From NCBI GenBank assembly GCA_044229845.1, contig JBGASG010000003.1, positions 454,518 to 518,517 on the forward strand: 64,000 nt of DNA, given 5' to 3'. The stretch comes from Candidatus Obscuribacteraceae bacterium (GTDB taxonomy: Bacteria > Cyanobacteriota > Vampirovibrionia > Obscuribacterales > Obscuribacteraceae). Positions 1 to 64,000 of this stretch are shown in pieces. The translations under genes and the position numbers were made by a program. Within the stretch, counting starts at the first letter, position 1. The number at the start of each line of letters is the position of its first letter. The notes beneath the pieces are model-generated. The model made no database searches. It worked only from the letters and a program-made list of their open reading frames with translations, and had not been told where the DNA came from.

Positions 1-823
1 TTTTCGGGGCGGCGGTCTCCGTTGCTTCGTTGACCACCTCGATGGTCTGCGACTTGCGCAGAGCTGAAAGTGTGTTAAAAAATCGACTCTGGCTCAGATG
101 CACCCTCTGGCGCAATCCTTTTAGACTCATCGTCTTATTCTTGGCGGTGCGCAAAACCGAGATCACCTGCTGCTCGTCTTCGCCGGCAGGCGCCTGGTCC
201 AATTGTTCGCAGTCGCCGATCAATCGGGCCACGCGTCGGGCTCGTTGCCCGACATCGCCAGGAATGGCGGCCGCCACAACCTGTGTGATACTGCAGCAAT
301 AGTAGTCAGCTATCCAGTAAAGAAACTCGATGTAGTCTCGATCAAAGAGCGGTTCGCTCTCCACGACGTCCTTAACATCGCGAATGCGAATGGCTGGCTG
401 TTCGGATCTGACAGGCGGTTGACTAGGTGGCGAAACAGTTTCGTCCACAGACTCTTCTCTTTCAGCACCTTCCCGACCGCCGACATCAAGGCAAAGTTGC
501 AAGTGCTGCGCCTGCCCATTCAACTGCCGCGTCTTGCTATTGCGTGCATGTGATTTGCCACCGCTTCCGGTGTCAGGGGTGTCGGCCGCAGCAATTGCCG
601 AAGCGGAGGGGGTCGGACGCTCCTCCGAAGTCTTCAACTCTTCGCGCAAGGAGACAACAAACGCAGGCACCAGATCCTGATGCCCAAAGGGAACAAGCAC
701 CTGCGAACCGATAAACACTTCATTCTGCATTTCCGGCGGCACCCGATAGGTGAAAAGGCGGTCGCTGACCTCCCGATTGGGGATGTCCACGGCAACCTCG
801 GCAAACACACCGGTTGTCTGCAC
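1..823 (-). CDS. priA: primosomal protein N' (PriA), 5' part; runs off window start
   Basis: Not in ORF track; translated by hand from GTG at 823 (GGAG RBS upstream): VFAEVAVDIP...RLFTYRVP...GSQVLVPFG...DVVESEPLFDRDYIEFLYWIADYYCCSITQVVAAAIP, the PriA 3'-DNA-binding domain; frame open to position 1. Confidence 0.9.
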   Translation of the reverse strand, partial: MQTTGVFAEVAVDIPNREVSDRLFTYRVPPEMQNEVFIGSQVLVPFGHQDLVPAFVVSLREELKTSEERPTPSASAIAAADTPDTGSGGKSHARNSKTRQLNGQAQHLQLCLDVGGREGAEREESVDETVSPPSQPPVRSEQPAIRIRDVKDVVESEPLFDRDYIEFLYWIADYYCCSITQVVAAAIPGDVGQRARRVARLIGDCEQLDQAPAGEDEQQVISVLRTAKNKTMSLKGLRQRVHLSQSRFFNTLSALRKSQTIEVVNEATETAAPK

Positions 824-1101
824 GCAATAAAGTCTCCGCAAGCGCTGACGTGGTGCTAGACCAGATGATCCCAGATTTGATGGTTGGATCGCCATAATCA
901 TACCTCTCGGGTGACAGAAACCCGCACGAGCAGCAATGTATAGCCAATCGATATACGGCGCGACGAGTATGAAAGTGTTTCTCTCGTGCAGGCGCTCAGC
1001 GCAAGAGCGGGTTGGGGTTAAAGATGTATACGCTCCAACTCCGCAAAAAGTTCAATTTGTCTCGTCACGGCGACTGGTGCCGAACGCGCGTCAAAACACC
1101 C

Positions 1102-1125
1102 CGCGAGAAACCGACGTTTTTCGCG
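1102..1125. repeat. 24-bp palindrome copy
   Basis: CGCGAGAAAC-CGAC-GTTTTTCGCG, downstream of HNH gene. Confidence 0.85.
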
Positions 1126-1193
1126 CGTTCAGCGACAGCGGCGCAACCTGCATGCCGCAGCTGCCCCCGCTCCACAGAATATCTCAAGAAATC

Positions 1194-1688
1194 TCAGGCG
1201 CCGATCAAATATTTCGACCAGAATCCATGTCCATGCAGGGAGTGTTTCGAAATCTCGAACGAAACATGGCTTTGCGGGCGCCGCGGCGTGCACATAAGAG
1301 GCATCGCGGCTTCCTTGGGAGTACGGTCGCCTTTCTTCACGTTGCACTTCAAGCAGGCCGCGACCACGTTATCCCAGGCATCCCCACCGCCCCGGGAGCG
1401 GGGAATGATGTGGTCGATAGTCAGGTCGTGACGACGTTCGCCGCAATACTGGCACGTGTAATTATCCCGGTGCAGAACGTTGCGCCGGGATAGACTGATT
1501 TCTTTATAGGGGATTTTGACGTAGCTTCGGAGTCGGATGACTGTCGGTAGAGGGAAGTCCGCGTAAATCACTTTGCCGTTGTGCTCAATCTGTTCAGCCT
1601 TGCCTTTCATGATTAGAACAACCGCTCGACGCCAGCTGCATATGTTCAACGGTTCATATGAAGCGTTTAGAACTAAGACTTTAGACAA
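1194..1688 (-). CDS. stand-alone HNH endonuclease (McrA-like)
   Basis: VLVLNASYEPL N-terminus, RDNYTCQYCG, TIDHIIPRSRGG, NVVAACLKCNVKK; TTG start at 1688 after GAGG. Confidence 0.9.
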   Translation of the reverse strand: MSKVLVLNASYEPLNICSWRRAVVLIMKGKAEQIEHNGKVIYADFPLPTVIRLRSYVKIPYKEISLSRRNVLHRDNYTCQYCGERRHDLTIDHIIPRSRGGGDAWDNVVAACLKCNVKKGDRTPKEAAMPLMCTPRRPQSHVSFEISKHSLHGHGFWSKYLIGA

Positions 1689-1878
1689 TGTTTCCTCGCA
1701 GTATGTGCAAAGTGTTGGTTCTATCTCGGTCTGACGCTCGGCAATGGCCTGGTTGATATCGATTCGCGATACAACTTCTAACGTCATGAAGACTTGGTTT
1801 TAAGCAAATCTTCACGTTGTAACATTATAACGATCAAAGTCGGAATTTGTCTATAAATCGCGCTGGGACGGGTTTTTG

Positions 1879-1887
1879 TGCTACAAT
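1879..1887 (+). promoter_or_regulatory. putative extended -10 promoter of rpsB operon
   Basis: TGcTACAAT about 175 nt upstream of rpsB start. Confidence 0.45.
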
Positions 1888-2063
1888 GTCCGACCTGTCC
1901 CAAGACAGATTTGGGTTTTACGAAGTCCCAAAATGCCCATCGGGCGGCGTTGCAGAGAGTTGCAAACGCAGCCGGGCAGAACGTGTTTCGTTAGTTATTA
2001 CCCCGAGTTATTACCTTGATTAGTTCACCGTCGCGCATCAACACACAGGAGAGAGGAGAAACC

Positions 2064-2876
2064 TTGTCAGTAGCAACGATGAGACAACTGTTGGAGGCGG
2101 GAGTCCATTTCGGGCACCAGACACGCCGTTGGAACCCGAAAATGCGTCCATACATCTACGGTGAACGGAACGGCATTTACATCATTGACCTCGAACAAAC
2201 CCAGCGAGCGCTGGACAAAGCCTGCGATTACATGCGAAAAGCAGCCGAAAATCGCAAAAACATAGTTTTCGTCGGCACCAAGAAGCAGGCTGCCGAAATC
2301 GTTCAGGAAGAAGCAGTCCGCGCTGGAGTGCACTTCGTGAATCGTCGTTGGCTGGGCGGCATGCTCACCAACTTTGAAACCATCAAATGGCGCATGAACC
2401 GCTTGAAAGAGCTGGAGTCGATGCGCGATACCGGTGAGTTTTTCCGCCGTCCCAAGAAAGAAGTCGCCGTCCTCAACCGTGAGATGGCAAAGCTTGAGAA
2501 GTCCCTCGGCGGCATCAAGACCATGAAGGGCAAGCCTGACGTTCTGTTCATCATCGATCAAAAGCGTGAGTTGATCGCAGTCCAGGAAGCCAAGAAAGTC
2601 GGCATCGAAGTCGTCGGCATCATCGACACCAACTGCGATCCCGATGCTATCGATTACGTCATCCCCGGCAACGATGATTCGATTCGTTCAATCAAATTGA
2701 TTACGTCGAGCATCGCCAACGCCATTCTGGAAGGCAAGCAAGGTCAATCCAACGCTCCTGCCGAAGAACCGGAAGCCAAAGAAGAGCGCGAACGGCAGCT
2801 AGCCGCAGTGGCCAGTGCCGCTGGCGACGAATCCTCTGAAGGCGGCAGCGGCGAGTCGGAAGGCGAAAACGCTTAG
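2064..2876 (+). CDS. rpsB: 30S ribosomal protein S2
   Basis: [39 protein letters not shown] start after GAGGAG. Confidence 0.98.
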
Positions 2877-3074
2877 TTAAGGGATGCCGGCTGAAAGATG
2901 GCGCAGGTCATCTTATCCACCTCCTGAAATGCAGCAATTCAAAATGTAAGTGCTGGATTCAGGCGGAAAGCCTGCCCAGCGACGATTGGGCATGTTCCGA
3001 CGACTGTCGAGAACGACCGGACCAGAAATCGAACACCTGATAGAACGTGTCTGTGTAAACACAAGGAGTGCAAA

Positions 3075-3980
3075 ATGCCAGATATATCGGCAACCATGGT
3101 CAAAGACCTGAGAGAGAAGTCTGGAGCAGCCATGATGGACTGCAAGAAGGCCCTCGTGGAAGCTGACGGCAACTTCGACAAAGCCTTCGAACTGCTTCGC
3201 CAGAAGGGCATCGCCAGCGCTGCCAAGAAGCAATCACGCGCCACCTCCGAAGGCCTGGTGGTCGGCGAAGTGAGCGCTGACGGCAAGCGCGGCGCACTGG
3301 TCGAAATCAACTGCGAAACCGACTTCGTGGCACGGAACGAAGAATTCCAAGAACTGGCAAAAACTCTTGCTAAGACCGCGTTGGAATCCAAGGCGACCTC
3401 AGTGGAAGAGCTTGGCAAGGCTAAGCACGGCGGTGGAACAATCGCCGACCTGATCACTGAGAAAGTCGGCAAGATTGGCGAAAACATCGTTCTGCGTCGC
3501 ATCGCTCAGGTCGCTATCGACGGAGCCGGCACGGTCGGACTCTATGTCCATGCCCTGGGCGGCAAGATGGGCGCCATGGTCGGACTCCAGGCTGAAAAAG
3601 ACGGCAACAAAGAAGAACTGCAATCGATGGGACGCGATGTCGCCATGCATGTAGTTTCTGCCAAGCCTCAGTTCATCTCACGCGATGAAGTTCCAGCTGA
3701 TATCGTCGAGAACGAGCGCCGCATCGAACTCGGCAAGGAAGACCTTGCTAAGAAGCCGGCCGAAATTCGCGAAAAAATCGTGCAGGGACGCGTCGACAAA
3801 ATCATGTCCGAACGTTGCTTGCTCGATCAGCCGTTCGTCAAGGATCCCAACCAGACTGTCGGACAGCTCCTCAAGAGCAAGGCTGCCGAGTACGGCGCCC
3901 TGAAGCCGACCGGCTACGCGTTGTTTATCCTGGGCGAAAGCGAAGCCGCACCGTCCGCCGAAGGCAACGGACATCACTAG
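3075..3980 (+). CDS. tsf: elongation factor Ts
   Basis: VKDLREKSGAAMMDCKKAL, EINCETDFVA. Confidence 0.98.
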   Translation: MPDISATMVKDLREKSGAAMMDCKKALVEADGNFDKAFELLRQKGIASAAKKQSRATSEGLVVGEVSADGKRGALVEINCETDFVARNEEFQELAKTLAKTALESKATSVEELGKAKHGGGTIADLITEKVGKIGENIVLRRIAQVAIDGAGTVGLYVHALGGKMGAMVGLQAEKDGNKEELQSMGRDVAMHVVSAKPQFISRDEVPADIVENERRIELGKEDLAKKPAEIREKIVQGRVDKIMSERCLLDQPFVKDPNQTVGQLLKSKAAEYGALKPTGYALFILGESEAAPSAEGNGHH

Positions 3981-4023
3981 ACAGCTGAGCGGCGTTGGTC
4001 GCCAAACAGCACTAGACCTCTTA

Positions 4024-4051
4024 GAAAGGGCGTTCTCAGGAGCGCCCTTTC
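4024..4051 (+). terminator. hairpin, likely intrinsic terminator after tsf
   Basis: GAAAGGGCG...CGCCCTTTC inverted repeat followed by T-rich tract. Confidence 0.6.
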
Positions 4052-4204
4052 AGTTATTTCGTTGCTTTTCGCGCATCTGAAGCGCGCTGTAAATGTGCGG
4101 CTCGCCATAACCCTGTATGATCGTCGCCGGTCTGACAAATGGCAATTTAGGGAATGCGGACTGCCGCCTTCCATGAGGCTCGAAACCAGGAATCACGTTC
4201 TAAA

Positions 4205-4966
4205 ATGCAAAGCAAATCTACAGTCACCAATCCCGAGAAACCATCCGTGGGCGGCAGAAAGTATCAGCGCATCCTGCTTAAACTGAGCGGCGAAGCGTTA
4301 ATGGATCCGGCGAAAGGTTTTGGTATTTCTGACAAAACCATCCATCGCATAGCCGATGAGGTAGCAGCAGCGCACCGTCATGGCACCCAGATCGCGATAG
4401 TCGTAGGCGCAGGCAATATATTTCGCGGCACGCAAGGCAAGAATTTCGGCATGGACAAAGCCGCGGCAGACTACGTGGGCATGCTAGCCACGATTATCAA
4501 CTGCCTGATTCTTTCCGAAGTGCTCCAGTCGAAAGGCGTCGAAACCCGCGTGCAGACAGCAATCGCCATGCCCGCAGTCGCCGAGTCTTTTATTAGATTG
4601 CGCGCCATTCGCCACCTCCAAAAGGGGCGTGTCGTCATCTTTGGTGGCGGAACCGGTAACCCGCACGTCACCACGGATACGGCTGCCGCGCTGCGCGCTG
4701 CAGAGATCAAAGCGGATGCCGTGCTCATGGCTAAACACGGTACGGACGGCGTCTACACCGACGACCCGAACCGCAATCCGCAAGCCCAAAAGATAGAGAA
4801 GATTTCCTTCGAAGACGTCATTCGTCAGGGTCTAAAAGTGATGGACCCGGCGGCGGTATCTTTGTGTCAGCAAAACAACATTCCACTTGTGGTGTTCAAT
4901 TTTGCTGATGAAGGTTCAGTCGAGAAGATCATTCTCGGGGAAGCCATTGGAACAATAATTGAGTGA
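4205..4966 (+). CDS. pyrH: UMP kinase
   Basis: RILLKLSGEAL, GAGNIFRG, TTDTAAALRA. Confidence 0.97.
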   Translation: MQSKSTVTNPEKPSVGGRKYQRILLKLSGEALMDPAKGFGISDKTIHRIADEVAAAHRHGTQIAIVVGAGNIFRGTQGKNFGMDKAAADYVGMLATIINCLILSEVLQSKGVETRVQTAIAMPAVAESFIRLRAIRHLQKGRVVIFGGGTGNPHVTTDTAAALRAAEIKADAVLMAKHGTDGVYTDDPNRNPQAQKIEKISFEDVIRQGLKVMDPAAVSLCQQNNIPLVVFNFADEGSVEKIILGEAIGTIIE

Positions 4967-4993
4967 CATAGAAGCAAGACCTGGAGGGGATGT

Positions 4994-5554
4994 ATGTCTA
5001 CCACTACGCAAGCGCTGACCGACGCCGAAGACCGCATGAAGAAGGCGCTGGCCAATCTGCAGAAGGAGTTTCAAACGGTGCGCACGGGGCGTGCCAACCC
5101 GGCTTTGTTGGACCGCATCGAGGTCGAGTATTACGGAACTCCAACGCCATTGAAGAGTTTGGCCAACATCTCAACTCCCGATGGACGCTCACTGGTTATT
5201 CAGCCTTACGACAAGGGCGCGCTCAAAGAAATCGAACAAGCTATCCATAAGTCTGGTCTGGGGCTGACACCAAACAATGATGGAACCGTGGTGCGCATCA
5301 ACATTCCCGCTCTCACCGAAGACCGACGCAAAGAACTGACCAAGGTGGTCAAAAAGTACGCAGAAGAAGCTCGCGTTGCCATCCGAAACATTCGCCGCGA
5401 CGCAGCCGACCACATCAAGAAACAGAAGGACAATCAAGTCTCCGAAGACGAAATAAAACGTCAGGAAGATTCCCTTCAAAAAATGACGGACAAGTACATC
5501 AAAGAAGTGGACAAGATGACCTCGGAAAAAGAAACCGAGATCATGGAGGTATAA
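4994..5554 (+). CDS. frr: ribosome recycling factor
   Basis: [31 protein letters not shown]. Confidence 0.98.
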
Positions 5555-5559
5555 CACCC

Positions 5560-7503
5560 ATGTGCGGAATCGTTGGTTACCTGGGCCCGTTCCAGGCTGC
5601 TCCCATATTGCTTTCGGAGCTCCGGTGCCTTGAGTATCGCGGCTATGACTCGGCCGGATTGGCAGTCATCGAGAACGGGCGCCTCAACGTCGTGAAAGCA
5701 GTCGGCAAGCTCTCCAATCTGGAAACGCTGCTCGACGAAAAGCCACCAACTGCCACCATCGGCATCGGGCACACGCGCTGGGCCACTCACGGCGTTCCCA
5801 ACGATGAAAACGCTCACCCGCACACAGACTGCACCAGCAAACTGGCCGTGGTCCACAACGGCATCATCGAGAATTACGAAGAGCTCCGCGACGAACTGAT
5901 CAAAGCCGGACACAAGTTCGTCTCTCAGACCGACACCGAAACGATCGCTCACCTCATCGAAGAAGAGCTGAAGAAACAGAAAGACCTGCTGAAAGCAATT
6001 CAACAGACGGTCAATAAATTGAAAGGTGCGTACGCCCTGGGCATCGTCAGCCAGGATCATCCCGATCGCATTTATGCCGTCAACCACCACTATTCGCTGG
6101 CCGTCGGGCTGGGAGATCGCGAAAGCTATCTGGCATCCGACAGCGTGGCGGTCTGCCAGTACACGACCCGCCTGTTGCGTCTGGAAGAAAGCGAAATCGC
6201 CGAGATGACTCTGGGCAAGTGTCGCCTCTTCGACTTCACCGGCAAAGAAGTGAATCGTAATCCAGTCACCGTCGACCAGATGCCCTATGTGATCGACAAG
6301 AAGGGGCACAAGCACTTTCTGCTCAAAGAGATTCACGAGCAGCCGCTGGTCTTGAGGCAGACGCTCAGCAAGTATCTCTCAGACCCGCGAAAACCAATCA
6401 ATTTTTCTGCCACCAGCAGCCATTTCGTGAGCAACGCCAATGAAGGCAAGAATCACGGATCCGGTGGCAAAAAAGACAGCGGCAACGGTAACGGTAACGG
6501 CAACGGCAACGGCTACGGCGTGCACCTGACAGACGCCGACATCGCCAAGATTGAGCGCATCAAAGTGGTGGCATGCGGAACGGCGTACCATGCCGGTCTG
6601 GTCGGCAAGCACGTGATCGAACAATTGTGCGGCATTCCGGTCGACGTTGAAATAGCTTCCGAGTGCCGCGGTCGCCGCATGCTGGTAGACGAGAACACAC
6701 TCGCCATCGCCGTCAGCCAGTCAGGCGAAACAGCCGACACACTGGCCGCCATCACAGAGGCGAAAAACGGCGGATCTTTCACACTCGGGATTACCAACCG
6801 CCCCGATTCGCATCTCGCCTTGATCACTCCTAACCTGATTGTCACCGAATGCGGTATCGAAGTTTCAGTGGCGGCAACCAAAACATTCACCGCGCAATGC
6901 GTTTGTTTCTACCTGCTGGCAATTTACCTTGCCGAGAAGAAAAATCTGCTCGGCGCCGCTGAAATTCTCCAGCTTAAAACCCACCTCAGCAAAGCTCCGG
7001 CACTGATCGAGCAGACCCTGGCACGCCAGGCGGACTATCAGCAAAAATCGCTGAGTTATGCGGAAGCACACGACGTCATGTTCATGGGTCGCGGAGTCAA
7101 CTATCCAATAGCCATGGAAGGCGCACTGAAGCTGAAAGAACTCAGCTATATTCACGCCTCCGGATACGCCGCTGGCGAATTGAAACACGGTCCGATCGCT
7201 GTGCTGGACTCGAAGGTTCCGGTTGTGACGATTTGTGTCCCCGGCACCGTCTACGAGAAGGTGATTTCCAACTCCCAGGAAGCAAAAGCCCGCAAAGCGC
7301 AAATGATTGCAGTGGCAGTCGATGGCGATGAGCAGGCCGCAAAGACATTCGACACCATCTTCTCCATCCCACCTGTCGAGGAAATGTTCAGCCCGCTTGT
7401 CGCAGTGGTGCCGCTGCAGTTGATGTCTTATTTCATCGCCGACTATCTCGGCAAAGATGTCGACCAGCCGCGCAACCTGGCTAAATCAGTCACCGTCGAG
7501 TAA
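5560..7503 (+). CDS. glmS: glutamine--fructose-6-phosphate aminotransferase
   Basis: MCGIVG, EYRGYDSAG, GHTRWATHG, SQSGETADT, PRNLAKSVTVE. Confidence 0.98.
   Translation: MCGIVGYLGPFQAAPILLSELRCLEYRGYDSAGLAVIENGRLNVVKAVGKLSNLETLLDEKPPTATIGIGHTRWATHGVPNDENAHPHTDCTSKLAVVHNGIIENYEELRDELIKAGHKFVSQTDTETIAHLIEEELKKQKDLLKAIQQTVNKLKGAYALGIVSQDHPDRIYAVNHHYSLAVGLGDRESYLASDSVAVCQYTTRLLRLEESEIAEMTLGKCRLFDFTGKEVNRNPVTVDQMPYVIDKKGHKHFLLKEIHEQPLVLRQTLSKYLSDPRKPINFSATSSHFVSNANEGKNHGSGGKKDSGNGNGNGNGNGYGVHLTDADIAKIERIKVVACGTAYHAGLVGKHVIEQLCGIPVDVEIASECRGRRMLVDENTLAIAVSQSGETADTLAAITEAKNGGSFTLGITNRPDSHLALITPNLIVTECGIEVSVAATKTFTAQCVCFYLLAIYLAEKKNLLGAAEILQLKTHLSKAPALIEQTLARQADYQQKSLSYAEAHDVMFMGRGVNYPIAMEGALKLKELSYIHASGYAAGELKHGPIAVLDSKVPVVTICVPGTVYEKVISNSQEAKARKAQMIAVAVDGDEQAAKTFDTIFSIPPVEEMFSPLVAVVPLQLMSYFIADYLGKDVDQPRNLAKSVTVE
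6481..6513 (+). repeat. GGYAAC tandem repeat encoding (GN)n inside glmS
   Basis: ggcaacggtaacggtaacggcaacggcaacggc. Confidence 0.9.
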
Positions 7504-7527
7504 CGCGAAGTACCGACGTTTTTCGCG
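7504..7527. repeat. 24-bp palindrome copy
   Basis: CGCGAAGTAC-CGAC-GTTTTTCGCG, fills the 27-bp gap between glmS and TPR stops. Confidence 0.9.
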
Positions 7528-7530
7528 TGT

Positions 7531-8739
7531 TTACTTCAGCCTGTGAACGGCCATCTCTAGGTTGTTTCGGGCTTCGATAAAACGCGGATTCAGTCTGAGA
7601 GCAATGCGAAACTCGTTCACCGCTGACTGGATGTCGCCGCGCCCATACAGGGCGAAACCAAGATCGTTGTGGGCGTGCGCATTCAGCGGATCTATGGACA
7701 CGGCTTGTTTAAACTCGTCCACCGCGGCTTCGGTATCACCATTGGTGAGCAAACACCGCCCCATCGCCACGTGGCTGTCGGGAGAGTTGGGATTGAGCAA
7801 CATAGCCTGTCTAGCGATGCGCAAAGAAGCTTGTTTATCGCCTGATTTTAGCAGCGCATTGGTCAACGAGACCTGGGCACGCGAAGATCCGGAATCGAGT
7901 GATACGGCCTGCCTGGCGGCTTTCAATGCCCCCTGAACGTCCTGCGACGACAGCAGAACCTCGGACAACCCCGAGAGGGCATCCGCCGAAGGTTTGATGG
8001 AAACGGATCGGCGAAACTCGTTGATGCTGTCCGAAACGTTTCCTCCGTGAAAAAGCGATTCAGCCAGCAGCATGTGCACTTCTGCGATATTTGGTGCAAT
8101 TTCCACGGCGCGACGATATTGTCCGAGGGCTTCGTTGTGGTCACCCATCCACTCGAGGACTTTCGCCAGCTGAGCGTGGGCAAGCGCGTCAGCAGGATTG
8201 ATGTTGATGGCTGCCATCAAATCGGTGGCTGCACCTTGTGGGTCTCCGAGAAGAAACAGATAGGTGCCCAGCTTGAAGCGCAAATGAGGATTTTTTGGAT
8301 TGTCGGTGACGCTGCGGCGAAGTGAGATTACGGTATCACCCACGGTTCTGAGGTCGTACGACTTGCGGTCGAGCAACAGCAGATCCAGTTCTTCCTGTGA
8401 AACTTGCGATTCGGGAGAATGGGCAGCACCGTGAGCAGCACCGTGAACACCGGCCGGCGGCGGCGTACCACCGTGCGCGGCACCTCCCGCGCCACTCGCA
8501 GCAGAAGCCCCTGAACCGTGCGCGGCAGGCCCGGCAGTAGTGCCAGCAAGGCTGCCGCCACTGGCTGGAGTGGTTGGCGCCGATACCTTTGCAACAGACT
8601 TATTGGCAGCCTCAACAGTGCCGGCATGGGCCGGGACGCCATGCAGTGCGATAGACAGAACGGACAGACTGCCGCCGGCAATCATGAACGAGAAGTAAAT
8701 TGCTGAAACTATATTTCTGGCTGACCGAAGAGATGGCAT
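7531..8739 (-). CDS. exported TPR-repeat protein
   Basis: Hydrophobic N-terminus, Ala/Gly-rich linker, multiple TPR units; start moved to 8739 to avoid overlap with hemW. Confidence 0.85.
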   Translation of the reverse strand: MPSLRSARNIVSAIYFSFMIAGGSLSVLSIALHGVPAHAGTVEAANKSVAKVSAPTTPASGGSLAGTTAGPAAHGSGASAASGAGGAAHGGTPPPAGVHGAAHGAAHSPESQVSQEELDLLLLDRKSYDLRTVGDTVISLRRSVTDNPKNPHLRFKLGTYLFLLGDPQGAATDLMAAININPADALAHAQLAKVLEWMGDHNEALGQYRRAVEIAPNIAEVHMLLAESLFHGGNVSDSINEFRRSVSIKPSADALSGLSEVLLSSQDVQGALKAARQAVSLDSGSSRAQVSLTNALLKSGDKQASLRIARQAMLLNPNSPDSHVAMGRCLLTNGDTEAAVDEFKQAVSIDPLNAHAHNDLGFALYGRGDIQSAVNEFRIALRLNPRFIEARNNLEMAVHRLK

Positions 8740-8787
8740 GTACCGACCGCGTTTTTGGTATCTTTTCTTCTGTAGCCGGGAGGAATA

Positions 8788-9912
8788 ATGGCGCTTACCG
8801 CCTACATACATATACCATTTTGCTCGCACAAGTGTGACTTTTGCGACTTCGCGGCATTCGCCGGTGTCGACGACATGGAGCGGGACTACTGCGATGTGGT
8901 TGTATCTGAAATCCGCGCGCGCACGCAAGAATATCAGCATCCCGCCGGCGGCATGCGCTCGCTGTTCTACGGCGGCGGCACCCCGGGCTACGTCAGTCCC
9001 GATAACCTCGCTCTCATTCACGAAACTCTCAACGAGACCGTCGGCGTGGCCAGTGACGCGGAAGTTTCACTGGAAACCACCCCCCATTCCATAACCCTGG
9101 AAAAGGCAAAGAGCTGGCTTTCCATGGGAATCAACCGCCTCTCGATCGGGCTAGAGTCCCTGAATGATGATGAATTGCGGGCGATCGGGCGCGATCACAC
9201 GGTTGCCCAGGCGTTGCAAGGCGTCGACACGGCAAGGGAAGCAGGTTTCGTCAATATAGCTCTCGATCTCATGTACGGTCTGCCCACGCAGACGCTGGTC
9301 AGCTGGGAGAAAACGCTAGATCGGGCGATTGGGTTGGGAGCGCCGCACCTGTCGGCCTATGGATTAACGCTGGCAGGAAACTCACCACTTCTCACGAAAT
9401 TCCCTCGCGATTGCGCTGACTATCCGGATGAAGACTTGTTCGGCTCCATGTATGGGTTGCTCGTCTCCAAGTGCGAAGCGGCAGGACTGCTGCAATACGA
9501 GATATCCAACTTCAGCAAGGTCGGCTACGAATCCCGCCACAACCTCACCTACTGGGCAAACAGCGAGTACTTCGGTTTCGGCGTCAGCGCCCACCGTTAC
9601 CTCGGAGGCGTCCGCAGTTCCAACTTCCGGGGACTGAAACGGTACATGCGAGACTTTCTGTCGGACGAAACTTGTGAGGTTATCGACGAACGAACTCGCG
9701 CCAAAGAAGCGCTTTTCCTCGGTCTGCGGCTGCGAACCGGCATCAACCTCGACCAATTCAGAACCATGTATGGCTTCGACGTGCGCGCCGTGCGCAGCGA
9801 CAAAATTCAGGCGCTCACAGAAGGCGGATTTTTGGAGGTCTCAGACGGCTACCTGCGGCTCAGTCAGCGTGGTGTTCTGGTCAGCAACCTGGTGATGTCG
9901 GAGCTGGTGTAG
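8788..9912 (+). CDS. hemW: radical SAM heme chaperone HemW
   Basis: YIHIPFCSHKCDFCDF, GGGTP, YEISNF, HNLTYW. Confidence 0.92.
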   Translation: MALTAYIHIPFCSHKCDFCDFAAFAGVDDMERDYCDVVVSEIRARTQEYQHPAGGMRSLFYGGGTPGYVSPDNLALIHETLNETVGVASDAEVSLETTPHSITLEKAKSWLSMGINRLSIGLESLNDDELRAIGRDHTVAQALQGVDTAREAGFVNIALDLMYGLPTQTLVSWEKTLDRAIGLGAPHLSAYGLTLAGNSPLLTKFPRDCADYPDEDLFGSMYGLLVSKCEAAGLLQYEISNFSKVGYESRHNLTYWANSEYFGFGVSAHRYLGGVRSSNFRGLKRYMRDFLSDETCEVIDERTRAKEALFLGLRLRTGINLDQFRTMYGFDVRAVRSDKIQALTEGGFLEVSDGYLRLSQRGVLVSNLVMSELV

Positions 9913-10142
9913 CCGCCGGCGGTCCGATAAACGGCTGAACCGCCGCAGGCAGTTACCGGGTGGGCTTGCGGCTCGGTCCGAGCTGACCGGAGTAGTTTAG
10001 GAATGCCCATTTTGGGGCACGTTGGGTGGGTACGAGGCGTCTTGGTCAACCCTGTCTTCACAGGGTGTGTCGCGGGGCACAATAAACACAGGCAACCAAA
10101 CGGCAAGATTATCCCGCTGCGAATCCAATCTGATCTGACGAC

Positions 10143-11810
10143 ATGAAAATGTGCCCAGACTGTGGCTCAAAGTACGAGGACTCCTATGTGGAGTGCCCTC
10201 AGGATTCGCGCCAGCTCAAGGCCATCGAACTGGACCCCTGGATAGGCCAGCTGATCGCCGACCGCTACACCATTCAATCGGTGATTGGCAGCGGTGGCAT
10301 GGGTGTAGTCTACAAAGCAAAGAACGAGGTAAATGACCGTCCAGTCGCGATCAAGATGCTGCATCAGCATCTTGTGACCGATACTGATGCGATAAAACAG
10401 TTTCACCTGGAAGCCCAGGCGGTCTCCAAAGTTTCTCATCCGAACACTGTGCAACTCTGGGATTTCGGACTGACCGAATCGGGACAGCCGTATATCGTGA
10501 TGGATTATTTCGATGGGATCAATTTGCGCAAGTTGATCAAGTCGGAAGGCATACTCTCCATTGCGCGCGCCAATCATATTTTCGGGCAAGCGGCCGATGC
10601 GCTGGCGTTTGCTCACAATGCCGGTGTCGTTCATCGCGATCTCAAGCCTGAGAACATCATGATCGCCGCAGCCGAAGAAGACCGCGTAGCAGTGGTGGAC
10701 TTCGGTATCTCGTCCTTCGCTACAGCGCGCACCAAATACGATGGCGGGCCGGTAAGCGATATCGTCGGCAGTCCACCCTACATGAGTCCGGAACAGTGTC
10801 AGCTGGCTGGTGAAATAGACGAACGCAGCGACATTTATTCGATTGCCATTGTCCTCTATGAGGCGCTCAGCGGCAAACTGCCCTTCGCGGCCAAGAATGC
10901 ACTGGACATGCTTGACGCACACATTTCCAGGCAGCCATTGCCTTTGCGTGCAGCCCATCAAGGACTGGTTTCTTGCGAGGCGCTGAGTGAACTCTTAGCA
11001 AAGAGCCTGGATAAGAAACCTGAGAATCGTCCGCAAACGATGGAACAGTTTCGCGAGGGGCTGGCCGATGCAGTTCGCCGGGACATGATCCGTCTTAGCT
11101 CTCTCAAAAACCGAAAGAGCGAACTGGATGGCAGTTCTACCACATCACAGCAACGCATCGTTCCCCCTGCAGGCGCAGCCACGTCGGCTGGCGGTACGTC
11201 ACAAGGAGTGACAACAGCTTCTCAAACGGTCCCAGCCGATGCCACTCCGTCAGCTCTGGCACCAATAAAGGTGGCAGACATTGTTAGGTCAGATACGCTG
11301 GTGGATGCCGTGGCAGCGCTACCTCAGGACCAGTTGTTGACGACCGGCGCAGAAACGAAGCGAGTCGAAAAGAATTTCCTGGACAAGGTATTTGCTGCGA
11401 TTGGGCTTGGTTCCAGCCGCAAGGAAGAGAAGGGACCCCAATACGTTCTGTACAACTGTCCTCATTGCGGGGAGACAGTGGCACCCGACATTTCGTTCTG
11501 CCTGGAATGCGGTCGCAGTCTGGCTCAGACCCAGGACTTCGCTGCGATACGTGCGGCGCAAGGAACATTCACGTTGCCGAAAACTCAACATGTCGAGCCA
11601 GGACCAACCGGTTTCGATCGCAAAAAGAAAGCCCGCATGACCGTCCGTCTCTGGAACAGTCCGACCGCCATCATTGTCGGTATCAGCATCATCGCAGTGA
11701 CAGCGTTTGTGATGACAGGCGGCATGGAGACCGCTTCCAAGCAATTGAAGAAAATGCATCTGAAGCAGATTGTCGGTCCGGAACTGGCGAAGCAACTCAA
11801 CCTCAAGTAG
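10143..11810 (+). CDS. Hanks-type Ser/Thr protein kinase with N- and C-terminal zinc ribbons and C-terminal TM helix
   Basis: GSGGMGVVY, VAIK, HRDLKPEN, DFG, YMSPEQ; CPDC..CPQD and CPHC..CLEC. Confidence 0.93.
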   Translation: MKMCPDCGSKYEDSYVECPQDSRQLKAIELDPWIGQLIADRYTIQSVIGSGGMGVVYKAKNEVNDRPVAIKMLHQHLVTDTDAIKQFHLEAQAVSKVSHPNTVQLWDFGLTESGQPYIVMDYFDGINLRKLIKSEGILSIARANHIFGQAADALAFAHNAGVVHRDLKPENIMIAAAEEDRVAVVDFGISSFATARTKYDGGPVSDIVGSPPYMSPEQCQLAGEIDERSDIYSIAIVLYEALSGKLPFAAKNALDMLDAHISRQPLPLRAAHQGLVSCEALSELLAKSLDKKPENRPQTMEQFREGLADAVRRDMIRLSSLKNRKSELDGSSTTSQQRIVPPAGAATSAGGTSQGVTTASQTVPADATPSALAPIKVADIVRSDTLVDAVAALPQDQLLTTGAETKRVEKNFLDKVFAAIGLGSSRKEEKGPQYVLYNCPHCGETVAPDISFCLECGRSLAQTQDFAAIRAAQGTFTLPKTQHVEPGPTGFDRKKKARMTVRLWNSPTAIIVGISIIAVTAFVMTGGMETASKQLKKMHLKQIVGPELAKQLNLK

Positions 11811-11823
11811 CGCGTTCTCGACA

Positions 11824-11847
11824 AGCGCAATTCGATTGTTTTTCGCG
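11824..11847. repeat. 24-bp palindrome copy (degenerate left arm)
   Basis: AGCGCAATTC-GATT-GTTTTTCGCG. Confidence 0.7.
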
Positions 11848-11956
11848 CGTTTTCCACGCGTTGCTCACGTCGTCCTCCGATTAAGGACGCATTAAGGGGA
11901 GCCTGGACCCGACTCGTTCGTCTATATACTAGAACTAACCTAGAGGATGAAAACCC

Positions 11957-13348
11957 ATGCCTGACGGCACCTTGGCGGACGCAAATTTTCTACCGGCAAA
12001 ACCTCCAGCAAACTCCATTCTGGACTTCTCCGGTTCGCTCTCAGCGGGTCAGACCAGTCAGCTGGAGGGGGTCGCACACGCGCTGTCCTATCAGGCGAAA
12101 GTGGTCATCCTTCCTCAAAATTTCAATCCAACTGCTTTCGACCAATTCGCACGCGAGCTGGCGCAGCAGTGGCAGGTGCACGGCAACAGACTATTGATTG
12201 TCGTGGACCTGAAGGGTAAGCACATGCGCGCCCTCCCAGGCAAAACATTGCAGGCGAAAGGTGTTGATCAGAGTTTCCTCAACCAGCAAGTCTTTCCAAA
12301 CAGCTTTAAGCCATATGTTAAAGAGGGCGATGTCGCAGGAGCTATTCAGAATACGCTGCTCGCAATCAATACTCAGGTTCAATCGCAAGCACGCGTCGGG
12401 CAAACTGTTGAATCGCAAAGAGTGCCTGCCGATGCCTACGGTGGCGGCACTCGCATGACGCCCGCCAGCGGAGGAGATAACGGCTGGGGGGTGTTCGCGA
12501 TGCTGGCGTTGGTTCCCATTGCACTAACCGTGGTGTCGCTGGTGGCGATGCGCAAGAAAAGCGATTCAAACAGGTTGATGCGCAAGGAGTTGGAAGAGAA
12601 ATCCTCGGCACTTTATCAAATTGCCGATCAACTCGGGCAAGCAAGCGAATATTTGCCACGCGATAAACATCCAGAGTTGGCACAGAAAACGGCGGAATTT
12701 TTCAGCAAATTGAATGCCGTTGAGCAAGCAAAACGCGAGTTAGAGATGATGGAGCGTCAAGGCAAGACGAGGGAGGTTCGTGACGGGCTGCTCAAGATTC
12801 ATAAGGTCGTTGATCTTCTCAAGGCAGAAGGCAAAGAGCTGACTCCTCAGGTAAGTGCGCTCACGGGTGGCGTGCAGTCTTCATTTGCTCCAATTCAAGA
12901 AGACGCAGGCAGCATCATCAAAGTCTCCGAAACCGACAAACAACGGCAAGCGGACGAGGACTTTAAGCTCCGCATTGCTGCCAGACAGAATCAAGCTCAG
13001 GCGATGGGCAACCAACGTTACTACACTCCAACCTGGATGTCCGAGCCCATGTACGCACCGATGATGGTGAATCCGTTTGGCGGAGTGGGCGGCATGATGA
13101 CTATGGCGATGTTACTGAATCAGATGGATATGAACAGACGATTGAGTGATGTTGCTGCTCACCAGTACTATCAAGACCACTACAACCAAAACAACTGGGA
13201 CAACAACAATCAGAACGATGCCGGGTCTTGGGGCGGCGACGATGGCGGCTCCTGGGGTGGCGGAGATTCTGGCGGCGGAGACTGGGGTGGCGGCGGTGAT
13301 TTCGGCGGTGGGGCTGATTTCGGAGGCGGCGGGGGCGGCGACTGGTAG
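11957..13348 (+). CDS. TPM-domain (YgcG-like) membrane protein with Gly-rich tail
   Basis: N-terminal TPM-like pattern (ILDFSGSLS, FARELAQQW, LLIVVD), TM helix, GGGDFGGG tail. Confidence 0.7.
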   Translation: MPDGTLADANFLPAKPPANSILDFSGSLSAGQTSQLEGVAHALSYQAKVVILPQNFNPTAFDQFARELAQQWQVHGNRLLIVVDLKGKHMRALPGKTLQAKGVDQSFLNQQVFPNSFKPYVKEGDVAGAIQNTLLAINTQVQSQARVGQTVESQRVPADAYGGGTRMTPASGGDNGWGVFAMLALVPIALTVVSLVAMRKKSDSNRLMRKELEEKSSALYQIADQLGQASEYLPRDKHPELAQKTAEFFSKLNAVEQAKRELEMMERQGKTREVRDGLLKIHKVVDLLKAEGKELTPQVSALTGGVQSSFAPIQEDAGSIIKVSETDKQRQADEDFKLRIAARQNQAQAMGNQRYYTPTWMSEPMYAPMMVNPFGGVGGMMTMAMLLNQMDMNRRLSDVAAHQYYQDHYNQNNWDNNNQNDAGSWGGDDGGSWGGGDSGGGDWGGGGDFGGGADFGGGGGGDW

Positions 13349-13375
13349 CTGCCTATACGCAGCGCTCCGGCGACG

Positions 13376-13399
13376 TGCGAAAAACGTCGGTTTATCGTT
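13376..13399. repeat. 24-bp palindrome copy
   Basis: TGCGAAAAAC-GTCG-GTTTATCGTT. Confidence 0.75.
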
Positions 13400-13420
13400 A
13401 TCCTTCCCAATCGGCGTGAG

Positions 13421-13720
13421 CTAGCTGGGACGCCAGTTGCGTCCCATGCTCTGTCCGATGCGGAATCCCTGAATGAGATTAGTGCGAGTCAGTTGGTACA
13501 GTTCGTTGAGAGCAGACGCGTCTTCGATACCGTATTTGGTGGCGATGGCATTGACCTGTTGCATGGCGACGGCGGAAAAATATACGAAAACTTCGTCACG
13601 CACTTCGCCACGACCCTGGTTGGGAAGCCGAAGAATGGCTTTTCCAAAGTCGTTGTTTACAGCGTCAACAATCTGCGCTTCCAACATATCTTCATAAATG
13701 GAATCTATTTTGCGTCCCAT
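13421..13720 (-). CDS. hypothetical protein
   Basis: 99-aa ORF with GAGG RBS, co-oriented with udg. Confidence 0.7.
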   Translation of the reverse strand: MGRKIDSIYEDMLEAQIVDAVNNDFGKAILRLPNQGRGEVRDEVFVYFSAVAMQQVNAIATKYGIEDASALNELYQLTRTNLIQGFRIGQSMGRNWRPS

Positions 13721-13760
13721 GTTAACTGTGCCTCAGAATTCTCTGCCTGAAAGAAAGTGT

Positions 13761-14402
13761 TTATTCGAGAGCATCGAGCGCATTGCGAACTTCCTTGATG
13801 TCTTGCCACATCAGCCACTTCGGGCTTCCGACTTCTTTGGAATCGTTGCGCAATAAATACGAGGGATGAAATACGGGCATAACTCTAGCACCGTTTCTAT
13901 ACTCAAGCCATTTCCCTCTGATCTTACTGATAGGATCCTTTACGCGCAGTACACCCTGCACTGCGGTGGCACCGGCAAGCAGAATTATTCTCGGACGCAC
14001 AAAGTCGATCTGCGCTTCCAGATAGGGGCGGCAAGCGGCCGCTTCAATCGGAGTCGGAACCCGATTGCCTGGCGGACGGCACTTCACGATATTGCAGATA
14101 TAAGTCTCGGTCTTGCGGTCGATGTTTCCTGCTTCGAGGATCTTCGAAAGCAACTGCCCAGCTCGCCCTACAAATGGCACGCCCTGCTCGTCTTCTTGCT
14201 GCCCGGGGCCTTCACCGATGATCATTAGCTTGGCTTTAGGATTACCATCAAAGAAGACAACGCTATTGCGAGTGGTGCACAATCCGCATTTCTGGCACTG
14301 CATGGCGGCAGCTTGCGCTTCCTCAAGCGTAGAATAGAGTTGCAGCGCCTGCTGTTCCGGCTCTGCAGGCTTTTTCACCACAGTAGAATTCGGTTGTTGC
14401 AT
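13761..14402 (-). CDS. family 4 uracil-DNA glycosylase (4Fe-4S)
   Basis: CQKCGLC, IGEGPG, PFVGRAG, NIVKCRPP, FHPSYLLR. Confidence 0.95.
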   Translation of the reverse strand: MQQPNSTVVKKPAEPEQQALQLYSTLEEAQAAAMQCQKCGLCTTRNSVVFFDGNPKAKLMIIGEGPGQQEDEQGVPFVGRAGQLLSKILEAGNIDRKTETYICNIVKCRPPGNRVPTPIEAAACRPYLEAQIDFVRPRIILLAGATAVQGVLRVKDPISKIRGKWLEYRNGARVMPVFHPSYLLRNDSKEVGSPKWLMWQDIKEVRNALDALE

Positions 14403-14578
14403 TGCTAATTTCTCGCCTCAAGTGTTGTTTCGGGTTGGACATGCTCTTTCGACATGCAACCCATATACAATTCGCAGTACAACGCGCATAGGATGCGGCT
14501 TTCAGCCCTGCCGGAAAATCCTAGCACGCGCGCATCAGCGGCTGCCTTAAGTGCTGCCGGAACAGAGAGACCATACAC

Positions 14579-14602
14579 AGAGAAGAACTGATGTTTTTCG
14601 CG
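14579..14602. repeat. 24-bp palindrome copy
   Basis: AGAGAAGAAC-TGAT-GTTTTTCGCG. Confidence 0.8.
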
Positions 14603-14609
14603 TGTTTGT

Positions 14610-15590
14610 TTAACCAGTAATCGACGAGCGGCGCTCAGCCGTTTCTCCAAGCTGGACGCTGGGCAGCACTACGACATTGGTCACCGCCGGCTCGCTTGCC
14701 GCATTGCGGGCGACCATAGCGCAGTCGTATGCCACGGACAGGTCATCTAGACTGACACCAGATACAGTGCTGCCGGCTAGCAGTCTTTGGGTGCCGATGC
14801 CCAGGCAAGTCGCGGCCGCTTCTGTAAATGAGTGCGTGTCACCGGTTACGAACAGCTTCTTGTGCTGAGCCGGTGCCGGCGTGAAGTTATCGTATCCAGC
14901 GTCCACGTGCAGCCTGGAATCTAATTCAGCAAGCAGCATACGAGCAGGGTCGACCAGTTCGATTGAAGCCGGCAACAGATCTGAGAGCGCATTTTGCAGG
15001 AATGGGAAGTGCGTGCAGCCAAGCACGACCGCTTCTACGGAGTCTTTGCGCAGCTGATTGGCATACCTGGAGAGAACGTGCGCAGTCTGCTCACCTTCGA
15101 TGAAGCCGGATTCGACCAGCGGCACCAGGTCCGGACAGGCAATCTCTATGACCTCTACAGAAGGATTGAGCGCTCGCACCGCACGCGAAAAAGCTCGGCT
15201 TTTGATAGTCGAATAGGTAGCCAGGACGCCGACTTTCTTGTATCGGTTCGCCAGATAACGCGCGGTCGGAAAAATCAGGTTATGCACCGGAACCGGTGAC
15301 ACTCGCTTGGCGTGATCGAGAGACAGGGCGGCGCTGGTATTACAGGCCATGACGATGTGGTCAGCCTGGTGCATGAGCAACCAGCCAATTATCTCTTCGA
15401 CAAATTGATCCACCTCGCGGGCATCTCGATTGCCGTAGGGACAGCGCGCAGTGTCGCCGACATATACGAAGCGATACTGCCTGCCATCAGCAGTGGGAGG
15501 CAGCTTCTCCAACTGGCGCAGTACCGAAAGTCCGCCAACGCCGGAATCGAAAAGTCCAATAGTAATGGTGTCGCTGTCGCGCACGGGCAA
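14610..15590 (-). CDS. murI: glutamate racemase
   Basis: FDSGVGGLSV, ACNTS, LGCTHF. Confidence 0.97.
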   Translation of the reverse strand: MPVRDSDTITIGLFDSGVGGLSVLRQLEKLPPTADGRQYRFVYVGDTARCPYGNRDAREVDQFVEEIIGWLLMHQADHIVMACNTSAALSLDHAKRVSPVPVHNLIFPTARYLANRYKKVGVLATYSTIKSRAFSRAVRALNPSVEVIEIACPDLVPLVESGFIEGEQTAHVLSRYANQLRKDSVEAVVLGCTHFPFLQNALSDLLPASIELVDPARMLLAELDSRLHVDAGYDNFTPAPAQHKKLFVTGDTHSFTEAAATCLGIGTQRLLAGSTVSGVSLDDLSVAYDCAMVARNAASEPAVTNVVVLPSVQLGETAERRSSITG

Positions 15591-15626
15591 AATAGAGACT
15601 CCTGAGAACTTATTCCTTTAGTGGAT

Positions 15627-18149
15627 CTACCTACTACGGTTCGATCTTAGCGAGCGGTGAGCAATTGCGATACGTTTGTTTGATTTTTTCGCTTTGCGTC
15701 TATTCATCGCGATCTTCGTAGGTTTTTCGCGTCCTGCCGGCTTTTTCGCGTGCAAAATTTGCGTAAAACGTTTTCCCTTTTTGGACTGGGACGCCGCCTG
15801 GGAGGTTCGTGTTCCGCTTGCGTCTGCCGTCTGAGAACTGCGCGCCGCCTGTTTTACCGAACTCATGCCGGCGGCCGTAGCCGAAGCAATACTGGCGCCT
15901 GGATTGGTTCCATGCGTTGCAACGTAGACGATAACACCCTGGGCCAAAGCTTCGGCAATCTTTTGCTGATAATCAGATGAGATTAATTTGTCTCTCTCAT
16001 CCTTATTGGAGATGAATCCCACTTCAGCGAGGATAGCCGGGTAAGGCGTGTGATTAACGACATAAAATCGCGCCGTGCGAACGTTGCGGTCAGGCACTGC
16101 CAGTTTGCCGACCAGGGACGAATGAATCGATTCTGCGAGCGGCCTGCTTTGTGGGTGCAAATAATATGTTTCTATGCCGGTTATCGAATTGTTGCTTTCC
16201 AGCGAGTTGATGTGAACGCTGACGAAGGCACTGGGGGCCGTTTCATTGGTGATTCGCACCCGCTCTTCCAGAGAAACGAATGTGTCATCAGAGCGCGTCA
16301 TCACGACTCGGGCGCCCTGCCTGCGTAGGAGCTTTCTGAGTTTTTCGCAAATCGCCAAAGTGATTTCCTTCTCCTGGATGTCACCGCGCTGAGCCCCTGG
16401 ATCGGTGCCCCCGTGACCGGCATCGATAACAATGACGCTGCCGCCGGGCAGATGGGCAGCCGGATTGAAGGCTGTAGGCATTTCTTTCGCTATATCGATA
16501 ATCAGCAAACCGTTCTCATCGCATCGCTCGCAAACCTGTATGTCTTCGCTGTTCAAATCCAGGACGATGCGTCCACAAGCGCCATCAGGGCTGCCCAGTC
16601 GAATTGTTTTGACGAAGGCATTTTCAGGGATCTCGGGCATGGTGGCACTGGACAGGTCCGCAGCGCTTTCTATATCTATGACATGGCGCTCCGGATCATG
16701 TAAGCGGAAAGTCTTCGTTTTTGGCAGTTTGCCGGACGACGACGAAACCGCCAAGCGCAAAGGAACAACGCTCACCACCTTTATCTCGGAAGAAGAGACT
16801 ATGTCAGGCGCTTGATCCGCAATATTTGCGCCTTCTTCCTCACTGACGACCTTTTCCTGAGCGGAAAGAGCGACCGATGGCGGTGGTGGTGGCGGTAAAA
16901 AGTCAGATTTCGCGCCATTACCGGCCAACGCCTTTGGCATAGTCAAGGCACCGCGTGCAGTACCGCCGCTGATCTGAGCGCCTCCGGTTCGCATATTTGG
17001 TGCGCTCTGAGGAAACTTGGAAGCGGAGCTAATCTGAACCGTCTTCTTGACGCTGGACAATCCAGGCAACATTGGCGGGTCAGCCTCTGCTACAACTTCG
17101 ACGACCTCGGTCTCGAGTTGAGGTTTTTCAATCTTGGCAGATCTGCGTTTGTCAGCGGGAGCCGTGGAGAGCGCCGGACTGGCAGCAGTCGGCGGCACCG
17201 TTGAGGAAGAATTGGTCGCGGTGCCTTTGCGCGAACCAGGCGATACGGACGAAGCTGAGGGGGGAACCGACGGAGCCACATGAACCAGGGACGGTGAGGC
17301 GGACGCAGGCTCGGCAATTGGTCCGCGCAGTACTGGTTTGTTTGGATCGACCAGCTTTTTCACTTCGACTTTCGCCTGACCGGCGGCCGCAGTAGTGATC
17401 CGGGACACACTGGCCGCTTGTGGCGCCGGCGCGGGCAGTGCCTGACCGTCGACCTGAAGGTCCAACAGCAGTCCACCGGAAGGCATAGGAGGCAAACTGG
17501 ATCTGTTGTTTCCAGTCGTCACGCTCGCAGTTCGCTGGACAGGAACCGTCGGTATCGAACCATTAGCCACTGAGGCACGCTGCGGCGCAAAGCGGGGTAT
17601 CGTCGACGTCGAGGACATGGTCGGCGGAGCGGCGGCGATCGCGCCGACGGGAGTCAATCTCGGAACCATGCCGTTGCCAGTATCAAAGCCGGCGGAGGGG
17701 AGCTTTACAGTCAGAGTTCCAGATGACGATGATGCGAATTCGACTCTCTTGAAAACGCGCATCGATGGCGCGGATAAAACTAGACGAAATATTGCGGGTC
17801 GGTCCTGAACTTGGGCGATGCGCACTTTCTGAATGCCGCCGCCGGTCGGGTAGATGATTCGCGACGCCTGACCAAAATTGAGACCAACGAAGTCAGCAAC
17901 CATGACAGCTTCGCCATTGTCGCCCGGGTAGAACCGCACCGCTGGCGGCGGCAATGCTGATTGCCCGCTGGTATTTATGATCAACGCCGATGGGCTCTCG
18001 ACGACCGACGTTACCTCTCGGTCGCGTACTCCTGTCGTTTTTCGCCCGCTATATGATGACGCTGACTGAGCCATTGCATGCGGTGCAACGGATAGCCACG
18101 ATATTAAAAACAGAGCGGTTAGCGCTAGGGGGCGGACATACCGCCTCAT
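15627..18149 (-). CDS. N-acetylmuramoyl-L-alanine amidase (AMIN domains + Amidase_3) with long low-complexity linker and basic tail
   Basis: Signal peptide; IDAGHGGTDPGA, EKEITL, SVHIN, LAEVGFISN. Confidence 0.92.
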   Translation of the reverse strand: MRRYVRPLALTALFLISWLSVAPHAMAQSASSYSGRKTTGVRDREVTSVVESPSALIINTSGQSALPPPAVRFYPGDNGEAVMVADFVGLNFGQASRIIYPTGGGIQKVRIAQVQDRPAIFRLVLSAPSMRVFKRVEFASSSSGTLTVKLPSAGFDTGNGMVPRLTPVGAIAAAPPTMSSTSTIPRFAPQRASVANGSIPTVPVQRTASVTTGNNRSSLPPMPSGGLLLDLQVDGQALPAPAPQAASVSRITTAAAGQAKVEVKKLVDPNKPVLRGPIAEPASASPSLVHVAPSVPPSASSVSPGSRKGTATNSSSTVPPTAASPALSTAPADKRRSAKIEKPQLETEVVEVVAEADPPMLPGLSSVKKTVQISSASKFPQSAPNMRTGGAQISGGTARGALTMPKALAGNGAKSDFLPPPPPPSVALSAQEKVVSEEEGANIADQAPDIVSSSEIKVVSVVPLRLAVSSSSGKLPKTKTFRLHDPERHVIDIESAADLSSATMPEIPENAFVKTIRLGSPDGACGRIVLDLNSEDIQVCERCDENGLLIIDIAKEMPTAFNPAAHLPGGSVIVIDAGHGGTDPGAQRGDIQEKEITLAICEKLRKLLRRQGARVVMTRSDDTFVSLEERVRITNETAPSAFVSVHINSLESNNSITGIETYYLHPQSRPLAESIHSSLVGKLAVPDRNVRTARFYVVNHTPYPAILAEVGFISNKDERDKLISSDYQQKIAEALAQGVIVYVATHGTNPGASIASATAAGMSSVKQAARSSQTADASGTRTSQAASQSKKGKRFTQILHAKKPAGREKPTKIAMNRRKAKKSNKRIAIAHRSLRSNRSR
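15708..15731. repeat. 24-bp palindrome copy inside amidase 3' end
   Basis: CGCGATCTTC-GTAG-GTTTTTCGCG. Confidence 0.65.
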
Positions 18150-18406
18150 GAGGCCACCTTAACCTTTCTAGCTGGGGCAATCATAACACGCGAAACCAAG
18201 AGGCTGTAGTCAGAATATTGGTGTCATTCTTGATAACGTGCCACCGCCGGTAGAGCTAGCTTAAATTTGCTCTGCGGCAGCATAAATGGAATATCTGATA
18301 CCCTCATGGTTGCTGGGGCGTGGGCGCAGAGCTGAATGCGCGCAGAACTGCGGCGCCTTGCCGTACACCACACCAAACTTACTAAGTTGCATAAGGGAGT
18401 TGTTCG

Positions 18407-20542
18407 ATGAGTACTGCGCTTTTGGATTACGGTCCGATTCTCGCGGCCTTCGCTGCCATCGTCTATGGATTGGGCGTCGGCGGGTGGGTCCTCAAGCTCA
18501 GTCCCGGCAACGAACGGATGCAGCAAATTGCCGGCGCCATACAAGAGGGCGCAGCCGCTTATATGAACCGCCAGTACACGACGATCGCCATGGTCGGTGT
18601 GGCACTGTTCGTGATTATCGGACTGGCACTCAACTGGCTGACCGCGCTGGGATTCGCAGTGGGAGCTATCTTGAGCGGCGCCGCTGGTTTCCTTGGCATG
18701 TTCGTCTCGGTGAGAGCAAACGTGCGTACGGCGGAAGCAGCACGCAAAGGTCTGGGCAGCGCGCTTGATGTCGCCTTCAAAGGCGGCGCGGTGACAGGAC
18801 TTCTGGTGGTCGGACTGGGACTTTTGGGAGTTGCCGGGTTCTATCTATTTACCGGCACTGACATGGCGAAGAGCATGTTCCATATTGAAGGCGTTGAGCA
18901 ACGAGTGGCGGCGCTGGTCGGACTCGGTTTCGGCGCCAGTCTCATTTCGGTGTTCGCCCGTCTCGGTGGTGGCATCTACACCAAAGCCGCAGACGTCGGC
19001 GCTGACCTCGTAGGAAAAGTCGAAGCCGGCATTCCGGAAGACGACCCGCGAAATCCGGCAGTTATTGCGGACAACGTGGGCGATAACGTCGGCGACTGCG
19101 CCGGCATGGCTGCCGACCTATTCGAGACCTACGCGGTTACCGCAATTGCAACTATGTTGATTGCGTCCATTACGTTCCACGAGCAGATCGCTGCCGGCAA
19201 TCACAACGCCGTCCTTTATCCGCTCGCGCTGGGAGCAATCTCGATCATTGCCTCAATCATCGGAACATTCGCCGTTCGCCTCGGTATCGGATTTGGTGCC
19301 AAGAACAACATTATGGGTTCTATGTACAACGGACTACTAGTTGCTGGTCTTCTGGCTGCCGGTGGTTTCTATTGGATTACCTCGCAGATGATGCGCGGCA
19401 TGGGCGAACATGGCTACCCCACTTATTTCTGGGCATCGATGGTGGGTCTGGTTGTGACCGGATTGCTGGTCATGATCACCGAGTACTACACATCTACTGA
19501 ATACGCGCCTGTCAAATCGATCGCCAAAGCGTCGGAGACAGGACATGCAACCAACATCATCGCCGGTCTGGCTGTTTCGATGCGGGCAACCGCCGCGCCA
19601 GTGCTGGTGATTATCGCGGGTATCTTGGTTTCCTTCAGCTTGTGCGGTGTGTTCGGAGTAGCCCTGGCTGCGATGTCTATGCTCAGCATGGCAGGAATCA
19701 TCGTCGCTATTGACTCCTACGGACCGATCACGGATAACGCCGGCGGCATCGCCGAAATGAGCGAATTACCTAAAGAAGTCAGAAACATCACAGACCCTCT
19801 GGATGCCGTCGGCAACACGACCAAGGCGGTAACAAAAGGCTACGCTATCGGCTCAGCCGGACTGGCAGCCATCGTTCTGTTCGCCTCCTACGTTCAAGAT
19901 TTGAAGGCCAGCGCAGTCAAAGCTGGACTGGACACAGCTAACTTAAACTTCGACCTATCCAGCCCATACGTCCTGTGTGGACTGTTTCTGGGCGGACTGA
20001 TTCCGTACCTGTTTGGCGCGCTGGCTATGGAAGCCGTCGGCGCCACCGGTGGTCTGGTTGTGGAAGAAGTGCGCCGACAGTTCAAGGCCATTCCGGGCAT
20101 TATGGAAGGCACAGCCAAACCTGAGTACGGCTCCTGCGTCGACATCGTCACCAAAGCCGCGCTGCGATATATGATTTTGCCGGCGTTGTTACCGGTGCTC
20201 ACTCCGGTAGTGATTGCCCTTGTCGGCACCCTCTGGCTGAACCACGCGTTGCCCGGGCAGTTCGCCGCAGCAAAAATGCTCGGTGGGGTCCTGGTCGGCA
20301 GCATCGTGACCGGGCTCTTCGTAGCAGTGTCCATGACCTCCGGCGGCGGTGCGTGGGACAACGCCAAGAAATACATCGAGGAAGGTCACCATGGCGGCAA
20401 AGGCTCAGAAGCACACAAAGCTGCCGTCACGGGCGATACCGTCGGCGATCCTTACAAGGACACTGCAGGACCGGCCATCAATCCGATGATCAAAATTCTG
20501 AACATCGTCGCGCTACTGATCATTGGCTTCCTGGTGAAGTAA
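18407..20542 (+). CDS. hppA: membrane H+-translocating pyrophosphatase, K+-independent type
   Basis: [26 protein letters not shown] (Lys diagnostic of K+-independence), [10 protein letters not shown]. Confidence 0.96.
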
Positions 20543-20545
20543 CCC

Positions 20546-21025
20546 ATGCAGATCCGCGCTGGCAACAGGCAGGACGAAGACAAGATTCGCACGATTATTT
20601 TCAACGCCATGAAAGAGTGCGGTCTTGAGCCTGAGCCGGAAGGACGCGAGGACGACCTGAAAAACATCGAAGCCGGCTACTTCTGGCACGACGGTATTTT
20701 TGTCGTTGCCGAGCGAGAAGGAGAAATCATCGGCGTCGCCGGTGGCCGCAGAAATCCCGACACCGAGGGCGATGCGGAACTGGAATTGATCAGGCTTGCC
20801 GTTCTTCCATCAGAAAGAAAGCATAACGTGGCTCGCCAGCTGCTGGACACGATTATGTTCTTCGCCGGCAATTCAGAATATGAGCGGGTGATTCTGCGGA
20901 CAAAAGCGAAGGTCATACCCGGAGTACTGGAGAAACTCGGATTCAATGTAGACAAAAGCCGCGCCGGCGATGCGGTGCCTGTATATACTCAACCGGTCGC
21001 AGCGCGCGCCAGTTGCCGGAAGTAG
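20546..21025 (+). CDS. GNAT family N-acetyltransferase
   Basis: FVVAEREGEIIG, ELIRLAVLPSERKHNVARQLL, KLGF. Confidence 0.8.
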   Translation: MQIRAGNRQDEDKIRTIIFNAMKECGLEPEPEGREDDLKNIEAGYFWHDGIFVVAEREGEIIGVAGGRRNPDTEGDAELELIRLAVLPSERKHNVARQLLDTIMFFAGNSEYERVILRTKAKVIPGVLEKLGFNVDKSRAGDAVPVYTQPVAARASCRK

Positions 21026-21801
21026 AAGGGCCAAGCAGTCGGTTCGCGTACAACCAACTTCGATAGATCGTCGCAAAAGTCTTGATAGTCTTTGTCGACT
21101 GTCGCCACCGCTGATGCCAGTTGCGCTTGTTTCGCCAGATAGGGTTCGTATTCGCTGGTGCGCTTGGCACGTTTCTCATCGGGCTTACGGTGCGGCTTTT
21201 CTTCCCTTGTCGCAAGATCCAGCAGAGAAATCATCCAGCCTGGAAGAAGCGACGTTCGGCTGCGCATCTCCTCCTTTTCCTTGCGTCCGAACCATTGCAC
21301 CATTTTTTGCGCGAGTCCATTGTCTTTTAGCAGCGCTTGCCCGCTTTTCCAGATGGCGCGGAGCGTCTCACCGACTACCGAGTTACCCAGATGCAATCGC
21401 GAATCAGCGACCTTTCTAAAAATCACTCGTCCTCGACAAGTCATGAAGCTCGAGCTTGAACTAGATACTGCAAATTCAACGCCTTTGATGGGCTTCTGTT
21501 CAATTCCGAATGCTTGCGCCAACTCGCGCCCTGAGGATCTGATTGTTTTGCCGAACGCTTCCGCCTTGACGTTCGCGATTTCCCCTAACGACGGCCAAGA
21601 TGTTTTGGCTTTCGAAAAACCGAACGTCTTTCTATACACACCGCGCGCCACTCGAATGACGAATTCCAAGTCGACCAGACGGCGCATTATCTGATCGATA
21701 GTCGAACGCTTGCCCAACGAAAGCAGCGATTTCGTAGCGAACACTTTTCCTTCAGGCATCTTCGCAACCGCACGTTTCACACGGCTCATGGTTTGGCCCA
21801 T
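20989..21801 (-). CDS. DUF6088 / AbiEi-like winged-helix protein
   Basis: GKVFATKSLLSLGKRSTIDQIMRRLV...IRVARGVY; strong AGGAGG RBS. Confidence 0.7.
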   Translation of the reverse strand: MGQTMSRVKRAVAKMPEGKVFATKSLLSLGKRSTIDQIMRRLVDLEFVIRVARGVYRKTFGFSKAKTSWPSLGEIANVKAEAFGKTIRSSGRELAQAFGIEQKPIKGVEFAVSSSSSSFMTCRGRVIFRKVADSRLHLGNSVVGETLRAIWKSGQALLKDNGLAQKMVQWFGRKEKEEMRSRTSLLPGWMISLLDLATREEKPHRKPDEKRAKRTSEYEPYLAKQAQLASAVATVDKDYQDFCDDLSKLVVREPTAWPFYFRQLARAATG

Positions 21802-21926
21802 CTTTCTTCCTCCTACGTGGAGAGCTATATCTCTTAAACGTAGGACGACGGCAAAAAGTTCAATCCAAATCGTGATCTGTGGATTAATTCGATGTGGCGC
21901 CGGCTCTGGCTCCGAATTTCACAACT

Positions 21927-21950
21927 AGCGAAAAACACTAGAAGTTCGCC
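21927..21950. repeat. 24-bp palindrome copy
   Basis: AGCGAAAAAC-ACTA-GAAGTTCGCC. Confidence 0.65.
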
Positions 21951-21989
21951 TGCGTGAGCGTCCACGTAACTAGTGCCACCATGACAAAG

Positions 21990-22019
21990 AAAAAACCGGG
22001 ACATAAGTCCCGGTTTTTT
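21990..22019 (-). terminator. intrinsic terminator of ftsZ (bidirectional form)
   Basis: AAAAAACCGGGAC-ATAA-GTCCCGGTTTTTT. Confidence 0.9.
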
Positions 22020-22057
22020 GAGTTTAGTTTGCGATACGCAATTTGCGAGTGCGCTTT

Positions 22058-23209
22058 CTAGCGTTGGCGAGCCCGGAGGAATTCCGGTATGTCGAGAATG
22101 TCGCTCGCCAGCTTCTTGAACTCGGACGATTTTTGCGGGGCTGCAGCAGCGGCTACAGCTTCCGGCACGCGCGGGAACTGTCCGGTTTGCGTTGGCGCCT
22201 GGGCGGATTGCCTGGTGACCATGCGCGGCGGGGCCGCAGTTGCCATGTCGAATCCGGTTGCGATAACCGTGATCAGAACTTCGCCATGCAGGCGCTCGTC
22301 GATGACGGCTCCAAAGATGATGTTGGATTCGTCGGAAACAGCTGAGTACACAACGTTCGCGGCTTCTTGAACCTCGTGCAACGTGAGGTCCGGTCCGCCG
22401 GTGACGGTGAAGATAACTCCGGAGGCACCATCGATGGTGGTCTCCAGCAATGGGCTGTTGATTGCATTGCGAGCAGCTTCGACAGCACGGCCTTCGCCGG
22501 TGGCGCGGCCGACGCCCATCAATGCTGAGCCGGCTGCTTGCATGACTGTCTTGACGTCGGCGAAGTCGACGTTAATCAGTCCAGGAACAGTAATTATGTC
22601 GGATATCGCTTGTACGCCTTGCATCAAGACTTTGTCTGCTTCGACAAAAGCATCTTGCATAGAGGCGCGATGATCAACCACTTCCAGAAGTCTCTGGTTG
22701 GGAATGGTGATCAGCGTATCGACGCGCGCTTTCACTTCCGCGATGCCATCTTCGGCTTGGTTAGCGCGACGGCGGCCTTCGAAGAGGAAGGGCTTGGTGA
22801 CGACGCCCACGGTGAGGGCGCCCAATTCTTTGGCGATTTCGGCAACGATCGGTGCGGCACCAGTTCCGGTACCACCGCCCATGCCGGCTGCGATGAAGAC
22901 CATGTCGGCTCCGACAAGGGCTTCGGCGATTTCTTCATGACTTTCTTCGGCGGCTTTTTGTCCGATTGTCGGATTGCCACCAGCACCAAGTCCACGGGTC
23001 AGCTTGGCACCGATTTGCAAACGGTTTTTCGCTGATGCCAGTTCTAATGCCTGGTGATCGGTATTCGCTGCCCAGAACTCGATGCCGTTCAGTCCGGCGG
23101 CGATCATTCTGTTGACGGCGTTTGAACCAGCGCCACCAACACCAACGACTTTGATGTTAGCCTTGCTCAATTCTTTAATGGCTACTTGTTTTTCGTTTCG
23201 CTCCACCAC
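22058..23209 (-). CDS. ftsZ: cell division protein FtsZ
   Basis: GGGTGTG, NVDFAD, C-terminal [12 protein letters not shown] start after GAGGAG. Confidence 0.98.
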
Positions 23210-23537
23210 GACTAAACTCCTCGTGATTAATAGGACGCAAATTGCATTCTCATTGCACTGACGCAAACACGCGTTTCGAGCCAGCGATCATAACGTGATG
23301 CGTGCCGCTCCGATGTGTCTCGACGAGTGAAATCGTAGTTTGTCCGGCGAGCATTTTCAAGATGTCAAAAGTTCGAGGTTGTTAAGCTTCCCATCCGGGA
23401 GTTACCGAAAAATTCGACTTTTCCCGAGTTGCCAGTCCCTTGACTGAATCGGAGCTTTCCCACGGGCGCCCGATATAAGATGAATGGCATGAGACTTTTG
23501 AAATGTAACCGGTTCTAACAGCGACTATATCCAATCG

Positions 23538-24461
23538 CTATCCTTTGGTTATTTGACGAGCGCGCAGTTTCTTCAAGGTCTGCTTATAGTCCGCATTGGC
23601 GGGCTCCAACTTGATCGCAGTTTCTTCACTTTTCACAGCCTGATCGAAGTTCTTCTGCGCACCAAGTGTGATGGCGAGCATGTGATGAGCCTGGGCATAC
23701 TGCGGGTTTAGCTGAATCGACTTTTCGAAGTTCTTACGCGCTTCGTCCAAATATTTCAAGTCCCTCGCTTCGTCGACTTTCGCTGCATCGCCTGCAGGAC
23801 CGGGTTTACCAGCTTTGGCGGCCTGATTCTGATCCAGTTTTGCCTGCACGAAATATCCACTGGCTAGATAGAAATAGGCATCTGAGTCGTTGGGAGCCAG
23901 TTCTATGGCTTTCTTCTCTTCGGAGATTTGGGCTTCGGTGTCGCCTTTTAGCCCCAAGAGCGCACCCAGCTGGCGATGGCAGGCTGCGTGTTTGGGATCC
24001 GCCTTCACCCCCTGCCGGAAAGCCACGATGGCGTCGTCATCGCGCCCCTTCGAATAGTAGGCAATCCCCAACTTGTAGTGATAATCCGCCTGATTCGGCT
24101 CCAGGCGAGTCGCTTCTTTGTATTCGGCAATTGCCTGATCGAGCTGTCGGTTCTGCAGGTAGGCGCGGGCCAGTCCCACGTGCGGTTCGGCATTGTCGGG
24201 CGCCAATCGGGCAGCGTTTTTGAACTGATATATCGCGTCTTCCGCGTTGCGGGCGAGTAGATAGAAATTGCCGAGCTTGATGCGCGTAGTCGGATTGTTG
24301 GGATTGACTTCGACTGCGGCTTTCCACCTGGCAATGGCAGACTGGATATCTTCTTTATCGTCAGCGAACGCTGGCAGTGGGGAAGTGGACAAACCGCACA
24401 AAATCGCGCCTGCCACCAGTTGTACCATCAGCCCGGTGCTCATCCATTTCTTCATTTGCAT
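23538..24461 (-). CDS. exported TPR-repeat protein
   Basis: Signal peptide (MKKWM...PAFA) and multiple TPR units. Confidence 0.85.
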   Translation of the reverse strand: MQMKKWMSTGLMVQLVAGAILCGLSTSPLPAFADDKEDIQSAIARWKAAVEVNPNNPTTRIKLGNFYLLARNAEDAIYQFKNAARLAPDNAEPHVGLARAYLQNRQLDQAIAEYKEATRLEPNQADYHYKLGIAYYSKGRDDDAIVAFRQGVKADPKHAACHRQLGALLGLKGDTEAQISEEKKAIELAPNDSDAYFYLASGYFVQAKLDQNQAAKAGKPGPAGDAAKVDEARDLKYLDEARKNFEKSIQLNPQYAQAHHMLAITLGAQKNFDQAVKSEETAIKLEPANADYKQTLKKLRARQITKG

Positions 24462-24556
24462 TGGTTCGTGTTCCAGCTTGGTTCTAATGCACAAATTACC
24501 GCTATTTTTGCGTTCTCGCTGCTGACGGCAGCCTCGGGATTTGGTCGCGCAGGACG

Positions 24557-24580
24557 CGCGATAAACAACGGTATTTCGCG
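24557..24580. repeat. 24-bp palindrome copy (divergent gap)
   Basis: CGCGATAAAC-AACG-GTATTTCGCG. Confidence 0.85.
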
Positions 24581-24782
24581 TGCTGTCCGCTGGGCTCGTG
24601 TGCTGGCACCTGTGGACCACGCAAGCATTTGCGCAGCGGGATATTGACATGAAAATCAACCCGCCTGCAAGCCAGTCTGGCTCATGTCATGTGCACTAAA
24701 GGCTCAAGCGGCGGGCGCGAAATTGCTATATGCTTGGTACCAGCATCAAGGGAACTCGGGCGAGAAGGGCTCAAATACAGCG

Positions 24783-26078
24783 GTGGATTTATTTAGCGAA
24801 CTTTTCGGGCAGCACGCCGCTATCAATTTCTGGCGCTATATATTCCCGCCAATTTTTTACGCACTGCATGGTTACATAGCCACATGGATGGCGATTATTC
24901 TGCTTTTTCGCCCGTATGAAGCGTGGTACATCCCGGGCACGAAAATTCAGCTGCCCTGGACTCCGGGTATCTTTCCGAAACGGCGGCACAAACTGGCGCA
25001 GGCAGTGGCCGGCACGATCACGACCACATTGCTTACAACCGCCGATATCAAAGCCCAGGCAGAACAATTAGTTACCGAAGAGAACATACAGGCGACCGTG
25101 AGCGCCGTTGTTGACGCGGTTTTATTGGAGTTTCGCGATACGACCAAACTGCACCGGCTGGCTCAGGATATATCCGCACTCAGTCCCGCCTTTCTGCCGG
25201 TAATCGTAGGCACCGCCATTGATGGCGTGCAAACCGGTCAAGATCAGCGCCTGGCCAAAGCCACGGAGAAGATATTCGATCAGGTAGTGCTCTCGGTGCG
25301 CATCTCAAAGGACCAGGCAGACGAACTTTCAGCCCGCGTCATGGAAACATTCGTGACACCGCAGAAGGTGCGCGGCGCTCTACTGACGCTGCTCAGCCCG
25401 CAAAACATCATCGCGCTCGATCAATCGATTCAATCGCATGCCAGCGGACCTTACAAGCTTCTGGCGCGCATGATTGGCGTGCGCAGGGTTTGCAATGAGT
25501 GCAAAAATTTCCTGGAGAAAGAGCCGGATGAGTCCGAAAAAGTCATCAGTGACCTTTTGAAGCGATTTGCCATTCGCGAGCAGATTGCTATCCAGATCGC
25601 CAACTTCGACCCGCGTTCAATGCCGCTGCAGACCATCGCCTCACTCCGGCAGAACGTCATTACTTTCGTTGAAACATTTACCGTTGAACACCGCGACGAC
25701 ATCCTGGGCACGGTCAAGCGACTGGAGGGTGAAGTTGTTTCTTTTATTCAGTCCGGCATCCTGAAATTCAATCCCGAAGCCATTCCAAGGGAATTCGTCG
25801 ACCGCACGAAACGTGACGTGTCGGCATTTGTTTACGGATACCTCAAAACTCAGCTGGGCGGCATGCTTGAGCAGGCAATTCCCAAAATCGGTGTTTATGA
25901 CATCATCGCCCGCAAAATCGAATTGTTCACACCTCAGCAGCTGGAAAACACGGTTAAGCGCATTTGCCAACAAGAACTGCACTGGCTTGAACTACTGGGT
26001 GGAATCATCGGGCTCTGGCTGGGCGTTGTGCAATCGATAGTTAATTTCTTCACTCTCGGCACTCACCCCGGAGGCTGA
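24783..26078 (+). CDS. DUF445 family membrane-anchored protein
   Basis: GYIATWMAIILLFRPY, TPGIFPKRR, ELHWLELLGGIIG. Confidence 0.85.
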   Translation: MDLFSELFGQHAAINFWRYIFPPIFYALHGYIATWMAIILLFRPYEAWYIPGTKIQLPWTPGIFPKRRHKLAQAVAGTITTTLLTTADIKAQAEQLVTEENIQATVSAVVDAVLLEFRDTTKLHRLAQDISALSPAFLPVIVGTAIDGVQTGQDQRLAKATEKIFDQVVLSVRISKDQADELSARVMETFVTPQKVRGALLTLLSPQNIIALDQSIQSHASGPYKLLARMIGVRRVCNECKNFLEKEPDESEKVISDLLKRFAIREQIAIQIANFDPRSMPLQTIASLRQNVITFVETFTVEHRDDILGTVKRLEGEVVSFIQSGILKFNPEAIPREFVDRTKRDVSAFVYGYLKTQLGGMLEQAIPKIGVYDIIARKIELFTPQQLENTVKRICQQELHWLELLGGIIGLWLGVVQSIVNFFTLGTHPGG

Positions 26079-26107
26079 GCGGTCATCTCGCCAGCGCCCA
26101 GCGGACA

Positions 26108-26131
26108 CGCGAAAAACGACAATTCTTCGCG
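26108..26131. repeat. 24-bp palindrome copy
   Basis: CGCGAAAAAC-GACA-ATTCTTCGCG. Confidence 0.9.
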
Positions 26132-26269
26132 CGGCTGTCGAGAAGCCAGGAATCGGTTACATGCAGGTAACCGCCCAAGCGGAATTGAAAGATAGCTTTG
26201 TATAATTCCCTCGGCACCTCATGCCGGTTTGCAGCCGGTCTAGAAATGACGTCTATAACGGTAATCGAA

Positions 26270-29122
26270 ATGGCGGATCACGCCAAAAGTTTTGAATCTT
26301 CAATCGGAAAAGCCACACCGGCGGATTCCATCGTTGTGCGAGGCGCTCGCCAACACAATCTGAAAAATATCAGCGTCGGCATTCCCCGCGGCAAGCTGGT
26401 TGTAATCACGGGTGTCAGCGGCTCAGGCAAGTCGAGCCTGGCCTTCGATACCATCTTTGCTGAAGGGCAAAGGCGGTACGTAGAGTCGCTTTCTGCCTAC
26501 GCAAGGCAGTTCCTGGGCCAAATGGACAAACCAGATGTGGACGCGATCGAAGGTTTGTCGCCATCTATATCTATCGACCAGAAGGCAACCAGTCACAACC
26601 CCCGGTCAACCGTGGGCACGGTTACCGAAATCTACGACTACCTGCGGCTCCTGTACGCTCGCATCGGTATCCCTCACTGCCCGAAATGCGGACAACTGAT
26701 CAACCCGCAGACAATCGACCAGATAGTCGATCAGGTATTGTCGCTTCCGGAAGGAACTAAGATTCAAGTTCTGGCGCCCATCGTTTCCGGACGCAAAGGC
26801 GAATATCGCGAACTTTTCGCCGATTTGAAAAAAGAAGGTTTCGCACGCGTCAAAGTCGACGGCAAAGTATTGCACCTTGATGAGGACGAAATCGCGCTCG
26901 ATAAGCAGAAGAAGCACGATATTCATCTGGTTATCGACCGACTGGTTGTGAAACCGGCTATCCAGTCCCGCCTGGCCGACAGCCTTTCGCTGGGTCTCAA
27001 ATGGGGCAAATCCGTCGTGCTTGTTGATCTGGTCGGCGGCGGCGCCGACAAAGATGACACTACAAGCGGTGCAAACGGAAAACAAATGCTGTTTTCCGAG
27101 CAGTTTGCCTGCGCAGCTTGTAACGTCAGTTTCGCAGAGATTGCGCCGCGTACATTTTCGTTCAACAGTCCGTACGGTGCCTGCGAAGAGTGCCACGGAT
27201 TGGGAGCAACCCACGAAGTTGATCCGTCGTTGATAGTTCCGGACGATACGAAGTCGCTCGCGGACGGCGCCATCTATCCATGGGCGAAAACCGGCAACAA
27301 TTATTACGACCAGATTCTCACTTCGCTCTCCAAACACTACAAGTTTTCCATGGACACACCGTTTCATGAACTGAAGCAAGAGCACATCGAAATTCTCTTC
27401 TACGGCTCGGGCGATGTGCGCGTAAAAATGGCGCACGATTCTTTCGACGGCAAAGAATTTTGGGAGTACAAGAAAGAGTTCGAAGGCATCATCAACAACC
27501 TGAACCGACGCTACGAAGAATCATCCTCCGACCGCGTGCGCTCAGACATCGAACAATACATGAGTCAGCGTCCGTGTTCGCAATGCAGCGGCGCACGGCT
27601 GCGTCCGGAAGCCCTGGCGGTCAAAGTCGGCAAGCTGTCGATTGCAGAGTGCAGCGCACTTTCCGTCGCCGGCGGTGTGGAGTTTTTCCAAAATCTCGCG
27701 GGCACTCTCAGCGATCGCCAGCGCACCATCGCCCATCAGATTTTGATTGAAATCAGAGCCCGCTTGAAGTTCTTGCAAGATGTCGGTCTCGACTACCTGA
27801 CACTGGACCGCCGAGCTTCCACGCTCTCGGGCGGCGAAGCCCAACGCATTCGGCTGGCGACGCAGATCGGCAGCGGACTTTCGGGCGTGCTGTATGTTCT
27901 GGATGAACCATCGATTGGTTTGCACCAGCGCGATAACAATCGACTGATCGCCACACTCAAGCGATTGCGCGATCTGGGAAATACCTTGCTGGTCGTCGAA
28001 CACGACGAGGACACGATCAGACAAGCCGACTACCTCGTAGACATCGGTCCCGGTGCCGGAGTCCATGGCGGCTACGTCGTCGCCGAAGGCACCGTCGATG
28101 ATATCTGTGCCAGCAAAGAGTCGTTGACCGGGGCTTATCTTTCGGGAAGAAAGCAGATTCCCGTGCCGACCAAGCGACGCAACGGCAACGGACACAAACT
28201 GAGAGTGCGCGGCGCCAAGCTCAACAACCTGAAAAACATCGATGTCGAAGTTCCACTCGGTCGCTTCGTAGCAGTGACTGGTGTGAGCGGTTCAGGCAAA
28301 AGCACACTGGTTAACGACCTGCTTTTCACTTATTTGCGGCATAAGTTGCATGGCAGCGTTCCTCATCCGACGGGTCTGCGTGGCGTCGAAGGCATCGAAC
28401 AGATCGACAAAGTAATCGACATCGATCAATCGCCGATCGGGCGCACGCCGCGCTCCAATCCGGCAACCTACACCGGTCTTTTCGATGTGATTTGCCGCGG
28501 CGAGGGCATGAACGAAATCGAAATGAACTTCCTGCCTTCGGTTTTTGTGAATTGCGAAGTCTGCAAAGGCGCTCGGTACAACCGGGAAACGCTGGAAGTT
28601 AAGTTCAAAGGCAAATCGATTTCAGATGTTTTGGACATGACCGTCGAAGAAGGACTGGAGTTTTTCGCCAATATTCCAAAAGCTGTTGCGAAGCTCGCCA
28701 CCATGCATGAGGTCGGTTTGGACTACATCAAACTGGGACAGCCGGCGACCACCTTGTCCGGCGGTGAAGCGCAACGAGTCAAGCTTGCCGAACAGCTTTC
28801 GCGAAGGTCCACCGGCAAGACTGTCTACATCCTCGATGAACCGACAACCGGTCTTTCATTCGCCGACGTCGACAAACTGCTGGTCGTGCTCAACAAGCTT
28901 GTCGAAACCGGCAACACAGTTTTGATCATCGAACACAATCTCGATGTAGTGAAACAAGCTGATTGGATAATCGACCTCGGACCAGAAGGCGGAGACCGTG
29001 GCGGACACATCGTCGGTAAAGGCACGCCTGAGCACATTGCCAGCTTGCCCGAATCACACACCGGTCATTTCCTAAAAACAGTATTGCATGCTCATATGAC
29101 TGGCAGCTCGTCTCCCAGCTGA
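26270..29122 (+). CDS. uvrA: excinuclease ABC subunit A (internal in-frame deletion, see findings)
   Basis: Two GVSGSGKS Walker A, two LSGGEAQR signatures, LDEP. Confidence 0.97.
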
Positions 29123-29140
29123 GTTGCATCCTCAACAACA

Positions 29141-29164
29141 CGCGAAAAACTTCTGTTTCTCGCG
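29141..29164. repeat. 24-bp palindrome copy
   Basis: CGCGAAAAAC-TTCT-GTTTCTCGCG. Confidence 0.9.
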
Positions 29165-29294
29165 TGCGTCTGCGAGCTTGCCGCGAGATGACTCCCCGCT
29201 GATTAGAGGTAACTAATGTTGAGCCAGAGAGCTGTGAATCGCTCAGTTATTGTGGCGTTTCCGATAACATGACAGCTACAAGCCGTGGCTTGCC

Positions 29295-29834
29295 ATGACC
29301 TCCCGTCCTGGAATAGAAGCTGTGTCAGATAACGACCGAGATCAGAAGCCCGGAATCACCACTGAGGCAGACAACCTGCAACCGGTTTATGACAGTCTGC
29401 GCAAGCGCGGGCATCGCATCACAACTCAGCGCGAAACAATTTTGCAGATCTTTCGTGAGCAGCCTGACGGCACGCACCTTTCCGCTGAGGAGCTCTATCA
29501 AAAACTTTTGGAGCGCGGCTCCAATGTCAGCCTGGCAACGACCTATCGGACACTGAAGCTCTTGTCCACTCTTGGTCTCCTGCGCGAGCTTGATTTTGCC
29601 GAAGGGCACAAGCACTACGAGCTGAAGCAGGACAAAGAACCGCATCAGCACATAATCTGCATCGGATGTAATACCGCCATCGAATTCGAAGACCACTTCC
29701 TCGAGGAAGCCGGGCAGAAAATCGGCGCACGCTACAACTTCGATGTCATTGATGCCCAGTTCAAAATCTTTGGAATGTGTCCTCAATGCAAGCAAAACAA
29801 ACACTCGCCGAAGCGAAAGATGGACAAAATCTGA
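29295..29834 (+). CDS. Fur family transcriptional regulator
   Basis: HLSAEELY, SLATTYRTL, HQHIICIGC, GMCPQC. Confidence 0.93.
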   Translation: MTSRPGIEAVSDNDRDQKPGITTEADNLQPVYDSLRKRGHRITTQRETILQIFREQPDGTHLSAEELYQKLLERGSNVSLATTYRTLKLLSTLGLLRELDFAEGHKHYELKQDKEPHQHIICIGCNTAIEFEDHFLEEAGQKIGARYNFDVIDAQFKIFGMCPQCKQNKHSPKRKMDKI

Positions 29835-30025
29835 CCGTCGTTGCCTTCGATAACGACGAAGTCGTAGTCCAGGCGCTGCGTTTCGGCATCGATGAAGGCA
29901 GCCAGATTCGTGTTCAGAAAAACATCCCGGGCGGTCCGGTAGTTATCAGCAAACATCACCTGGAAATTGCCATCGGCCGCGAAATCGCGCGTGCTATCGT
30001 AGTTTCAGTGGCTACACCTGAATAA
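29777..30025 (+). CDS. feoA: FeoA family protein
   Basis: ALRFGIDEGSQI, GGPVVI, EIAIGREIARAIVV. Confidence 0.85.
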   Translation: MSSMQAKQTLAEAKDGQNLTVVAFDNDEVVVQALRFGIDEGSQIRVQKNIPGGPVVISKHHLEIAIGREIARAIVVSVATPE

Positions 30026-30071
30026 CCAATTGGTCAGACGCAACCGACCAAGAGCATTCAACCAAGCAGCG

Positions 30072-30413
30072 ATGTCCTACGAATATCTCAAATGCCCGGA
30101 ATGCGCATGCCCGCTGGATCCTCCTTCGGGATATACAGCACGCGTCGCTTGCCCACGCTGTAACACTTGGGTGGAAGTCGATTCTCAGTGCTCCAGCAAC
30201 TGTTTTAGTTGTCAGAAATCGCCAAAAGCCAGTACGGCGCACTCTTGCGCCACTTCGCTCACCCTCGAGGAATCGGGGAAAGGCTGCACGACAACCGGGT
30301 CCGGGTCTTCAACCACTTTGCATAAACAAGCAAAAATGGGCTGGCTATCGCGCTTTCAGCGAATTCTGGGTAAGATTAGAACAGAAGAGAAAACAATCCA
30401 GGATCTGAAGTAA
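30072..30413 (+). CDS. small Cys-rich putative metal-binding protein
   Basis: CPECAC...CPRC...CSSNCFSC. Confidence 0.65.
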   Translation: MSYEYLKCPECACPLDPPSGYTARVACPRCNTWVEVDSQCSSNCFSCQKSPKASTAHSCATSLTLEESGKGCTTTGSGSSTTLHKQAKMGWLSRFQRILGKIRTEEKTIQDLK

Positions 30414-30532
30414 ATATCACCAAGAAATGCGTTTTAGTAGTGGCTTGGATGAGGTATTAAGCAGAAGGATGATTTCAGGGTTGTCGCTCGACTTGCGGCG
30501 CCGCTGATGAACAATGGGAGCCCGATGAACGA

Positions 30533-31618
30533 ATGCCACCGCTAAACCCCTGGAAAGTAACCGGGTATAAGCCAGGCCAGAACGTGGTCTGCAAGATTGT
30601 CGCGCCGGAAATGGGCGGTTATGCGGTCACCATCCCCAAAGACAATCTGCCAGGATTTTTGCCGACCGACCAGAAACTGAAAGTGGGAGAAGAAGTTCTT
30701 GCTCAGTTTGTCTGCGTAAACGGCAACCGCGTCCTGCTCCAGCCGAAGATGTCCGCCAGTTCTCTCAACGCTCGCGACTACAAGCCTGGTGCCCAGCCCG
30801 CCATAAGCTGGGAACAGCAGCTCAACGATCCCGCGGCTCAGCAACAGATTCCCGGCAATCCGGCCACCGCCCCCACATCCGCTTCCTCAGCTTCGGAAGC
30901 GGCTTTCAACGTCTGGGCCCAGAACGACAAGCCAAAGTTCAGGCTGAGACGTGCCATCGACCTGATTCTGCCGGCTGTGAACGGCGAAATGCCGAGCAAG
31001 TTCAAAATTGGAGACGCCGATCTGGAGTGGCTTCTCACCGACCTGGAAGGCGGCATGCGCACGGGCTGCGTCAAGGCGTTCTCAGAAGAGAAAAAGTCGC
31101 GCGCTGCGGTGTTGCTGTACAGAGGCCGCGCAGTTGGCTGCATCTACGGCTGCAAGACGATGACGGAGCCTCAACCGACCGAGCCATCGCTTTCAATGAT
31201 GCTGGCAGACATGAAACTGCCAAATACCGAAGTGCTGATCTATGACCTGCCCGAAGAGGTCACACTGGCAATGTCAGCCCTGTTTTTGGGCTACCCGGTG
31301 GAACGCAAAGACACGCTGGACGCTCGCTCCTACCTCGACTATATCGTCGACTGGCTGCACGGCAAACAACTGACGGCCTGCCTGGCATTTTCCCTCCCTT
31401 CCATCATGGGCACCTGCCTTGGTTTCATCCACCAGGGCAACTTCGTCGGGTCGTTCTATGTCGAAGAACAGAAATTCTCACGCGACATATCCTTCGTCCA
31501 CGAGTTGATTTCGCAGGACAATGCAACCAAGGTCGAAGCTTCGATCCTGCCGCCAGAAATGACATCCAGCTCGGTCCGCTTTGGGTTCAGCCTGAGCATG
31601 GCAGTGCCACGCGGCTAA
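30533..31618 (+). CDS. hypothetical protein: N-terminal S1/OB-like domain plus two DUF4388/PatA_N-like repeats
   Basis: YKPGQNVVCKI..GGYAVTI..GFLP..LKVGEEV (S1-like); RTGCV..LLYRGRAVG and LTACL..FIHQGNFVG. Confidence 0.6.
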   Translation: MPPLNPWKVTGYKPGQNVVCKIVAPEMGGYAVTIPKDNLPGFLPTDQKLKVGEEVLAQFVCVNGNRVLLQPKMSASSLNARDYKPGAQPAISWEQQLNDPAAQQQIPGNPATAPTSASSASEAAFNVWAQNDKPKFRLRRAIDLILPAVNGEMPSKFKIGDADLEWLLTDLEGGMRTGCVKAFSEEKKSRAAVLLYRGRAVGCIYGCKTMTEPQPTEPSLSMMLADMKLPNTEVLIYDLPEEVTLAMSALFLGYPVERKDTLDARSYLDYIVDWLHGKQLTACLAFSLPSIMGTCLGFIHQGNFVGSFYVEEQKFSRDISFVHELISQDNATKVEASILPPEMTSSSVRFGFSLSMAVPRG

Positions 31619-31652
31619 TCGCCCGGTCACGCTACGGCAGCAGGAAACGCCA

Positions 31653-31676
31653 CACGCAAACCGTTGGTGTTTCGCG
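31653..31676. repeat. 24-bp palindrome copy (degenerate)
   Basis: CACGCAAACC-GTTG-GTGTTTCGCG. Confidence 0.6.
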
Positions 31677-31726
31677 CGTGCATCTGCTGATGCATTCAGA
31701 CGCACCGCCGAACATCGCTGCCAAGA

Positions 31727-31750
31727 CGCGTAGTTCCGACGGTTTTCGCG
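31727..31750. repeat. 24-bp palindrome copy
   Basis: CGCGTAGTTC-CGAC-GGTTTTCGCG. Confidence 0.75.
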
Positions 31751-31823
31751 CGTCCAGTGTGCGCGGCAAGAAACCCTGCGGCTGCCTGCCAGCAACCCAA
31801 AATCCGCCAATTTTCTTGCTATT

Positions 31824-34184
31824 CTAGCTGTCTTGGTCGGAACCCTGCTCAGCGTAAGCGCCATCGTATACGGTGCCGCTGGTCGAATTCAGATCTTCGC
31901 GCTCGAACTCGTCGTGATGCTCCGTTTGATGTTCACCAAAAGGCAGGTCGAGTTGTCGCGCTTCCGATGAGACAGCTTGAGCGCTGCTCTCTTCAGCGGC
32001 TTCGCCCGAGTGGTCCCGGGATTCATCTGAACCTTCTTCCGTGTGCTCCTGCGAGAACGGAACAGGAAAGTTCAAAGTGCCCTGTTCCACAGACGGCTGC
32101 CCTTCTTCAGCCGTGCCACCGTGTCCAGTACCATGTCCGTAAGGTTGATTTTCCTCAGCATATTCGGCGGCTTGCGACTGCGCGTCGAATTCGTAGGGAG
32201 CATGCATCGGGCTGGAGGACTTGGCCTTCAGCCGGTAGACACCAGTTACAGGATCGATCTCAGTCTCAAATGGGCTTTCCGTCATCGGCGGCTCTTCCGG
32301 CACCGGTTCGCCATGAACCGGCTCCTCGGTTTCCGTCGCCGCTGTCGACTGGAAAGGCTCGGCATTTTCAGCCACCGGCTCGGCAAAATCGGTGCCATGG
32401 TCCTGCCCATTGGCGCTGTGCTGCAACACGTCCGAACCTTCGTCTTCTTCGAATTCGCTTTCGTCGGCACCGTATCTGCCCGACCGCGAACTTGCAGCCG
32501 GCGCCGCATCCGGGGTCGCCTCTTCTTCGTCGTCAAGGTCAACTTCATTCAAATGCGCTGATGCCTGAAAGCGAGCACGGGCGCCAAAGCGACCGGACGC
32601 CGAACCGGATTTTTCTTCGGCGACTTCGACGTCGGCTTCGAATTCCTCACCGGCATCCGTCTCGGCATCGTCTTCATCGTCAAGATTCAGACGGCCTGAT
32701 TTGAAGCTCGTCTTGGCGTACTGTGACTTTTTTCCTTGGTCTGGCAGCAAATCCTCCGGAACTTGCTGGAGGATCTCTTCCGGCACATCAAGGTGCTCTT
32801 CTTCGGGTTCCTCCGGAGCATCGACCAGAATCGGTTTCACTCGTCCAGAGCCGGCGCTGACAGCTCGCAATGCACCCGCCTGCTGGCGTCCGCCACGACC
32901 GCCGCGTCCCTGCGCGCGAGCCTTAGCGACCAGGTCTTCATCTTTGGGACGCACTGAAAGCGTCCGTTTGAAGTCGCCGGATCCAAGCTCCAGGTGCGGC
33001 ACTACACCCAGACCGGAACAGGTCGTGCAGTGAGCAGTGAACAGTTCACGCAAACTCTGTCCCTGACGCCGGCGCGTCAGTTCCACCAGACCCAGATCGG
33101 ACAGTTGCCCGATCTGCGGCTTGGCACGGTCGTCTTCCAGCGCCCGCTGGAAAACTTCCAGAACTTGTTGCTGGTCGCGACGCGAGTCCATATCGATAAA
33201 GTCGACAATTACCATGCCGCCGATGTTGCGCAGACGCAATTGACGCGGAATTTCGTTGGCGGCTTCCAGGTTCGTGCGACGCACAGTTTCAGCCTGGGTA
33301 CGCGAACTGGTGAAGCGTCCAGAGTTGACGTCGATGACCGTCAGTGCTTCCGTGGGCTGCACGTTTAGGTGACCGCCGGACGGCAGTTCCACCCGATCGG
33401 AGAGCGCGCCTTCGATCTCGCGGTCGATGGCCCGTGATACCAGAAGCGGTTCCTCACCCATGTGTTGCAGCACCTTGGTGGTGCGACCCGCCCACCCGGA
33501 CATGTAGTCCTGGGCGCGCTTTTGACCATCGGCGGAATCGACGATGATTTCAGCGATGTCGGTGGAGTATGCATCGCGGATGACGCGATAGAGAAGGTCT
33601 TGATCGCGGTAGATAAGCGTCGGTCCAATGGAGGCTTCTCCATCGGAAACGATAGTCTGCCAGCGATCCCAGAGGGTTTCGAAGTCTTCAAAAAGCGTTT
33701 CTTCAGATTGGCTCTTGGCCTCTGTGCGGATAATTAGACCGACGCCCGGGGGCTTCATCAGGTTGACCACGGCTTTCAAGCGAGCTCTTTCTTTAGCTTC
33801 GCTGATGCGGCGCGAAATGGAAACGCCGCGCTCTTCCGGCACCAGAACCAGGAAGCGTCCCGGTAATGAAACGGCGGTCGAGACGCGCGGTCCCTTGTGT
33901 CCGGTAGGCTCTTTGGTGATTTGCACGAGCAGTTTCTGTTTAGGCACCAGGCGCTCTTTCAGAGGTCCAGTACCGGGCACGTCATTAGCGTGCAAGAAAC
34001 CCATTTTGTCTTTGCCGAGATTGACGAACGCTGCGTCGATGCCAGGCAGAATGTTTTCCACCGTCGCCGTGTAGATGTCGCCCAGGAGCAACTCTCCGCG
34101 GTTGACGAAGAACTCGACAGCGCGATCGTTCTCCATGAGAACAGCGATATTGTCGAGTTCTGATATGAGTAGTGTTTTCTTCAT
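31824..34184 (-). CDS. rne: ribonuclease E/G with long acidic C-terminal tail
   Basis: GIDAAFVN, KEPTGHKGPR, TVIDVNSG, IGGMVIVDFIDM, CTTCSGLG. Confidence 0.96.
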   Translation of the reverse strand: MKKTLLISELDNIAVLMENDRAVEFFVNRGELLLGDIYTATVENILPGIDAAFVNLGKDKMGFLHANDVPGTGPLKERLVPKQKLLVQITKEPTGHKGPRVSTAVSLPGRFLVLVPEERGVSISRRISEAKERARLKAVVNLMKPPGVGLIIRTEAKSQSEETLFEDFETLWDRWQTIVSDGEASIGPTLIYRDQDLLYRVIRDAYSTDIAEIIVDSADGQKRAQDYMSGWAGRTTKVLQHMGEEPLLVSRAIDREIEGALSDRVELPSGGHLNVQPTEALTVIDVNSGRFTSSRTQAETVRRTNLEAANEIPRQLRLRNIGGMVIVDFIDMDSRRDQQQVLEVFQRALEDDRAKPQIGQLSDLGLVELTRRRQGQSLRELFTAHCTTCSGLGVVPHLELGSGDFKRTLSVRPKDEDLVAKARAQGRGGRGGRQQAGALRAVSAGSGRVKPILVDAPEEPEEEHLDVPEEILQQVPEDLLPDQGKKSQYAKTSFKSGRLNLDDEDDAETDAGEEFEADVEVAEEKSGSASGRFGARARFQASAHLNEVDLDDEEEATPDAAPAASSRSGRYGADESEFEEDEGSDVLQHSANGQDHGTDFAEPVAENAEPFQSTAATETEEPVHGEPVPEEPPMTESPFETEIDPVTGVYRLKAKSSSPMHAPYEFDAQSQAAEYAEENQPYGHGTGHGGTAEEGQPSVEQGTLNFPVPFSQEHTEEGSDESRDHSGEAAEESSAQAVSSEARQLDLPFGEHQTEHHDEFEREDLNSTSGTVYDGAYAEQGSDQDS

Positions 34185-34199
34185 AAGTAGTCCTTCGAT

Positions 34200-37100
34200 C
34201 TATTTTTCAATGGTTGAAGAAGGCTCAACCCGCTCTTCAAAGAGTTGGGAGCCATCCTCAGTAAGGAGCGCGACGCGAGCCAGGCGCCAGTCCGCGGATT
34301 CACAGAGAAGCTTGAGTATGTCCGTTGGCTTCACGTGCATGCGAGGTCCGTGCGCAATAACCAGCTCCACCACAGGTGGTGGTAGCGTCGTCGGGTCAGT
34401 ATCGTTTGTTGTCTTTTCATCTAATACTTGAATGGCGAAGATGCCAGGGCGAATGTCACGCACGGCAGGCTTTTCGCTGCTATCCGCATCATTCGTCCGC
34501 GCTTTCTTGCCACTTGAACTTTTCTTACCTTTGCCGGGGGCAACAGCCACCTCGATGCAATCGTGCGTAAGCAGTTCAGAAACTTTCTTGCGTAGTTCAT
34601 CGGCACTTACCTCAGCCGCCGGAGCAGATGGCGTCTGGATCGAGGCTCGATAAACGGCTTTGCTGACCGCACCTTCAAGCGATCCGCTTTTTCTTTCAAC
34701 TGGTCGTGCACGCATGATTTGAATTTCCGGCGGCAATTGCCGGTTCATGCGTTCAACGAATTCTTCGGCAGTAAGTGGATCGCACAGGTCCACTTCGCCG
34801 ACTTCCGCAAGTCCTTCGCAGTACAGCGATAACGACAGCGCCAGATTCAACTTCGGGCTGGGATTAAAGCCCTCGGTGTACGCCAGATTGATTCTGGCTC
34901 GGCGCGCTGCCCGCTGGAATAAGTGCAACAGGTCGAGATGGCCGATAAACTTCAATTCGGCGATTTTTTGAAACTCGAACCTGAGCCTGGTTGCCGCCTG
35001 CGTTGGCGGCGGCGGTGGCGGTTCCGAAACAAACAGCGAGGGATGGCTGTCGTCTTCATCCGTCACCACAGTGACATTCAATTCTTTGACGAAAGGATTT
35101 TTCTTCATCACCTCTGGATTGGGTTTCGCCAGAGCATGCGTAGTATCAAGTTCGGTGCACACGCCACAGGCGTGGCAGGTATTTTCCGTACAGTTGCCGG
35201 TTTCTTTTTCGGCAATTGCCTTCTTCCACTCGTTCACCAGCCACCAGTCCATGAGCCCGATGTGCACTACATCCCAGGGCTGGCGCGAGCCGACTTCCCG
35301 ATCTTCACAGGAGAGAGCTTCGAGCGTGGTGCCCTGCTGCTGCGCCATCTGGTGCCAAACCTTCGCCTGAAAGCGTTCGTCCCAGGCATCGAAAACCGCG
35401 CCGGCTCTGTAGGCATCCAGTATCATGCGACCGACCAGATGTCGATCGCCGCGAGAAATGACCGACTCCAGAAGCGAAATTTCCGGATGGGTGAAATTAA
35501 TTTGTACGTTGCGCAGGCGCGACTCTTTCAAGCATTCTCGCAGATACGCTTGCCGACGCGCGATTTCCGCAGGTTTTACCTGTGCAAACCACTGGAACGG
35601 CGTGAAAGGCTTCGGTACGAAATTCGATAACGTGCAGGTTACTTCCAGATCTTTTTTGGGAGCTGTGGCGGGATTTTCGCGGCGAATCTGGCGACACTTT
35701 TCAGTGGCCTCTTTCAAGATATCGATGATGCCTTGCAAATCGGCATCCTCTTCGGTGGGCAATCCCATCATGAAATAGAGTTTGACGCCCGGCCAGCCGG
35801 ATGCGTACGCAGCGGTGATGGCATTGATAATTTGTTCGTGCCGCAAACCTTTGTTGATCACAGCGCGCAGGCGCTCCGTGCCGGCCTCCGGTGCCAGCGT
35901 GATACCACTTTTGCGCACCGCCTTCAGTTCATCGGCCACATCGAAGTTCATGCGGTCGGCGCGCTGGCTGGGAAACGACATCGACGCTCGCCGACTGGTG
36001 TGCTCGCGATTGAGGGCGCGAACGCTTTCATGCAAAGTCGTGTAGTCGCTAACGCACAACGATAGTAGCGAATACTCCTGATAGCCACTCTGGTCAAGTG
36101 CCTGCTTGCTCAAGTCGAGCAGGTCTTTGGTAGACCTCTCGCGCACCGGCAAAAATGTATAGCCGGGTTGGCAGAAGCGGCAGCCGCGATCGCAACCGCG
36201 CCGTACTTCCAGGACCTGCCGATCATGAACGGTAGCCAAATAGGGCACGATGCCCTGGGTCGGCTGATTCTCATTATTCAGTGGTTCTACCTGGCGCAAA
36301 ACGCGCGCGGGCAACCCTTCGAAGCGGGGCACTGGCTGCGGCTGGTCCGTCAAGACCTCGTAGAGGCTGGGCACGTAGACGCCCGGCACCTCGGTTGCCA
36401 ACCGCATCAACAACTCATCTCGCAAATTCTGTCGTTTTTCGCGCGTTGAGTCGTCGAGCGAGCCGGCGCCCTGTCGAGCAGCCGCCGCGTCCAATTCCGC
36501 CAGCAAATCCGCATGTTGTCGCTTAAATGCTGCCACCGCATCCATCACCGCCGGCACTGCACTCTCACCATCTCCAATGATGAAGAAATCCATGAAAAGT
36601 GCCATCGGCTCCGGATTAACCGATGCCGGTCCGCCGCCAAAGATGAGCGGAAATATGTTCGTGCGCTCCGACTGCAGGAGCGGAACGCCTGACATATCCA
36701 GAATATTCAGGACATTGGTGTAGGTCAGTTCGTACGCCAGCGAGAAACCCAATAGCTCGAATGCCGTAATCGGTTGTCGACTTTCCCAGCCCCAGAGAGG
36801 CAGCTGACGCGCCCGGACCAGCTCTTCCATATCGGATGCCAGAGCGTAAGTGCGGTCGGCCATCAGGTGCGGCCGCGAGTTAACCAGCTGATAAAGAATT
36901 CGCAACCCAAAGTTGGACATGCCCAGTTCGTACAAATCAGGAAACGCCAGACAGAGCCTGGCTTCCGCCTGCCCGAAGTCTTTGTTTTGCGCACCCCACT
37001 CATTGCCCAGATACTGTCCGGGACGGTTGACGAGGTACAGCAGCTCATCGGTGAGCAGGCGCGAGAAAGTGTCTAGGCTTTCGCGACTTGACTCTGTGGT

Positions 37101-37271
37101 CTGACCAGCCGAGTGGTCGGGACGATTGGTTAGGGACTTAGTGATGGTTCCGCTCCCAGAGGATCGCACCTGCAAGCGCGGTGCAAAAGTCGGATAAACC
37201 TGCGGATGCGTTTCCTGTCCGGAGAAATCACTCGTTGTCTGCGAGGCTAAGCGCTTGGTGCGCTTTTGCAA
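34200..37271 (-). CDS. TIGR03960-type B12-binding radical SAM fused to TIGR03936 radical-SAM-linked domain; start uncertain
   Basis: PDLYELGMSN, RGCDRGCRFC, FVPKPFTPFQW, GHLDL..YTEGFNPSP; upstream of rne as in cyanobacteria. Confidence 0.9.
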   Translation of the reverse strand: MQKRTKRLASQTTSDFSGQETHPQVYPTFAPRLQVRSSGSGTITKSLTNRPDHSAGQTTESSRESLDTFSRLLTDELLYLVNRPGQYLGNEWGAQNKDFGQAEARLCLAFPDLYELGMSNFGLRILYQLVNSRPHLMADRTYALASDMEELVRARQLPLWGWESRQPITAFELLGFSLAYELTYTNVLNILDMSGVPLLQSERTNIFPLIFGGGPASVNPEPMALFMDFFIIGDGESAVPAVMDAVAAFKRQHADLLAELDAAAARQGAGSLDDSTREKRQNLRDELLMRLATEVPGVYVPSLYEVLTDQPQPVPRFEGLPARVLRQVEPLNNENQPTQGIVPYLATVHDRQVLEVRRGCDRGCRFCQPGYTFLPVRERSTKDLLDLSKQALDQSGYQEYSLLSLCVSDYTTLHESVRALNREHTSRRASMSFPSQRADRMNFDVADELKAVRKSGITLAPEAGTERLRAVINKGLRHEQIINAITAAYASGWPGVKLYFMMGLPTEEDADLQGIIDILKEATEKCRQIRRENPATAPKKDLEVTCTLSNFVPKPFTPFQWFAQVKPAEIARRQAYLRECLKESRLRNVQINFTHPEISLLESVISRGDRHLVGRMILDAYRAGAVFDAWDERFQAKVWHQMAQQQGTTLEALSCEDREVGSRQPWDVVHIGLMDWWLVNEWKKAIAEKETGNCTENTCHACGVCTELDTTHALAKPNPEVMKKNPFVKELNVTVVTDEDDSHPSLFVSEPPPPPPTQAATRLRFEFQKIAELKFIGHLDLLHLFQRAARRARINLAYTEGFNPSPKLNLALSLSLYCEGLAEVGEVDLCDPLTAEEFVERMNRQLPPEIQIMRARPVERKSGSLEGAVSKAVYRASIQTPSAPAAEVSADELRKKVSELLTHDCIEVAVAPGKGKKSSSGKKARTNDADSSEKPAVRDIRPGIFAIQVLDEKTTNDTDPTTLPPPVVELVIAHGPRMHVKPTDILKLLCESADWRLARVALLTEDGSQLFEERVEPSSTIEK
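36420..36443. repeat. degenerate palindrome copy inside radical SAM CDS
   Basis: TCGCAAATTC-TGTC-GTTTTTCGCG. Confidence 0.5.
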
Positions 37272-37683
37272 TGAGTTACTCGGACAAAAAACTTTCCTGG
37301 TGCAGCCAGGGCACTTCCTGTACTGCTCAGCAACAGTTGAGATATTTCAGCATCTGTCGCTATTGGCTTCACGGTTGACAGCGCAACTGGAGCCGTACAG
37401 TCAATTTTACAATATCTTGGGGGAAGTTCCATCGAAGCCCTATGCCGCTTGGCAACTTGTGATATATTCTTCCTAGTAGCTGAGATTTGCGTTCGTTCGG
37501 TGCAAGTGCTGAACAAGCGCATTTTTTGTCGAAAAAACTTTTCAGTGCCGATCTTGATTTGCAATGTTATTTTTCTAACATCTGTGATTGGGAAACTCGA
37601 AAACTTTCAGGGCAGTCTGTTTATTCAACGGCACCGGCACCGATAACCATCCCGGAACCGCACCACAAAGAAAGGACAAGATT

Positions 37684-38040
37684 TTGATTCTCGAGGCGTT
37701 CGCCAAGTACTTGCACGATGCAGAGGCGTCATTGCCCGCGTCGTCAGTTCTGGCGCGCTGGCTCTGGGAACGGCTAACGCTGCCGGCAGAAACCGCCGTG
37801 GACAAAGTCCTGCGGACAGAAATCGAGATAGAAATCGCGCAACCCCGTCGCAAACGGGTTGGACGTCCGACCGAAGCCCCCGATACCCCGAACTTCGTAT
37901 TCAGCGCTTCTTCAGAAAGTGGCAAACGGCTATTGAAATCGCTCTACGAGTATGCGATGAGTTACGAGCAACAGAAGTGGGCGCGTTGGGTGCATCGCGT
38001 CAAAGCCAGTGACTTCAATCAGCCCTACAAACAAGACTGA
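37684..38040 (+). CDS. hypothetical protein
   Basis: ORF with AAGGA RBS before TTG; globular-looking sequence. Confidence 0.65.
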   Translation: MILEAFAKYLHDAEASLPASSVLARWLWERLTLPAETAVDKVLRTEIEIEIAQPRRKRVGRPTEAPDTPNFVFSASSESGKRLLKSLYEYAMSYEQQKWARWVHRVKASDFNQPYKQD

Positions 38041-38101
38041 TCAAATCCTCAACTGGTCCTTCTTGCTGATAACCTTAGGGTGTCTCGATCGGGAAGCGAC
38101 C

Positions 38102-38632
38102 ATGCAAAATTCGTATCTCAAAATTATCATCACAGGCGCACTGCTGGCAGCTTTCCTGATGGCCCCGGTCAGTGTGCCGTTGGATTGCGGCGATTCGCGT
38201 GCCGCAGATAACTTGCGCTTGCGAGACGGAATTTCGTACTTCCATGACCTAGATCAAGGCTTCCCGATCGTTGCCGATAACCTCGATGACGTCGCCATGC
38301 CCCAAGGCAGACCTGCGTTTCTATTCTTCGGCGCACCAGGCGATCTCAACTGCAATCGCCAGGCCAAGCGGGTAGTCGACCTCTACAAAAAATACAAAAC
38401 CACCCAGTTGAAGTTCATATTGATCAACGTAGACGAACCGCCCAACGACGCAGCCCGACAACTAATCAAAAAACATTACTCGGGCTATATTCCTACCGAA
38501 CTTTTCTTCGACAGCACCGGAAAACAGGCCTGGACACACGCAGGTGAAGTCGAATTTCACACGCTTTCCGCGCAGGCCGAAAAGGTCGCCGGGACGCCTC
38601 CGCCCGCTACTGCGGACAACAAGCAAAATTAA
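38102..38632 (+). CDS. exported thioredoxin-fold protein lacking CxxC (Slr1796-like)
   Basis: Signal peptide; RPAFLFF...DLNC, FILINVD, GYIPTELFFDSTG. Confidence 0.75.
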   Translation: MQNSYLKIIITGALLAAFLMAPVSVPLDCGDSRAADNLRLRDGISYFHDLDQGFPIVADNLDDVAMPQGRPAFLFFGAPGDLNCNRQAKRVVDLYKKYKTTQLKFILINVDEPPNDAARQLIKKHYSGYIPTELFFDSTGKQAWTHAGEVEFHTLSAQAEKVAGTPPPATADNKQN

Positions 38633-38635
38633 ACA

Positions 38636-38659
38636 CGCGAAAAACGTCAGCGATTCGCA
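38636..38659. repeat. 24-bp palindrome copy
   Basis: CGCGAAAAAC-GTCA-GCGATTCGCA. Confidence 0.8.
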
Positions 38660-38668
38660 GCCCGGTTT

Positions 38669-39511
38669 CTAGTGTCCTAGCACCGCCACCCGAGCCTGCA
38701 ACCCCCGCACCACATCCAGTGGCACCAGGACCGTACCAATCGCGGCAGGGTACTCATTGTACGCCCCGTGGCAGTCGGAACCGCCACTGACGACCAGATC
38801 ACTTTGAGCAGCCACATGCAGCAAGCGCCGCACGGTCGCCAGATCATGCCCGCGATGATACGCCTCGAGAGCGCATAATCCCAGGGGTTTCAACTCTTCT
38901 ATCAAAGGCACCAGCGCCTCTTCTTTTCCTGGATGGGCAATGGATGTGACGGACCCCGCCCTGGACAGGACTTCGACCGCTTCCTGAGGGCGCACCGAGC
39001 GCCTCTCGACATAATAAGGCGAGGTGCGTGTCATGAATTTTTCCCAGGCGGCGTCCACATCGTCCGCGCCACCAGCCTCCACAATTGCCCGGATAATATG
39101 GGGTCGGCCCACCGAACCGCGTCCGGCATGCCGCTGCACCTGCTCGAAAGTGAGCTCCACACCAGCGGCACGCACGCTCTCGATGGTGTCGCTGACGAAG
39201 TCCAGCCGCGCATTTCTCTGACGTGCCAGCAAGTCTTGCAAGGATTTATTCCCGGCATCGAAATAGTAGCCGAGCAGGTGAACGTCCGTAACTGAACCAT
39301 CGGGCCGCGTCCAGACGGTATTGATCTCCACGCCGGTGATTACTTCCAGCCGGCCGCCAGCTGCGGCGCGCGCTTCATCGACGGCGGCGGTGGTATCGTG
39401 ATCGGTGACGGCGATATGCGAGAGCTGCAACTGCACCGCTCGTTCCACCAGGTCTGCCGGCAACCAGCTGCCGTCGGAGTGCACCGTATGCAAATGCAAA
39501 TCGACACTCAT
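38669..39511 (-). CDS. PHP-domain phosphoesterase (TrpH/YciV-like)
   Basis: DLHLHTVHSDG, TDHDT, GRPH, AHP, GGSDCHG. Confidence 0.92.
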   Translation of the reverse strand: MSVDLHLHTVHSDGSWLPADLVERAVQLQLSHIAVTDHDTTAAVDEARAAAGGRLEVITGVEINTVWTRPDGSVTDVHLLGYYFDAGNKSLQDLLARQRNARLDFVSDTIESVRAAGVELTFEQVQRHAGRGSVGRPHIIRAIVEAGGADDVDAAWEKFMTRTSPYYVERRSVRPQEAVEVLSRAGSVTSIAHPGKEEALVPLIEELKPLGLCALEAYHRGHDLATVRRLLHVAAQSDLVVSGGSDCHGAYNEYPAAIGTVLVPLDVVRGLQARVAVLGH

Positions 39512-40302
39512 GACTCGCCGACCTCCGAGTAGAACACACGCTCGATGGCAGTTGCTTTGCCGCTCTCTGTGTTGACCGTAACGATGCAACCAGTGGCGTT
39601 TGCCGGACCTTCCGCTACTTCGAAACGGGAGGGCAGCTGCTCGATTATTCTTCTTTTTACACCTTCGAAACTCATGCCGATGATACTGTTGGCAGTGGCA
39701 CAGCAGCCGGCATCGGTGAGAAACGCCGTGCCCTTGGGCAGAATTCTCTCGTCGGCGGTTTGCACATGGGTGTGGGTGCCGACCACGGCCGAGACCCGTC
39801 CATCGAGATAGGCTCCCATAGCCGCTTTCTCCGCGGTGGCCTCTGCATGGAAATCCACAAAGATGATCTTGGTTTCTTTCGAGAGTTCCGCCACCGCCTC
39901 ATCTGCCACCAGGAACGGTGACTGCAGCGGCTCCATAAATACGCGCCCGAGCACGCTCAGGATGCCAACTTTCGTTCCATCCACATCGACGACGCACCAC
40001 CCCTTGCCGGCAGTTTTGGGCGGATAATTCGCCGGTCGCAAAACATGGTCGTAGTTGCCGATGAAGTCAAAAATCTCTTTGCGATCGAATGTGTGATTAC
40101 CACCGGTAAACACATGCACTCCGGCCTGTTTCAGCTCTTCAATGTGGCTTTCCTGGACGCCAAACCCATGCGCAGCGTTCTCGACATTAACAATTACGAG
40201 ATCCGCACCTTGTTTGTGTTTATCAAGATACTTTAGAACGGCGCGCCTGCCCGATTTGCCAACAATGTCGCCTAGAAAGAGAATCCTAATGCTCGGGCTC
40301 AT
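39508..40302 (-). CDS. ymdB: YmdB family (TIGR00282) metallophosphoesterase
   Basis: GDIVG, NVENAAHG, GNH, DFHAEAT, GTHTHV. Confidence 0.93.
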   Translation of the reverse strand: MSPSIRILFLGDIVGKSGRRAVLKYLDKHKQGADLVIVNVENAAHGFGVQESHIEELKQAGVHVFTGGNHTFDRKEIFDFIGNYDHVLRPANYPPKTAGKGWCVVDVDGTKVGILSVLGRVFMEPLQSPFLVADEAVAELSKETKIIFVDFHAEATAEKAAMGAYLDGRVSAVVGTHTHVQTADERILPKGTAFLTDAGCCATANSIIGMSFEGVKRRIIEQLPSRFEVAEGPANATGCIVTVNTESGKATAIERVFYSEVGES

Positions 40303-40351
40303 TCGATCCAGATACCGTAGAATGGATAGGGCTTGCTTTTCGGTGGGTGCC

Positions 40352-41083
40352 GTGCGCAATTCGCAGAATTATAGTCGAATGCTGACCACGCTGTTCGCGG
40401 CAGCGCACTTTGTTGCAAGCATTGGATCAGTTAGGGCCCAGGCGCCCCACACCAAGCCTGCCAAACAAAGCACCCCTGCGGCATTGGCGGCACCGGCTAC
40501 TCAATCCAAAGGCAAGCTGCCAATCGCGGCCGCCCAACAGTCGCCAGCGGCGAAACCTGTCGGCGCCTCCAATCCTGCGCCGACCAAGCAAGCTGCAGGC
40601 ACGAAACCCGCACCCACGGCAAATGTACCCCCGGCTGCTCCAGCCAAAGTCAGCGCCACTCCGCCGGCGTCCCATACAAAAAAGCCAGCTCGAGTTGGCA
40701 ATCAGCGTCTCGTGCCGCCGCCGCCCCCGTCAATACCGCTGGCTACTCTTTCAGGCGGCGCAACCAGCGCAATTCCCTCAAATTTCCAGTTTATGTCGAA
40801 GGATGCGCTGCAAAAACTGCAAGTCAAACTGAAAGACCAGGCCACCAGGGCGAAGACGCGCCTGGACGACCATCAAAAGCGCGTCCAGGAGCAGCGCGAA
40901 AAAATTGAACTTTACAGCAAGCTCCTGCAAGAAGGTGTGGTCAGTCGTCGCGACCTCGAAAATGCGCGAAACGACCTCGATGACCTGGAGGCGCGTACGC
41001 CCGATCTTGAAGAACAAGTTCTGCAGGCGACCAGCGATCTGAGCGCCATCAAAAAGTTTCTTCCAGCCGAGAAGCCGCAGTAG
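40352..41083 (+). CDS. exported Pro/Ala-rich protein with HlyD-like coiled-coil hairpin
   Basis: Signal-like N-terminus; KLLQEGVVSRRDLENA motif; start uncertain. Confidence 0.6.
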   Translation: MRNSQNYSRMLTTLFAAAHFVASIGSVRAQAPHTKPAKQSTPAALAAPATQSKGKLPIAAAQQSPAAKPVGASNPAPTKQAAGTKPAPTANVPPAAPAKVSATPPASHTKKPARVGNQRLVPPPPPSIPLATLSGGATSAIPSNFQFMSKDALQKLQVKLKDQATRAKTRLDDHQKRVQEQREKIELYSKLLQEGVVSRRDLENARNDLDDLEARTPDLEEQVLQATSDLSAIKKFLPAEKPQ

Positions 41084-41102
41084 CACAAGCTTTCAAGAAA
41101 CA

Positions 41103-41126
41103 CGCGAAAAAGCGCAGGACATCGCG
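41103..41126. repeat. 24-bp palindrome copy
   Basis: CGCGAAAAAG-CGCA-GGACATCGCG. Confidence 0.75.
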
Positions 41127-41174
41127 TACGTGCTGCAAACGCAATTGCACCGCGCATCAACCCATACAAACGGG

Positions 41175-41852
41175 TTACTTTGGTACAAATTTGTAGCCCA
41201 CACCCTGGACGTTGCGGATCAACGAGTCTTCGTCGGCACTGTCGATTTTCTTGCGCAATTTTTTGATGTAGCTGCGAATCACATCCGGTGAAGCATCGCT
41301 GTCATTTGACCAGACCCGGTCAATCAGAGCCTCCGGACTGAAAACTTGATTGGGATGCCGCATGAAGAACTCCAGCAGTGCAAATTCTTTGCGCGCCATT
41401 GGCACCTCGTCACCATTTCGCATCACGCGAAATGCAGCAGCATCCAGGACCAAATTTCCGATCTTAAGAGTAGATCCCGCAAAACTGTTGGCGGGACGCC
41501 GGAGTAAGGCGCGAATGCGCGCGGACAGTTCAGCCGGATGAAACGGTTTGGTCAGATAATCATCCGCACCACTGTCCAGCCCTTCGGTCTTTTCTTCAAT
41601 CGCAGATTTGCCGGTCAGCATCAAGATCGGTGTTACACCGCCGCGTCCCCGGAATTCCTTACAAATATCCAGTCCGCTCATACCTGGCAGTCCCCAGTCC
41701 ATGATCACAATGTCGTACTCATAAACCTTCAACCGATGCAGTCCCTCCTTGCCGTCGACGACTGCTTCGACCGTGTAGTTCTCCATGCGCAGCCAGTCCT
41801 GCATAGTCGCGGACATACTGACGTCATCTTCGATGATCAGAATCTTCTGCAT
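41175..41852 (-). CDS. OmpR-family response regulator
   Basis: ILIIEDD, MDWGLP, GADDYLTKPF, winged helix ending GVGY. Confidence 0.96.
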   Translation of the reverse strand: MQKILIIEDDVSMSATMQDWLRMENYTVEAVVDGKEGLHRLKVYEYDIVIMDWGLPGMSGLDICKEFRGRGGVTPILMLTGKSAIEEKTEGLDSGADDYLTKPFHPAELSARIRALLRRPANSFAGSTLKIGNLVLDAAAFRVMRNGDEVPMARKEFALLEFFMRHPNQVFSPEALIDRVWSNDSDASPDVIRSYIKKLRKKIDSADEDSLIRNVQGVGYKFVPK

Positions 41853-41935
41853 GAGAAAGCACCTTAAGGTCTATATACCCGGTTGAAAACCGTCGACATG
41901 AGGCATTTAACCTTGAGAGGTTCTCCCCGTACGGG

Positions 41936-43588
41936 TTGATCATGATTCAGCGCCTGAGAGAGAAGCTTGCCACCTTGAAGCTGTCCCACAAGGGGCTCAT
42001 TTTGGTCGGCGTGCCGCTGGTGCTTGAATTGTTCTTCATCAGCACCCTGTTCTGCCTGCTAACTGAAGCCGAAGTCCAGACTCGCCGGGCTGAAAAATCC
42101 AAAGCGATCGTCACGGGCGCCGAAGAATTGTCACGCATGTACTACAGCGCCGGCACCGCGTTGGTCTTGTGGGGCGTTGCTCACGATGCCTCCGGCAAGG
42201 AACGCTACGAAAAAATCGTGGCGCAAATTCCAGAGCAATTCCAGATGATGGAACGCCTGGTTGCCGACAAGCCGGACCAGATGCAGACTCTCGCCCGCAT
42301 CGAAGGCACCGGGCAAAAGGGGCTGGGCCTGCTCAATCACATCTACGAAACACTGGAATCGGGTCAGCGCAAACCGTTTGTTTTTCTCCAGTTTCCAGCG
42401 GAGCGACAGGAGATGCTACAGACTGTAGCCGCTCTGTCACAACAACTGCGCGAATTTGTCAAACCCGAAGCAAACAGGCAGGACGAGAACGAAGCGCTCA
42501 AAGAACAAGCGCGAGCCAACGTCAAGTTCTTCCTCGCCGGCGGAGTTGTCTTGCATCTGGTGATTGCCCTGTCGGTAGCGCTCTACTTCTTCCGCAGCGT
42601 AGTCCGCAGACTGAGCGTGCTCTCGGACAACAGTAGACTCTTAGCCGACAACAAACCTTTGATGCCTGCAATCGGCGGCCGGGACGAAATCGCTGAACTG
42701 GATGTGGTGTTTCACCAGATGGCGGACAAACTCAACGAAGTCGCACAACTGAAAAAAGACTTCGCCGCGATGATCAGTCACGACCTGCGCACGCCATTAT
42801 CTTCGCTGCAAAATTTGCTGGCACTTTTGTCTCGCCGCGCCTATGGCGACCTGAACGAGACCGGGGCGCAACGAGTTGCGACCGCGGAGAAAGACATATC
42901 CAGGTTGATCAATTTGATCAACGAATTGCTCGATCTGGAAAAAATGGAAGCCGGCCAGTTGAAGTTACAACTGCAGCCGGTGGATCTGGACGAGCTGATC
43001 ATCCGCTCCATCGGCGCGGTCGAGGGTGTTGCTTCGTTGCGTGCGGTGCACATCAAATATTCCGACACACCAGCGGTGGTATCAGCGGAACCAGATCGGG
43101 TCGTACAAGTTCTCGTCAATCTGCTTTCCAACGCCATTAAATACTCGCCGGAGAATGGGCAGGTGAAGGTGAGAGTCAAGGAACTGAACGGCTTTGCGCG
43201 AGTTGAAGTGCAAGACCGCGGGCACGGCATTCCCATGGATGCACAGCAAACAATCTTCGAGCGCTTCAAACAAGCGAAGCTGGAAGACGCCAAGAAGGGG
43301 ACCGGTCTCGGACTGCCGATTGCCAAATCGTTCATCGAAGCACACGGCGGACAAATCGGCGTGCGCAGCATGATCGGGGAAGGCAGCACCTTCTGGTTCA
43401 CCTTGAAACTTGACGAAGAATACATGCAGGACGACATCGAAGACTACGATGACGATGGCGAGGACTACGACCTCAACGAGTCTGCCGGCGGAACAGACGC
43501 AGAAGACGCAGCAGCCACAGAAGCCGCGGTCGATGCAGCCCGGGAACAGGACGCCCACCCGAGCCGCGCCCAAGCGGACATCGCCTGA
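41936..43588 (+). CDS. sensor histidine kinase (TM-CHASE3-like-TM-HAMP-HisKA-HATPase) with acidic tail
   Basis: SHDLRTPL, NLLSNAIKY, DRGHGI, GTGLGL. Confidence 0.95.
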   Translation: MIMIQRLREKLATLKLSHKGLILVGVPLVLELFFISTLFCLLTEAEVQTRRAEKSKAIVTGAEELSRMYYSAGTALVLWGVAHDASGKERYEKIVAQIPEQFQMMERLVADKPDQMQTLARIEGTGQKGLGLLNHIYETLESGQRKPFVFLQFPAERQEMLQTVAALSQQLREFVKPEANRQDENEALKEQARANVKFFLAGGVVLHLVIALSVALYFFRSVVRRLSVLSDNSRLLADNKPLMPAIGGRDEIAELDVVFHQMADKLNEVAQLKKDFAAMISHDLRTPLSSLQNLLALLSRRAYGDLNETGAQRVATAEKDISRLINLINELLDLEKMEAGQLKLQLQPVDLDELIIRSIGAVEGVASLRAVHIKYSDTPAVVSAEPDRVVQVLVNLLSNAIKYSPENGQVKVRVKELNGFARVEVQDRGHGIPMDAQQTIFERFKQAKLEDAKKGTGLGLPIAKSFIEAHGGQIGVRSMIGEGSTFWFTLKLDEEYMQDDIEDYDDDGEDYDLNESAGGTDAEDAAATEAAVDAAREQDAHPSRAQADIA

Positions 43589-43608
43589 CGGCGCTCAGCG
43601 ACTCACGA

Positions 43609-44211
43609 CTACCACCGATTAATGCCGTTCGTACCGAACTGGTTGATTTGCACCTGCAAAGTCACCAGCTTCGCCTGAATTTGCTGGAACTCCGCCTGGG
43701 TAAAGCGATTGGCCGCGTAAGTGTTATTAAGCGCGATAATTTGCTGAAGTTCCTGGCGCAACGCGGCTTCTTCCTGATAGGTGAGCTGCCCAGCATTGAC
43801 GCCTGTGGCGATCATGGTGAAACACGAGGTGATCAGCGTTTCCAGACTTTGCTGCAGCACCAACGATGCCGCATCGGCGGCACGCTCATCTTCCTGAACT
43901 GAACCCTGCTGCGGCGGCAACGCTCTCGCCGTGGGCATCTTGTCCATCAGCGGTTTTTGACTGTTAAGGGTTTTCGGCTGGGGCTTTTCCGCCGGCTTGT
44001 CGGTCGCATCAGGCGCTGGAGCTGGAGTCGGTTTGCGCTGCAGACGCAGCACTTCCGTTTGCGGCTTCTCCGTGAAGGTGACACTGCCGGGCAGGTACGA
44101 GGGAGACTCCTCACCTTCCGCCAGAGCGGGCTGCACGTTCGATGCTGCACCAGCGACCAGTACTGAAACTGCAAGTAGCGACGCCATTGGGGCAAATCGA
44201 CGGTCTAGCAT
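43609..44211 (-). CDS. exported hypothetical protein
   Basis: Signal peptide ending PALA; GAGG RBS. Confidence 0.65.
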   Translation of the reverse strand: MLDRRFAPMASLLAVSVLVAGAASNVQPALAEGEESPSYLPGSVTFTEKPQTEVLRLQRKPTPAPAPDATDKPAEKPQPKTLNSQKPLMDKMPTARALPPQQGSVQEDERAADAASLVLQQSLETLITSCFTMIATGVNAGQLTYQEEAALRQELQQIIALNNTYAANRFTQAEFQQIQAKLVTLQVQINQFGTNGINRW

Positions 44212-44410
44212 TGTTGGGCCCTCAAAATTCGGTCTTCGTTGCTCTGCAAGATACCTGGGTCTTGCGACGTTAGCTGAGCCGCAACGTTCCAACTAATATA
44301 TACCCAGGTCTGCCTGCGGGGCATGCAATGCATGAGAACGGCTCCAGAAGCCGAATTTATCATGACTTACACTTCTTCACTGCTACGTCGCAGGTACGTC
44401 GCAGAAAACA

Positions 44411-44434
44411 CGCGATAAACGTCAGTCTTTCGCG
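44411..44434. repeat. 24-bp palindrome copy
   Basis: CGCGATAAAC-GTCA-GTCTTTCGCG, 1 bp from permease stop. Confidence 0.85.
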
Positions 44435-44435
44435 G

Positions 44436-46073
44436 TCACGAGCTAACTTCGTTGTGCGGTTCGGCGAACACCCTGCCGGCGTTTCGATATCCATAAAACA
44501 AATAGATCAGCATCCCAGCGCCCATCCAGACGACGAAACGGATCCATGTAATGGTAGGCAGGCTGAGCATCAGGATAAAGCAAGAAACAATGCCCAGAAC
44601 CGGCAACAGCGGAACTAGAGGGCACTTAAAAGCGCGTGGTTGGTGAGGCGCAGTTTTGCGCAAAACCAGCACGCCCCCGCACACGATGATGAAGGCAGCC
44701 AGCGTGCCGATGTTGGTTAGCTCCGCAGCTTCACTGATACCCACGAACATGGATGTGACGGCTACGAATACTCCGGTGAGAACGGTGGGCGTCACAGGTG
44801 TTTGATATTTAGGATGAATGCGACCGAAGAATTTGGGCAACAGTCCGTCCCGAGACATAGCCATGAAGATGCGCGGCTGACCGAGCTGAAACACAAGCAG
44901 CACCGACGTCATTCCGGCCAGCGCGCCGGCTGAGACGATCACCTGCGCCCACGGATTGTGCGTATAAAGCAGCGCGGTGGCGACGGGAGCCGCATCGTTC
45001 AGATAACGCGTGTAAGGCAGAATGCCGGTCAAAACCAGCGAAACCATGCAATAGAGAAGCGTGCAGAGAACCAGACTACCAAGCATGCCGATCGGCATAT
45101 CGCGCTGAGGGTTCTTAGTTTCTTCCGCCGTGGACGAAACGGCATCAAAGCCGATGAAACTGAAAAAGACGATGGCTGCACCACCCATGACGCTGGCGAA
45201 ACCGTTGGGCATGAATGGAACCCAGTTCTGCGGGTTGACATGCCCCATGCCGAAGAAGATGAAGAAAAGCACGATCACCACTTTGATCGCCACTGCAGCA
45301 GAGTTGACCGATGCACTTTCTTTGATGCCGACAACCAGCAACCATGTAATCAGCATGACGATGACAAACGCCGGGATGTTCATGGCAAACGGATGCCCGA
45401 ATGGGCTGGGAAGTGTCATATCGCTGTACAACTGGAGCATCGGGTCATCAGGTTTCAAGGACAAGCGGGCTAGCGCCGAGGCACTATCCGTGGTGAGCCA
45501 CAAGGGTAGTTTCATCCCTGTGATGCCATGAAAAAACTGCACGAAGTAGTCAGCCCAGCTGACCGCGACAGCGGTGTTTCCTACAGCATACTCAAGAATC
45601 AGATCCCATCCGATCACCCAGGCGACAAGCTCGCCCAACGACGCATACGCGAAAGTGTATGCGGAACCGGAAACGGGAATCATGGACGCTAACTCTGCGT
45701 AGCAAATGGCAGCAAAACCGCAGGCGATGGCAGCGATGATGAACGAAAGCACCAGTGCCGGTCCGGCTCCATCGCGCCCAACTGGAGAATGGAGCAGGAA
45801 GTTGATAATCGGAGTGCTAATCCAGTCTTTAGCTGAGACGGCTTGTCCGGCGGCGGCAGTTCCAGTCAATGCAAAAATGCCGGAACCAATTGTGGCACCA
45901 AGTCCGAATGCCACCAGATCGAAGGCGGTCAGTGTTTTCTTCATGCGCCGCTCTGGATGCTCAGCTTCATCGATCAGCTGCTGCGGCGGTTTGGTACGAA
46001 ACAGGCGCGAGCCCGGGCTCGCATTACCTGGTGATGGAGAAGGTTCTGGTGGCGATGTTACCTGCTCGGTCAA
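44436..46073 (-). CDS. APC-family amino acid permease
   Basis: GATIGSGIF, CYAELASMIPVSGSAY, FIGFDAV, EETKNPQRD. Confidence 0.95.
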   Translation of the reverse strand: MTEQVTSPPEPSPSPGNASPGSRLFRTKPPQQLIDEAEHPERRMKKTLTAFDLVAFGLGATIGSGIFALTGTAAAGQAVSAKDWISTPIINFLLHSPVGRDGAGPALVLSFIIAAIACGFAAICYAELASMIPVSGSAYTFAYASLGELVAWVIGWDLILEYAVGNTAVAVSWADYFVQFFHGITGMKLPLWLTTDSASALARLSLKPDDPMLQLYSDMTLPSPFGHPFAMNIPAFVIVMLITWLLVVGIKESASVNSAAVAIKVVIVLFFIFFGMGHVNPQNWVPFMPNGFASVMGGAAIVFFSFIGFDAVSSTAEETKNPQRDMPIGMLGSLVLCTLLYCMVSLVLTGILPYTRYLNDAAPVATALLYTHNPWAQVIVSAGALAGMTSVLLVFQLGQPRIFMAMSRDGLLPKFFGRIHPKYQTPVTPTVLTGVFVAVTSMFVGISEAAELTNIGTLAAFIIVCGGVLVLRKTAPHQPRAFKCPLVPLLPVLGIVSCFILMLSLPTITWIRFVVWMGAGMLIYLFYGYRNAGRVFAEPHNEVSS

Positions 46074-49000
46074 TGACTTTAACCTCTACCTTGTGCGCAC
46101 CAGAGTCGATCTTGACGTTGTTGGCGACCAGTGTTGCGGACAAGGAATCGATTGTTTGCGGAGCAAAACTGAAGGCGTACGGATCGCCGTCATCGATCTT
46201 GAAGGTTGCATTCGCAATGGCTGTTCGCTTGTCTTTTCCGGTGACCTTCAATTCTAGCGTGCCATCCTTGGTGCGCTTACATGTGATGAGTTCGATTTCA
46301 GGGGCGCTGTTATCAACAATCACGGACCGCAGATTTATCACCTGCTGGCTGTCATTCGGACTCGACAAGCGATCGTCGAGCACGAACTTCAGAATGTAGT
46401 CGCCGTCTTTCTGTTTACCGGTATCCCAGGAATAGGTGAATGACTCATTAGCATTCGAGTTGTCAGATGATGAGGACGAGCTGGAACTGCTCGAAGACGA
46501 AGAAGAGTCTTTTTTAGCCGACGCGGAAGTAGAAATTACAACACCGCCCCTTCAACAATGATGGTGCCGCCGTCTTCGCTAGGGGTCCCTCAGCCTTGTC
46601 GTTCTTGTCTTTGTCCTTGCTTTCTTTGTCTTTGTACTTGTAGCGAGAGTTGCCGTCTTTGTCTTTAGGTCCATCCTTGTTCTTGTCCTTGTCCTTATCC
46701 TTATCCTTGTCCTTATCTTCGTCGTCGGACGGCGCATCCTGCAGGCGGCGCCCGAACCATGAACGCTTAGCATGCCTCGATCGCAGTGCACCACCGCCGG
46801 TGCCGTTTCGGTTAGCACTGGATTTGTTGCTGTCCGCCTTGGCGGCACCAGACCCGCTGGCTCCCGCCTTGTCCTTGTCGGATTTGTCTCCGTCGGATTT
46901 GTCTCCGTCGGATTTGTCGCCGTCGGATTTGTCGCCGCCAGATTTATCGCCGGATTTATCCGAATCGGCGGTGCCTGAGCCTGATTTTTCTTTGTCGGCA
47001 TCCTTCTCGTCTTTGTCTGACTTGTCGGCAGACTTGTCTTTATCCGCACCGGAGTTGCTCGTCGAGCCTTTCAATGGACTGACAGTACCGGATATCGGTT
47101 TGCCCTTCGCCTTCCCCTTCTTGCCGCCGTCCGCGGCTTTGGTGCCATCTTTGTCCTTGTCTTTGGATGAGGAAGAACGGCTGTTTTTCGCGCGCAGATT
47201 CGTCGTCAGCGGCTGCCAGGTCTTGCCATCATCCGCCGAGATTTCAATAGAAGCAACCAAGTTATCTCCGTCGCTGTCAGTACCGCTCATATTCAAATCC
47301 TGCTTGCCTGACACCGCCGTCCCGGCTTTCAAAGAAATGGAAGCGAACTGCGGCGTCGAACCTCTCGGCATGTATGCCACATCAATCCGTCCAATCGTCA
47401 GCGACGCAAAACTGGAGGCATCGCTCTTGTCGGAGCGACTGGGCCACGAAAGGCGAAACTGGAAATATCGACCTTCTGGTGACTGCACTGTGAAAGCATC
47501 TTCCTTCGCGACAGCGCCTTGCCAGGCAGACCATGTTTCATCAGGCTTGGAGGTTTCGCCCGTGCGCGTTTCTACTTTTACGTTCTGCACAATGTATGTC
47601 GATGCTTCATTGAAAGCTCCGAACGGTCGCACCGAAGACCACTGCGCCGGACGACCCGCATCTTTGACCACAGAAATGAAACTTGGGTCTTTAGCCTGTT
47701 CCATGGCAAAACTCTTCAACACGGCAAGATTGGATGTACCGGCAAACAGATTTTTGTTGTGGGAAGAAACCAGCAATACTGCCTCTTGTTCTGTGTGGCT
47801 GACAGGCATGAAGTAAGGCTGTCTCGTCACCGGCTCTATACGCGCCATGGTGATGTCGCCCTCCGCGTCTCCCGAAAAAACAGAGTCCGTGGTTGGGTCG
47901 TAGTGCAGTGTGTAGAACGCTTCGCTGGAGGCCAGGGTCTGCGCCTCACCCGATGGCAGCACGCGCACCAGGTGTCCCTGCCCGGCGGTGGCTACATAAA
48001 GATCGCCCTTTTTGTCGCGCACGACTCCGGTCACCAGGTGATCCGGCGACTGGAACACCGCCGATGCTTTTCCCGAATTGGGATCGACGCGATAAACAGA
48101 ACCTTTTTCGCCGGTGCCGACATACAGCGAACGATCGGCTGCGCAGTAGAACATCGAAAGAATGTGAGCCTGTCCTGAATCGAAAAACATCGTCGGCTTG
48201 GCTGCGGTCGCCTGCGGGTCGACTTTATAGAGGCGCCCTGTACCGGCGACGCCAATGAACAAATTGCCTGCATCGTCGGTTGCGAGAGCCGTGACAAGGG
48301 GCTCGGTAGGTTTGAACACCTGGCGAGGCTTGCTGCCTGGACGGGTAGTATCAATGGCGAACACCCGCCCTGTCGGCACAGTAGCCACGTATACAATGCC
48401 TTTTGAAGCCGCCATTGACGGTATCATCACTGAATCAAAACGCGCCACCGGTTCAGGCGACGAACTGTCGCCCTTCCAACGCAGAACTTGATCGGAAGTT
48501 GCGAAATACAGATATTCTCCGCTCCATACTCCAGACCAGATTTTCATCTCCGGAGCGATGGCGATTTCAGCCTTGCTCTCAAAGCCCGGATTCAGCCGTC
48601 CCCAGCTGTCTACAGTCGCCCCTTCCAACTTGCCGGCGCGATATTCATCTTCGCTTTCCTGACGCCACAACTGTATCGGTCGCATGTGCGGGTATTCTTT
48701 ACCGACCAGAGGAATAGATTGGGATGCTCCACGACTGGCTCCCGACTGCGCACCGGACGAACCGGATGAGGAAGAAGTGGAGCCCTTCTTGCCCGGGTAC
48801 GACTCCATGGTCTTGCGAGCCAGATCAGTGATTGCAACATCCTCGCCGCCCGAGGGCGCAGAAACGGAATAGGGCAGGGCGCGGGCTGCGGCTTTATCAG
48901 GGTTGCGCACCTCAACGGTGATGATGTGAGTTCCGTTCAGCAACCACTGCGTGTTCTTTGCCGCGTGCAATTCACCGCGAATAATGCTTGGTCCGCGGGT

Positions 49001-50917
49001 GTGGCGGTTCGAGAAAAACACCTTCACCCAATGCGGCGGTGGGTTGGTAATGCGGTTGCCATTGACGAGCAACGACTGCTCAGGCAATGCCACCACCAGG
49101 TTGAGCTGGTCGCCCCTGCCCTGCTCGCGAATTTGCTCGGCGACTTGACGCAGCGATTCGGGGTCGGGATCGGAGACACCAAGACGTCCCTTGGTATAAG
49201 ACAGGTCGTCACCACCTGTGACACCAATCAATAGATTGCCGTCTGGAACATCCCGCGGCACAGTAAAGCTCATCGTCTCGATGACCGACTTCTTGTTGTA
49301 GGGCTTGAGGACAGCCTGGACTTTGACTTCCTCGCCCGGCGCTACGAAAGGTTTTTCAACCCAGACGCGGTCGATTTTTGCAGTTTCATGCCCGTCCTGC
49401 AGAACGATTTTGAGCTTGACACTTTTGATGCTCGACTTCTGCCATTCGTTATCCACGATACGGCCGGTGGTGTTACGCACGTAGGACGATACCGGTTCGC
49501 CCATGCCGAACAGCGCTAAGATTCCAGCATCTTTTGCACTGGAGAAACGGTCGACACGCACAATTGGTTCGATGCCTTCCGCTTCGATGCGGCTTTCGAC
49601 CAGCGCTACATAAGGTCCCGCAGCCTGGTGCGTCGCATCGATTGAAGAGAGCGCCGTTGCACTCAAAAGCCCTGGCGTCAGGTCGGGATGGTCGACAACG
49701 TTGCAGTTGTAGGTGCGTTGAATACCGCGGGTTTCATCCACTACGGTGAACGAAGCCGGAATCATGCGCGATGTGGAACCGATTTTGCCGCCGCATGCCC
49801 ACGGGCGATCGGCTTTGAATGAACCGACCACATTGACGGGCGATGCCAGTTTCATCGACGATGCCATGCTGGGCAGAACCTGATGCACGTAGGCTGTAGC
49901 CATCGGGAAGTCGACGGAACCGGCTTGCATGAAGGGGTGACCGAACGCGATTACTTTGTCGTTGAATCTGGCGATGGCAGTTCCCACCGCAGCGACAGTA
50001 AAGTCGCCGGTGGTCAGCAGGATCGCGACAGCGCCACCGGGCTGAATGCTTTGCGCCTGATGCAGGAGTTCCGGATTGATACCGCCGGCGGTTCCACTGG
50101 TGGTCATCATACCGAAAGTCTTGAACTTCTCGGAGAGCATTTGTTCGGCGCGCGGAGAAAAGCCAGCTAAAGAAACCGGTCCGACCAGGGGCACCATGCG
50201 CATTTGACCGCCACCGGTGGTGACCGGCAAACCGGAAATGCCGGGCGGAACGTTGAGCCGGGAGCTCGGTACGCCGGGTACTGCAGCGATCGGAATACGC
50301 TCCTGCTGCTGATTCTCGGCCAGGGCGTCGAGGGAATCGACAATCGGAGTAATGCCGACGATCGGCTCTTTCGAAAAGTCGTAGCCGAATGAAACTGAGC
50401 CGATCAGTTTTCCATTTATATAAACCGGGCTGCCGGACATGCCCCGAATCACGCAGTTATTGGCCATGGCTGGACCCGATAGACGAGCCAGAATAGCGTC
50501 GCGTCCGTTGAGCATGCGTTTGATCACACCAAGGATTTTGACGTCGAATTTTTCGACCTTGGTGCCATGAAATACAGAGAGCCCGTAACCGGTCATGCCC
50601 TCTTTGACTTCGCCTACCGGCATATATCTGCCGGGCTGCAAATACCGATTGACGAACGAACGGTCGGTTGTATCAAAGAACGCGGGACGAACTGGGCTGT
50701 GCGGTTTGCCGCCGAAATCCGGAGCACCGGGAGAAATTTCGCTTGCTCCAAAACCATCCGCAGGCGATGTACCAGTTTGAACAACGTCGGCTTCCGGCTG
50801 AGCCAGGGACGAGCTCGGCTCAACGGCAAAAGCCACCGACGGCACCATGACGTTCACCAGGAACATCACAGAGGTAGACGCGGCTACGAGTGATTTACTA
50901 AGCCAGGACGGTCGCAA
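46024..50917 (-). CDS. large exported SpoIVB peptidase S55 + beta-propeller fusion protein; frameshift near 46550
   Basis: GMSGSPVY and FGHPF (S55), propeller-like repeats; a different frame open from about 46550 (...FTYSWDTGKQKDGDYILKFVLDD...) continues to stop at 46024. Confidence 0.8.
46876..46962 (-). repeat. 15-bp tandem repeat encoding DKSDG units
   Basis: gtcggatttgtc(t/g)cc repeated about four times plus degenerate copies. Confidence 0.85.
47169..47192. repeat. degenerate palindrome copy inside S55 fusion CDS
   Basis: GAGGAAGAAC-GGCT-GTTTTTCGCG. Confidence 0.5.
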
Positions 50918-51020
50918 TGTTGGAGTACCTCTATTTGAATCCTAACATGACATTGTGGAGCGAGCGGGATTTGATAGAATCGTGGCGCGTTGCGGGCACT
51001 CCGGATGATGGAGAGGAAAT

Positions 51021-51719
51021 ATGGCTGGAACCGGTATTCGGTGCGCAATTAAAGCCGCGTTACCGTCGGCTATTTTTGGCGTGGTGGCAGTAGCCGGTAC
51101 GGCTTGCGCACAAGGAGCGTCGCCGACGCCCGGCATGGGTTCACCACAACCAACTTCCACACCCACTTATGCACCTATACCCGGCGGACTGCGTCCATAC
51201 GATGCTGCCGGATCGTACGGGGGCAACGCAGGCGGTGCCGGTGGCGCCAGCGGCGGCGGCGCCGCTCCGCGAGGCGGCGCACCGGGAAGCTACTCAGCCT
51301 TGCCGCTCAATGCCACCGACGCCTCGCTACGGCTGGACGAACTGCGCAGCATGATGCCCAGCGCTCGTCCGAAGGAGTTTCAAGAGGCGCTGTCCAATTA
51401 CATCACCTGGCTGTCGGATGTTGCCGACGGACACTGGCGCATGAGCACGGCTTTCGCCAAAACCGAGGCCAACAAATCGCAAGCCGAGGCTGAGAAACAG
51501 TCCGCTCTCAAGTTCGGCGGGCTGAAGCGGCAAGGCATGCTGCTCGAAGCACAATTTTTGGTTTCCCAACGGCGATTTCCGGAGGCGGTATCGCCTTTGA
51601 TTGAGATCGTAGTTTCAGAGCCACGCACCGCGACCGGAAAGGCTGCCTACAAGCTTCTGCAGGACATCGGTTTTTCAGAGGTAGCCAGTCCTGTGTCCGA
51701 CGCCGGGGCAACCAAGTAA
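51021..51719 (+). CDS. exported hypothetical protein (TPR-like helical C-terminus)
   Basis: GAGG RBS, signal peptide, Gly-rich linker. Confidence 0.7.
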   Translation: MAGTGIRCAIKAALPSAIFGVVAVAGTACAQGASPTPGMGSPQPTSTPTYAPIPGGLRPYDAAGSYGGNAGGAGGASGGGAAPRGGAPGSYSALPLNATDASLRLDELRSMMPSARPKEFQEALSNYITWLSDVADGHWRMSTAFAKTEANKSQAEAEKQSALKFGGLKRQGMLLEAQFLVSQRRFPEAVSPLIEIVVSEPRTATGKAAYKLLQDIGFSEVASPVSDAGATK

Positions 51720-51782
51720 TTTTCTGCCGGAATTATCCCTTTTTCCGACGCCCAGCGGTGAGCTTCTCACGCGCGCTGAGCA

Positions 51783-51806
51783 CGCGAAATGCGATTGTTT
51801 TTCGCG
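51783..51806. repeat. 24-bp palindrome copy
   Basis: CGCGAAATGC-GATT-GTTTTTCGCG. Confidence 0.88.
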
Positions 51807-52006
51807 TGTTTCACCTGGATGACCGCCGGTGCCAGCCTCAGAAATCGCTTGCTTAAACTGACACTACATGTAGTACCATCGTCAAGTCCGTCCCAAATTC
51901 CGAATTGGCGCATGAGCTTCAGTTCGGCTAAAATCAAGCTGTCCAGTTTGGACCGCGCCCAAAAGTGGAACCAAGAAATAGCCGTTCAGCAGTCTGGAGA
52001 AATGCA

Positions 52007-52708
52007 ATGGGACAGATAATGCAACGCCGTGGGTTGAGCGCAATGCTTCTCACCCTGACCTGCGTCAGCTTCGCCGGTAGCGCCTTCGCTCAAAACAAGC
52101 CGTTCGAGCTGGGTGCAGAAACCAGACAAATGATTGAACCGCCCCCGTCAGCGCCGGGATACCCCGAATATCCAGCTTATCCAGCGCCGCAAATGGTTCA
52201 GCAACAACCCAAACCAGCTCCTCAACAACAGCGCAAGCCCATGCAGGCAAGCGTTCAACAGACAGCCAGACCTCAACAGCCGATGCAACTGCAAGCCCAG
52301 GTTGAGAAACCCGGCGTCTTGCCGCCGGCGTTCCTGGGAGCCTGGCAGGTGATGGGTTTGCGCAGCGCCGTCGAAGCTCAACCGGCTTACCAGGCGGGAA
52401 TTGGTAATATTTTCACCGGTCAGAACGCTCAGATCTGGAATATCCAGGGCAATCCAGGCAGCGGCTACGTACTGAGTTCCGACACCGGCGCCCAGACTCA
52501 GCTGTATATAGATAAGGTGGCCGGAAATACGGCATTCATCCGCTATCAGCACCCGATTCGCAACACCATGGCTCAGGAAGCAATTGTCATGCAGCTTAGC
52601 GCCGACGGACGTGCCTTTCAGGGACTGGAACGCATCTCGATCGTCAAGCAGGGCGAGCCTCAGCCCCGGGCAAAAGTCACTTATCAACTGACGGGCCGGC
52701 GTAAATAG
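52007..52708 (+). CDS. exported hypothetical protein
   Basis: Signal peptide ending AFA, Pro/Gln-rich linker, beta-rich C-terminal domain. Confidence 0.7.
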   Translation: MGQIMQRRGLSAMLLTLTCVSFAGSAFAQNKPFELGAETRQMIEPPPSAPGYPEYPAYPAPQMVQQQPKPAPQQQRKPMQASVQQTARPQQPMQLQAQVEKPGVLPPAFLGAWQVMGLRSAVEAQPAYQAGIGNIFTGQNAQIWNIQGNPGSGYVLSSDTGAQTQLYIDKVAGNTAFIRYQHPIRNTMAQEAIVMQLSADGRAFQGLERISIVKQGEPQPRAKVTYQLTGRRK

Positions 52709-52738
52709 CCAGCCCTGCCGTTTCTTCACAGAAGCAAG

Positions 52739-52762
52739 CGCGAAAAACAGCAGTTCTTCGCG
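52739..52762. repeat. 24-bp palindrome copy
   Basis: CGCGAAAAAC-AGCA-GTTCTTCGCG. Confidence 0.9.
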
Positions 52763-52781
52763 CGAATCGTGACGTGAAGAC

Positions 52782-53201
52782 CTAACGGGTGGATGGGGCC
52801 GCAATGGCGGTTTCTATAGTCGCCTTCAGGTCGTCTCGGGCATTAACCAGGTCTTCTTCCAGCTGCTTGGCGGTCTGGATGGCTGTGGTCAGGTGCGCTT
52901 CCGGGCTTTCAAGCACGCGGTCATCGGGCTTGCCTCGCGATTTGCCAAAGTTGGCATCCGCTACTTTCATCTGGCGAAGCGCTTTCTCGATTTTGGGAAT
53001 GATGTCGCGAGTGGTCCGCAGCGACTCAGAAATCGTGCCGCCGGCTGAACCTGGTCCAGCGTTGAGCTTCAAAACAATCAGTTCAGAACGCGTGAGCTTG
53101 GCAGTGGGCGGACGAACGGGCTTATTGGCTTCACCGGATGAACCGGCGGCGTAAACGAGGGCAGCCAGACACAGTCCCGCAGTTAGCGTCATGTTTTTCA
53201 T
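52782..53201 (-). CDS. exported hypothetical coiled-coil protein
   Basis: MKNM + hydrophobic signal; AGGA RBS. Confidence 0.65.
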   Translation of the reverse strand: MKNMTLTAGLCLAALVYAAGSSGEANKPVRPPTAKLTRSELIVLKLNAGPGSAGGTISESLRTTRDIIPKIEKALRQMKVADANFGKSRGKPDDRVLESPEAHLTTAIQTAKQLEEDLVNARDDLKATIETAIAAPSTR

Positions 53202-53365
53202 TGGTAATCCTGCTTCACCAAAGACCGAATGAGCGCCTAGTCTATCTGAACAGGCACCCTGTGCAGTCGTTCTCCAACCATGTTGTAACCAGAGTTAAGG
53301 CGTGATCGCCCTGATGACAGTAAGATGGTTCTCCAAATTCCTGTCACGCACCCAACCAGAATCAC

Positions 53366-53743
53366 ATGCCGACCGGATCCGAATCTTTTGACCTGCAAGC
53401 CACCCTCAACGCGGTGGGAGATGCTTTCACCATCGTTCTCTGTCGAATCGGATTTGAAGCCGGTGCGCACGGACTCCTGGCTGCGTCCGTTGTCGGCATG
53501 CTTGGGTTCTATCTCTGGCGGAAAAGGCACAGAGCCGGCCGGCCTCTGTTGATGGTATGCCGAAAGTTGGTGATCGTCTGCGGAATTATGGTGGTTCCAG
53601 GACTGATCGCGATGGTAACGGCAGGTAAATTGCCGCAGGTCGGGACGCTGCAGCTCAATTCCATCGGACTGCTGGGTTTCTGGACGTTGGTCATCCTCCA
53701 TTTGTCGATGGAAGAGATGAATTTCGAGTGGTTCAAATCCTAA
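53366..53743 (+). CDS. hypothetical membrane protein
   Basis: Three hydrophobic segments. Confidence 0.6.
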   Translation: MPTGSESFDLQATLNAVGDAFTIVLCRIGFEAGAHGLLAASVVGMLGFYLWRKRHRAGRPLLMVCRKLVIVCGIMVVPGLIAMVTAGKLPQVGTLQLNSIGLLGFWTLVILHLSMEEMNFEWFKS

Positions 53744-53823
53744 TTTGACGACCGCGGCAGTTGTTCAATGCACGCGAGGCTCTATGCGCCTCCTGCTGTA
53801 GAATGGAACTATTGAGGTAAGCC

Positions 53824-54570
53824 ATGCAGAAGTTAATCACTGCTCTTTCCCTTCTGACGGTGCTCTTGAGCAGCGCATCCAGCGTCATGGCCCAGCAGCA
53901 ACGAACGGGAGCCACTGTCGGTGCATCGCCTGGCTACGCACGCCCCTTCTATGGCGGACTCGGACAACCAGTTTACGGTGGTCCGGTTTATGGGACCCCG
54001 GTCTACGGCGGTTACGGTGGCGGACCGGTGTACGGAACTCCCGGCTACGGCGGCTACGGCTATCAACCATACGGCAGCAGCACCTGGCGTCCAACACTGG
54101 GATCGCCGTATGCAAACAACTACTATCCTGCCGGCGGAGTTTACGGCGCTCCTGCTTATTACGCGCCACCAACTGCAGTATCAGGCAATTTTTTCCGATT
54201 TGGCAATTTTTCGGCCGCAACTAACGTCACTTACTGGCGCTCCCCCTCCGGTTACTACTACCCATGGGGCGCCAACTGGGCAGCCGGCTCGCCCGTGATC
54301 ATCGTCCAGCAAGGACAATCTCAGCCGACGAAACCGCCTATCTCGACTGTTCTGAACGATATGGAACGCTACGTCACCGAAGCCAAAGACAAAGGTCAGG
54401 TGTCCGAGAAGGACTACGCCGGCATCCAGCAGCGAATCAGCGACCTGCGCCGCAAGTTCTCATCCATGCTGACCGCTAATGATGGCGACCTCGACGCCCA
54501 GGATGACGAATATTTCCGCCGCGATCTGGACACTTTGTCCCGTGACATCTCCTATCGCGTCAAAATCTAG
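53824..54570 (+). CDS. exported Gly/Tyr/Pro-repeat protein
   Basis: GAGG RBS, signal peptide, PVYGG/PVYGT repeats, helical C-terminus. Confidence 0.75.
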   Translation: MQKLITALSLLTVLLSSASSVMAQQQRTGATVGASPGYARPFYGGLGQPVYGGPVYGTPVYGGYGGGPVYGTPGYGGYGYQPYGSSTWRPTLGSPYANNYYPAGGVYGAPAYYAPPTAVSGNFFRFGNFSAATNVTYWRSPSGYYYPWGANWAAGSPVIIVQQGQSQPTKPPISTVLNDMERYVTEAKDKGQVSEKDYAGIQQRISDLRRKFSSMLTANDGDLDAQDDEYFRRDLDTLSRDISYRVKI

Positions 54571-54573
54571 CTG

Positions 54574-54597
54574 CGCTATTTGCAGTAGTTTTTCGCG
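54574..54597. repeat. 24-bp palindrome copy
   Basis: CGCTATTTGC-AGTA-GTTTTTCGCG, in the 34-bp convergent gap. Confidence 0.75.
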
Positions 54598-54604
54598 TGA
54601 TGAA

Positions 54605-55231
54605 CTAGTTCATCACTTCTTGCACTAAGCGTCGCAGCTCGTCCTGGACGGAACTCATCGGTGCAGCAGCATCGAGGATCCGCCAGCGCTTCGGATCGCG
54701 TTTCGACAACGTGAGGTAACCTTCGCGCACACGTCGATGGAAGTCGAGCGCTTCGCGTTCCAGGCGATCGTGTCCGGATGGATGCAGTCGCGACAACCCT
54801 TCGCTACTTTCTATGTCGAAGAGAATCGTCAAATCCGGTTTCAATCCGCTGGTCGCCACTTCATTCAGCATATCGATTAGTTTTTCATCGATGCCACGCC
54901 CAAAGCCTTGATAGGCGGCAGTCGAATCGATATACCGATCGCAAAAAACGACTTTTCCCGCCTTCAGCCCCGGAACAATAACCTCCGAAACGTTTTGCGC
55001 TCTATCCGCTTCGTAAAGAAGCAATTCCGTCAGAGGATGGACTTCGCTTTCGGAATTGAGCAAGATCCGGCGAATCGGCTTGCCCAGTGCTGTTCCACCA
55101 GGATCGCGGGTGATGACGTGTTCGATACCGCTGTCCTCGAGGTGCTTGGACAGCAGTTTCAATTGTGTTGTTTTGCCGGCGCCTTCCGGTCCTTCAAGAG
55201 TGATAAAGACGCCAGGATATTGCTCTGTCAT
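54605..55231 (-). CDS. tmk: thymidylate kinase
   Basis: FITLEGPEGAGKTTQ, CDRY, AYQG, DRLE. Confidence 0.97.
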   Translation of the reverse strand: MTEQYPGVFITLEGPEGAGKTTQLKLLSKHLEDSGIEHVITRDPGGTALGKPIRRILLNSESEVHPLTELLLYEADRAQNVSEVIVPGLKAGKVVFCDRYIDSTAAYQGFGRGIDEKLIDMLNEVATSGLKPDLTILFDIESSEGLSRLHPSGHDRLEREALDFHRRVREGYLTLSKRDPKRWRILDAAAPMSSVQDELRRLVQEVMN

Positions 55232-55932
55232 TACCTGCCGACAAGAGATTGCATGGTGCTGGTCAGTTCTTGCTCATCCATTCCACCGACATGCGAGTTC
55301 ACCACATTGCCTTTGGAATCGAGAAACACGATCGTAGGAACCGCATGAACATTGTATTTTTCGGTGATGTTCATCGTAGCCTTATCGTCGATGTCGATTT
55401 TCTGTACATCGATTTTACCGTTGAACATTCCAGAAACTTTCTCAAACGTCGGCGCAAATCGTTTGCAGGGTCCGCACCAGGTTGCAGAGAATTCTATGAC
55501 CCTAGGCTTAGTGCCGGTCACCGCTGCCGCCGGCTTCGCATTGACGGATGCTTTTTCTGCAGACTTGCCGGCAGCCTTGTCCAGATTTTGCAGACCTTGC
55601 TGAGCCTTCGACTTCAACGATTCGTTGCTGGACGAGCTGACAACCCATTCGTACTCTTTGCGCGCTTCAGCCAACTGCTTGAGCTGCTGATACGACAGTG
55701 CCAGATAGTAGTGACTGAGGTCATCATTTGGAGTGGCTTGCAGACACGCTTGCAATTGCGTCACAGCATCACTGTACTTCTTCGCTTTGTAGGCTTTGAC
55801 AGCAGCGTCGCGCGGGGACGATTCTGCACGTGCGCCACTGACGGCCATGACGGCGAACATCATCACACAGAGAGAAGCTATGGCAGCCAGCGCCTTTCTA
55901 TTCATCACTTTGGCATCCTCGAAAAATGGCAC
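55231..55932 (-). CDS. exported TPR + thioredoxin fusion; start may be slightly downstream
   Basis: Signal peptide, TPR pair, WCGPC, AVPT; TAATG-coupled to tmk. Confidence 0.85.
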   Translation of the reverse strand: MPFFEDAKVMNRKALAAIASLCVMMFAVMAVSGARAESSPRDAAVKAYKAKKYSDAVTQLQACLQATPNDDLSHYYLALSYQQLKQLAEARKEYEWVVSSSSNESLKSKAQQGLQNLDKAAGKSAEKASVNAKPAAAVTGTKPRVIEFSATWCGPCKRFAPTFEKVSGMFNGKIDVQKIDIDDKATMNITEKYNVHAVPTIVFLDSKGNVVNSHVGGMDEQELTSTMQSLVGR

Positions 55933-56073
55933 AAGAGACTATTGTTTCACAACCACCGCCAGTTCGCTCACGCCACCAACCTCTTTGCGCCAAGGCGCAA
56001 CAAACATCTCTTGGCAGGCACGGGAAAGCGGCGCGGGTACTGACACTGCACCCAGTGCGGTCCTCGTTCGACA

Positions 56074-56097
56074 CGCGAAAATCTTTTGTACTTCGCG
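56074..56097. repeat. 24-bp palindrome copy
   Basis: CGCGAAAATC-TTTT-GTACTTCGCG. Confidence 0.85.
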
Positions 56098-56130
56098 TGC
56101 CTGAAATTCTCAATTTCCGCGCGAGCGGCA

Positions 56131-56892
56131 CTAAGTCGAGATGTCGACAGCTGAGTAGGTTTCATCGTAGCCGCACAGCCAGTTTGAGGCGCGATGACGT
56201 TCGCTGACTATGGCGTTGCAGATATGGCGTTCATCATCATGCGCGCACGCGATTCCCTGCTCGCGAATCGCCAGGTCACCGTCGATCAGCCTTGCCGCAC
56301 CCAGGTTGAGTTCGCCAAAGCGGGAGTTTTTCGCAATTTTGACGAAATCGATTGTCTGCCGATCGATCGCGTGGAAGTAATTCAATCGCCAGTGAATCGC
56401 AAACATCTGATCCGCAAACACATCGATTTCCCCCCCGTCGCGCAGTTTGGCCTTTTCCACCAGCTGCTTAGCCTTGGGATCTAGAAATCGAACAACTTCT
56501 CGCACATCTCCAACGTGAGCGGGCTCGTCATATGGTGGCAGTTTCTCATACAATCCAAGCGCCCAGGCAAGCGCCGCCACAGCCTCAATGCGCCACGCAG
56601 CGTCAATGTCGATGGGCGGTTCCAGCGTCCCCACCGGCTCCTGCAAGAGGTCCACCTCTGCCGGCTCCAATTCGTCCCAGATGTCCAGTCGATCCAGCCA
56701 CGTGAGAATGTCCAGCCGCGCGCTATCCGAACCTTCCTGGTCGGAGTAAGGCTCCAGCAGCCCACGGGCGGCGACCGCCATCAGCGCCAGCATGCGGCGG
56801 GCGACACGGTCAGCCGGTGGCGCGTCGTCGTTGATGGGTGTGGGCTCGTCGATTAAATCAGGTTCCGGGGGCACAGCCATGCTCGAAATCAT
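56131..56892 (-). CDS. DUF4272 family protein
   Basis: WRIEAVAALAWALG, HW, ERHRASNWL. Confidence 0.75.
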   Translation of the reverse strand: MISSMAVPPEPDLIDEPTPINDDAPPADRVARRMLALMAVAARGLLEPYSDQEGSDSARLDILTWLDRLDIWDELEPAEVDLLQEPVGTLEPPIDIDAAWRIEAVAALAWALGLYEKLPPYDEPAHVGDVREVVRFLDPKAKQLVEKAKLRDGGEIDVFADQMFAIHWRLNYFHAIDRQTIDFVKIAKNSRFGELNLGAARLIDGDLAIREQGIACAHDDERHICNAIVSERHRASNWLCGYDETYSAVDIST

Positions 56893-57044
56893 CTCGTTTC
56901 AGACGGTCTTTTGCAAGCGTACGTGATATCATTTTCGCCAATTCAGTTCCAATCATTTGAATTTATGAGTCTTTTGTTGCAGCTGCTCTCTGGAGCGGCC
57001 GCGTTTTTGTGCCTGTATCCAGGCAGGCAGGAGGGTTTGTTTTT

Positions 57045-58553
57045 ATGAGTGCAACGCTGGCAGCGCCCCGCGCGAAAGTCGATACCAAGTGGCAACTGTA
57101 CATCGCCGGCGCTTGGGAAGACGGAGCGTCACAACGCACCTTGATTAACCCGGGAACGGGCGAAGAACTTTGCAAGGTGCCGGAAGCCTCGGTTCAGCAA
57201 GTTGAAAAGGCGATTAAAGCCGCTCGCAAGGCCTTCGATGAAGGCACGTGGCGCAACACCACCAACGCAGAACGCGCCACCTTCCTCTACAAGGTCGCCG
57301 ACAAGATCGATGAACATGCCGAAGAACTGGCAGAATTGGAAACCCTGAACGCCGGCAAACCGTTGCGTGAAGCCAAGTATGACGTAGCCGATTCGGCCAA
57401 CTGCTTCCGCTATTATGCCGGACTGATCACCAAGCCAACCGGACAGACAATGGATGTTCCAGCTCCTTCGGTAAGCATGGTCGTCCGCGAGCCGGTCGGC
57501 GTCTGCGCGCAAATCATTCCGTGGAACTATCCTTTATTGATGGCTGCCTGGAAACTGGCACCAGCACTGGCTGCCGGCAATGCCTGCATCCTCAAGCCGA
57601 GCGAATTGACACCGCTCACCGCCCTGCGCCTGGTTCAACTTATTCATGAACTGGACGTGCTTCCGAAAGGCGTCCTCAGCGTCGTCTGCGGCGACGGCAA
57701 AGCCGGAGTACCGCTAGCCGAAAGCGATCTGGTCGACAAAGTTGCTTTCACCGGCAGCGTGCCCACCGGCAAACGCGTCGCGCAAGCCGCATTGGGCAAC
57801 TTGAAAAAAGTAACTCTGGAACTGGGCGGCAAATCCCCGATGATCGTCTTTGATGACGTCGATGTAGACACAGCCGTCGATTACGCTCTCTTTGCCATCT
57901 ACTGCAACGCCGGTCAAGTTTGCTCCGCCGGTTCGCGTTTCGTCGTCAATGAAAAATTGCACGATGAATTCGTGAAGAAACTCGTAGCACGCGCGAAAAA
58001 AATCAAGATTGGCTACGGCTTCGATGACGAAGCAGAAATGGGTCCGCTCGTCAGCGAAGCCCAACTGAAGCGCGTCGAAGAGTTTGTAGAAATCGGCAAA
58101 AAAGAAGGCGCCAAATTGGAATGCGGCGGCAACCGTCCGCAAGATGCGAAGCTCAAGAAAGGTTTCTACCTCGAGCCCACCGTCTTCTCCAATGTGAAAC
58201 CGGACATGCGCATCGTCCAGGAAGAAATCTTTGGACCGGTGTGCGTGGTGCAAAAGTTCAAGACCGAGGAAGAAGCCATCAAGTTGGCCAATGACACTAC
58301 TTTCGGTTTGGCAGGCGCCGTCTTCACCAAGGATGTCACCCGCGCCTACCGGGTGGTCAAGGCGATTCGCGCCGGCATCACCTGGATCAACGGCTACCAC
58401 TCGACCTACAACGAGTGCCCGTGGGGCGGCTACAAGCAGAGCGGCTGGGGCCGCGAGCTGGGCACCTTCGGTCTGGATGCCTACACCGAAGTGAAGCAAA
58501 TCAACCTCAACCTCGATCCTAATCCGGTCGGCTGGTTCGAGAAGCGCGACTAG
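57045..58553 (+). CDS. NAD-dependent aldehyde dehydrogenase (betaine/aminoaldehyde type)
   Basis: PWNYP, FTGS, LELGGKSP, GQVCSAG, EEIFGP. Confidence 0.95.
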   Translation: MSATLAAPRAKVDTKWQLYIAGAWEDGASQRTLINPGTGEELCKVPEASVQQVEKAIKAARKAFDEGTWRNTTNAERATFLYKVADKIDEHAEELAELETLNAGKPLREAKYDVADSANCFRYYAGLITKPTGQTMDVPAPSVSMVVREPVGVCAQIIPWNYPLLMAAWKLAPALAAGNACILKPSELTPLTALRLVQLIHELDVLPKGVLSVVCGDGKAGVPLAESDLVDKVAFTGSVPTGKRVAQAALGNLKKVTLELGGKSPMIVFDDVDVDTAVDYALFAIYCNAGQVCSAGSRFVVNEKLHDEFVKKLVARAKKIKIGYGFDDEAEMGPLVSEAQLKRVEEFVEIGKKEGAKLECGGNRPQDAKLKKGFYLEPTVFSNVKPDMRIVQEEIFGPVCVVQKFKTEEEAIKLANDTTFGLAGAVFTKDVTRAYRVVKAIRAGITWINGYHSTYNECPWGGYKQSGWGRELGTFGLDAYTEVKQINLNLDPNPVGWFEKRD

Positions 58554-58656
58554 TTGAATGCAGCACCGGGCGTGGTGGCTGACACCATGCTCGGTGGCAC
58601 TGCGCGTCATCTCGCAGCAAAGTGCTTTGTGCATCCGCTGCATATACACAGTTTTC

Positions 58657-58685
58657 AACCCGCGCTTCCCATAAGCGCGGGTTTT
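58657..58685 (+). terminator. intrinsic terminator after aldehyde dehydrogenase
   Basis: AACCCGCGCTT-CCCAT-AAGCGCGGGTTTT. Confidence 0.8.
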
Positions 58686-58743
58686 AACTAACTGGGCGCG
58701 GAATCATCTATAATCCCACGATATTTCGGAGGACTTCTCGACC

Positions 58744-59412
58744 ATGAAACGCTCGCCCTGCCTCTCCACCGCTATTGCCGTCGCCGTCGCAGCGATTTGC
58801 AGTCTGGGGAGCGCCAGCTCTGCTCTCGCCGACGGCAGCAAGACCGGCGCCGCACCCGGTGCGCCGACCACCGTCGAAGAAGTCAAAATGCCCGATCCGG
58901 TCAAGGAAAAGCTGCGCGCTTCGATCGCCAGGTCGATGCAAAAGATGGCCGATTTCAAGCAGGGATCGTTCTCGATGAAGTATCCGTCCAACTGGCGCAA
59001 GGGCGGCGCTTGCGAGCCGGGGCAGATCATGATGTTTCAAACTGAACAGGGATTGGTCAGCGTGATCGTCGGCGTGCAGAAAATCACCGATAAAGACACC
59101 CTGGAAGCTTACAATCAGGCGCGCGTCGACGGTCTCAAGAAGGCTCTGGGCGCCAAGATGACCGTTCTCTCCAACAGTCCGTTGAGCGTCAAGGGCGCCA
59201 AAGCGATGCAGCTCACTTATCGAGGCGACATCGACCAGGACGGCAAACTATTCAAAATGCGCCAGCAGCAAATTCTCGCACTCAATGGTGATACCGCATA
59301 TAATGCGCAGTTCAACGCACCGGATGAAATGTTCAATGACTTTCAGCAGGTGTTCAACGCCATGATCGATTCGATGGTGATCGCCGACAGCAAAGAAGCC
59401 AGTTCGCGGTGA
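58744..59412 (+). CDS. exported PsbP/DcrB-fold protein
   Basis: FSMKYPSNW motif, C-terminal F..MIDS. Confidence 0.7.
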   Translation: MKRSPCLSTAIAVAVAAICSLGSASSALADGSKTGAAPGAPTTVEEVKMPDPVKEKLRASIARSMQKMADFKQGSFSMKYPSNWRKGGACEPGQIMMFQTEQGLVSVIVGVQKITDKDTLEAYNQARVDGLKKALGAKMTVLSNSPLSVKGAKAMQLTYRGDIDQDGKLFKMRQQQILALNGDTAYNAQFNAPDEMFNDFQQVFNAMIDSMVIADSKEASSR

Positions 59413-60086
59413 CCGCCAAAAACAACGGAACATCCACAGTCGGCAAGCAACCTCCGCCGCAGAATGTCCGCATCGTGGGCGCGGTTTTGATTGGTGCCGC
59501 AGCGCTTGCGGCCTTGTGTTTCTTCCTCAATCCAAACGCAGACAAATCTCCTAAATCGCAATCGCCAGCCGCGCAGGTAGCACAAAAGATTGTCGTCGCG
59601 CGACAAAAGGTTCATGAAGCCGCAGTGGAATCGATGAACAGCGGTATGCAGGAGTTTCGTCGCGGCGACTTCACGATCAGCTATCCGAAAAATTGGCAAA
59701 CTGAAGAGGTCAACATCGCATCGGCCCAAATGTTTCGTGCCGGCACCCTCGGTGGCATCGCAAACGTGACTGTCACCACCTCCAAAGCCGACGAGAAGGA
59801 CCTGGAGTCCTGGACGAAAACCACGATCAGCAACTTGAAGTACGTGGCCGGACCTGACGCTTCCCTGTTGTCCGTAAAACCGATCGCGTTGAACAACAGC
59901 AAAGGCAATCAAATCATCTTCGAAGCGCAGCCGGAGGGTGTCGCATCGCGCGTCAAACAACAATTGATCCTGGTGGCAAAAAGAGGCACCGGCTACACAA
60001 TCGCACTTTCGACTCCGGTGCAGTATTACCCTGAATTCGAGAAGTTGTTTCAGACTATCGTCGCATCGATCAAGGTCGGCGAATAG
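59409..60086 (+). CDS. membrane-anchored PsbP/DcrB-fold protein, paralog of previous gene
   Basis: FTISYPKNW motif, C-terminal FQTIVASI; GTGA overlap. Confidence 0.7.
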   Translation: MTAKNNGTSTVGKQPPPQNVRIVGAVLIGAAALAALCFFLNPNADKSPKSQSPAAQVAQKIVVARQKVHEAAVESMNSGMQEFRRGDFTISYPKNWQTEEVNIASAQMFRAGTLGGIANVTVTTSKADEKDLESWTKTTISNLKYVAGPDASLLSVKPIALNNSKGNQIIFEAQPEGVASRVKQQLILVAKRGTGYTIALSTPVQYYPEFEKLFQTIVASIKVGE

Positions 60087-60143
60087 GCGCCTGTGGCGCT
60101 CGTGATAGAATTCGCACCGCCGTCATGAGAGCTTGAATCGATG

Positions 60144-60167
60144 CGCGAAAAACAGCAGTTCATCGCG
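60144..60167. repeat. 24-bp palindrome copy
   Basis: CGCGAAAAAC-AGCA-GTTCATCGCG. Confidence 0.88.
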
Positions 60168-60186
60168 CAGCCCGAGGACAACGAGC

Positions 60187-61020
60187 GTGAGCAGTTTCGG
60201 ATACGCTAAACCCTGGTGCGCTGCGATCAGCAGCTTGATCGTGCTGTGCATTTGCATTGCCCAGCCAGCGATTGCCGGGATGCGTGCTCACACCGAAACG
60301 AAAGTTCGAATCGGCATCCCCGCCACTCACGTCGAAACGCTCGACGAATCGAATCATTCGGAATCTTGTTTGATTGTTGAGAGCATCGACATCGAGGGTA
60401 ATCACTGGATTCCAGCGGAACTTATTCGTGCCGCCATCAAGACCCGCCCAGGTAGTCGGTTCGATCGCTCGGCAATCATGAACGATCTTCGAGCTATTGA
60501 TTCACTTGGGTATTTCGACGCTCACAGGCTCCAAGTCATTCCAGAAATGACATCAAACACGGGCGTCCGACTGCGAATCCGGGTAGTCGAGAATGCGCTG
60601 GTACGCAAATTCAGTTTCGCGGGAAATTGGCGTATTTCTAGGTTGGAACTAAATCGCCTCTTTGTAGGCCAATTATGGAAACCCCAAAACCCCTACGAAC
60701 TCCAGGCAGCGATCAGTGAGATTCAGAAGCACTACCGAAAGTTAGGAATACCCTTCGCAAAGGTTGAATTGATCAATCTACCGGATGAGACGGTAGGAGT
60801 CTTAATCAGTGAAACCAATCCCGCCATCATCAAAGTGCCGGTTCGCAACGGTGTGCCGATCTTTCCCTCTCCGGTTCGCAAGGTTCCCCAGGTCGACGAA
60901 CGAATCATGAAATTTCTTCGCGATCGGGCAGTTATACCGGCACCACGAGTGATACCACTAGATTTGAACGATGTCGCGGACAATGGCTTATCGGACGCAC
61001 CAACACAACAGACAATCTAA
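60187..61020 (+). CDS. POTRA-only protein, paralog of adjacent BamA POTRA domains; start uncertain
   Basis: Collinear with BamA POTRA1-2; no barrel. Confidence 0.75.
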   Translation: MSSFGYAKPWCAAISSLIVLCICIAQPAIAGMRAHTETKVRIGIPATHVETLDESNHSESCLIVESIDIEGNHWIPAELIRAAIKTRPGSRFDRSAIMNDLRAIDSLGYFDAHRLQVIPEMTSNTGVRLRIRVVENALVRKFSFAGNWRISRLELNRLFVGQLWKPQNPYELQAAISEIQKHYRKLGIPFAKVELINLPDETVGVLISETNPAIIKVPVRNGVPIFPSPVRKVPQVDERIMKFLRDRAVIPAPRVIPLDLNDVADNGLSDAPTQQTI

Positions 61021-61121
61021 ACCATCCTTAAAGTCAAGAGGAGAAACTCCTTGGCATGATTGGTCGTCGTGTTAGAATGACGCCTGCGTGGCGTTGCCGC
61101 GCCCCTTTTGAGCGGAGTTGC

Positions 61122-63173
61122 ATGCTGCTGAAACCGGGAAAAAAACACACGCGCACGGCAGTACTTGCGTTGTCAGCACTTACTGCGTTCAACACTGCGA
61201 CGTTTGTCTTACCATCTGAAATATGTCTCATGCCGGCTGCCGCTCAAGACGAAGGCAGCACCGCCGGCGCAACCAAAGGTCCGATCTCGGCTCCGCCTCT
61301 GTTCGGCGCGCCCGAGCAGGCATTGACGGACTCTTCACAGCCAGATGGACGTCATCTGACTGTCGACGACGTGACAATCGAAGGGAACCGCCTGGTCTCC
61401 ACGGAAGACATCCTCAACGTCATCAAAACGCGACGCGGCGACAAGTTCGACCGTGATCAGGTGATGTATGACCTGAAAGCAGTCAACAATCTCGGTTATT
61501 TCGACGACCAGAAGCTGCAAGTAGTCCCCGAGATGTCGTCCAACAGCGGCGTACTGCTTAAAATTCGTGTTGTGGAAAATGCCCCCGTCACGCAGTTTGC
61601 GTTTGACGGCAACACCGTCCTCTCCAGTGAGGAATTAAATAAGCTTTTCGCAAGTCAGCTGGGCAAGCCGCAGAACCTTACTCAATTGTCAGCGGCCATC
61701 GACAAAGTCGAGCAGCAATATCACGAGCGCGGCTACACACTGGCGCGCGTCACCGATGTCAAGGATGATCCTGACGGCAGCGTCAGCATCAAAGTCGATG
61801 AAGGTGTGATTGGCGACATCAAAATTGTCGGAAATCGCAAAACCAAAGACTTCATCATTCGCAACGCGCTCAAACTAAAACCGGGCGCCGTATACAACGA
61901 GAAACAGCTGACCAACGATCTGCGCAAGCTTTTCCAGAACGGATATTTCCAGGATATACGCCGCAGTTTGACACCATCGACGGATGCGTCGGACAAGTAC
62001 ACATTGAAGGTCGAGGTCGACGAAAAGCGCAGCGGCTCTATTGGTCTGGGCGGCGGCGTCGATACAGTTGCCGGTCCTTTCGGACAGTTTAGTTTTTCCG
62101 ACGGCAACTTCCGCGGTCGCGGGCAGGTTGTTCAGTTCAGCGCCAACGTCGGATCCGGTCTGTCCAACCAGCTCTCCAACAGTTTGAACAATGGCGGTTC
62201 GGGTTTCTTGCCCAATGCTCGCAACTATCAAGTAGAAGCATCGTGGATCGAACCTAGCTTACGCGGCACCAACGCATCGCTGGCTGCCACCATCTCCGCG
62301 CGCAACTTCGGCAGCATGCTGATTGACGAAGCGCAGCAACGCACCATCGGCGGGCAGGTCAGCCTCAGCAAGCCTCTCGGCAAGCACTTCACCGCCAGTT
62401 TAGGAATCGGCGGCGACAACACCACTTTGACCAATTATCTGAGCGGCTCCAGCATGGATTCTCTCATCAACCGGGCGGTGGAGCTGGGCAAGGGCGCCGG
62501 CGCGCAGAATTATGTCAATCAGGTTCGCGATCAACAATTGAAGGGCGGCACCTATCTGACCGTCAGCCCCTCGGTGTATTACGACACACGCGACAACAAC
62601 ATGGACCCGACCAAAGGCACGTTCGCCAAACTGACGGCCGGTCCATCGCTGGGTTTGACGGGCAACAGTTTCATGAAAGCGGGCGCCAGCGTCAGCAAAT
62701 ATGTGCCAATCACCAAAGAAGTGACGATGGCTATGAACATGCAAGGCGGGGCAGGACTAGGCGGCGTGCCGGCATTTGCTCAATATCGTCTGGGCGGCTG
62801 GAACGGCATTCGCGGCTACCGCACATTCTCGGACCTCGGCTCCGGCACCGGCATGTTGATGGGCAGCCTCGAGTTACGGCGGCGCTTGCCGTTGCCGAAA
62901 GGTGACCCAGGCACCAAGCAGAATGCCGTTATCCGGGCAATCGACAACAATGTGAAAGCAGTGACATTCTTCGACGCCGGGGCAATATCCGGCAACTCCG
63001 CGGTCAACAACCTGTACCAGCGCAGCGCTCTGGGCGCCTCAGTAGGCGTCGGACTGCGCGTGAAAGTGCCGATGCTGGGTTTGGTCCGCTTTGATTACGG
63101 ATTCCCCATTGTCAGCACAGCGATGGGACGGCTCATCCCGCGCTTCACCATCGGATTTGGAGACAAGTTTTAG
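61122..63173 (+). CDS. bamA: Omp85/BamA outer membrane assembly factor (3 POTRA)
   Basis: Three POTRA (GN..., GYF), IRGY, C-terminal F; followed by skp-lpxD. Confidence 0.93.
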   Translation: MLLKPGKKHTRTAVLALSALTAFNTATFVLPSEICLMPAAAQDEGSTAGATKGPISAPPLFGAPEQALTDSSQPDGRHLTVDDVTIEGNRLVSTEDILNVIKTRRGDKFDRDQVMYDLKAVNNLGYFDDQKLQVVPEMSSNSGVLLKIRVVENAPVTQFAFDGNTVLSSEELNKLFASQLGKPQNLTQLSAAIDKVEQQYHERGYTLARVTDVKDDPDGSVSIKVDEGVIGDIKIVGNRKTKDFIIRNALKLKPGAVYNEKQLTNDLRKLFQNGYFQDIRRSLTPSTDASDKYTLKVEVDEKRSGSIGLGGGVDTVAGPFGQFSFSDGNFRGRGQVVQFSANVGSGLSNQLSNSLNNGGSGFLPNARNYQVEASWIEPSLRGTNASLAATISARNFGSMLIDEAQQRTIGGQVSLSKPLGKHFTASLGIGGDNTTLTNYLSGSSMDSLINRAVELGKGAGAQNYVNQVRDQQLKGGTYLTVSPSVYYDTRDNNMDPTKGTFAKLTAGPSLGLTGNSFMKAGASVSKYVPITKEVTMAMNMQGGAGLGGVPAFAQYRLGGWNGIRGYRTFSDLGSGTGMLMGSLELRRRLPLPKGDPGTKQNAVIRAIDNNVKAVTFFDAGAISGNSAVNNLYQRSALGASVGVGLRVKVPMLGLVRFDYGFPIVSTAMGRLIPRFTIGFGDKF

Positions 63174-63272
63174 AAACGTGCGGCTGCCGATCCATATAAG
63201 GCAAGCGGACAGGTGTTGTAAACTGACGCGGTTGGCTTGAAAAACCACGTTACTCTGTATTTGGAGGCGAGA

Positions 63273-63785
63273 ATGCAACGTTCTCAAAAGTTGACGGCGC
63301 TCGTAGCAGGCGCATTCGTCTGTGGGGCGCTCACCGTAGCACCCGCTCTTGCTCAAGTTAAAAGCGTCGGAATTATCGATCGCGACCGTGTCGTTGGTGG
63401 CTATGCGAAAGCCCAACAAGCGGCTGACGAACTGAAAAAAGCCGAAGAAAAAGTGCAACAGCTTGTGGAAAACGCCAACAAGCAATACGAAGATGCGAAG
63501 AAAGCAAACAAGCCGCCGGCCGAGCTGGAAGGCTTGCAAAAGCGTCTGCAAACTACTATCGACAACGAAGTGAAGACGCTGCAAACCCGCATGCAAACTC
63601 TTGAGAAACAACTCGAAGGCGAAATCGACACAGCGATCAAAGCTGAAGCGACTGCGCGCAACGTCGATGTCGTTCTCATGAAACAAGCTGTGCTCCTGGG
63701 CGGAACCGATATCACCGATGGTGTCGTGAAGCGCTTGGGCGGGCAAACGGCTGCTGCTCAACCGAAACCGAACACCACCAAGTGA
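63273..63785 (+). CDS. skp: OmpH/Skp periplasmic chaperone
   Basis: VGIID, coiled coil, DITDGVVKRL. Confidence 0.9.
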   Translation: MQRSQKLTALVAGAFVCGALTVAPALAQVKSVGIIDRDRVVGGYAKAQQAADELKKAEEKVQQLVENANKQYEDAKKANKPPAELEGLQKRLQTTIDNEVKTLQTRMQTLEKQLEGEIDTAIKAEATARNVDVVLMKQAVLLGGTDITDGVVKRLGGQTAAAQPKPNTTK

Positions 63786-63842
63786 TGGTGGCAACGGTGC
63801 TCGCTCATGCACTGCCGGCCGCTCTGACGGTTTAGAGAATGT

Positions 63843-63874
63843 ATTGGGCGAGGCTTGCCTCGTCCAATTTTTTT
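63843..63874 (+). terminator. terminator-like hairpin between skp and lpxD
   Basis: ATTGGGCGAGGC-TT-GCCTCGTCCAAT followed by T-run. Confidence 0.7.
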
Positions 63875-63887
63875 GAGGAATAGTTCG

Positions 63888-64000
63888 ATGAAACTGCCAA
63901 TGGAATTGAGTCTGCAACAGATCGCCTCCGTAGCCGGAGGTCGACTTGAAGGCGACGACGTGAAAGTGAAAAGTATCGCGTTGAACCCGCTCAATGCCCA
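63888..64000 (+). CDS. lpxD: LpxD N-terminus (partial)
   Basis: MKLPMELSLQQIASVAGGRLEGDDVKVKSIA; conserved bamA-skp-lpxD order. Confidence 0.65.
   Translation, partial: MKLPMELSLQQIASVAGGRLEGDDVKVKSIALNPLNA

Follow-up and report, generated by a model that had tools for sequence, protein, structure and literature searches.

The window, which is the whole stretch of 64,000 nt that was analyzed, belongs to a genome referred to below as G000, and its coordinates run from its first nucleotide. It contains a DUF6088 gene followed downstream by a convergent GNAT acetyltransferase gene, and 22 copies of a palindromic motif. The strand given for a motif copy is the side of its strong arm.

1102..1125, minus: motif copy, tandem junction
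7504..7527, minus: motif copy filling the convergent gap after glmS
11824..11847, minus: motif copy, tandem junction
13376..13399, plus: motif copy, convergent junction
14579..14602, minus: motif copy after the glutamate racemase gene
15708..15731, minus: weak copy within an amidase gene
20989..21801, minus: DUF6088 (PF19570) gene encoding the likely binder, a 270-aa protein with an AbiEi-like winged helix; located at the center of the cloud of copies
21836..21863, minus: promoter-like element TTGAACTTTTT..ACGT common to the gene family, putative function
21927..21950, plus: motif copy upstream of the DUF6088 gene, 126 bp from its start, likely operator
21990..22019, no strand: hairpin resembling an ordinary intrinsic terminator (A/T tails), between ftsZ and the operator copy, separate from the motif
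24557..24580, plus: motif copy, divergent junction
26108..26131, plus: motif copy before uvrA, tandem junction
29141..29164, plus: motif copy after uvrA
31653..31676, minus: weak copy, first of a pair, convergent junction
31727..31750, minus: weak copy, second of the pair begun at 31653
36420..36443, minus: weak copy within a radical SAM gene
38636..38659, plus: motif copy filling a convergent gap
41103..41126, plus: motif copy, convergent junction
44411..44434, plus: motif copy, tandem junction
47169..47192, minus: weak copy within a 1467-aa gene
51783..51806, minus: motif copy, tandem junction
52739..52762, plus: motif copy, convergent junction
54574..54597, minus: weak copy filling a convergent gap
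56074..56097, plus: motif copy, tandem junction
60144..60167, plus: motif copy within an 893-bp stretch absent from the related genome G001

A sequence-only reading of the window had proposed these 22 copies, and the motif is present at all 22 positions. Sites with at most three mismatches to the consensus occurred 11 times among the window copies and never in 100 shuffles. A position weight matrix (PWM) was built from 39 genome sites. All 22 window copies score at least 16 bits with it, a level reached by 73 sites in the whole genome and by 4 in an order-5 Markov control of the same length. The proposed fixed spacing holds as well: the 4-bp spacer is invariant across copies. At 37 perfect half-sites in the surrounding domain, the partner arm showed 2.9 mismatches at a spacer of 4 bp and 5.6-8.4 at the nine other spacers compared. 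The motif was also said to have one strong and one degenerate arm. Mismatches are confined to one arm in 11 of 13, 8 of 10, and 5 of 8 sites having two, three, and four mismatches (p = 0.007, 1e-4, and 2e-4, respectively), and just 1 of 58 copies in the domain is perfect. Oriented copies start with ACRC. Their strand is unbiased (27 with the strong arm first, 23 with the weak arm first), and no preference was found relative to transcription or to the replication fork.

Placement of the copies was judged against our own gene calls for the window. Three of the 22 copies lie in coding sequence, as do 11 of the 58 in the domain. The suggestion that the motif marks gene 3' ends is well founded, as a stop codon precedes 18 of the 19 intergenic window copies, 7 of the 9 convergent junctions in the window bear a copy, and several copies occupy the whole convergent gap. 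A copy is present at 13 of 22 convergent junctions vs 23 of 115 other junctions (p = 4e-4).

The copies are organized as a regional cloud. A density of one copy per 3 kb, as first described, applies to the window but not elsewhere, the window being the summit of the cloud. The expected genome-wide enrichment gives way to a regional one, with 58 of the 73 genome sites in a single 600-kb stretch and 44 of the 73 within 100 kb of the DUF6088 gene. Site density falls with distance from this gene, being 32, 26, 15, 6, 4, and 1.3 per 100 kb at 0-25, 25-50, 50-100, 100-150, 150-200, and 200-350 kb, respectively. In scaffold coordinates, the cloud has its mode at 982-986 kb and its median at 987 kb, and the DUF6088 gene lies at 996 kb. 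By our own arithmetic, eight paralogs in the genome give about a 5% chance that one falls within 15 kb of the mode.

What kind of protein does the gene at the cloud center encode? Its structure model (pLDDT 75.6) predicts an AbiEi-like winged helix, and the top four Foldseek matches were Rv2827c (1zel) and AbiEi (6y8q), with E-values of 2e-3 to 9e-3 and probabilities of 0.97-0.99. The structural alignment with AbiEi (VIA) covered 165 residues at modest scores (Z 6.6, rmsd 5.7). A search of the PDB by sequence gave no match. The protein likely has an N-terminal winged helix and an AbiEi-type C-terminal domain, as judged from the model. No conserved catalytic residues were found in the predicted fold, and the C-terminal domain may hold a cryptic activity. 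Passages of a marine survey list DUF6088 as a partner of AbiEii (PMC12654330), and another source, in the part that treats it, calls the family distantly AbiEi-related (10.1101/2023.11.17.566018).

The palindrome is likely the operator of this DUF6088 protein (20989-21801), a prediction made because a copy lies upstream of the gene, a dyad recurs upstream across the family, and the outer base of the dyad tracks a residue of the recognition helix. The upstream copy (21927..21950) is weak in G000, with 22 bits, and its counterpart at the orthologous position in G001 reaches 35 bits. A GAAAAAC-N4-GTTTTTC-type dyad is present within 330 bp upstream of 36 of 88 distinct homologs vs 0 of 300 control genes, by a dyad score that includes the core of the window motif itself and with related homologs that are not independent; the other 52 of 88 have no dyad above the threshold. 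A quick tree of the homologs left the backbone unresolved. The counterpart of the promoter-like element, a GAAC-type motif, precedes 70 of the 88. Across 48 pairs of gene and dyad, all 10 in which helix position 9 is basic have G-C as the base pair outside GAAAAAC, and a non-basic residue goes mostly with an A-T pair (35 of 38). The window protein has Arg at this position and its site has C. A narrower rule in which Arg specifies C failed on one pair (G103:C63, Arg with G), after which the rule was widened to a basic residue and a G-C pair. A scan of metagenomes for loci of close homologs found none.

Further evidence of protein recognition comes from a comparison of 37 intergenic sites with G001. 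Substitution in the strong arm (0.024) is lower than in the flanks (0.097; p = 3.5e-7) and lower than half the flank rate (p = 0.014), and the weak-arm middle (0.097) and the spacer (0.142) are not depressed. These rates support purifying selection on the CGCG boxes and the strong arm, from which the spacer appears free. The earlier interpretation of the motif as a double-stranded DNA site for a dimeric or paired protein gains from this selection, from the lack of compensatory pairs and of orientation, and from the presence of a cognate candidate. The candidates then suggested (a nucleoid organizer, a terminator factor, a topoisomerase recruiter, or an uptake signal) fare less well, as the evidence points first to a local AbiEi-like regulator, and the regional distribution excludes an uptake signal or a general terminator.

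DUF6088 dyads in relatives and paralogs are more varied. Of 18 exact dyads in G010, 4 are predicted operators of DUF6088 genes, with 8 of the remaining 14 lying less than 40 kb from those four (0.9 expected, p = 8e-7); the dyads near the C7 gene have a spacer identical to that gene's. Ten genomes of genus g48 differ at one orthologous gap, downstream of an ATP synthase gamma-like gene: four have an ACAGCG-type dyad there, three a TGAGGG-type dyad, and three no dyad. The ACAGCG-type dyad also precedes the DUF6088 gene in G102 and G108, and the TGAGGG-type dyad does so in 4 of 5 genomes. The site variants are paralog-specific and local, so we infer that they spread after the paralogs diverged. 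Counting against a general link between operator and cloud, most DUF6088 paralogs have no cloud: five in G000 show just 3-6 operator copies arrayed in tandem upstream of the gene, and one further paralog examined there has no dyad. G063 has a 10-copy array and elsewhere no excess over the control (47 vs 51). The window-type site is confined to a few genera.

The cloud pattern is independently repeated by a second, unrelated family. G000 has five paralogs with a zinc ribbon and a DprA-type winged helix, each within a cloud of its own variant of a GATATC-centered palindrome. In total, 69 of 81 GATATC-type sites lie within 100 kb of such a paralog (17% expected), and in other genera 4 of 5 regions fetched around these sites contained the family gene. 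The GATATC palindromes were considered as DUF6088 operators, a view rejected as they belong to the zinc-ribbon family. Because five clouds surround genes of a second, unrelated family, it is likely that in these bacteria a regulator's binding site is multiplied in the surroundings of the gene that encodes the regulator.

The reading we consider probable is that the palindrome is the DUF6088 operator and that about 58 copies are centered on the gene, likely via short-range copying, and are partly kept by selection. Two protein monomers are predicted to read 13-bp arms across the 4-bp spacer, by analogy with AbiEi on inverted repeats before its own gene. The 30-bp site would be copied over short range, stepwise outwards from a founder copy, through host repair or through template switching close to where the protein is bound; host machinery would do the copying because the DUF6088 protein is predicted to lack a catalytic center. 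Copies would survive mostly where no promoter is hit, namely at gene 3' ends and in convergent gaps, and could act as protein sinks or transcription roadblocks. Copying is the least secure part of this proposal. Counting against it in the window family, a search among copies found no shared flanks, target duplications, or inverted flank extensions, and copies that lie further apart on the chromosome are no more divergent in sequence (Mantel r = -0.08, p = 0.85). Only two copies are specific to G001, in indels of 64 and 126 bp that are possibly deletions in G000. More tentatively, Obscuribacterales may carry a semi-selfish element in which the operator of a non-catalytic binder is copied nearby by host machinery, giving a gradient over hundreds of kb. 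With two unrelated folds involved and each paralog having its own sequence, the chromosome would be painted with self-addressed domains. If so, such domains could act as region-specific organizers in a lineage without ParB.

Could the sites instead be a selected domain address? In that case the protein would bridge or compact 300-600 kb around its own gene, and the paralogs of the two families would tile part of the chromosome like several MatP/matS systems. Cloud centers at 384, 996, and 1396 kb on one 1.47-Mb scaffold hardly overlap, the sites are selected, fixed in spacing, orientation-free, and found even in coding sequence, and a search for ParB (PF02195) gave no match in 6 of 6 family genomes. 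However, a 1.7-Mb scaffold has no comparable cluster, most relatives have no cloud or arrays alone, unlike what a needed organizer would require, and the site is limited to a few genera in a domain bound to neither origin nor terminus, all of which makes this reading unlikely. A role in marking the origin or terminus region, as parS, ram, or matS do, was rejected on skew and contig order and has next to no probability, even though the domain is bell-shaped, ~600 kb long, and rich in core genes. Mapping to oriC and ter placed the cloud mid-replichore by GC skew, with no link to either: three contigs (C8, C14, and C18) that meet gaplessly at the peak have a single skew sign throughout, the terminus probably lies in C22, and at least about 1 Mb separates the peak from each end of the arm, a placement that rests on GC skew and on contig order taken from G001. 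In relatives, dnaA lies at a skew switch. Both genomes of the genus have dnaA and dnaN unassembled, so oriC was not placed directly; loss of dnaA was rejected because dnaN is missing as well, indicating an assembly gap. G000 and G001 proved collinear, so that an inversion with its breakpoints at motif copies, which was also sought, is absent.

A REP/MITE-like element moved by a nearby nuclease or transposase (a RAYT, an IS605 TnpA, or an enzyme whose gene falls in a gap of the assembly), with DUF6088 only supplying or borrowing recognition, would account for the 3'-end and convergent placement, for the doublets of G102 and G013, whose members are separated by 130-160 bp, and for an 820-bp unit (dyad, promoter, ORF) that recurs at least 14 times in near-identical form in G010. 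The domain contains all three of the intact IS605 TnpA genes in G000, and the G000 assembly is 88% complete. Nevertheless, the REP-like alternative raised earlier describes the placement but lacks its enzyme, as no RAYT was found in G000, G001, G010, G102, G013, or G007 (assemblies 88-94% complete), where the search yielded IS605 TnpA genes alone in G000 and G001 and nothing in the other four, and the repeats beside the RAYTs of other g48 genomes are unrelated. IS605 ends were rejected as the motif source, since they and the TTGAC target are unrelated to it; the motif has no GTAG/CGTC tag and no compensatory pairs, and the base-residue covariation indicates the winged helix. We regard this explanation as improbable. 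An HNH gene at 1194-1787 was dropped as a candidate mobilizer, having no paralog in the genome by tblastn and no further support. An RNA hairpin that ends or stabilizes transcripts would suit copies that follow stop codons and entirely fill convergent gaps. It is very improbable given the regional distribution, the absence of strand preference, mismatches that are never compensated, the rarity of perfect copies, and a search of Rfam that gave no match; moreover, ftsZ has its own terminator-like hairpin ahead of the copy at 21927. RNA contigs from two studies cover ftsZ and end at 22051 and 22053, and the DUF6088 gene lies beyond their reach.

How does the predicted DUF6088 operator and its cloud compare with known systems? 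The gene-centered gradient matched none in the literature searched, and the binding-site part alone is of a known kind. AbiEi and Rv2827c are autoregulatory antitoxins that, in passages of PMC7319586, bind promoter inverted repeats with 23-bp arms and a spacer of 3 or 13. The DUF6088 model shares their two-domain winged-helix fold and the inverted repeat before its own gene, but has 13-bp arms, a 4-bp spacer, and a site multiplied ~58-fold over 600 kb. No co-oriented toxin gene follows the window gene, and the nucleotidyltransferase gene expected in the operon of an AbiE type IV toxin-antitoxin system is absent at this locus, the only one checked. REP/REPIN-RAYT systems, as far as described in parts of PMC3116915 and PMC3733652, likewise consist of short palindromes between genes, placed at 3' ends, and of a partner gene that has the repeat next to it, with doublets in some genomes and lineage-specific variants at one locus. 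REPIN doublets are reported there to be randomly spread in extragenic space, whereas the window copies form a gradient around a partner that is a winged-helix protein rather than a RAYT. MatP/matS, in the sections of PMC3116907 that concern it, is similarly a palindromic protein site with a region-specific word limited to several hundred kb. It differs in that the window cloud is centered on the predicted binder's own gene, and several clouds of differing sequence occur per genome and are not kept across the family. Neither the ParB partner of parS nor the covarying hairpin with an oriented U tract of an intrinsic terminator was found.

Domesticated transposase DNA-binding proteins use relic miniature elements as sites, as in SETMAR/Made1 and FHY3/FAR1. 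This precedent fits the second family, in which the N-terminus has a weak match to the zinc ribbon of IS1595 (E = 0.017), but not DUF6088, which shows no transposase ancestry. For DUF6088, the predicted operator is a first DNA target with a partial recognition code. Short palindromic repeat families may be paired with non-catalytic regulators in place of transposases, and six gene-centered clouds in one genome bear on how palindromes multiply without a RAYT and on the origin of region-specific organizing sites such as matS. The doublets of G102 and G013, scattered over many contigs, look dispersed and REPIN-like in spread. Across the genomes, the stages visible are a tandem array, a 40-kb cloud, a 600-kb cloud, and dispersed doublets.

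The dispersed palindrome, two arms around a 4-base spacer, is real and regional. Its 22 copies in the window were all found where a sequence-only reading had placed them, and 11 window copies match the consensus at ≤3 mismatches, compared with 0 in 100 shuffles. The fixed spacing described in that reading holds throughout the source genome, G000 (assembly of 5.16 Mb, 22 contigs, 88% complete): 39 matches at ≤3 mismatches have a spacer of 4, whereas none of the remaining spacers between 0 and 15 gives more than 3. The PWM scan that it had proposed returned 73 sites at ≥16 bits versus 4 in a Markov control. In other words, the expected enrichment over background was present, but a spread over the whole genome was not, because 58 of the 73 sites lie inside 600 kb of one scaffold, with the window as the summit. 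This scaffold joins contigs C18, which the window terminates, C14, and C8; C18 and C14 have 140 bp in common at their ends, and the C14-C8 join was taken from G001, a second genome of the genus. Frequent occurrence of the 22-base core is limited, among 104 family genomes, to G000 (31), G001 (34), G102 (21), G108 (12), G010 (8), G111 (7), and G109 (5). An exact 27-base form occurs in only 3 places, all in one Candidatus Obscuribacterales bacterium assembly, among 185,579 species genomes from which the records nearest the window's genome were possibly left out. No description of the motif or of gene-centred clouds was found in the literature searched, mostly articles outside subscription journals and without their supplements.

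An oriented site consists of ACRCGCGAAAAAC, 4 loose bases, and a weaker mirror arm that retains TCGCG. No flanking sequence common to the copies was found, so the unit is the 30-bp dyad alone. As had been noticed in the window, one arm is good and the other degenerate, with mismatches concentrated on a single arm far beyond chance, and a check of arm covariation left the broken pairs without compensation. Sites show no orientation relative to transcription (27 vs 23) or to the replication fork (28 vs 30). The gene-context counts, by which window copies had been said to mark gene 3' ends, were reproduced with independent simple gene calls; in the core domain, the share of junctions with a copy was 13 of 22 for convergent genes, 20 of 78 for tandem genes, and 3 of 37 for divergent ones. 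Across 37 intergenic sites compared with G001, change per base was 0.024 in the strong arm and 0.032 in the weak-arm TCGCG, 0.142 in the spacer, and 0.097 in both the weak-arm middle and the flanks. Judged by sequence, the motif has the pattern of a double-stranded DNA site read by a protein, as had been proposed: the substitution pattern, the uncompensated pairs, and the lack of transcription orientation speak against an RNA hairpin, and an RNA element is very improbable.

Which protein would bind it? The candidate lies at the summit:

20989-21801, minus strand: DUF6088 (PF19570) gene; motif copy 126 bp ahead of the start, on the far side of a promoter-like element

Motif density declines steadily the farther a site lies from this gene; the mode and median of the sites fall within about 10-14 kb of it. 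The predicted structure of its protein combines a winged helix with an AbiEi-type second domain. Residues R28, D32, R46, G50, K75, F115, and W185 are invariant in 38 aligned homologs, and no catalytic cluster is among them. Homologs are present in 93 of 104 family genomes, at 1 to 34 copies each. A dyad that agrees in inner sequence and in spacing stands upstream of 36 of 88 distinct homologs versus 0 of 300 control genes; in the other 52 homologs it falls below threshold. The base pair just outside GAAAAAC tracks residue 9 of the recognition helix, a basic residue going with G-C in 10/10 cases and any other with A-T in 35/38 (one row with a misread helix left out; relatives not independent). 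A precedent is described in PMC7319586, where AbiEi and Rv2827c are bound to inverted repeats in front of their own genes. Together, the density gradient, the upstream copy, the homolog dyads, the residue-base tracking, and this precedent indicate that the motif is likely the operator of the window's DUF6088 protein, forming a cloud. In two other sources, DUF6088 is mentioned as an AbiEii partner (PMC12654330) and as AbiEi-related (10.1101/2023.11.17.566018).

The promoter-like element (21836-21863), TTGAACTTTTT..CGT, is conserved before most DUF6088 genes. We take it to be reminiscent of ECF sigma promoters.

Known dispersed sites differ from this arrangement. REPIN doublets are described as randomly spread and RAYT-associated (PMC3116915), REPs as carrying a GTAG or CGTC tag (PMC3733652), and matS as having 23 sites within the Ter region (PMC3116907); in none of them do sites thin out around the gene of their own non-catalytic binder, as in the DUF6088 cloud. 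That the motif is a selected chromosome-domain organiser is unlikely. That it marks ori or ter is hardly credible, because GC skew keeps the same sign throughout the summit, which by GC skew and contig order lies ~1 Mb or more from both arm ends. The terminus is likely in C22. Both dnaA and dnaN are absent from the two assemblies of the genus, so oriC would fall in an assembly gap, and no ParB domain was found in any of 6 family genomes searched.

Relatives display what appear to be stages of operator copying. Upstream of five other G000 DUF6088 paralogs, a different dyad is repeated 3-6 times in tandem, with almost no strays. An array without a cloud is also found in G063, and it could pass for a CRISPR-like array:

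G063:C1:2961078-2961939 (L149): ten tandem 84-bp units, each with an operator dyad, immediately ahead of a DUF6088 gene

In G010, an exact dyad precedes 4 DUF6088 genes, 8 of 14 orphan copies lie ≤40 kb from those genes, and the orphans near the C7 gene have that gene's spacer. The same genome has at least 14 dispersed ~820-bp units (L163-L182), 93-99% alike, running from upstream dyad and promoter through the DUF6088 ORF to its stop codon; no transposase or terminal repeats were seen with them, and the gene in these units looks mobile itself. G013 and G102 carry dyad pairs across many contigs. Some of these pairs precede a DUF6088 gene; others, in G013, are accompanied by a promoter without the gene. 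In genus g48, 4 of 10 genomes have one dyad type in a particular orthologous gap, 3 have a second type there, and in 3 the gap is empty; both types are also found upstream of DUF6088 genes. As judged from these sequences, the stages show that operators of this kind get copied, and equally that wide clouds are exceptional.

How would the cloud have formed? We favor, as the probable explanation, that the operator of the local DUF6088 regulator was copied over short range and that copies were kept where harmless and protein-bound. The information content of the site and the shared spacers in G010 favor copying over independent point mutation; for the G000 motif family itself, however, a Mantel test was flat and gave copying no support. 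A hidden transposase spreading the motif is quite unlikely. The RAYT gene looked for under the REP-like alternative of the sequence-only reading was not found in six genomes that carry dyads or clouds of this kind, RAYTs in other genomes are associated with different repeats, and the IS605 element of G000, tried as motif source, has unrelated ends. These results suggest that, at sites where the protein is bound, host repair or template switching would do the copying.

The three intact IS605-type copies of G000 (TTGAC target) are all within the motif domain, and 2 are not in G001:

C14:111638-113400
C14:172377-174139
C8:29230-30994

In the window, a stand-alone HNH endonuclease gene (1194-1787, minus strand), without a paralog in the genome, adjoins copy 1102. 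An 893-bp stretch (~60090-60985) absent from G001 contains copy 60144; its ORF, immediately before bamA, weakly matches the BamA N-terminus.

A search for region-restricted words revealed a second family, a GATATC-centred palindrome (87 matches versus ≤11 for other centres), present in 65 of 104 family genomes. Its variants occupy one region apiece in G000. Each cluster has one of five paralogs that combine a zinc ribbon resembling that of IS1595 with a DprA-type winged helix, none with a DDE match:

Zinc-ribbon/DprA-winged-helix paralogs, each amid its own GATATC variant
C3:200643
C8:370147
C10:1010
C18:75524
C6:254328

The local variant lies directly upstream of 4 of the 5, and 69 of 81 sites are ≤100 kb from a paralog. 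A homolog also lies within the G007 cluster, and the gene was present in 4 of 5 regions fetched around GATATC sites in G041, G042, G016, and G014. On the scaffold, the DUF6088 motif and the GATATC palindrome scarcely overlap, and neither family is clustered on a 1.7-Mb scaffold of G000. A longer local repeat, with hundreds of clustered k-mers partly adjoining GATATC sites, lies in C8 of G000 ~50-300 kb from 447000 downwards (scaffold B 450-700 kb).
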